Assembly (NCBI GenBank): GCA_964247055.1
Contig: OZ176051.1
Location: 1,426,001-1,490,000 of the forward strand
DNA: 64,000 bases
Reading direction: 5' to 3'
Source: Paragordius varius
Lineage: Eukaryota > Animalia > Nematomorpha
Shown: piece by piece, positions 1-64,000 of the stretch
How the letters are laid out: each line of letters opens with the position of its first letter
Numbering within the stretch: the first letter of the stretch is position 1
Notes under the pieces: model-generated
Told to the model about the DNA's origin: nothing
Databases searched by the model: none
The model's input: the letters and a program-made list of their open reading frames with translations, nothing else
Position numbers and translations under genes: made by a program

Positions 1-336
1 TTTACCAAGTCACCGAGATGTAATAAAAGAAAACAAAATAATACTTCTAAGCCAAATTGAGTAGCTATTAGCCATTTCTGTTATTATTCTTTATGCCAAC
101 TTCAAAAAACTATATACCCTAATGTGGCCAGATATTTAGAACCCTGACGCAGTGCAAAATTAAAACCTACTTTGCCTATCTTTTACACCAGATTTTCGGT
201 GTGTTATATTAAATGATATTGTTCGTTACTATTTATAAGCTCATTAGAAACAATTAAAAATATTCAAAAATTTATTAAAAATTTAATATAAATATATGTA
301 CACTTATTTATATAAGTTAAATATATGTACATATAA

Positions 337-1792
337 TCTATATATTTATAAAAATGGAAAATGCTGGCTTTGTGATCTGGTACAGGAAAACCGGTAGACC
401 CAATCAAATCCAAATATCAAAAAAATATAATCATTAATAAATGTCCCGACAATAGCTTCGCCCTTTTTTTGAAATAGGCCCCCAGTTCGGGCTTACCCCG
501 TATGAAAAACAGGTTTTTTTGTAAACACAAGTCCACAAAAATCGTGTCTTTGAGACAATTTTCTGGAGAACGTGTTGGAACATTCAATTTCAAATATAAT
601 TTTATTTTCGATTGCGCCGAACATAGTCGAGTCACTTTTTTAATTTAGGTCCTCTTTTTACTTGCTCCCCCCGTAAAATGCCACCTTTATCAAAAAACAA
701 AGTACACAAAAATAATTTTTTAAATCTATTTTTCGCCCTAGGTATGAGACCGTAAAAATTCAATAAAGATTCCACGTATTCCCTATAAAAGGCAAAAATT
801 TTAGTCAAGCGTTTCTATGATGATAGCTGCTGGGTAAGGAGCTACCCGCTAAAAACTGATTTTTCATGTAACTTTGTGATCTGTTTCCGGAAAACCGGTG
901 AACCCAATCAAATCCAAATATCGAAAAAATATAATCATTAATGAATGCCCCGACAATAGCTTCGCCCTTTTTTGGAATTAGGTCCCCAGTTCGGGCCCAC
1001 CACGTGTGAAAAATGGGTTAAGTCAATTTTTTGGAGAGCGTGTTGGAGCATTCAATTTCAAATATGATTTTTGTTTACTTATTTTCGATTGCGCCGAACA
1101 TAGTCGAGCCACTTTTTTGATTTAGGCCCTCTTTTTACCCGCTACCCCGGTAAAATGCCATTTTTTTCAAAAAAACAAAGTCCACAAAAATAATTTTTTG
1201 ATTGTATTTTTTTGCCCAAGGTATGAGACTGTAAAAAATTGAGAAGGTTTTTTCGTATTACCTGTTAAAAGGCAAAAATTTTAGTCAAGCGTTTCTTTGA
1301 TGATAGATGCTGAGTAAGGAATATCTATCATATGTATAGCATGTTAAAAGATATATGGATATTAAAACATTATTTATGGTAATCTATATATTTATAAAAC
1401 TGGAAAATGCTGGCTTTGTGATCTGGTACAGGAAAACCGGTAGACCCAATCAAATCCAAATATCGAAAAAATATAATCATTAGTCCCGACAAAGCTTCGC
1501 CCTTTTTTTGAAATAGGCCCCCAGTTCGGGCTTACCCCGTATGAAAAACAGGTTTTTTTGTAAACACAAGTCCACAAAAATCGTGTCTTTGAGACAATTT
1601 TCTGGAGAACGTGTTGGAACATTCAATTTCAATTATAATTTTTGTTTACTTATTTTCGATTGCGCCGAACATAGTCGAGTCACTTTTTTGATTTAGGCCC
1701 TCTTTTTACCCGCTACCCCCGTAAAATGCCATTCCCCCCCAGAATTCCGAAGGACTTCCTCGGGCTGCGTAGCAGCACGAGATTTACGCTAG
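337..1792 (+). mobile_element. Non-autonomous Helitron-like element(s) with an internal ~500-bp tandem repeat
   Basis: 5' TCTATATATTTATAAAA termini at 337 and 1383; about three copies of a ~500-bp unit; 3' hairpin CTCGGGCTGC-GTA-GCAGCACGAG followed by CTAG|T at 1789-1793, the canonical Helitron 3' end. Confidence 0.75.
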
Positions 1793-2480
1793 TATTATAA
1801 TAATATGTAAGGAATTTTTAAAACATCAAATCACTAAAATATAAATTTATTTTGTGTTGATTTTAAATTTGAGGTCGCTTTTGCGGAAGCCCTGAGCGAA
1901 AGGGCCATTAGCCTAAATTTGGAGTCTGATATTTATAGTTTCGTCACTGCGCGAATGGCCTTCATGAGCGACCGGTCCAAAACCCAATTTCATGAATAAT
2001 TTGAGCAGAATATTAAATATTAAGTATAAAATGGCCATAGTTTTTTTACCCCAAAAGGAACCATCTTTTTTTATTTTTAAATTCTACAAAAAAAATTGTA
2101 AAATAAAAGGTAATTAAGACATTTTATAAAAAAATTATTTCAAAAAGCAGTACTAAAGTCAGCGCAGTACAGGCGCGGTTTTTTTCGAAAACCCAGTACT
2201 GTACTGCGAAAAACAGCCTATCTGGTCACTTTAATATACCCGATTTCTAATATTCGAAAATGTTTGATACATCACTTTTGAAAACTTGATTTAAATTAAC
2301 GTTTAAACTATTAAGATATCTTTAAAAGATTAAAAAAGTATATTTTTAAGCATTTTAATTAGTTTGTGTGCATATTCGGTTTAAACTCAAACTGTGAATA
2401 TAGACTACCCTAAATTAGATAAAAGTGAAAAGTAATTTTTTTTAAAAAATATTTTTATAACCATTTTAATTATTTTGTAG

Positions 2481-2797
2481 CAACACACTTTGATGGTTGA
2501 CGCGGTAGCTCAAAGGCCAATTGCTCCAACCACAACAGTTATAACCACTACAAAAGAGTAAATATTAATTTATCTTATCTTAGAACGGGTAAGGTTAATC
2601 ATTGCTTGCATGCTATTATCAGCATTTTCTTCTTCCCCTGGATATTTGTTTGGATTCTTTTGGTAAATAGTTCATTTTTTAATTTCTAATTTGACGCATA
2701 AATTAAAACTAAACCCTAAATATTTTTTGCTTCGCCAAGTTTGTTTATTAACTCCAATTGGATTTAATAGTGCCATACTAGAAATTCGGTGGCTTGA
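2481..2797 (+). CDS. Small Pro/Thr-rich protein with a C-terminal membrane segment (~56-60 aa)
   Basis: Exons 2481-2557, 2584-2662, 2771-2797 join in frame via GT-AG introns of 26 and 108 nt: QHTLMVDAVAQRPIAPTTTVITTTKETGKVNHCLHAIISIFFFPWIFVWILLCHTRNSVA*. The start may be ATG 2493 or an unseen upstream exon; the last exon is less certain. Confidence 0.6.
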
Positions 2798-3650
2798 AAT
2801 ACAGTAAAAGTTTAAATTATAGACAAAACTTAAAAAGTTTATTTTTTTTGTAAAGACAACTATACTTTTTTAAAACTAAATCTTTCCTATAATTATTACT
2901 GTAAATAGGGACTCGTTTTATCAGGATTAATAATGCGAGAATTTCTATGTTGTATTTGTGGGCCATCGAATGCAAACGCAATATTATCACTCAAAAATTT
3001 TTGCGCCAAATTAATTTCATTGTCAAGTTCTGTTTTTTTGATTTGTACTAAATTGGTTTTATTTAGTGAAGTTAAAACTGCTTTTTAAGGGACGATGTTT
3101 TAATGTCAGGGATTGCATGGAACCATTTTTATGAAATCCAAACCTTTATCTTTTTGAAAAAAACGGTTCCAAAAAATAAATAAAGTTTTATTATTTAAAT
3201 TTAAAATATAATTATAGGAACCAGAATCATATAAAACTGGAATGACCGTATTTTTTATTTTTAATAAATGTATTAATAATACTTTTATTAAATGTACTTT
3301 TAAGATATGCCTAAACAAACGAAAAAAACGACAAATGACAGTTATCAAAATTTGATTCTCAACGCTTTTTGCATTATGTATGGGCCTAACAATTTACTAC
3401 ACAAATTTATGGCTTATAAGCAAATTATTAATATTGACAACAATAAATTCTAACATTAATTTATTCACTTTAAAATTTTACTAAAATAAAAAAAATTGAC
3501 TAATTTTGGACAACATTATATATATATTTATAGTGAGTGTGGGGTAAAACTTAGTTTTATAAAAAATACAAAATGGAATTGTTGTAGAGTGTGTATGATT
3601 GATTATCAAATTTGCTTGGCTTTTTTTGCCGTGCAATATTTAGCATTAGA

Positions 3651-7313
<3,663 letters not shown>

Positions 7314-8899
7314 AGGTGTCAGATAAAGGTTACGAGAAAGAAATGGGGGGCAACAAAATTTAGTGGTCAATATGTTCCGATTGAAAATATACCGACAGTG
7401 ATATAACATATGCTTTATATCTTACAAACTAAAAATATTTTAAAATGCATACTCAATTATCATGTAAACGAATCATTATCAGAATGTACTATCGTAACTT
7501 ATAAAAATAAAGGGGTTAAGAAGCTATTAAAAAACAGCTAGTATCTAAATATTTCTTAATTATGAAACGCGCTGATAAGCTTTTCAATTAGCCCATCTTA
7601 CTACATATAATTATAGGTTTTATAAAATGCAAATCTTCATAAATTGCGTGAATAAAGAAATTTAATGACGTCCATCATATAATTATTTTTTCAGGCAATA
7701 CAAAATGTTTTTTCATACTACCCCAGTACAGCCCTGTTCCTATGAATAGTATTGGAAAAAAATTTAGTCTTAATACAATTTTTCCATTTTCTAGGTTATA
7801 TCTATGTGACAGTAAGTTTACATTTTAGATCCTTCAAATCACCGGATAAATCTCCAGACTTTGTTGCCTCAATATTAATATCTTTCGGGAAAATACAGCT
7901 TTTAAAATATTTTATGGTCTCAGCCTTTCTTAGCCTAGAATGCGAAAAATTTCTGATAAGATAATGTCATATTCAAGAGTGAATCGTTCCTATACTCATC
8001 TATATATTATTGAAAATTTAATTTTGAATCAGATTTCCCGGACTTCTGTTGGTATATTAAGTAGCATTTTCATTCAAATGCCCCGTGCTTAACCATGTCT
8101 ATTTTTTAAATTAACCCCATCCCATGGAAAAAGGTGTTAAATCAAATATTTAATCATTTTGTTACAAAAAAAGCTTAGTATTTCATTCACTAAATAAATT
8201 TCTTTACGAATGCGCCAATAGTGGGGCTCTCCGTTACACTTAAATCCCACTTATGCAAGATTAACACATTTGGCAATTTAAGTATTCCTCTAAATCCTTT
8301 TTTTAATGCATAAGAAAACTTGAATTCAATAATAATCTTTAGCTATTATATGAACGTTGCTGTCGTGTGAACCCGAAAATTATAATCAAAATTTAAATTT
8401 TTAAAATACATTCATTAAATTTTAGAGTAGTTTCTCAGACTGATTTTAAATGTGTATATCAATTTGGGAAAGATATAAAAATATACAATCTTTGGCTTTT
8501 TTGGCGCTATTTTTGAAATTTATAATAATTCCTATTAAAAACTTTTAGCCTCATAAATATATTTTAGTATTTTTGTTTAATTACTAAAACCGGAAACAAT
8601 TGTATTATTACTTCGATAAAGATTACTTCCAACTGCTACTGTCATATTTTGTTAGCTAATTTTTGGTCTTGTAAATAAACTGCTAGTATGAAAGTTTTTT
8701 TAGTTTTAAAAAAATTATCAAATATTGTTCTATTAGATAAAAAAGTTTAGATTTTTTACAGTTTTGTAACTCTTTTGCGACCTGCGATATTCAAATGCAA
8801 AGTCTAAGAAATATTTAAATCAAATTCTCTGATAATTTTTTCTTTGGCAATGAACTAGCACAAATTAAAATAATTAGTTCTTTTCACAGTATTTCAAGA

Positions 8900-9003
8900 A
8901 CTAATAAAATATTTGTTGATGCCCATATATTTTCAAAATGCGGCCCGCCGGATTTTTTAATCCAAAAATGCCGCTTGAGAAGCCATTAATCTTGGACAGC
9001 CCT
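8900..9003. mobile_element. hAT (Charlie-like) terminal fragment
   Basis: ATGCGGCCCGC...GGACAGCCCTG end; a related copy lies at about 42630-42713. Confidence 0.5.
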
Positions 9004-9419
9004 GTTCTTAAGTCTAAAAGTGAGACAGATCCAAAACTCGATTGAAATCAACAGCTTATATTAATTAATAAATATTAAGTTTTTGCTGGTAAAATGTAAC
9101 CTGAAAGCTTACTAAAGTTAATTATTTGCTATTACTAACCACAATAGACATTTATTCGCCTATTTAGCGAAAAAAATTTAAAACAAATATTAGGATTTTT
9201 TTGGAATTTCACATTAAATTTTTTTTATTGAAGCATGCGCCTTAAACACTTAAGAGATCATATTTTTTCAGGTTAATACCTTTTTAAGATATTTAAATTT
9301 CAAATCGCGCTGGCATAAAACATTGCCTTAAAACGTCATGCCTTCTTTTTAATGAAAAAAAATATCACCTTTAATATTTATAACCAAAGCCCATGTATAT
9401 ATTGTTTAAAAGCATTAAA

Positions 9420-9990
9420 TCTTTATCAGTAGTTGGATCTGGCATTTCAGCGGACATAGCAAAATCTATTTGATTTGACATAATTTTTGGTAATAGCCAA
9501 ATTCATATTTGCCCTTGTGGTAATCCTTTTTTGCCATTCCACTGTATACATGCTACGCACCAAACACTTATAACTTAACTATAAAATCAAACAAAGATTT
9601 AAGCTTCTGGTTAAACACTCCGGCTGTAATATCGCATCTATCCTTCGGTAATTATCCATGTAGAAGTAAATTTTATATGGTATTCCACAGAAGATTACAT
9701 GAAAATGTAATAAACAAATCTGGACCATACTGTGCCACGTTAGACCAAAGCATCCTGCGCGTATTTATGCATATGGACGTGACGGCATAAATATGATGAT
9801 GCCAAAATTGTATATCATTCAACATCCTAATAATAGAGTCATTTATTACTGCATCACGTAAGTGTATATATTTTTGGAACGGAGTTTGGGTTGTTTTAAA
9901 CGAAGATACAAACAACATACGCTCTGTTTCTATCTTTGCATACATGTCTACAATGTATTGGTGAAATAATTGTCTACATTGTAAAATATG
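9420..9990 (-). mobile_element. Helitron Rep/helicase pseudogene fragment
   Basis: FHQYIVDMYAKIETER, YIHLRDAV, YGPDLFITFSCN, YTVEWQKKGLP and SAEMPDP motifs of Helitron Rep, interrupted by frameshifts. Confidence 0.85.
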
Positions 9991-10439
9991 ATACTCTTAA
10001 ATTTATAATCGTACAATTTATCTAGGTGAATAATATTAATTCATTTGGCTGCATTTTTATTTGTTTCTTCTTGGAGATCGAATATATCAGCTAAACATTA
10101 AAATATATCCATCAGGGCCGTCCCAAAGAATTGATATTGTAGCGGATATCATCGAGTCTCTGATACATTCCTTAAATTATCGTTTCTAAGGTGAAAAGAG
10201 TATCTAAGTTTAAAAAGGGAGAGACACTTCACCGAATACCTAAGTTGATTTAGGTTATCTTGAACATCTTTGAAAGCTTCATATATTCCATAATATAAAC
10301 GTGGAATTAAATAAAACAAATTTATTTTTTAGCACTTTTAAAACATCAAATTTCAACCAATTTAAAATATGGTTATTTAAAAAATGATTTAACTTTTACA
10401 CTTCGAATAAAATTAATTTAATGTCCAAATTATTTAACT

Positions 10440-11400
10440 CCTATTTTAACGCTAAGTGAGGAATTGAGGGCTCTTAAAAAGGGCTTGGTAACCCTGGGCG
10501 CAATTGTAAAACATTATAAAGAGTATAATATTAAATCTGACTGTGCCCACACCTTTTCCGGAATCGTGTTTCAAAGCTAAAAGTTGTTCAACAAAACTAT
10601 TTTTTTGGATTTGGCTGAATCAGTGTGTTTTAGAATGATATGATGTAATATCAGTGCTGATATTACATCATATCATTCTAAAATTATTTTTATTTAGCAG
10701 GGCAGAACCCATGGCTTAAATTTAAAAAAGGGCTTAGTCACTGTCCGCGAAATCGTAAAACAATAAAAAACCTATATTTGAAACTGACTGTGCCTACACG
10801 TTTTCGGGAGCCTTTAAGCCAATATTTTTGAAAAAAACAATTTTTACACAGGTGGGGGAGAGGGGCTAATTTATAAACACCCTGGGTGCATCAAATGTTA
10901 TTAGCACTTTTCAATATGGACGAGCCTTCACACTTTACACAAAATTGCTTCATCGGCAACATTTTATTAAAAAGCCCTAAAATTAAGTGGGGCTAATTCG
11001 AAAAAAGGGCTTAGTCGCTTTCGGCGCAATCGTAATAGAATTAAAATGATTTACTGACTCTGCCCACATGTTTTTCATCGTGTGGCAAGCCCAATAATTT
11101 TAATAACCGAATTTATAAGTGGGCTAAACTGGGGGTCTAATATAAAAAGGGGCTTAATCACCCTGTGGGTGCATTCGTAAAACATAATAAAAACACACTA
11201 TTTAAACTAAATGGGCCCACACGTTTACTGGAAACGTCGTACAAACTTAAATTTTTAGGGACTTTTATTTTATCAAAAAAACTCGATTTTACAAGGAATG
11301 GGGCAAAACTGAGGACCCAATTCAAAAAAGGGCTTAGTCACTGTTGGCGTATTTTAAAATTAAATATTTTTCACTTTGCAATCGGAATGGGCTTTTCCGT
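10440..11400. repeat. Degenerate tandem repeat, about 5 units of 150-280 bp
   Basis: Recurrent AAAAAAGGGCTT(A/G)GT..C...CTGACT.TGCC.ACA; resembles the reverse complement of the unit at 337-1740. Confidence 0.65.
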
Positions 11401-11439
11401 TTTCCCAAGCGTTGATTACAGCTCAAACTAATATTATCA

Positions 11440-11789
11440 ATATATATCAAGAGTGTCCTTGAAACTTCAAGTTTCTCCAATTTTAAGTTGGTCCTTGAAC
11501 AATTCAAATTGGTCCCATCATTCATATCTCCTATCATTTTTAACCAAATCTCTCTATTAATCTTAAACTTTATTTTTTTTCATTCATGAACCGTATATTA
11601 TTTTCTTAACAAGTATTTAATATTAATAAGAATACGTAATTGAAAAATATTTAAGTTTACTAGCTTAATTATTTTTTTCGTTAATAACATTTATAAGTTA
11701 ACTAGTAAGTTAATAATATGTTGAATTGGAAAAATTTATTCTAAAGAAAAAAGTTGTTTTCAAATAAAATAATGTTTTAAATGAATATA

Positions 11790-11824
<35 letters not shown>

Positions 11825-11960
11825 AATAACGAAAATTAGTTTGAAAATAATAAAATAAAAAGTTACATTAAAAAATTATAAAACCCAAACTTACATAGTT
11901 TAAGGTCCTTGAAAGAACTAAGTGGAAATGTTGAAGGACTTTTTTTGAAGTACAAATGGT
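11440..11960. mobile_element. Foldback MITE copy (AAGGACC 21-bp family), degenerate
   Basis: CAAGAGTGTCCTTGAA left arm and GAAGGACTTTTTTGAAGTACAAATGG right end; interior resembles 30090-30430. Confidence 0.6.
11794..11821. repeat. (TA)n microsatellite
   Basis: About 14 TA units. Confidence 0.9.
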
Positions 11961-12383
11961 TTACATGAGACGCATTACAAAATTAAACCATTTTATAAAC
12001 AAACTAGCTTTGAAATTAAAGATTCAAATATATAAAAAACAACACAAAATAACTATTGTGCTTATAAATAATTTTATCTTTGATTGTATATTTATAATTA
12101 AATTATTAAGTCATATACAAGTATGTGCATTGAGATTTGACAATAATTGAAACTCATAAATAAAATATATTTATCATATATAATAATGGATTAAAAAAGT
12201 TTTATGGTAAAAGCTAATACTGTATCCTACTATTTGAAATTGGACGGGTATAAGTGGGAAAAATTAAAAATAAACACAAATAAAGAATATTATATATAAA
12301 AAAATGAGAACATAATAAATTTTGATTGTTTTAAGGGGTTTTCACAAAATGGGATGATGTTTTTGCGTAATACTCGATAAAAT

Positions 12384-15331
12384 TTATTTGCTAGATAGTT
12401 GAATGTATTCGACAAAAGGTAGTTTTTCACTTTTCTTAGCCGGAAAACTCAAGAAAGACATTTTAGGGCGAATTGATTTTTGAGATGTGAGAGTACCATT
12501 TTGTATATTTTTGTTTTTTAAAGATGGCTCATATATTTGAGATATGTCATGCTTTGTTACACATGTTCCACCATTGCTAATATTTATGGGTGTATGGCAT
12601 TTTTCATAACCCTATTATATAATGTTTTATAAACTTTATTTAACTAATATTTTCAAAAAATAGAAAATACCAATATCAAACCTGATTGTTTTCAATTAAA
12701 TCGTGTACAATTTCATGCAGACAGCTATTGATAAACAGAGGAAATTCCAAATGTTCAATGAGAATCCATTCAAAAGCATCCGTTTTAGGCCACAAATATT
12801 GGAACGAAAATTTATAGGCTAATCTTTGAGAGCACTGGTTAAAATAAAGAGTTTAAGCATGTAAAATTTAAAAAAAAAATTCTCATGAAAAATTTACATA
12901 ATGCTTTTGACATGGAGATGTATTGAAGTTGGAGGTGACACTTTCATCACTAAGATTGAGAGATTCGTATTGACTAGTTGAAGGTTTATTGCACAAAATT
13001 ACATTATTAGAAAAAGCGCATGGAATGTAGGATTTTTTTTCATTATTTGAATCAATCACATCTTGTTTGTGATACGAGGTGATTCTCCAATTTTTAATGC
13101 GAGAAGTTTTAAAAAACATGATATCTATTTGTGAATTATGAAAGATATGAGACTAAAAATTATGATATTTACAGTAAATGTAAAAAAATAGAAATAAACC
13201 TAGCGAAGGAAAAATATTAATAAAAGAAAGCCGCTTAAAAAAATAAGAAAACCTATCAGTTAAAATAACCAAATCCGTAATTTTATATATACAATGTACG
13301 CTAAATATGACGAAACAAAAGGCTAAAATATCAGCCTAATGTTAAACATCCCTATTCACAACATCATATAAATCAACAATTAAAAATTTGGTGACTTTTA
13401 AATTTAATTGGATTTTTTACTTTGAATCAGATGTATAAAAATCTTAGACTTTTATATTAACACTTTCAACTGTTTTAATTTAAGAGACCTTGAATCTTTT
13501 TGATGTCGTCATTTCCATTAATGTGACCATTAGCTGTGTTAAAATTATGGTTTTTTCCTTTTTCAGGTACAATAACTATCCCATCCATTCCAATCATTAG
13601 TTTACTGATTAAAACAGTTTTCCCAGTATTTTCAAGCGTTAAGTATGGATTCATATTGTTGGGTAATGTATGTTTTGTATTGATTGTGAGGTAATTAGCA
13701 AATGCTTCTTTATCCAAAAAGCTTTGTATGTTGGAAATGTAAGATGTGTAATCAGAATGAACAGGTGAAAGCGATAATATCTAAACAAAAAACAAGATGG
13801 TATTATATTAAAAATGCAATTCAATACCCCAAAATAAAACAAAACAAGATAAAATTTAATTTAACTTTGATTAAAAATGGCTTTAATAAATATTACTGTG
13901 TAGAACAGAGTACAATTAATGATTTATCAAAAAGCAATAAGTATCCTAATTGTATATTTAATATTTATTTTTTGCATATATAAGCAAAATTACTTACATA
14001 TTTAACGTCTTTGAGAGATAAAATCTCATGATTAACAAAGTGATACAGTACAAGTTTGGACGTTACAGGATCATTAAGCAATTCAGAAGTAGTGTGTTTA
14101 TCCCAAAATCTACGATAGCATAAAATAATTATTTTTAGTAGTTTCATATAACTCCTCCTGAATAAAATTCTTAAAATACCACAGTAAATATAAACTAAAA
14201 AGCTCAAGCTATTCATCATACAATCATTTGATTTCTCCTTGTAAAGTTAAAATTAAAGTTGCGTGTCCGATGGTTTGTGGGTGTTTTAGAGCTCATTATG
14301 GGCCAAAATCACATATTTTTTGATTTTAAGACATGAAAAATGTAGAATAAAGCTTAAATAATTTTCGGAAAAAACTGAAAATTTAGATGTCAAAAATGGT
14401 CTATGCGGATATTGTTTAATATATATACCCAAAATAGAAGTAATTATAAAGGTGTAGAAAAGTCCATTGTAATAATATATTTTTTTACCTAATACCCAGC
14501 AAAAATTGCACAGAATATTCTGTATCATTGTAACATTGTTCCAGAGCTTTTTTTGTAAGGACAGGACATTCAAAATGATTTAAACGAGTCATATAAACGA
14601 AAGAAGTATCACACTTTTCTAGCAGGATATTTTGTCCGGAGATATTCGTTTCACCATAATTGCAACCTTTTATGATGCTTAGCGTTAAGGATGGAATGTA
14701 TTTCAATGGTATGGATAAGGTGTGGCAAAGTTTCTAAATTACATTAAAATGATAAAAATTACTTCAATTATTTCGAGTGTAGATGCAAATGATGATATAG
14801 GTAATTCTAAAAGGTCGTCTGTTAGAGGGGACAAAAAAATTTTGATTGTCGATATAGAATCATTGGGAAATAAGTTTGAGGTAGTAACATGTTTGTAAAT
14901 ATTTTTTTGATAAAATTTCTGATAAATTAAAATACATATACTGTGTGCTCCTGAATCATACTTTGCATAAAGTATGTATCTTGTAAAATTTCGGGAAAAA
15001 TGGTAACTAAAATAAATTTAAAAAGTACAAAAACTTGATTGTAAAAATTTTTCCAAGGCCTCCCTTCTCTCCTCAATTTCAAAATCACTCATAAAAATGT
15101 TTTTTGAAGGGAATAAAACGTTTTTTATGATATTAGGATGCGATTGTTTAAGCTAAGATAAATTATTTAAATACTTGTTCAAAAAATTCTCGCAATTTTT
15201 TATAACGTATACTTGAATAAGGGACTCCATTAACATAAATTATGTAACTCTAAAAATAAAAATATCAATGTTACAATATAATTGGAGTTTTGTGTTCTGA
15301 TTGTTTCCGTATCAGGAATGGAGAAATGCAT
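12384..15331 (-). CDS. SNX17: Sorting nexin 17-like (PX + FERM-like), ~587 aa, 12 exons
   Basis: Exons 15331-15275, 15249-15175, 15152-15035, 15006-14942, 14918-14763, 14733-14489, 14109-13994, 13945-13914, 13780-13489, 13124-12898, 12834-12682, 12611-12384. N-terminus MHFSIPDTE...SYIIYVNGV...IRY...FPSK...IEERREALEKFLQ matches SNX17 (MHFSIPETE...VNGV...VRY...VEQRREQLEKYMQ); FKTSRIKNWRITS and FQYL...EWI...SCLHEIVHDL match FERM F3. Boundaries of exons 7-8 are less certain. Confidence 0.9.
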
Positions 15332-15386
15332 GACTTACGATTTTGTTTTAAGGCGAGGCCCAAATCAGATAAAAATTAGTGTGTGA
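15332..15386. promoter_or_regulatory. 55-nt interval between divergent SNX17 and GFM2 start codons (putative bidirectional promoter / overlapping 5' UTRs)
   Basis: CAT at 15329-15331 and ATG at 15387-15389; a GC-rich core GGCGAGGCCC in otherwise AT-rich DNA. Function is inferred. Confidence 0.6.
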
Positions 15387-18300
15387 ATGGGATTTTTATT
15401 TTTTAAGCATGCAACAATTTTGAATAATTTTAAATATTTTCGGGACCATATTTTTATCAAAACGTTAAAAACAGTAGCCAAACCTGATAATATAACAAAT
15501 GCCAATGCTGACATAACTAAAATTAGAAATATTGGTATTTTTGAATTATAATAATAGGTATATTGGCGCATGTGGATGCAGGAAAAACCTCTACAACTGA
15601 GATGATGCTACATGCTTGTGGTAGGCTTAAGTCACCCGGACATGTTGATGATGGAAATACGGTTTTTATTTTATGATATTTAGTTTTAAATAAAAGTTTC
15701 CATATAATACACGGTTTTAAAAGATATTTACCAAGTTATAAAATACCTTCAAGCTTTGGAAAAAACATAACAATACATATTTAGCCAAATTGGTCCCTAA
15801 AATTGTATAAAATAATATATTAATAATAAATCACACACACACATTAATTTAAATTGGTTTTCTCCGAGAATAATATTAATTTTAAAAGAAAACATGTTAT
15901 ATCAATATTTATTATACACATAATTACGAACCGGCATAGAGTAGTCAACTTACCCAATTTGTAACGAAGCACAAATGCATGATTTGTATTCAATATTTAA
16001 TTTTGTTTTTGAAAAGTTTTATTTGATTAATGTGCTACTCACCGGTAGCCTTACTATGTTAATTTTATTCCTTTATAAATTTACATATATTCAAAACCCA
16101 TTGATTAAATTTTGGAATGGAAACTAGAATGAATGTTTGCCGTTTTTTAAATGGTGAAAAACACACTCAATTATATATAATGAATATTTCAAAAGTTATT
16201 TAGCGTGTTCAATATATATCAAATATTTAAGATTAGCGACACAAAAACTTGATGAGGATCTACGATTTATATCTTTTCTTTAATTTTCATTGCTTTTAGG
16301 TTACAGATTTTTTGGTTCAAGAACGGAACCGAGGGATCACAATTATGAGTTCTTGCGTTCAAATGTTTTGGAATGAACATCAAATTAACATTGTGGACAC
16401 CCCGGGTCACATCGATTTTAATTTTGAGGTTGAGCGAACTTTGCAAGTTATTGATGGAGCCATACTTCTTATAGATGCTTCATCTGGTAAGCGTTTTTTC
16501 CTAATAAATATAAAGTTAAAATTTTTTTACAGAATTTGCATTTTATCCATTTGAGTTAATAAATGATTTGAGAAACGATCATGCCTATATAAGGCGTGAA
16601 AATTATATTTTGATCTGCTGCGAAAGAAATACTAAATATTTATTTCCTTTTATAATGCTTTTTTCCAAAAATGGGGCTTAATTATATAAATATATAAACT
16701 CTTTATTTTTCACATCCTTAATTACACTAGACAACAAATTTTTCTGCCATTCGAGTTTTTTGCATTTTTGATATTTAATATCATTTTAACAGTTAATCTG
16801 AAATAAAAATCATAACTCGTTGGAAGAATTTTGTATAATTTAATTTTTTTGATTATGCGCCCTCTTTATCAAAATTTTACTAAAAAATGTTTTTCTTTGA
16901 AAATATACAAGTAATGCCCATTTGTAATATATCATTCGAAAGAGTATTAAAAACTCTATAAAACTAATATGTATTACATCGACAGTGAATATTGGACACA
17001 AAGAGCGACAAACGCGCGAAGCGAGAGCATTTTTTTAATTATTATATTTTTAAAACTAATGAATGAAAATAGCTCAAACTTTGTTTAGATGGAGATGAAT
17101 GTCCAAAAAAGATAACAAAAGAAAGTTTTTTTTGATTAAAACATTTTTAATTGCTTTTATGTCACTCAAAACAGCCATTTTTAAGTTTTTTGTTTTTTAA
17201 AAATTACCATCTCATCAATATTAATTTATTTTCTTTACAAGGCTGATAATTTCGAAAATTTAAAGATAAAAACAAAGTTTATGTATGTTTAATCTTTTAT
17301 AGCGATTATGTAATAAATTTACAGTTATAACTATGCATTTTAGTATCCACTAGGTAAAATATTTATGATAATAATAATTTTTATTAAAAAAGCAAACCAA
17401 AAGCTTTTCCAAATATTTTTTTTTAAATTAAATACTAATATCACCCTAATAATTATATTAAAATAATTTATAAAATTTTTAAATTAGTTTGTCTGTGAAA
17501 ATTCTTGACTTATTTAAGGATTGAAAATTTTGACCATTTAAATCCAAATAACGTTTACATCCGATTGATTTAAATGACTTAATACCATTTAAAAGATGCA
17601 GTTTTTTGCGCTTTTTCGAATGATATAAAATACATGGCTTCATATCTAAAACTTTAAATATTACTATATTTCGAGTTTAATGTTAAATCGGGGCCAAAAT
17701 TTATCGATAAACTCTAATATAAAAAAATTCTTCCATGTAAGACCAATTTTTCCTTTCAGATATAATAATTATGTACTTTAATGAAATAAATTTTAAATTT
17801 ACAAGAATGGCAGTTAAAAAAAGTTAAAATTTGTTGTCTAGTGTTATACATCAAAAATCATTTTTTTAAAATCGATTGCCTATTTTCTACCTTTTAAAAT
17901 AACCGCCCGTTTGTCTTGATATGAAATATATTTTTCATATGAATTTCTTATCAAAAATATCTTTGTTTTTTTATTCCCAAACCAAAGTTATCGCATTTTA
18001 TTATAATGAAAATTTAGATAATGCAAAAAGAATTTGCATAAAAATTATATTTTTTGCTTAGGAGTTGAATCCCAAACTCAATCAGTTTGGGAACAATTAA
18101 TGCGTTTCAAAATTCCAACAGTGTGTTACATTAATAAAATGGATATGTGTGGTGAAAATGAGCTCAAAACTACACTTCAAGATATTAGTGCATTATGTAG
18201 AAATTATAAAATAACCCCATTAATTACTCAAATTCCTCGCTTTTCTCACGATATTAATAAGCAAGCCAAACAATTTTGTGATGTTATTCCATTGAATTCA

Positions 18301-21300
18301 GGCACTGGTAGTATAATTTTATAGGTGTAAAATTTTTTTGAGTATATTTTGGTTTTAACCTAAATCAATGAATAGTAATGAAAAAAAAATACATTTTTTT
18401 ATATCTAAACGATCTATAAAACTTTTATTGATAATAATCGCAAACTATAAAAATATTTGAGATTTTAACACTTAAATATCGTAGTGGTTCATTTATATAA
18501 AAGGTTGTCTTTTCTATATACTTACAATATAAATAAATATTTAGAAAATAATGCTTATCTAATAGAAGCAGAAGAACACAAAAAAGAGCGCTGTGTTATG
18601 ATTGATACTTTGGCTGAAATAGATGATAACTTTTATGAACTACTAATGTCACGTGCTCTGCATGATAAAATAACCCTGGCTGAAATACAAAACGCTATTC
18701 AAGAAAACACGGCGCGATTGAAATGTTTACCAATCCTGTTTGGATCAAATTTCCCAAAAGCAGCAAAGTTATTAGTCCTTTTAATTCAGAGTTTTGGTAT
18801 AAGAATGGTTTTTACATTATATTTTTACTGTTTTCATTTAAGATCGAAAAATTTTCGCACAATTATAATTTTTTTAAAATATTTTCCAAAGGCATTAAAG
18901 GATATATTAAATGAGTTTGCTCTAAAAGTGGTTTCATAGCGTTTTTAGGTAATTTTATATATTTTTATACCCTTAAAAATATTTATTTATATGTAGCTCA
19001 ATAATGACATTTTTCATAAATTAAACTGGATATTTTATAGACAAATAATTTAAAAGTTTAATAATAAGCTATCATTAAGTGTTTCTCTATTTTTTCGCTT
19101 CTCTTTTCTAAAATATTTATAATAGCGATTTATATAATTATTAAACGAATTTTTTTAATGTTTTGGCAAGTGGTAAACATATTTTAATAATTATTAAATA
19201 TGCCCGAAAATTGATATATGTTTAATTTTTGTTTATAAAAGTATAAGAATATGTAATAAATAAAATCTACAATTCAAATTCACCCTAAAAATAAAATATG
19301 TGTTTTCGGGCTAATATAACTCATCATTAAAATATATATGGCATAGTTTATTTGTTTTAGTATTATATTAATTTTAAACAAAATCTTATTTTTTAAAAGG
19401 TAATTTTTGATTTTAAAAAACACATAATTTATTTTAGGGTGAATTTAAATTAGTAAAGGGTGAGTTTAAATTGTTTAAGGGTAAATTTAAATTGTTTTTT
19501 TGAACTGTAAATGGTATATTATATTTTGTGATTATATTATTTTTAATTAGTGTGCCGCCTTCAAAATTTATATGCCATTTGTTGGATGCGATTGTGACTT
19601 ACTTTCCTAACCCTCTCCAACTCAATGGTAATTTTTTAATTTTATTACATAAAAAAGTAAAAAACGAATTTTTTTGTAATGAATACCATATATTTTTAAT
19701 TTTTACCTAACCTATATGATTTATATTGTAAAATTTAAAATTAGGTGTGTTCCCATTTTTCCATTGCTTATTTTGTAACTTAAAACAATAAGTTTTACTA
19801 GCGAAAATCAAAGTTTTAAAATTTGGTTTTTTTAATAGAGAAATATTCGTCTTTTTTATCTTTTGGCTTTATTTTTAATTTTCTTTATAATAATATAACT
19901 TTTAAATAGAGGTATTATTAAATATTATTTCTTTTTATGCCTTGTGTTTTATAAAATTATATATATAGATAAGTATCTTGATATTGAATCATCTAATGGC
20001 GAAATATTCCCCCACGTAATAAATGAACTTAATCAAAGTCGCAATACATATTTTACCGTTTTTAAAATTTTGAATCACACACAGTATGGGTTGATTGCTT
20101 TCGTGAGAGTTTATTCGGGCACACTTTTTCGTGGTTCCCTTTACCAAAAAATTAATCGTGAAAACTTAACTCATTCTCAGTTAAATCTTAAAAAAGGTAT
20201 GGTTTTACGAAATTATTATATCTCTAAATTATTTGAGTTTAAAAGTGAAATAAAAATATGTGTTTGCTAACTAGAAAGACCTGAAAAGATTAATGAAATA
20301 TGGAATATACAAGGAGAGGCATTAGTTAAAACTGGTATAGTTATTTGAAATATTTTCTTTTGTAAATAATAACAGTAGAAAGACATAACATTATATGTAT
20401 ATATATAACGAATTTTTTTAATATAGATAAGAATATTTTTAAACCTTAAATTTTTTAATATAACTGATCAGTTAGAGTTAGAATTTTTGTAAAAATATCT
20501 TAGTTTCTTAATTTTATGTTTTGTCTTTTAATTTTTTTTACCGTGATTTTCATGACTTTAGAAGAGGCAAAATCCGGTTCTATTGTCGTCTTAAGTGGAT
20601 TAACGAAAGCACTTACTGGCGATATATATGTGACACAATTTCTCAACAATGTTTTAACCACAAAAACATCAATGGATCCGAATAAAAAAACGGACAAAAC
20701 ACCTGCAGACATAACCTTATCATTTATCAGTAAAATTATAATTTAAAATCATAGTTTTAAGATAATATTTTTAAATTTAACAAATTTGCTATGTAAAACT
20801 TTTAAAAATTACAAAAAAACTCAAAAAAGATTAAAATTTGATAAAATTACTATTTATTTATTCTTGATTTTTATATGTCGCCTATCGTTTTCTTTAGGTA
20901 TCAAAGAATATTGATTTACAGTATTTGAAATACATAAGTTTTTATGCCATTATTTATAACCAGATAGAATTTACAACAAAGAGCCTTATTTTCTTTATTT
21001 TTTCGTTTTTTTCCTGCCATTGGCCAATAATGTATTAAATAAAATAAACAATTCTTTCCAAATACTGTATATTCAAACTCAATCACTTAATTTCAAAAAA
21101 AACAAGGTTTATTTTTTTGCAAAAAATAGGACAAGTTTTCGAAGCGCACTCAACATATAAATCCCTGTATGTTCCTGAACCAATGTTTTTTTGTGAAGTC
21201 ACAGCACATAAACCCAGTGAACAACGGCAATTGGAAAATGCCTTAACTATTTTAGCCAAAGAAGATCCTAGTTTAAGGGTGAAATTAATTTAAATTGTTC

Positions 21301-24300
21301 ATAATAGTCAAATTTTTAAATAAAGTTTTATATTGTAAATCAATAAATGTTTAATTAAAATTTTGTTTGATAGCAAATATAAATTAATAATGTTTTAGCG
21401 ACAAAAACGTTATTTGATTTGTTTAAATAAACTAAGATTATTACATTGATGGAAAAAGAAAAATTGAAGATCGTTTAAATATATTATGTACAACAAAAAA
21501 TAAAATTTCTTCTAATATCTAAACATTAAATATGTTAAATTAAAAGTTTTTGTAGCCTCGAAAATAACTAGCTTTCCAATACCGTATTATTAATATTTTT
21601 AAAATTTTAAGAATTATTAAAATCAGTTTTAAAATTTTTAATTTAATTAACTCTCATATTTTGAGTATCCCTCATTATTTTTCATATTGGATGAATTTTT
21701 ATTCTTTTTTACAATACTATGGTTAGTTTTTGTTAATTACCAGAGTATATAGTGGTATCGATATTATTCTATGTTTGGCCTCACTTACCGGGATTGGCTT
21801 ATTTCTTTATGATTTTTAATAAATTAATTTTTTATAAAATTTCACGGATTAAATTGATTTTTAGTTAAAGATTATTCGTAAGCGACTATAATCGGCATTT
21901 ATTAAGCTATGCAATAAATTTATTCAATTTAACGAAATTTATTTAATTTTAATAAAATTTTTTTGTTAAAATCATATCATTAGTATATTACGCTATTATA
22001 TTGCATATTGAGTTGTTTACTCTGATTCTCGGAAGTTGATTTAAAATGTTTTTCATCCTAGCAAAAAATTTAAATAAATTTTGAAATTTTTGAAATAAGG
22101 TAAGTATTCCATCTATATCAAATTCCACAAATGTACCTCAAAATATTTCAGCCGCCAATACTGAGTCAAACATTTATAATTCAAACGAAAACTTTAACAG
22201 AATAAATTGTAATGATAATACAGTTGTGCTGAGTGGTTTAGGCGATCTACACATTCAAATCGTTAAAGATCGCTTACGGACTGAGTTCAATGGACTTCAA
22301 GCTTATCTTGGGCCTTTAAAGGTAGATTTTCAAAAAATTATGCCATAAAAATTATTTTTTGCTTCTCTAATAAAACCAAATAAAGTTTGAAAACTTTTCA
22401 GTGATATGTTATATATTGTCATATTAAAATGTGTATAATTGCATTTTTTGATAATTAAAATAATTAATTATGAGATGGACTATTGCCTTTGGATTGCATC
22501 TTGTTATGGAACTTAATCATTTTTTGATATAGAATATTATTATGAAATAGACAATTTTTGTTGATTCTTGTTTTAATAATTTTATGAATATAATATGTGT
22601 TTTGACCTTATTTTTAGGGCTAATTTAGACCAGAGCATTTTAAATTAAATATGAACTAATACTTTGGACTTTACAAGTAAAGGCACTTGCTATTTTTAAA
22701 CTTAAATTTTTAACAATTTTCATCTTATTCCCTGCTATTTATATATTGGTAATAAAAATATTTTTAATATTTATTTTTTACAATTGAATAACATATTAAT
22801 GAGGTCTTATTAGCTGTTTTGCGATTCGATAAGTTACATTACAATTGTTAAAATATAATTTGTTTACCCTAGGGCCTTTAATAATCCTGATCAATGCAGT
22901 AGTTATTACTTGTATCTGTTGTATTTCCTTGCCCACATTATATAATAAACACTATTTTGATTTCAAAGTTTGTTTAAGTCATGCAATAATTGCAGATATT
23001 TGGATGATATTTAGTATGCAAAATTGGTATGAAAAACATTTTTTAATTTTGTGGCTTTTTTGATTTATATATTTCCAATATGGGAAAATCATATTGATAT
23101 TTTATTAAATGTATATTGATTTTTTGTTATAAACTTAATATCAAGTCAACTTGAGTTGAGTTGTAGGTAATTATGATATTACGGTTTGATTACAAGGTTT
23201 TTTTTATAAAAAGGTATTTTTATTTTTTGTAGTCCAACAAATTTATAAATATTGGATGTAGTCATGTTTACCGGTTTTTTGGTAAAAAACATTAAATTTT
23301 GAAAAAAAATCAATTATTTATTTTTATATTGTCCGTCGTCTTCTACACATCGCCCATCTCTCAGGTGATTTGTGAATACCATCCCAGAAAAACAGATTGT
23401 CGTTTGCGGCAAACCATTTATTAAGCCATTTTCCAACGTCCTCGAAATAATTCCCCCTCTTGGATGTATCCCATTGATGCGTACATGTATTATTCAGATG
23501 GCGCCATATTAGACATCAGCGGATGCGAAAGAAATTCCCATCGAAGCAATTTCCAATTCTTTTAATAGTTTTGCTGTGTGAGACGGAGCATTGTCATCAA
23601 AATCACTTTGCCATGTCTTTTGGTCCATTCCGGTCGTTTTTCAATTAATACATGGTTTTAATTAATTATTAGTTTGGCGATAGCGTTGTTTTTAACTGTA
23701 AAAGTTCATGAAACACCAGAGATTATCTTTTTGCTGGATCTATTCGGCCATGATGTTGATAAACCGACTTGGCAAGGTTAAAGCCACTTCACTTCTCATA
23801 ACTTGTCACAATTTAATTTAAAAATTTTGCTTTTGTGACTCTGAAGCAGTATTTCACAAGTAATTTTTCGATTTGCCTTCGTTTAAATTGTGTTGGACTC
23901 ATTGACTTTATTGGCCTCTTTAATTGCTTGTATATTCTGCATGTTGCCGCCGAGTTTTAGTTGGTCTATCTAACTCTTGCACGTTATCGTTTTCGCGTTC
24001 TGTGGTTTACCGCGCCCATTCTTTATATTAAAATCACAACTTTTAAATTTTCTAAATTTGATAGAGTATGTTGACCATATGTTTCACCAACAAACGAAAG
24101 CTTTCAACAGTCTTCTTTTCTGATGAAATTATAAAAGCAATGTTACAGGCTTAATATTTAATAATTATTGAATGATAAAAACAAGACGCTAATATTTGGC
24201 GAACACAGTGAGTTAGTAGTTTAATGTCAGACGAACAAAATGGGGTCTGTATCAAATTAATCGTCTGCGTATTTTTGTTGACGTCTTCTCTTAGTTAAAC

Positions 24301-27300
24301 CGGTAGAGACTAATGACTACATCTTTTCGTAAACTCTAAATATAAAAATAATACTAGTTTTTTATTCAAATAAATAAATTAATTTATTTGCTTTTTTATA
24401 CATTATTCCATTTTTATAAATATATAGATATCAAATCATGTAATAACATTATTCTTATAAGGTCATATATAGGTTATATTATCTCTACCTAAATTATGCA
24501 AGATTGGTGTTTATCAAAGATTTTCAATATTTCATCATAATTTTAATTAATGAATTTTACAAAAGGTTTTTTACCTTTTGAGTGTGATAAAATTTGATTT
24601 GATATAAATAGATTTAATCTCTAGCCATTTTTTTATTACACTAATCCAAAATTAAACTTTAATTATTTTTGAGATGGGTTAATACCTTTATTTTAACCAT
24701 TTTTATATCATTTTTGATTGATATAAATAGATTCCATATATGAGAAGAAAAATTGTGTTACCAAATATATATGTTTTAAAGTGTTTTCTTTCCTTTAGAC
24801 TTGTTTTATTACCACACTTTTTTCTCTCTAAACATTTTCTAAAGCAAACAGCCAAATAAGTTATTATACCTGCCAATTTTTATTTTTTTGAAAAAAACTT
24901 TTCATAATAAAAATTACCATGTCCACAACAGTAATATTAATAAGACATGGAGAAAGAGGGCCAGAAAAAGAAATTCCAAACATTCCCCCAGGATTAATCA
25001 ACTACCTTTTCCCATTGGGTCTTAAGGAATTGACTGCGCTAGGGTTCGAAAAAATGTTTAAACTCGGTCAAAACATTAAAAATGACATTTTGGTGCAAAA
25101 ACATTTAAGTAAAAACGATATCATAGCTTACTCCAGTCCTGTGAATCGTTCAATTAAATCAACTGAAGCATTGATTTTGGGGCTTTTGACAGAAAAATCT
25201 TTCAGACCTGTCTCGCATCATGCCAATGTAAATCTCTCCCAGAAGAAAATGGGTAAACCCATATATTCAAAACCTAAAACTATTACAATAAACACTCATA
25301 AAACCATACCTTGGTTATCCCCCATAACTGGGAATCAAGAATTAAAGTTTATGTTGCTCAATCATTTAGCAAACTGTCCTTCAGTTCTTGAAGTTTTAGG
25401 CCAACTTTATCCCATCCTCAATTCGGTTTGGATGAAAGCATTTGGCACACAATTGCTGCTACCTTGCCCTACTTCCCCTCATACGGGAATGAAACCTTGT
25501 GATTTTTTGCGACTTTTTTATTTGGCCGATGGTATTCTTTGCATCAATCATGCCTTACCCAAAAAGAAAACAGTCAACTATTTCCATACAAAATTTTCTC
25601 AAAGCAAATGGCTTTTTGATGATAGGATAGTTAGGGCTTGTAATACACTTGTTCAAACTATCTTCAAATATATGTTACCGGAACGTGATGATTCATTTTT
25701 TTGTAATTATCAATTTTCTTCTCCGACGCTCTTTTTGTCTCACATCCTTGATTCATTTATGGTTAAACTTCAATCTTTCTTCAGTCAACGAAAGTATTTG
25801 GACAAAATTATTGTTCTAGGGAGTCACGATCATATGTTAACTGCCGTTTTTACCTGGTTGGGCTTAAATAACCACATTTCGTATCATCAACAGTATAGAC
25901 CGGGTTATGGGTCAACTATAATATTTCAAAGGCATGTGCCTAAAAGGCATTTTAATTCCTCTAAAAACAAAAATTCTCCCTTATTTCACATATTTTACAC
26001 TTTTGATTACGATAAATCGTTCATCAAATTGTAGGCAATGTTAAATAATTGTTGTTACTAAAAACAAACGTTAAAATCTACAACCTGTACTTTATATTTT
26101 ATGTGAACGTTATCCGCATATTTAATTTAAAATGCTAAATATTAACAGTGTACTTTACCAAATATATACGTGTTTTTGTAATTTTTTCATGCTTTTAAAT
26201 AAAAATAAATGTACAATTACAATTATCTTTATTGTATTTGTAGATAATATTTATTCAATATGTAATAGACTCATTGTTTTTGGTTTTGATCAAAAAATGG
26301 GATTTTTATTTATATAACTACTTTTTCCCTGCAAAATTGTATAATTATACTAGCCAAATTTTTATCTTCAATTATATTATTATTGTAGGCCTCTTGGAAT
26401 TGAGCTTTTGATAAATACTTTGGATGTTATTTTTTCAAATAATGTCTTTTATTTCTAAATATAGTCGAAAATTAGTTATTGGCTATCCCAAAAAATAATA
26501 TAAAAATTTTTCTGAGTTAAAAAGTAACTGGTTTCATTTTAGATAAAATTTAAGTAAAATTTTGAAAAACTGTCGCCCTATACTATTTATATGTAAATTA
26601 CCTAAAATATATACAGGTTTTCTGTTATAAATTATGAAGTTTTTAAAATTGGGTGGATTCTTCGATGTCATATAAAACATACAAATGACCATACTTTTTT
26701 TAAACCAATACCCATATAAGGAACGCTGTGCGTAGCATAAAAAACTCTCTCTATATTTATCAACTTCAATCAAGTTATAACTTTGAATTAGGACACCTTA
26801 TTAAAAATAGAAAAAATGCATGAGCTAATTATACAGGCGCTGTTTGTTTTTAAAAGTAGGGGTCAACTAGTACGAAAAAGTATGGTTTATTTTTTTCAAA
26901 ATATATTTTTAATAATAATGTTATTTATAGAATATAAGCCTTTCTCCCGGACTATATTATCCATTAAATTGTATCACAACACCTATATTTTTATCATTTT
27001 GAAATATACATTTTTATAAGATATAAAAAGATGTTAAATAATATCCACTTTTTGACTTAATATTGGTGTGGTAACAATAATGGATTTATAAATAGTTTGA
27101 TATAAATAACCAACAAATAATAGGGTTATAAATTATTTTAGCGCAGTTATTTTTAAACTTTCTAATTATAATGTTTAACTTATATTCCTATCGTGTTTTT
27201 TATAGGTTAATTACAAAGAAATGATACATGAACCAACGCGTGTAAAACACACAATCCATAAATTAGTAAATGGTCGTAAAATATTTTTTGGTCTTGATCT

Positions 27301-29216
27301 CGAGTTGTATTCAACCTACAATGATACGGTTGAAATGGACCTTGATATTTTTCTAAACGATATAGATTCAAAATCCATGTTAGGACAGGATAATCAAAAT
27401 TTTAAGCACATTGAAGTGGTTCATAGCCGTGAAAATAATTTAACTCAGGTTATTTCTTCTTGAATAATATCAATGAGTATAATTTCAAAAACATACATTT
27501 AAAAATATTTCGATCGACATTTTAGGTCCCAGAAAAAATTATAAATGCGATTGAAAAGGGTATGCGAAATGTATTTACCTTTGGAGGCCCAATTCAAGGA
27601 AGTCCGATTATACACACGGGCATTAAATTACACGGCTTAACCTGTTTTACAGGTTTTTTTTACATATTTCAATTTCGATTTCCATTTTAGGTAATAACAG
27701 CAATCCTGCAAATAACTTCAATTTTATTGCGCCTCAAATCCAATCTCAAACGTTGCAAGAGGCTATTTGTGACCATCTTATCTCACCCTGTTTGCATATG
27801 CTGTCAAGTATGGCATTTAATTCACAGGTAAGGCAAATTTAACTTATCAAAATTTTTTCCTGAAATAAATGGGCACATCTTCTCAGTTTGAGTAAAATTT
27901 GGGAAAAAAGCGTAGTTCTAAAGTAAAAAAATAGTAATATTTAATAAGTAAAAAGTTATTTTTAAAGTCAACAACCATATTTTTTATCAGTATTTTTAAT
28001 ACGAGGACAGTTTAATATGGGTTATATAAAATTAAAAGTTTAATATGGCTGGCTTCATAAAGATAATTGACATTTTATTAAGTTTCGGTTGAAATAAAAA
28101 AATGTTTAAATTACGTCTTATATTTCAATATATTACTACTGTAAGACATATTTTTAATCGACTAAATATATGCAAATTATATTTAGGAAAATGCAGCAAA
28201 CATGTTTCCTAATGTAACCTTGTTAGAACCTTATGTTTTAGCCTCTATCTGCAAAATCCCAACAAACAGTCTTTCCATCTTGTTGTCAAATCTAAAGCAA
28301 AAAAGATGCAACCATTTCAAATTTAATACTTCCACAGGTTTTTTCCACTAAATAATAATTTTAATGAATTTTTAACAAAAACTGAAAGCTTTTTTTGCGT
28401 TAATAAAGCATATATAAAACATTAAAACCCAAATAATCAGTATAATAATTTGCAGTTATATTTATATTAATTACGTAATTAGTAACTAAATTTTAATTTA
28501 CGCCTTTTTCAAATACATATATCAATAATTTAGCATATTATTTATCACGGAATAACGGATTTTTACGTGAATATTTACAAGTTTCTAGATTTAAAAATAT
28601 ATGAGGTGTAATAATTTATTCAAAAAATACTTAATATTTGGTTGGTTCAATCTAAAAATACCTATAAATATATAATTTATCCAAATATTTGACCAAAAAA
28701 ATTAACAATTTAATTCATCGTTTCATTACCTTCTAATATAAAATTACTATTATTATAAAATAATCATACCAACTTCCAATTATAATGTGAAAACTAATTA
28801 AAATCAATTGATTTCTCATACTATAATTAATTTAATCTTTTGATATTTTAGAAATAAGTGTTACTTGTTATAACCTTTGATCTAAAGACGATTGACAAAT
28901 GCTATCTCTTAAGTTTTTATTTGTAAAGTTTTTTTTACCAAAGATATCCTTTAATTTGATTATCTAATTTTGGCCAAAACAATATAAAAATAGGACCCTG
29001 AGAAGATTTTGAAAAAATTGGAAAACATTTTTTCATTCCGTTTAAAAAATTAAGGACTATGTTTTATATATAGCAAATGAAAACTTTTACGATTTAAAAG
29101 CCATCATACCATTGATTGAAATGGCCGATTTTTCGAACGTTTTGCGCAACCTGACATCTGGCAAAGCATGGTTCAAAATGAAATTATTGACCTATCATCC
29201 TGTTGCGAAATACTGA
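15387..29216 (+). CDS. GFM2: Mitochondrial elongation factor G2 / ribosome-releasing factor 2 (16 exons)
   Basis: Exons 15387-15534, 15558-15661, 16300-16486, 18062-18307, 18545-18767, 19551-19627, 19969-20196, 20275-20334, 20562-20729, 21130-21278, 22100-22321, 27206-27448, 27526-27652, 27691-27827, 28187-28337, 29074-29216, all phase-compatible. [61 protein letters not shown] and LRNLTSGKA; basic/hydrophobic N-terminal leader. Confidence 0.93.
16725..17843. mobile_element. 1.12-kb non-autonomous TIR element (CACTA/CMC-like), copy 2, in GFM2 intron 3
   Basis: CACTAGACAACAAATTTT ... AAAATTTGTTGTCTAGTG with TTA flanks; collinear with 5517-6641. Confidence 0.8.
19268..19514. mobile_element. 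~250-bp foldback MITE (AAGGGT 21-bp family)
   Basis: Ends AAATGG|TATA; three 21-bp AAGGGT(G/A)A.TTTAAATT units; inverted copy at 49959-50203. Confidence 0.7.
23290..24030 (-). mobile_element. Mariner (Mos1/mauritiana-like DD34D) transposase pseudogene in GFM2 intron 11
   Basis: [51 protein letters not shown] and GIHKSPERW...DDGQY closely parallel Mos1; frameshifted. Confidence 0.9.
24919..26034 (+). CDS. Intronless histidine acid phosphatase (clade 2), 371 aa, nested in GFM2 intron 11
   Basis: RHGERGP at residues 9-15, [20 protein letters not shown]. In-frame TGA at 24889 with no AG before the ATG, so no upstream coding exon and no signal peptide. Confidence 0.9.
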   Translation: MSTTVILIRHGERGPEKEIPNIPPGLINYLFPLGLKELTALGFEKMFKLGQNIKNDILVQKHLSKNDIIAYSSPVNRSIKSTEALILGLLTEKSFRPVSHHANVNLSQKKMGKPIYSKPKTITINTHKTIPWLSPITGNQELKFMLLNHLANCPSVLEVLGQLYPILNSVWMKAFGTQLLLPCPTSPHTGMKPCDFLRLFYLADGILCINHALPKKKTVNYFHTKFSQSKWLFDDRIVRACNTLVQTIFKYMLPERDDSFFCNYQFSSPTLFLSHILDSFMVKLQSFFSQRKYLDKIIVLGSHDHMLTAVFTWLGLNNHISYHQQYRPGYGSTIIFQRHVPKRHFNSSKNKNSPLFHIFYTFDYDKSFIKL

Positions 29217-29608
29217 AATCATTTGCTTGTGATAAATATGTTCCAGTCACATATACAATTAAATTATTTTATTAAATTACCGTATATTTATTATAATTCT
29301 AAAAATTGGAATTTTGAAGCGTAATATTGCACTTTAATAAATTTTTCTAATGTATTATGATCAATCAAAAAATGAAAATCTAAAGGCTTTGTCGAAAAAA
29401 ATTTAAAAATATGAAATAAAATAATTATATCAAAATTACATAATATTCTGTTTGCAAAATTTTGTTAATTTATAATTTTACAAATATTATTTTATTCTGC
29501 CCCTATTTACTCAGATATTGTGGCTAAATCTTGAATTTCATAACATTCGTTTGTTAGTTTATATTTACCGTCATAAAATATGTGTATTAAACACATTTTT
29601 CATATATA

Positions 29609-31090
29609 CCATTTGCACTTCAAGAGTGTCCTTGAACAGTTTAAGTTGGTCCTTGAACATTTCAAGTTGGTCCTTTGACTTTTTTGTTTGTTTTTTTAAC
29701 TTTTTTTATCAATCAAATCGTAAATAATTCATCTATTTACGCTTTTCAAATGTGGTGCTTTCGGAAAATATTGAGAATCTCCTGTAGAGCCCACATCTCC
29801 AATTCTTATATCCTCAACCTCATCAAACCCGAATTTTTACTTCACGATTTAAACAGCTAAAATATCTGGGTCACATGCTGCGATCCAACTCGCTAGAAAA
29901 AAGCATACTTTTTGGGTTGGTAGATGGCACCCGCAGAAGGGGCCGACCCAAAAAGCGGTGGATCGACATGCTTAAATCAATAATACCGAACTTTTCCTCA
30001 ATTGTTGAGAGAATCACAGGATCGTCAAAAATGGAGAACATTAATTTATGCGAAAGCCAAGAGTCACTACATGGCTAGCTTATAATACACACACAATTGT
30101 TTTTAACCTATTTTCTATTATTTAACATAAATTTTAAATCGATATCAACTTTTAAACTTTGAGAAACTGTTTATTTTTATTGATTTCTTAAAATAATTTT
30201 AGATATTTATAAGAACACGAAATCAAAAAATATATAAGTTTTCTGGGTTATTAATTAAAATTTTTCATTTTAAAAGTTAATAATTTTGTTCAATTGAAAA
30301 TAGTTTGAAGCAAAAAAGTGGTTTTCCAATAGAATTTTTTATTTTTAAATAAATAAATATATAATAAATAAAAAAAATTAGGTTAATAAATAATTAAATA
30401 AAAAAATAAATGCGAAAATTATGGATAAACCAAAATTTATAAATTTTAAGTTCAACTTGAAGTGTTCAAGGACCAACTTGAAATGTTTAAACACCAACTT
30501 GAAGTGTTCAAGGACCAACTTGAACTGTTCAAGACCATTTGGATTTCAAGAGTGTCCTTGAAAAGTTGGTCCTTTGACTTTTTTGTTTTGTTTTAAAATT
30601 TTATCAATCAAATCATTTATCTATTTTATGATTTTGACCTTTCAATTGGTTAACATAATTTTAAATTAATATCAAAATAATTGAGAAACTGTGTCTGTTT
30701 TAATTTCTCAAAAATATTTTATATTTATATGATTTTAACACCTAATAAAAATATATAAGTTTTCTGGGTTATTATTTACACTTTTTATTAAATGCAAAAG
30801 TTAATAATTTTGTTAAATTGGAAAAAATTAGTTTGAAGCAAAAAAGTGGTTTTTAATTAAAAATTTTTATTTTTAAATGAATAAAAATATAATAAATAAA
30901 TAAAATTAGGTTAAAAAATAAAAAAAATGCAAAAATTATGGTTATTTTAAAATTTAAAAATTTTAAGGACCAACTTGAACTGTTCAAGGACCAACACTGT
31001 TCAAGGACCAACTTAAAATGTTCATGTACCAATTTGAAATGTTCAAGGACCATCTTGAAGTGTTGAAGGACACTTTTGAAGTGCAAATGG
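29609..31090. mobile_element. Compound foldback element (two tandem copies) with 21-bp subterminal arrays
   Basis: TATA|CCATTTGCACTTCAAGAGTGTCCTT ... AAGGACACTTTTGAAGTGCAAATGG|TATA; arrays of AAGTGTTCAAGGACCAACTTG; 30090-30430 resembles 30640-30960. Confidence 0.8.
29715..30085 (+). mobile_element. 5'-truncated RTE-type non-LTR retrotransposon 3' end
   Basis: AFQMWCFRKILRIS and GHMLRSNSLEKSILFGLVDGTRRRGRPKKRWID, the typical RTE C-terminus. Confidence 0.85.
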
Positions 31091-32607
31091 TATATTTTTT
31101 TGGTAAAGCTAAATTATTCAAAAATTTTCATTTAAATATATGCCATATCTCAAAACCAAAACAATACAATTCTAAAATTTCAATTTTTAGATTCGAAAGT
31201 CTCAATTCAATCATGCTAAACATTTCTTTCACCTTAAATAATCACCAAAAAATGTTAAAGGACCGATTAAATTATTTTTCTTGTTTCAAAGGCCATTCAC
31301 CGTATAATACCAAAAATATTGCATAGCTATCTGACATATGTTTTTAGCTTAAATAGGTACATAAAGAAATAAAATGTATAATTCCTCATAAAAATCCACT
31401 TTTGGGGCCAAATGCGTTCGCGATTTAAGCACCACTGGAATATATGCTCAACTTTAACTTAAAAAAAGCAAACTTTAAATAAAAATTCTGAGGTGATATC
31501 TTAAGCTTTATCGAATTATATATAAAAATATTTTTATATTATCTTAAAGCGTATTTTACCGTTTCTCCTATTCTTAAAATATAATGACATATATTACAAC
31601 AAAATAAAATTTGCCAAAATTTAATTTTGAAACAAATTATATAAATTATCTTTTTTGATAACCTAATCTAGGTATTTAATATTTTTATCGCTCTATCTCT
31701 GCATTTTTGCGATATGTAACATTCAAATTGGGGTCGTTGGATGGCCTGTATAAAAGTAAATACTTTTAAAATTATAGCAAAAGTTTGCACTTATATAACA
31801 CTAATAAACAGAAACTTAAAAAAAATAATTCAAAACTCATTTTATGTTAAAACCCAAAGATATAATTTAGTAAACATGACATAAGTGCATTAGCTAAATT
31901 TAATAAACCGCTTTTTTTGTTTCTACTAATGATAGAAGTGATTATAGAAATTTAGCTTTAATTTTAGCTATAAATCAAATAAACACGAGTTTGTTATAAT
32001 GTTGTAAAACAAAAATCGCGAAGTAATTTGAAAAGGAACTATTTTTCACTAAATTTCATCTAAATTTTCAGTATATTAATATAATTTTTATCAGAGTAAA
32101 AGCATAAATGACCGTTTCTTTCAGTATTTTTTTAAAAAGATAAACTTAAGTATAGTCAGGATACTTAGATACCTTCGAATCGAAGTGTTAAAGGGAAATA
32201 TTTATTTTAGAAACGGACAAACGATATTTGGAACCATTTTACTTTTCAAATTTAATTTATGATATAATGATACTTTTGAAGCATATAACCCTTACCAAAA
32301 AAATATAGTATAATGTGCGCTAAGTTTGCCAATTTTCGATATGGAGCATTTACCACAAAAGTGGTTCCCAAATCTATCGAAGGCCTAAAACTAAGCATGA
32401 TTATTCTGATACATTATAGGAATATATATACTTCATTAGAGAATTTTTCATACCCCCAATTTTTCGGTTTTTATTACATTGAAACTTAAAATTATACTGA
32501 TTAAAAAATAAATAATAGACAAATATTTTTATAAAAGACAACCATACTCTTTTAAAACTGATAATTCCTACATAAACTCTATAATAAATAATTTAAAATA
32601 TTTAATA

Positions 32608-34600
32608 CTAGCGTAAATCTCGTACTGCTACGCAGCCCGAGGAACTTCGGACTTCTTGAAGAGGGGTGAGGGGTACTATCCGAAAAAAGTTAATAAAATT
32701 GTGAACCATATATGTGGATTATTTCGAAACACTATTTAGTTAGGATCTCTTAGGATTTTCAAAACGGTGCTTTATAGAATATTCAAAACTGTGCATTCAC
32801 CTAATATATTGTTTACTGGTGTCAAGGCCCCAAATTGACGGCTAACGGAAAAAACGGCCATACTATAATTTTTTACCTTTTTATGGGTATTATTTAAAGC
32901 CTTTGAACTCGTATGGCTTCTTAAATTTTTTTTAAATTACTCCAAAACCACGCCATTTTTGTATGACATCTCAGTTTTAAACCAACAGACACTTACCCAT
33001 AGACCTATATGAAAAAACGCTGAGTTAAATTCTTTGCCACAGGGCATAAATTTCATTTCTGATACCATCGTCCCATGGGTTATTCGAAAAAATACCTCAA
33101 CACTAAATAATCGTTTTATGATGGCGTATTTTTAGGACATAAAGGCCCCAAATTAACGGCTAATAAAAAAACGCTTGACCTTAATTTTTACCTAGTTATG
33201 GGTAACATTTCAATCTTTTTATGAGCTCATATGGCTTCATTAGCTCCAAAACAACTCAATTTTATATAGTGGCTCAGTTTTTGGCGGGGATCTCCTTACC
33301 AGGGCAAGTGTAAATAAAGCTTTAAGCAAAATTTTGCTCTTTTATGGGGAATATCTGGAATTATCATGGATTCTATATGTTCCTATAAGTTCTTGGAAAT
33401 ATTACTTCAAAACTAAAAAATGTTTCATGGCGGCGCATTTTTCAGGGCGTAAAACTGTACTTAGCGACGTATTAAAATAACCCCTTATACTAAAAAATAT
33501 GTTTTTAAGGGGTAATAAATATTTTAGGCCCTTATTGAACTCACTTAGTCTCATAGGTTTTTTGAAATTTGGCTCCAAATGCATGCTGTATCGATATGGT
33601 GACACAGTTTTACATGGGCAGCCCCCTAATCAGAGGCGAAACAAAAAAACGCTCGATTTAAATTTTTGCCTTGATTCGGGTAATACCTGGAATCATGATT
33701 GATTCCATATGCTCTCGTGGGATTTTCGAAAAATGGCTAAAACCAAAAAGTCATTCTATGGTGGCGCAGGGCCTAATTAAGAGGTAATTTTATAAAACCG
33801 CTCTACTTAAATTTTTGCCACGGGTAATATTTAAGCCATTATTGATAATATGGCCTGATAAGTTTTCTAAAATTTGCCTCCAAAGTCACGCTGTATCGAT
33901 ATGGTGGCTCAGTTACGGGCGGGTAGCCCCCTACCCAGAGGCCAGTATAAAAAAGACGTTCGAAATTTTTGCCTTTATAGAGGAATACCTGGAAGTATCA
34001 TTCATTCCATATGTTCTCAATGGTTTTTGGAAAAATTAAAAACAAAAAGTCGTTTTATGTTGGTGCATTTTTCAGGGCCTAATTAAGGGGTAATTTAAAA
34101 AAACCGCTCGGCTTAAATTTTTGCATTTTTACGGGTAATATTTCAGGCCCTTATCAAACTTGTATGGCCTGGTAAATTTTCAAAATTAACTCCGAAACGC
34201 AATTTCGATATGGTGGCTGATTTTAGACGGGTAGGTATCTACCTAGACGCTGATACAAAAAAGCGCTTGATTAGAGTTTTTGCCTTTTTACGGAGATTAC
34301 TTGGAATTATGATTGATTCCATATCCTCTCGTTAGTTTTTGGAAAGATTGCCTCAAAACTGCAAAATCATTCTATGGTGGTGCATTTTTCAGAGCGCGAA
34401 GGGCCTATTAACGACTCACTTAAAAAACCGCACGACCCAAATTTATGCCTTGTTACGGGTATTAAGCACTTATTGAGCTCATATAGCCTAATAGGTTTTC
34501 TGAAATTTATATTTCAAGAAAAAATTGGTTATTTAACAAATTTTTTAGTAGGATTTATCAAAAACTTTTGCCCCCGATTTAATTTAAACTTTAGATATAT
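32608..34600 (-). mobile_element. Non-autonomous Helitron-like element with degenerate ~300-bp tandem units
   Basis: Reverse complement of the same hairpin plus CTAG 3' end as at 1792 (CTAG 32608-32611); internal AAAAACGCT...AAATTTTTGCC units match the reverse complement of the 337-1740 unit. The 5' boundary is uncertain. Confidence 0.7.
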
Positions 34601-34715
34601 AGCGAAGTATTTTATATCATAGCGCAATAGACTGAATCATATTAGTTCAAAATTTTTAACATATAAATAAGTATGCAGAACTAATTTAATAATCAAATAA
34701 ATTATAGGGTTCCAT

Positions 34716-36127
34716 CAGTGGCGTAGCTGGGAAGGGGGGGGGCTGATTCATCAGGTGCCATAGTTAAAGGGCGCCGGATTTTTCAAAAAAATTTAATTTA
34801 TTTTAAAAAAATAAGAATTTAAAAGTTATTATATTTTAAATATTAAATTAAAAAAAGATCACCCATTTTTGAGTGGTCATGACCTTCTATCTTGATCAAA
34901 ACTCTCTTTATAAGTATTATTTTAAATCTACTGTTTCATATCCTCATATATTATATCCATTTATCTTTAAGTGCCTACCTTTCTTAACCTCAGTTCATAT
35001 CATTACGTAACCTACCTTAAAATATCTGATCAAAATGACCAACATATACAAGGATAAGATTATTATTAATTATATGTTAATTTTCTTTCAAATTATGTAT
35101 ATATATATTTATGCTAGAATTCTTTCAATTAAAATTGATATTATAGGAAAGAGCAGATTTTAAAATTGTTGTTATTTTTTCTTTCCCAATTTAAGGCAAG
35201 GTATAGGATCTACATCTGTATACGTTATGTCTCCTTTTTCTTTTTTGTCACCACTGAAATATAATCTCGAAGGAAAGGATAGGATAATAGTTCAAATAAA
35301 AAGAATTATTATTTATTTAAATTATTATTATCCGGAATGCCTAAACATAGCGGTTTTCAAAATAAAAAACGAATATTTAAATAAAATTATACCGCACAAA
35401 AATTAAGAGAATGGATGCAATCATATTTGCATCCTAATAATAATAACAGCGATTCAACTTTAATGCCAAATAACGGCAGCCCTATAATTTCAGATAATTG
35501 TTATCCGACAACAATACCTTCTGATACTAACATTTTAACAACAACTCTCCCCAACAACGGGCCGGCAATAATTTTTGAGAATCATAATATAATAAAACCT
35601 CTTAGCAACGGCGCCACGATATTTTTCGACAATACGCATACAATAGAGGACGTTAATAATAATATTACGATAAAGAAATAAATGTGGATTATATATATAA
35701 TTTTTTATATTTATGTCTAAGGATGCAGTAAATTGTTATTAAACTTTTTTGCATTTTTTTAAGTTTTTAAGACCTAAGAATTGCTATTTTTTTCGGACGC
35801 AAGCCATTATTCAAAAAAATTTTAGTCGGGCCACGCTTATGGAGTTTGAATCTGCTTTTATATAACATCTATATTTAATTAAGTCGAACTTTTCGCGCAG
35901 AAACTAATATTATTTTTTATTACTGATACATTTGCTAAGCAAACCGAGGTTTTCGAAGCAAGGGGTTGAATGTGCATCTTTTTTTCACGCGTTTCTGTTT
36001 TTGACGAGACACATTTCATCCCGCTCAAGGTTTAAATTTATTTTTCAAAATGCAAGGGGTTGAGTGGAGGGCGAGGGGGTGCCCTCACCAAATGCACGCA
36101 GCACCAAAAATGCAAACTACGCCTCTG
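34716..36127 (+). mobile_element. Non-autonomous hAT-like element (1.4 kb)
   Basis: TIR CAGTGGCGTAG ... CTACGCCTCTG; internal MPKHSGFQNKKR-like decayed ORF start and an Asn-rich ORF at 35415-35681; 8-bp flanks only 5/8 identical. Confidence 0.6.
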
Positions 36128-38075
36128 TGTCACATTAGTATAAAATAAAAAGAAATATTTGAAAAAACTTTTGGTTTGCTTTTTTATTAAAAATCTATAT
36201 TACTAATAATTATAGTTGATAGTAAAATGTATAGTTCTAACTGTAAATTTTAGTACAAAATGGTTAGAAAAAAACGAGAATGCATTAATCTTTTTTTCTA
36301 ATCTTTGTAAAGTTAAAATTATAAGCCTTTCAAAGAAATCTATTAATATTAATGAGATGGTAATTTAAAATACGAAAATAAACTGTTTTAAATGACATGA
36401 AAGCAATAAATAAGTTTAATAAAAAAAATGTGTTTTTTTAGACATTCATTGCATGGACACAAAGTATGAGCTACTTTGATGCATCCGTTTTAATAATATA
36501 TTTATTGACAAAAACGCTCTGTCGCTTCCTTTAACACTTGGATACAACACATTCATTTTAGTCCTTCGATTCAAATTGGGTAGGTGGATACCCCGGGCTT
36601 GTTTAAAATTAAATTCTTTAAAAAATATGGAAGGAATCGAAACCATTACAAAATTTTACACTTATATAACATTAATACGAAATATAAAATTTTATTAAAA
36701 AATACTTGATATTACTTATTTTAAGCTAAAACCGATAGGTAAAAATTTAGTCAACGTGACAAGTGATCAATTGTTAAATCTAAAAATAATACAAAATAAA
36801 CCACTTTTTCTATTTCCAATGTTAGATGTAATTTAAATAAAAAATTTGCTTCAAAATTACCCTTGAAATTATATGAAGACGATATTTTGCTAAAATTTTG
36901 TAAAATCAAAATGGCGTCGAAGTAGTTTGACATGTAACTTTTTTTTCAAAACAAAATTTTATTTAAATATTTTGGCATATTCATATAATTTTTATTAGGA
37001 TAGAAGTATAAATTTAAATTGGGACCGTTTCCTTCAGTAATTTTTTAAAAAATCTAAGTTAAATTTAGTCTGGGGTATTTAGAGACCCAAATTTGAATCA
37101 AAGTGTTAATATTAAATTTCGATGTAAGACATATTAATATACATTTTTTGAGCGTTTATTACTGTTTTTAATATTATATTATAAAGACTGTTAGATTTTC
37201 AAAGAAAAATATTTTTTATAATAAAGTTTGAAAAGGTACATAATAATTATAAAAAAAATGTAAAAAATTCTTAGGTAGAATCATAGTTTAATTTAGATTT
37301 GCTGTTAAAATGATAGAACAGAAAATGCAAATTCGAGAAATTTAATAATTAAACATATATTTAAATAAAATTTAAAAATTTGTCTGGAAAAGCGCAAATT
37401 AGTGCCTTTTTTTAAAATGTAGTTATCTTAAAATCACAAGGCCGATTGCGCCATAAGCATTAAGATATGCTAGATAATGCAATAAAAAATTCGCCAGATT
37501 TGGGTAAAATATTTTAAAAAAATAGAATATATAATCAAGGTTAAATGAAAACAAAAAAATTATTTAATTAAAATCTATCAAATTATATAAAAAGGTTTAT
37601 TTAAATTATCTTAAAGCGTATTATGCTGTTGACGCCATGCCTGAAATTGCCAAGAAATACGCTTAAACAAGATATTTTCGATTTCGGAACCCATAGTTCA
37701 TGCTATAATAAATGTTATTTTTTGGAAAACCATTTAATTTCTACCAAATTTATTGATATTATAGGAACTAATTTTAGAAGGCCAACAAGTACTATAATTC
37801 TGATTTATTCTCTTCCATATATAATTCATCATTGTTTTTTTATTACCCCCCGATTTTGTGCACAAAGTTTTGGTAAAAACTTTTTAAGACCCTAAAATTC
37901 GCAATTTTTTATTATAAAAACCTAAAAACTTTGGTTCACCAATTATTTGATAAATATAAATATTTGCAAATTTGGATTTGTTTTTACATTTTTAATTTCA
38001 CTTGTGTTGAGTATCAATGTTATTCCAATGTGTATTCGTGAACGTATAGAAAATGCAGATTGGTATTGTTAAAAT

Positions 38076-45200
<7,125 letters not shown>

Positions 45201-46057
45201 TTTAACCATCTAATTTCTTCATACATTCCTTTTTATATTCGTAAAATTGCTTTTTTTTAACTTTTATTATTGGTATGCATTTATATTTTTTAAAACCTTT
45301 ATTTTGTGATATATAACACGTCTCACAACATACCCTTGTTTATAAATACACAATTTGACATTCATTCTATGCATTTTAACATACATTAGTAATATATTAT
45401 TTGTGATTTTCTTGTGAAATGACCAAAATTCCCAGTACAATTTTACTACTTATTATTTGACAATTTATAAATATCGCTTGACCAGTATTTTAAATTAATT
45501 ATGCATATGTTTTGTATGTTTTGCACATTTTTATGATAGCTTTAAATTGATTATTTCGTTTTTTAACTTTTATGACTACTTACCTAATACAACATTTTTG
45601 TACCAAATTTACATTAGTTTTTAATTATTTGCATTTTATATTCCAGACAATATTTATATTTATTTAGGATTGTGTGTTTCCTAATAATAAATTTTTTTTA
45701 TCTTAAAATTTGGTTAAAATTTTACTTTGTTCGTTTGAAACATAGGGTCGCATTTTTGTATCAAACTTTCGAATAGATGAACAATCATCAATCTTTTATT
45801 AAATTTAAAACAAAACTGGTGAATGTAAACACAATATAATAATAATTTTCAAGTTTGCCATCGGATAGACTTATTGACAAAATTTGTTAAAGGAATATCA
45901 ATTACTGAAATTTTGTGCGCAATTTTTGAAGATTATGGCATTTCAAATTTTTTGCGTGCTACGTTGTTGGACTGGTTTAAAGAAAACAACATAGATTCCT
46001 AATTATATAAGAAGGATAATTAAAAAATACTAATTAGAGGTTATATCTAAAGGTATA

Positions 46058-47304
46058 CCATTTTACAGTCAAAATAAACGTTTTCCCAATCAATCGAAAC
46101 ATTTTCCCAACCAATCCAAACGTTTTCCCTGTCAATCGAAATATTTTCCCAGTCAATAAAAACGTTTTCCCAATCAATAAAAACGTTTTCCCAGTCAATA
46201 AAAACGGTTTTATTTTTGATGATAAATATCAAAACAAGATATAAAAAGAACTTTTAACCATTATCAGCGTAATATTAAGATATTATTTTTTAAAAAAACA
46301 CAATTGTTGAATGACAATTTTTCTAATTATATTCCAGTTCACAATCATTAATGACTTATTCTTTAAAAGTTATATCTTTTGTAATTTGAATATTTTTAAG
46401 AAAATAATTAATCATTTTTTATTTTATCGATGGTTCGTAATATTCGGGGCTTATAAAATATATAGTGGATGAAATAATAAAATTTATAAAAATATACCAT
46501 TTTTATCTCAAATTGGTCATTTAACGCTTCAAAACACTTTTTAAACATGTCCATAAAAATACTGTCGGAAAATAATATCTAAAAAAAATTTTAGTAGATA
46601 AAAATGTTTTTGTTTTAAAAATATTTAATAAATATGGATATTCCTACAAGGGCTTTGCGGGCCGAATTTTGACTCAAAAAGCACGGCGTTCCGCGTTCGA
46701 ATAAATACATTCATAAATAATTTTTCGATTAGACATAAGACTGTAAAATACAAACACAATATAACATTTTTTTAATTCATTTCCAATTTAATAGACTCAT
46801 TCAGAATAATTGCGTAAGAAATATGAATATTACTAAGATATGTGGGCATATTTTGCACATGGATTTCCAAATTTTTCGCGGGCCGCTGGACCAATAAATA
46901 TTATATTAAGGTAAAATACATGTTTAAGATCTAATATGAAGTTTTTAATGACCATTAAGATAAAATGGTATGTTTTTATGAATTTTATTATTTGATCCGT
47001 AACTATAGATTTTATAGTTAACCGCAAATATTAATGCGAAGCATTAATACAATAAAAAATATCAAATTCCAAAAAATATAACTTTTAAAGAATAAGTCAT
47101 TAATGATTTTGCACTGAAAACTTGGAAAATTGTCATTCATTAATTGTATTTTTACAAAAAATAATATCCTAATATTACGCTGATAATGGTTAAAAGTTAT
47201 TTTTATATTTTGTTTTAATATTTATCATCAAAAATAAAACCGTTTTGATTGACTGGGAAAATGTTTCGATTGACTGGGAAAACGTTTTTTTGACTGGGAA
47301 ATGG
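46058..47304. mobile_element. 1.25-kb foldback element with long inverted arms and 21-bp arrays
   Basis: TATA|CCATTT ... AAATGG|TATA; arms about 46058-46400 and 47050-47304; AAACGTTTTCCCAGTCAAT-type 21-mers, about 6 on the left and 3 on the right. Confidence 0.85.
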
Positions 47305-48008
47305 TATATATATAGAGTCGGATTAAAATCATGGTTGAAAACATTACGTCATAATAACTAGCAAAATTAATATAATATAAAATACTTCAATTATAGATTT
47401 ATATTATTTATTAGTATATAATAATTTTATTTTTAAATTGTCTTTTCTTTAGTAGGGGAAAAGATAATTCATATTTATTTGCAATTTTTTTGATCACATG
47501 CGTATTATATTACTTTATTATATAATGACATGAATTATTATTAAACTTTAAATAAGAATAATTTAAATATAATAATTATACATTACATATATATTTATAT
47601 ACTATTGATAGTAGGGAGCAACAGATTGTATAATTATGAATTTGCGTAAAATTACTTTATTTTAATTAACTTTTCATTTGTGACATTTAAGAGTTTGAGA
47701 ATATATGATGAATTTACAGTTCTCTAGCAACGTTCCAATTTACAGTAAAAATTAAACTCATATAAAGACAAAACATAAAAAGTAAAAGATAAAGTTTTAT
47801 GTAGAAAACCTTATCGTAATAATAAGAAAATTGAGATGTGGATTGGTAACACACTCAATTCTATATTCCACAATTATCCTATGAGTTATAATTACTAAAG
47901 ATATATTTGTCTTTTACTTTTGATATTTTGTTTTAATTAATTTAAATTTTGACTGCATTTAAAGGGCGGGTGTATGTATGTGTAGGTGTTAATACGATAT
48001 TACACAAT

Positions 48009-52713
<4,705 letters not shown>

Positions 52714-53379
52714 ACTAAGCCTGCATATGGTTAATTATGATTTGTGTATTTGCCAATGACTAACTCGTAAATGTGGTAAAAATTAGATCTCCATAAAATT
52801 AAAATTATTTTTCTAAGTATCAGGCATATCTCCTATTTCGTATGTCTGCTGTACTATTTATATCTTTATTTATAATCGGTATTTTAGACATGCGATTTTA
52901 TAACATAAATTTTTTAGTTTTTAAAATATTTTCTGGAATCGCCCTTAGCATATAATTACCCCGAGGTTACTAAGACATTTATAAAATTAATAATTGCTGA
53001 AATATTTGCCAAAATCAAAATTTACATATAATTGCTAAAAATTAATATTGATCAAAATTTAAATCGATTAACTTTAAATGCAAAAAATTATGTTTCGACG
53101 CCTTTCGATCAATTCTAATTAAAATGTTTTTTGATATTTTAAACTTTATTAAAGATTGTAGAAACAAAATGTTTAAATTAAAAAGCGATTGTTATATTTA
53201 GGTTTGATAACTATATTTCCAAAAAAAATTTATTATATTTTGGGGATTTAATTTTTTTCTTGTAGGAAGATAAAAACTAGATAGAAATACTTATTTACAT
53301 TAACACAGAATAAGCATATTAAATTAAAATTTGATTTTTTTGGGCATATGCGTTTTTCTGAAAATTGCCTAAAAGTTAA

Positions 53380-53910
53380 TTCTGGGGGCTAGCCTGAACT
53401 GGAAAGTAAGTTAAAAAATGGCTCAGCTCCTTGGGCGTATTCATAAAAAAAAATTATTACTGAAATAAATTGCTCTACTTTTTGCGGAAATATGCCTCAA
53501 AGTTTATTCTTGTTCAAAAAGCCTAAATTCCAGCATTGTTGAACTTAATTTTACGAAAAATTGATTGAAATTCAGAATCTTATAAAAAAAAATATTTTTT
53601 TAGCGGATGGGAATTCAAAATCTGTCAAAGTTCATTTATAATGGTTAAAAAAGGTGAATTCGAGGGGCCTCGTTTTTCAAAAATTTCTTTAAAACCAATA
53701 TTTGTTTAAAAACTCTTTTACTGGGATGGGGTTATACTGAAAAACGAATTTATCAAAAATGGCTCCGTCATCGTCGGCGCATTATTAAAGAATAATCTAT
53801 TATTGAATTCTAATAAGTCTATATATATTTCGGAAAACGCCTCGAATATTTGAGCTAAGTGAAAAAGGAAAATATCAGACAGTCATCCTCGGCGCAGTTA
53901 TAAAAAATAA
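53380..53910. repeat. Degenerate interspersed/tandem repeat
   Basis: Recurrent AAAAATGGCTC...GGCG.A...AAAAA units; family unknown. Confidence 0.4.
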
Positions 53911-54710
53911 AAAAATGATCCAGGAATTTGAATGAGATTACATAAAACATTCCCCTATTATATATTCAATAAGCTTTTTCCGAGCGATAAACTAAGGGGC
54001 TAATTTAACTAATAACTTTCTAACCTTCAGCATATACAAAATTAAAAAAGGCATTATTGATTTCGAATGCTTACATGCTTACCGAAATCAGAAGGATTAA
54101 TGTTTTTTCAAAAATCTTCACTAGGGAATGAAGACTAAAAGACTTCTACGAAAAATGGCCCTGTATCGGTAAATTATGAATATATGTTTTTTACTTTTCA
54201 ATTCGAATAGGCCGTTTTTAAAAACCATACCGCCTTTTTCAACATGGTCACCCACCATTCGTAAAAAAGGAAAAAAATATTATTGATTTTGAATAGGCAT
54301 TCCGAAACATTGCTTTAACAAATATTTCTCTAAAACACCCATTTTTCTGGATAGTGGGGTAAGACTGCTGGCTTATCCAAAAAACGACTCAGAACTAAAA
54401 ATATTCACTTTTCAATAAATGGGGCCTAGATGTTTTCGGAAACTTTGATTGATGCATATATTTTAAAAAAAATATAAATTATTTTTAATTACATAAACTA
54501 CGCAAAATAAGCCACTAGGTCAATACACCGAAAATTGTATACCAAACAGTATCTTCCGATTTATTTAAAAACAAATCACATTTATTATTAACCTTAAAAT
54601 ATATAAAAAACATCATTATGGGAACCAATATGGCCTATTGAAAAGGACAGAATACGTTTAATATCATCTATCATTTTTCATCGACATGACTAATTAAAGA
54701 ACGATCCTGA

Positions 54711-55050
54711 TGTTGTTGTTGTTGCTAAGGTCGATTCCGACTACCTGCAACATTCAAAATATCGCTTCTCCATTCACTGCGATTTCCGGATCTGGTGTTT
54801 AGTTCGGATGATGATTGGTTGGTTTCTTTGAGGATGTTATCCATCCAACGAGTTCGTCTTCTCCCTCTTTTTCGGGCACCACTTACTTTCCCCAGCATCA
54901 GTGATTTCTCAAGTGAGTTGGCTCTCAAAATGTGCCCGAAAAAGGAGAGTTTTTGCCGTATTAAGCTGCCTAGAAGTGACATTTCTGGGTTAATTTTATT
55001 TAGAATAGTGGTGTTTGAAACTTATAAAGCATGAATCTTTTGTAAATTAT
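54711..55050 (-). mobile_element. 5'-truncated RTE-type retrotransposon 3' end with (CAA)n tail
   Basis: RQKLSFFGHILRANSLEKSLMLGKVSGARKRGRRRTRWMDNI followed by CAACAACAACAACA on the minus strand. Confidence 0.88.
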
Positions 55051-55461
55051 AATTTATTAGAAGCACCCGTTAGAAAACCGCATTTGTCAGTCAAACTGCC
55101 AATCGAACATATTTAATTATACTAAAAACTCTTATAACCATTCCCCACTAAATTAACTAAAAAATGAAACTAATAAGCCATTCTTAAAATTTTAATAGTT
55201 GAGTTTGGAAGCTGCATCTTTTGGACATAACATAATATGTTGCTTTAATGTTAAAACTTTGTGGCACATATAATAATTTTTTTAATAAAAATTATGAGAT
55301 ATTTTGATAAATTATAATTTTAGTTTTACGCAATATACACCATATTTTGTTATATTTTTGTAACAATCATTACAATAATGAAGCTTGCAATAAAACTCAC
55401 AATTCATTTGCTGTTTATTTATAATTATTAATTAGTAATTGTTACATATAAGAATTGTGTT

Positions 55462-58014
55462 ATGGCGGCATGGGAACCGAAAGCTCGGGAATCTGCCGTT
55501 TTTAATTATTTTCTCCATCTTTCTCAGGGCAATGTTAATCGATGCCCAGATATCAAAATTCTTTTGGGAGATAAAACATTCCCATTCTACAAATTGGTTC
55601 TTTGTTCACAAAGGTTTGTGTATTTTATTTGCGGTCATATTTTTTGCACAAAAATGTCTGATGAAAACATGTTTAATTTATATTATATATATAGCAATTT
55701 CTTTGCGGAAAAGGCTATTACAGGCAATGAAATTAAAATACCTGATGATTTTCAAATAAGCGCAGATACGTTTGAAAAGATTTTAAAATTTATGTCAGGG
55801 ACAGACCCGGGACTCTCAAAAGACAATGTGGAAGCGATAGAAAAGGCTAGTCAAAAATTAGGTATATTTTAAAAATCATGAATTTCGTTGTATTACAAAA
55901 ATATTTTATTATTAACTAAGAATAATGTATTATAACATGGATAGCTAAACATTAGCTTTTTACAAGCGAGCCTTAATCCAGGCAATTTTATAAATGAGCC
56001 GTTTCAAAAATAATTTAAGAAAAAGAAAAATCTCAAATCTCTTATGGGTTTAACGATGAGAAAGGGTACCTTTTTGCCATCATTTTTATGGCTAAAAAAT
56101 TTTATAATTTTTTGTCAACTATTTACTGGCTCATTTACGGCAAATATAAGTCTGCTCAAGTCTTATAGATAGCGTTTAGTGATTTATTTATTTATGTCAC
56201 CATACTTTAAAGTTTGCTAACATAATATACTTGAAAATATTATAAAATTAATGATTTATAACCAATAAATAACATCTAGGCATTGTGAGATTACAAAAAC
56301 AATGTGAATCCTACAAACAGTCTCTCCAAACATCAGGAACTTCGAGTTTACCATCAGGGGGAGATATCGCGAACAAAGTATTGAGGACATCTTTAGGGGG
56401 AACCGGAAAAGATAAGGATGCTATTGCTTGGGGCAAGGATTATTACGACCCTAAAAGATTATGGAAGCCGTTGGCGCGATCATCTATTATTGAACATTAT
56501 TTAGGTATAAAATACTTTTTTATTAGCACCATAGAACCCTGTCTATGGCATTCCCAGGTTTTAAACTTAGTTTTGCCATGTCTTTCTCCGTATCTATCTA
56601 TCCTAAAACGCCAGAAAACGCTATAGACAGGGTCTATGGCGAAATAGTTTACGGATATGACCGCACGAGAGAGGGATATCATATATATGTGTAGAATAAC
56701 CAAATGTGATTTTATCGTTATAACGAAAGATTTGTAACTTTTCTATTATGATATGCTCCATAGTAATTTTTATTTGCTAGGTTACCTGTGGAATCAAAAC
56801 AGAAAAGAAATTGCAGATGTGACTATCATTGTAGGCGGAGTAGCCTTCAAAGCACATAAAATAGTTTTGGCTTGCCACAGCAACTATTTCCAAACGCTAT
56901 TTCGCGACACGGATGGAGCATTAGAAATAATGGTGCCCAAATCTCTTAACATTACCGCAAACACTTTTTTCACCCTGCTAAAATTTGCATATACAAATGA
57001 GATTGAGATTAATACCACAAATTTGAATGAAATTTATAATGCTGCCACCAGGCTTAAAATGCCTCATCTCATAAAGTTGATTGAATCCAAGTTTTCATCA
57101 GCGTTACCTTCGCTTCAACAAATGCAACAGAAACAAGAAGAACAATCTATGATGCAGCAATTTGGAGCCGTGCCTAGCAACGCAATGATGCCGGAAATGC
57201 CTCTAAATTTTGATCCAAGTGCCAATTATCAAGGTATGCCAAATAATCAAAGTATTCCGATTAATTACAACACCAATAATAGCAACATGAGTGCTTTTCC
57301 TTTTAACCCACAAATGATGTCAGGACCTGTGTCTTATCCAACAACTGGTATGACCCCAACACAACCGATGTCAGGTCCAGGACCGCAAAACCTTGCTCAA
57401 CTTTTCCAAACGCCTCATTTCTTGAATTGCGATGTTGATACATTAGTTAACTTATTATCAAACGATAATATCAGTTTGGCCAATGAATTTCAGGTGTTTA
57501 ATATGGCTTTAACGTGGTTAAAGCAAGGAAATGGATTTGAAAGATTCAATTATCTCGTTCGGGTAATGGGTTGTGTCAGGTTTAGTTTAATGAATCAACA
57601 AGAACTGTCACAATGTGTACGTTTAACTTTGGATTGGTTTAAAAGCAACCCAAATTATCGGACTATGATACTAAAAGCCAATTGGTAAACTAATTTTCTT
57701 ATATTTCCTTTTTTAATATTTATCCAATGAAATTTTGAAAACACTTTAGGTTAACTGTAAATGAACAAAGTAACATCTTTCAAACGTTTGTACGCAAAGA
57801 TAAACCCAGAAATTATTCCTATGTGCCTAATGTGTATCCCTGTGGCGGTGCGCAAAATTATCAAAGTGAGGGCGTTTCTGGTATGCGTTGTGCGGTTTGT
57901 CCCACGTGTAGGAAACCATTTAGTCCGGTTCCGTTTGCCCCTTCAGAACCTCCGATATGTCCGGCCTGCAAAAGACCAAATCCAAATGCTGCTTCTCTCA
58001 TTATGGCTCAATGA
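55462..58014 (+). CDS. Double-BTB / partial-BACK protein with C-terminal CxxC-x16-CxxC motif (597 aa, 4 exons)
   Basis: Exons 55462-55861, 56280-56504, 56781-57684, 57750-58014 in phase. BTB1 (PDIKILLG...YKLVLCSQ), BTB2 (ADVTIIVGGVAFKAHKIVLACHSNYF), Q/M/P/N-rich tract, BACK C-half (FLNCDVDTLVNLLSND...EFQVFNMALTW...VRFSLM), CPTC...CPAC. No kelch repeats seen. Confidence 0.85.
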
Positions 58015-60799
58015 TAAAACAGCTTTATACGGTGTGAAAACTCTATCTTGTTATGTTAACTTAAACGTTTTCTCTTATTTATATATATATAATAATTTTA
58101 TAATGATTTTTAAAATACTTGTCAAGTCATGTTTTTAAATTATACCATGTTGTATGCCAGTATATGTTTTTCTAATTTGGATGTAATTACGTTATAAATA
58201 AATGCGTTTATTAGTTTGACATTTAATTACTATGTGGGGTAGTTTAATTTAATTAGATATATAAGAAGGATATTGGGCCAATCAATCATATATAGCATGG
58301 TATAATTAAAAAATTAAAGGTAAAAAAAACTTTAGCCAACAATTTTTGAGTTTGTGTCGCTATAACAAATGATGTAAAATAAAGTTTTTCTTTATACGTT
58401 TAAGTTATAATTCGCCAATTATCTAGTGCTAAATTAGCTGTTTGTTTCTATTGGATGGGGCTATTTTGATAATGTATAAGTAAAATTCTCAAACGATAAA
58501 TATGTATCATTACAAATTTAAACTATTAGACACAAACCACCCTAAAATATATTTCATATGAATAAGTTTATGAATGGATTGTTGACTTAATGTTAAAAAC
58601 TATATGAAATAGATTTTATTGTTTTGTAATACAAATCAAACTCAAGTTATTGCGTTTCGCAAATATTTTGTTTTTTCAATTAAATTAAATATAATGAAAA
58701 AATATTTTAGATATATCTTTATAAAACAAATCAATAATATCCGTAATTTCAATAAACTCGGCTGAAATGGGCCAAATCTATTGTAACTCTATCGAATGTC
58801 CGAGATAGCGTGATGAGAATACAAAATATTATGACATCAAAAACAATCATTTTCATGAAAAGGATTTGTTTTAAAATTTATATTGCGTATTTTTATGGGA
58901 GGTTTTTTTCCCTATTTTTAAGAATGTTAGAAACGATTATTTTATTTTTTGAAATACCCGGTTAAAGTTGGCTAGTTTTATTAATACTCACTTTGTCTGG
59001 TAAAAAATATTCAAATTGGATCAATTTTTACATAGTATTTTACCTTTAAGTATGATTCAATAAAATATGTATAACAAAACACCTCATAATATAATAAGAA
59101 TATTTTTGTCTCAAGGAAATTTTTAAACCCATATTTCTAAAAGAATAGAATATGACTAGAAAGTGCATTTTAAGAGTCAGCTTATTCACACGGCTTATTG
59201 ATATTGGCAAATTAGAATTAAATCAACGCCTCATTCATTAGTTCCTTTGACACCTTTCTTGTTCCAAAGCTTATTTATTTAACAGTTAAAAAATTATTAA
59301 CAACCGTACTTATATAAAAATTAGAAAATTTTGTTTCATGACTCCTAGAGTCATTTAGATAGCATCCATATCCAATTAAAACAAATAGTCAATAATGTCT
59401 ATCTTTATATCGATATGTTTGTTATGCCAGTTTTTATTGAGATTCAAAAAACAAAATTCTCTAAAACGCAAAAAATCCGAGATTTTAAGATAATATATAT
59501 TACAAACTAGAATTGATGAATGTATTGCTGCAATCAAGGTCAAAATTTTGCCATATTGCAGTAAATAAACTTTCATATGATGCAATTTATAGTTTTAATG
59601 TTGAGTGCCAAGGTTGCATTGGTTTTTTATTGTCCATCCACCTTATTCTTCTTCGGTCTTGTGAGTAGATCTCATAATGTAGATATTGGTGCGGATGTTT
59701 TTGGAAAAATGCACACTTTGTTTTAAAATTTTATTTTTAGAAGTTCTAGCGTAATGCATTCTAGATCGAGGAATGATGATATTATAAAAAATTTATAAAA
59801 TTTAATAATACTATATTCTATTACCTCAGTATTTTAATTAAAATATACGATCATCACATTTATGATATATATATAAATAGTTTTTTTCAAAATATACCCA
59901 AATTTTGAAATAAACACATCTTAAAATCATTCTGAAGCGATAGAAATGTTAAGCATTATCAAATTTTATATTATTTTTTTATCATAAAGCGTTTCTATAC
60001 CGTTTTTTCATGCCTATATACTGAAATTAGGCCTCAACATTTTGCTAAAAATTAAATTTTTTAAAAAAGTATTATAAAATATAACAAATATATAAATTTC
60101 GCGCGATCCCGCATTTTAGCGATTGTTTAAAGAGAAGGAGCCCTTACAAGCGACTGAATTTGGAACTTTCGGAGCCCATAAAAAATAAATTTAATATATT
60201 TGTTTTTTATATGTGGTTATGATATATTTTAGATATCTTATTTCAAATGAAGCTTTTTCCTCATCACATAGTTTATCTGTACCAGTTACTACAAAATAAA
60301 AATAATTTTCTTACATCACTCGTAAGGGGAAAATTTTATATCCCCATGATCTCTCTACATTTTTTATCAGATTATATATAATTACCTTAAGAATTAATAC
60401 AGAGCATATAAGAGTGATCATATTGGCTATTTTTAAAATATTTCAAAGTAATTTGAGTTATTAAGTCCTTGTTACTAAAAATTATTCGCTTTTCTTTAAT
60501 GATTTTATTTAAAAATGTCTCAGTAGACCAAGTGTTTACCATATTTAACTATAAAAGATACAGCCTAGGCATCTATTCGAAAACACCCAATTTTTTATAT
60601 ACATCATGGTCTACTTATTTACAGTATTAAGAACACCTCCACTACTGTAAGCCCTTCAAACATTACCAACACTTTATATATAATTATATTGTTTGTTACT
60701 ACAATATGTGAATTATGCTTTATAAGCGCGGTTTTAGCCCATATATAATAATCATATTTTTTACATTTTTTCTTGGCAAAAACAGTTGTTTCAAGCGCC

Positions 60800-61571
60800 A
60801 TGCCTGTTGACCGTAAATCGAAATCCACATCCTTCAGATATCACAACCATAAACCCTATGTTAAAAAGGTATTAGCATATATTTAAATATAGCAATCAAG
60901 TATTGTATCTTCTCTTACAAACAAACTTTCATCACTTATACCGTCCTGGCTTAAATCCACCGAAACTAGTCTCTCTGAATTGCCAGATCTTTATAATAAT
61001 TTAAATAATGAAGAGTTAAACAATTATTTAAGCGAGGAAGAAGATATAGATATTGGTCTTAGCAATGGACCAAAAGCTCGTCATGAAGATTCCTATTTAG
61101 AATACAAAGATGCTGATGACTTGCATATTAATACGCAAATTATAACAAAAAGCCTTGCCATCAGTCAGACATATACCTCAAAAATTAAAACTTTAAATGT
61201 TAAATCGAAAAATAAAGGGGTATATGCTCCAAACAATATTGAAAGAGACTATTCCTTAAATTTTGATGATAAAAAAGTGAATATGGATAATCACATATCT
61301 TCAGCGCCATTTTCAAATATATACCATAATTTAGCTAGAAAACCTTTGATACACTATGAACAAAAAGTATACACTATCGCAATTAATTATTTAGATTCCT
61401 AAAACGGAAATTGCAATTGATAATGTTCCCAATTTTGTTCCGACATCTATCGGAGACACTTTTTCTCAATCGAATCAGATGAAACCCGTGGTTACGGAAT
61501 CCCTTAATGAGAGAAAACACAATTTTGCCGAACGAAGAAAACAGCGCCTCCTCTCACACACCCCATACAAT
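60800..61571 (+). CDS. NUP153: Nucleoporin NUP153-like, 5' exons only (gene presumably continues past the window)
   Basis: Exons 60800-60868, 60893-61366, 61395-61571 with 24- and 28-nt introns. HKPYVKKQSSIVSSLTNKLSSLIPSWL resembles the NUP153 N-terminal motif (IKPYQQ...GILSRVTESVKNIVPGWL). The gene model is solid; the identity rests on this one motif. Confidence 0.65.
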
Positions 61572-62275
61572 GTAAAGTTGTTTTTATTTTACATAATAAT
61601 TAAACTAATATTATCTTAATCCTCTTCTTCGCCTTAATATAAAAATCTATAGTTAAACTTTTTTGTCAGTAAACTGCACGTTTTAGAATATATTAAATTT
61701 ATGAAAGTTTAAGGCTATGTTTTTAAACCTTAAAAATTAAAACCCTTAAGCGCATTTTTCTTAAAAATTAAAAAATCTCAAATGTTTTTTTGAATAGTTA
61801 ACACTTCATGACCTTTTCACATTTTTGTCCAGAATGACATATTGGGGTAGTTTTATATCCCAGTGTACAATGTAAATCAATTTTTGTTTTGAAAGTTATT
61901 TTAGTCAAAATTTGCATTGTTCTCATGAATTAGATGAAAACGCTTATATTTTTACAGTTATATGACTCCTAGAGTCTGAAATTGGGACAAAAGGCTAAAG
62001 ATGGCATATTTTTAAATTCGGCTTAATACCTCAAATAATTTTTATGATATTCTATTTAAAATGCCTCTTAATATTTGATATACCCCAAAAGGTGATTAAG
62101 TGTTTAATTAGTATTTAAAATTAATAACGACATTTTATTGCCTCTATTTTAAACTCTTAATAAATTACCATTTAACATGAATTTTTATAAAAATAATGTA
62201 TGCTAGGGAAATGGCTAGTTTTGTAAACATTTATTCGATTTTTTACGAATAATAACAATTATTTATGCTCTATGG

Positions 62276-64000
62276 CAGTGATACTCAAACCGCGGCCCGC
62301 GGGCCGCATGCGGCCCGCAGTGTGCTTTAAAAATGCACTATGACTGATATTTAATTATTTTTAAATAATATATATTTTTTACCCAATTTGAAATGTAGAA
62401 AAATTTTCTACATTAAAATGATTTTAAAATTTATGATTTATGGGCACACGTTGTTTCTTCTTCTTTTCGAAATTTTTATTGCATTTCTTTTTTGTTTTCA
62501 CCCATTGCACATACATTTCATTGCTATCCTGCATCATTTTTAAAACTCATTCTCATAAAATATTTTCAACTCAATATCATTAAATTTTGACCTGTTTTTT
62601 ATAGCATAATTCAATTTATATTCCTATCTTTTTTACATAATATTTAAACATAAATTCAAAGGATGACATCTAATGCCAAAAAACGTAAATTATCCGATGA
62701 AAATCGCTCCTTTAAAAAAGAATGGGAAACTAATTTTTTTGTCGTTTTAAATAACAATGTTGCTACCTGCCTTATATGCAAAGACAATATAATTATAAAA
62801 AAATTCAATATTGAAAGACATTCTAAAATCCATCATTCTCATAAATTACCAGAAAATCTTGAGGAAAGAAATGAAAAATATAAAAATTTTAAGGAATTAT
62901 ACGAGAAAGAAAAATCTATTATGGCCATAGCTTTTTCCCAGGAAAAAGCTGTAACATTAGCTTCGTATGAAATATGCTATATTTTAGGAAAAAATATGAA
63001 ACCGTTTACTGATTCCCAACTAATAAAAGAATGTTTAATAAATGGTTGCACTTTTTTATTTGATAAATTCCATAATAAAGATCAAATCATGAGGCAAATT
63101 AAAAAACTTCAACTTTCTGATTCAACATGTGCTCGACGCATTGAAGATATGTCTAAATATATTTTTAACAATACATTATTGGCTCTGAAAAATTGCAAAT
63201 ACTTCAGTATTGCAATCGATTCTAGCACTGATATAAGTTCAACACCTCAATGTGCGCTCTTCGTGAGATTTTGCAACGACAACAAAATCAACGAGGAATA
63301 TTTGAAATTTTTACCAATGAATAATACCACAAAAGGCAGTGATTTTCTTGAAGTAATTAGTACCTTTTTCGATAATAATGGTATATCTATGAAAAAATTG
63401 GTTTCGATCTGCACAGATGGCTGTCCCTCTATGATTGGAATAAACAAAGGGTTTATTTCTCTTTTAAAAAACAAATATAATTTGCAAAATCTATTATCCT
63501 TTCACTGCTTTATTCATCAGCAAAACTTGGTTTCGCGTGTAAAAGATGAATCACTAAATTTAGTAATTAAAACGGTTGTGGATATAGTTAACTACATCCG
63601 TGGCAGAGAATTCAATCACCGTAAATCCAAAAACCTTCTGAAAGATATCCACAGTGAGTTTGATGATATTCTTTTGTACACCGCTGTGAGATGGCTAAGC
63701 CTTAGCAAAGTATTGAATAGATTTTTTGATTTAAGACATGAAATTCTATTATTTATAAAAGATAACAGAAAGTTTGACGAGGAAATTAATAGTGACAAAT
63801 GGTGGGTTTTATTAGCCTACCTTTGCGACATTACTAATAAACTTAGTACTTTTAATACAAGTCTTCAAGGGAGCAAAATAATAACCCAATTTGCTAATCA
63901 TATATTTGCTTTTGAAGAAAAATTAATAATATATAAACAAGATTTTATAGATAAAACACTCCTACATTTTCCAACACTCAAAACGATTTATAAAGAAAAT
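62276..64000 (+). mobile_element. hAT (Charlie/SPIN-like) DNA transposon, left end plus transposase
   Basis: Left end CAGTGATACTCAAACCGCGGCCCGCGGGCCGCATGCGGCCC at 62276; the element runs past the window end. Confidence 0.9.
62663..64000 (+). CDS. hAT transposase (GTF2IRD2/SPIN-like), 446 codons open to the window end
   Basis: KKRKLSDENRSFKKEW, CLIC...H...H BED-like finger, KPFTD, LSDSTCARRIEDM, SIAIDSSTD, CTDGCPSMIG, HCFIHQ, RWLS, LAYLCDI...SLQG. No stop found; absent from the ORF track because it has no terminus in the window. Confidence 0.92.
   Translation, partial: MTSNAKKRKLSDENRSFKKEWETNFFVVLNNNVATCLICKDNIIIKKFNIERHSKIHHSHKLPENLEERNEKYKNFKELYEKEKSIMAIAFSQEKAVTLASYEICYILGKNMKPFTDSQLIKECLINGCTFLFDKFHNKDQIMRQIKKLQLSDSTCARRIEDMSKYIFNNTLLALKNCKYFSIAIDSSTDISSTPQCALFVRFCNDNKINEEYLKFLPMNNTTKGSDFLEVISTFFDNNGISMKKLVSICTDGCPSMIGINKGFISLLKNKYNLQNLLSFHCFIHQQNLVSRVKDESLNLVIKTVVDIVNYIRGREFNHRKSKNLLKDIHSEFDDILLYTAVRWLSLSKVLNRFFDLRHEILLFIKDNRKFDEEINSDKWWVLLAYLCDITNKLSTFNTSLQGSKIITQFANHIFAFEEKLIIYKQDFIDKTLLHFPTLKTIYKEN

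Follow-up and report, generated by a model that had tools for sequence, protein, structure and literature searches.

The window, a 64-kb stretch of horsehair worm DNA, contains eight spliced genes, all of which were included in the analysis; an intronless phosphatase gene is also present. The surrounding genome is AT-rich and transposon-rich, with 18% of the window repeated within the window and transposon open reading frames (ORFs) present. Gene models were rebuilt by a depth-first search combining the intron lengths of a preliminary description with GT..AG ends and an open frame, and introns refer to coding introns counted from the ATG. The search yielded one full-length ORF solution each for LYPLA and SNX17 and two to four near-identical solutions for ERK, GFM2, and PAK; models were also obtained for the BTB gene, the small TM gene, and the NUP153-like gene. 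The features are listed below, with introns of 22 to 31 nt termed tiny and lengths (nt) given in parentheses.

2493..2797, plus strand: small putative membrane-protein gene (small TM gene), 56 aa; ORF solution only
2558-2583 (26) and 2663-2770 (108), plus strand: introns of the small TM gene; ORF solution only
3651..7313, minus strand: LYPLA/APT1-like gene (CDS); unique ORF solution
7242-7265 (24), 7187-7209 (23), and 7093-7120 (28), minus strand: LYPLA tiny introns; ORF and homology
7019-7044 (26), 6924-6947 (24), and 6833-6863 (31), minus strand: LYPLA tiny introns; ORF and homology
3864-6716 (2853), minus strand: LYPLA intron 7, after the six tiny introns
12384..15331, minus strand: SNX17-like gene; unique ORF solution
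15250-15274 (25), 15153-15174 (22), and 15007-15034 (28), minus strand: SNX17 tiny introns; ORF solution
14919-14941 (23) and 14734-14762 (29), minus strand: SNX17 tiny introns; ORF solution
SNX17 later introns of 379, 48, 133, 364, 63, and 70 nt, minus strand; ORF solution
15387..29216, plus strand: GFM2 (mitochondrial EF-G2)-like gene; ORF solution
15535-15557 (23), plus strand: GFM2 tiny intron, followed by 14 introns of 38-4884 nt; ORF solution
38076..45200, plus strand: PAK-like gene; ORF solution, with PBD/CRIB and Pkinase matches on exons
38132-38154 (23), plus strand: PAK tiny intron 1, by ORF logic only, followed by nine introns of 214-1275 nt
48009..52713, minus strand: ERK/MAPK1-like gene; ORF solution
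52591-52615 (25), 52438-52463 (26), and 52355-52381 (27), minus strand: ERK tiny introns; ORF solution
ERK later introns of 1015, 437, 549, and 1408 nt, minus strand; ORF solution
55462..58014, plus strand: BTB/BACK gene, the only one without a tiny intron; sequence reading and Pfam
55614-55694 (81), in frame and stop-free, then introns of 418, 276, and 65 nt, plus strand: BTB introns; sequence reading
60800..61571, plus strand: 5' part of a "NUP153-like" gene; ORF continuity
60869-60892 (24) and 61367-61394 (28), plus strand: NUP153-like tiny introns, followed by a long intron from 61572 past the window end; ORF continuity

Homology backs 15 of the tiny introns, namely those of LYPLA, SNX17, ERK, and GFM2. 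Over its entire length, the spliced LYPLA model aligns with the full-length homologues P0226 and P0191, without gaps at any of the six tiny-intron junctions, and its exon 7 corresponds to positions 111-148 of the Abhydrolase_2 profile. SNX17 exon 3 matches positions 25-64 of the PX profile as well as the PX domain of human SNX17. In ERK, the exons follow the Pkinase profile colinearly (exon 2, 23-59; exon 4, 74-138; exon 5, 139-220), and in GFM2 the GTP_EFTU profile (exon 2, 8-37; exon 3, 44-103; exon 4, 106-173) is followed in order by EFG_III, EFG_IV, and EFG_C (Pfam, colinear across exons). The other four tiny introns (PAK intron 1, intron 1 of the small TM gene, and two of the NUP153-like gene) are predicted from reading-frame logic alone; PAK exon 2 has no in-frame ATG, and a different 23-nt intron, at 38102-38124, would also fit. 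The small TM gene, for which a profile search revealed no family match, is the weakest of the eight models, and profile and homology searches gave no support for the NUP153 identity. While the intron lengths of the preliminary description led to full ORFs, the first BTB intron measures 81 nt and not 418 nt as had been stated, because the in-frame intron at 55614-55694 had been missed. Left unspliced, BTB exons 1 and 2 give a BTB profile match with an excess of about 22 residues; exon 4 matches the BTB and BACK profiles, and no Pfam family was found with exon 1 alone.

The eight genes comprise 59 introns, which fall into two visible classes: 19 of 22-31 nt (mean, 25.5 nt) and 40 of 38 nt or more, reaching 4884 nt, the smallest of the latter being 38, 48, and 63 nt, which leaves a size gap between 31 and 38 nt. 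The preliminary description had reported unbroken 5' runs of the shorter class, and the rebuilt models agree: in every gene that has any, the tiny introns occupy ranks 1 to k, with multi-intron runs of six, five, three, and two, and 19 of 19 start 48-569 nt from the ATG. Likewise borne out were an intron 1 of 26 nt or less in seven of the eight genes and, by the intron table, a minimum of 38 nt for the 33 introns that start more than 600 nt from the ATG. Specifically, of the 26 introns that start up to 600 nt from the ATG, 19 are tiny, versus 0 of the 33 beyond (Fisher p = 4.7e-10). The within-gene order has a probability (product of 1/C(n,k)) of 9.8e-9, or of 5.9e-7 if the four homology-verified genes are taken alone. 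The positional polarity in the window is therefore genuine and far beyond chance. Note that the seven shortest distal introns, at 38-78 nt, show no overlap with the 22- to 31-nt class. Within this window, genomic distance or run order fits the pattern better than CDS position, because GFM2 intron 3 lies early in the coding sequence (CDS position 439), behind a 638-nt intron, yet is 1575 nt long; between distance from the start and run order, BTB intron 2 is the sole informative case.

Retention of any one of the tiny introns results in a premature stop (19/19), and the exons between them have a median length of 68 nt, compared with 178 nt for the remaining exons. Sequencing reads from runs X2, X3, X4, and X10 over positions 12300-16600 cover introns and exons alike, without spliced joints, and thus represent DNA, informative for polymorphism only; none of the sampled sequence words occurred in the listed RNA runs. 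All of the listed frameshifting indels among individuals in the SNX17 region fall in a predicted intron or UTR. The same reads revealed size variation of long introns among individuals, with deletions of 64, 70, and 145 nt, whereas the sole listed indel in a tiny intron is a 3-nt deletion allele at 15016, in SNX17 tiny intron 3.

Tiny and other introns carry identical GT[AT]...[TC]AG signals, and neither position weight matrices nor T content separated the two classes (n = 19 tiny introns). No splice signal peculiar to tiny introns was found, and the shared signals give no pointer to a second spliceosome. In 11 of 19 tiny introns, a yTrAy motif resembling a branch site occurs 7-15 nt before the 3' end, a weak enrichment (p ~0.05). 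Regarding intron content, within-window repeats cover 64% of LYPLA intron 7, 73% of GFM2 intron 3, and 82% of ERK intron 5, compared with 0% of the tiny or mid-size introns. ERK intron 5 contains an internal tandem duplication of ~190 nt; an origin as copies of the adjacent exon edge was ruled out. Within-window repeats make up 17% of all long-intron bases, so that the description of distal introns as transposon-filled is established for a few of them only.

The layout is of a kind already published for trematode flatworms. Microintrons clustered at the 5' end were reportedly described in Schistosoma mansoni by Berriman in 2009. Small introns of this species cluster at 5' ends (Protasio 2012, PMC3254664), and in Opisthorchis felineus microintrons are grouped together with the 5' end favoured (Ershov 2019, PMC6530080, Fig. 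6), have splice sites nearer to consensus, and have lost the polypyrimidine tract. The same study proposes intron definition versus exon definition. Consequently, the suggestion of an undescribed system made in the preliminary description does not hold, and of its two splicing regimes along one transcript the polarity and the two size classes stand, but not the novelty. Trematodes and the window have in common multimodal intron lengths in a large, repeat-rich parasite genome and short, exclusively GT-AG introns that adjoin in clusters, mostly at the 5' end. What the window adds is the lineage, a horsehair worm instead of a flatworm, together with an intron size below 30 nt and a sharp boundary: the window has introns of 22-31 nt compared with about 33-54 nt in S. 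bovis ERK and peaks at 37 and 90 nt in O. felineus, and it shows unbroken runs with 0 of 33 distal introns tiny, whereas flatworms show a mere preference, with long introns breaking the cluster. In S. bovis ERK, introns of 33, 2172, 43, and 4624 nt correspond to the window ERK introns of 25, 26, 27, and 1015 nt; three of these four lie at an identical codon and phase and one within 2 nt, and these shared positions identify window ERK introns 1-4 as old rather than newly gained. In a search for a related hairworm locus, the last exon of LYPLA and exon 6 of SNX17 as queries yielded no candidates, and ERK exon 5 retrieved just ~85% matches from many animals; the contigs retrieved were Logan contigs, a Toxocara canis contig of which the flank took in the 3' part only, and one of an unrelated metagenome eukaryote.

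In intron-poor genomes such as those of yeast and Microsporidia, short introns likewise concentrate near the 5' end of genes, a bias attributed to 3' intron loss, but in the window the 3' introns were kept and enlarged. According to the long-first-intron rule, reportedly set out for animals and plants by Bradnam and Korf in 2008, intron length depends on ordinal position; it does so here as well, but with reversed sign, the first coding intron being in the shortest class in seven of eight genes. Ultra-short animal introns (<30 nt) are known from Myxobolidae and Dicyema japonicum (Hadjez 2026, PMC13644364), which share with the window a parasitic lifestyle, canonical introns of ~22-27 nt whose positions are conserved, and a tendency of short introns toward short neighbours. 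However, those genomes are compact, with a median intron of 22-27 nt, whereas in the window about one-third of the introns are tiny, these lie at the 5' end only, the genome is repeat-rich, and the median is in the hundreds of nucleotides. The main text of that study names no nematomorph, and the study includes no analysis of where introns lie along genes.

The explanation that we favour, with roughly even confidence, is a two-class, polarised intron architecture of the trematode kind, caused by an evolutionary filter and not by a special splicing machine. Ancient introns in approximately the first 600 nt would have been reduced to 22-31 nt, close to the minimum. Tiny introns between short exons are presumably recognised across the intron, and downstream introns, of 38 nt to several kb, presumably across exons, some of the latter being visibly enlarged by copies of transposons or by tandem duplication. 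Our best guess for the cause is that insertions and expansions would be purged near the promoter and tolerated further down, with small deletions pushing insertion-free introns to the minimum. The unbroken run could arise because an expanded intron would move all those behind it out of the protected zone. Exclusion of insertions plus deletion, taken purely, does not account for the seven distal introns of 38-78 nt never reaching 22-31 nt.

That disjunction of minimal size classes instead speaks for a cap- or promoter-proximal regime (cap-binding complex or early-elongation RNA polymerase II) as the sole context in which introns below ~32 nt are spliced, distal tiny introns being forbidden; the better fit of genomic distance or run order than of CDS position points the same way. 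We nevertheless regard this as doubtful, since the S. bovis ERK gene carries introns of 43 and 54 nt at ~2.5 kb past the ATG, following one of 2172 nt, which weakens such a mechanism, since splice signals are alike in both classes, and since the effect of the cap-binding complex is established for the cap-proximal intron and is not known to extend to runs of five or six. That the spliceosome removes introns below the usual ~30-nt animal limit only within a few hundred nucleotides of the transcript start, in a position-dependent and co-transcriptionally coupled manner with a sharp boundary in every gene, is unlikely. Compatible with a distance-limited zone, and with the 3-nt deletion allele in SNX17 tiny intron 3, would be a mutational gradient, in which 5' introns shrink because small deletions are commoner, or recombination sharpens selection, near transcription starts, with no difference in splicing or insertion tolerance; we judge it distinctly improbable. 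In seven of seven genes, GC3 is reduced over the first 450 nt of the CDS, where promoter-centred recombination with GC-biased gene conversion would be expected to raise it; such conversion was therefore rejected.

A sampling or annotation artefact, with the polarity limited to these eight genes or with distal tiny introns or micro-exons overlooked, could be suspected from the missed BTB intron, from the four tiny introns without homology support, and from the fact that tiny introns are detectable only where the frame needs repair. It is very improbable in view of an order probability of ~1e-8 and of the distal exons of ERK, LYPLA, and GFM2, which are colinear with profiles, with no block missing or surplus at junctions; the exception is GFM2 exon 11, with a surplus of ~35 residues versus the profile. 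A GT..AG candidate scan of distal exons for hidden in-frame tiny introns found none convincing, and in-frame candidates inside exons are 58-73% AT versus 71-89% for tiny introns. A 30-nt candidate in BTB exon 1 was discarded, having just 73% AT and lying, by eye, toward the N-terminal side of the BTB domain.

Annotation tools like STAR and BRAKER usually set the minimum intron at or above roughly the length of the tiny introns, and as a result the 5' exons of many hairworm genes may be mis-modelled. The published Gordionus annotation (STAR and BRAKER; BUSCO, 71.6%) never mentions introns. Mis-modelled 5' exons could depress BUSCO scores and inflate apparent gene loss in hairworms. If the pattern holds genome-wide, hairworms would join trematodes as an unrelated second animal lineage whose minimal introns cluster at the 5' end, and would be the most extreme case, combining sub-30-nt size with an all-or-none boundary in a repeat-rich genome. 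Such convergence would argue that the polarity reflects a constraint, general in kind, on the locations open to minimal introns, and the sharp boundary would make this constraint easier to test.

The 5' ends of LYPLA, SNX17, GFM2, ERK, and PAK were inspected by eye and then solved by a depth-first search, in which only GT..AG introns of the lengths given in the preliminary description were permitted and the frame had to remain open. The BTB gene, the small TM gene (for a putative membrane protein), and the 5' part of the NUP153-like gene were solved by the same approach. A single full-length open reading frame (ORF) was obtained for LYPLA (217 aa) and SNX17 (587 aa), and 2 to 4 near-identical full-length ORFs each for ERK, GFM2, and PAK, among which we chose by motifs conserved in the human proteins. 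The resulting table comprises 59 introns from eight genes, 19 of which are tiny introns of 22 to 31 nt (mean, 25.5; sd, 2.4); after a gap follow sizes of 38, 48, 63, 65, 70, 77, 78, 81, 108, and 133 nt, then 214 to 4884 nt. The models have the intron lengths described previously, except that in the BTB gene a first intron had been missed within the former exon 1:

55614-55694, plus strand: additional BTB intron, 81 nt, in-frame and stop-free

Unspliced, the BTB translation matches the BTB profile with ~22 surplus residues, and removal of the 81 nt restores the consensus around "...LVLCSQS NFF..."; the BTB introns therefore measure 81, 418, 276, and 65 nt. Retention of the 81-nt intron would lengthen the BTB domain by 27 internal residues, and an ORF-based model overlooks this intron. 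After this correction, too, BTB is the sole gene of the eight without a tiny intron.

Homology bears on most of these models. Full-length LYPLA homologues were found by searching with the last exon, whose best representative match is from the nematode Toxocara canis, and they align end to end with the spliced model. In the 218-column alignment with the homologue P0226, identity is 47% and the only gaps are two of one residue each within the last exon; the region aligned with a second homologue, P0191, is gap-free. Both alignments run without a gap across all six tiny-intron junctions. ERK exons 2, 4, and 5 match Pkinase profile positions 23-59, 74-138, and 139-220, respectively, and the 18 residues of exon 3 account for the profile stretch from exon 2 to exon 4. 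GFM2 exons 2, 3, and 4 match GTP_EFTU positions 8-37, 44-103, and 106-173, and later exons match, in order, EF-G domain 2, EFG_III, EFG_IV, and EFG_C. SNX17 exon 3 corresponds to PX profile positions 25-64, its PDB match being specifically human SNX17. For the tiny introns of PAK, the TM gene, and the NUP153-like gene, frame logic is the sole support; a search for a NUP153 identity of the last gave no confirmation. The first ~35 residues of GFM2 exon 11 (22100-22210, plus strand) have no EFG_III profile counterpart, which may mean that intron 10 actually ends at a more downstream acceptor, or that the segment is a lineage-specific insert.

Sequencing runs containing words from the ERK and LYPLA stretches were aligned to positions 12300-16600, of which coding sequence (CDS) makes up 51%. 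These runs are DNA: coverage does not drop over introns, contigs pass straight through tiny introns, and joints are absent from predicted introns. Among the indels listed between individuals, all eight that shift the frame fall in predicted introns or the 3' untranslated region; of two 3-nt deletions, one lies in SNX17 exon 10 and the other in SNX17 tiny intron 3 (15016). Larger deletion alleles were located as follows:

379-nt SNX17 intron: 14118-14181 (64 nt) and 14293-14362 (70 nt)
638-nt GFM2 intron: 16140-16284 (145 nt)

The polymorphisms among individuals thus support the predicted gene models.

The claim that tiny introns are confined to gene 5' ends was confirmed for the window, with minor corrections. 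In every gene they occupy ranks 1 to k without exception (product of 1/C(n,k), 9.8e-9; 5.9e-7 for LYPLA, SNX17, ERK, and GFM2 only), and none of 200,000 within-gene shuffles of intron order reached the observed rank sum. Tiny introns start 48 to 569 nt from the ATG and account for 19 of the 26 introns within 600 nt of it, versus 0 of 33 beyond (Fisher, 4.7e-10); inside this zone they always precede the others (p = 0.0045). Start distance and run order are inseparable here, because BTB intron 2 is the only intron that lies behind a non-tiny intron yet inside the 600-nt zone. Taken alone, CDS position is a poorer fit than either, since GFM2 intron 3 measures 1575 nt despite its CDS position of 439.

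Both intron classes share a GT[A/T] 5' end and mostly a TAG 3' end, and position weight matrices derived from tiny introns give the remaining introns equally high scores. A yTrAy motif 7 to 15 nt from the 3' end is weakly enriched in the tiny class (11/19). Exons between two tiny introns have a median length of 68 nt, versus 178 nt for other internal exons, and retention of any of the 19 tiny introns would lead to a premature stop within ~22 codons. AT content is 82% in tiny introns, 76% in long introns, and 64% in exons. In seven of seven genes, GC3 over the first 450 nt of the CDS lies below that of the remainder, which speaks against promoter-centred GC-biased gene conversion.

The window has a GC content of 24 to 31%, in agreement with the 26.93% of the published Gordionus montsenyensis genome, of which 63.8% is repeats, chiefly DNA transposons. 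Its genes are ordinary animal genes interrupted by introns; no tRNA genes were found across the whole window. The SNX17 and GFM2 start codons (15331 and 15387) lie head to head with 55 nt between them, so each promoter must overlap the other gene's transcribed 5' region. Within-window shared repeats occupy 17% of long-intron bases (64 to 82% of three long introns), whereas their share of tiny and mid-size introns is 0%. Further elements are as follows:

9676-9996, minus strand: Helitron-like ORF, transposon remnant
62654-64000, within a NUP153-like intron: hAT-like ORF (DUF4371, zinc finger), transposon remnant
5511-6666 (LYPLA intron 7) and 16719-17871 (GFM2 intron 3): copies of one ~1.15-kb repeat
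24919-26034, plus strand: intronless His_Phos_2 (histidine-phosphatase) ORF, 371 aa, inside the 4884-nt GFM2 intron 11, same strand

Within ERK intron 5 lies a tandem duplication of ~190 nt (50529-50669 and 50724-50851); the intron begins with a 20-nt GT..AG unit and shares its first 12 bases with the 25-nt ERK intron 1.

Introns 1 to 5 of the Schistosoma bovis ERK locus measure 33, 2172, 43, 54, and 4624 nt. Window ERK introns 2, 3, and 4 (26, 27, and 1015 nt) are identical in codon and phase to the 2172-, 43-, and 4624-nt introns, and the 25-nt intron 1 lies ≤2 nt from the position of the 33-nt intron. From these common positions it follows that the tiny introns are old introns after shrinkage, not recent gains. 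In S. bovis ERK, microintrons also persist past a long intron, ~2.5 kb downstream from the ATG, and this argues against a strict distance-from-cap rule in this closest known system, a flatworm. At this locus (L005, 7523-14922), the public gene call P0082 is an 84-aa fragment spanning 7.3 kb, and a normal ERK 5' half with the 33-, 43-, and 54-nt introns is nevertheless readable, an example of microintrons breaking automatic annotation.

The polarity had been proposed to reflect an undescribed system of position-dependent splicing regimes. In Opisthorchis felineus, however, microintrons (<75 nt; peaks at 37 and 90) are clustered and favour the 5' end, and intron definition has been suggested to be preferred there to exon definition (Ershov et al. 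2019, PMC6530080), the same inference as in the preliminary description, so the novelty does not stand. A 5' clustering of small introns has also been published for Schistosoma mansoni (Protasio et al. 2012, PMC3254664). Among 51 animal genomes surveyed in a 2026 study, introns of <30 nt were confined to myxobolid myxozoans and Dicyema; the main text of that study does not name nematomorphs or analyse position along the gene (PMC13644364). The word "intron" is absent from the Gordionus genome preprint. Support for the proposal is thus partial: polarity and a division into two intron classes are real, the mechanism is putative, and the window stands out from the known 5'-microintron systems in its probable horsehair-worm (Nematomorpha) lineage, sub-30-nt size, and all-or-none boundary.
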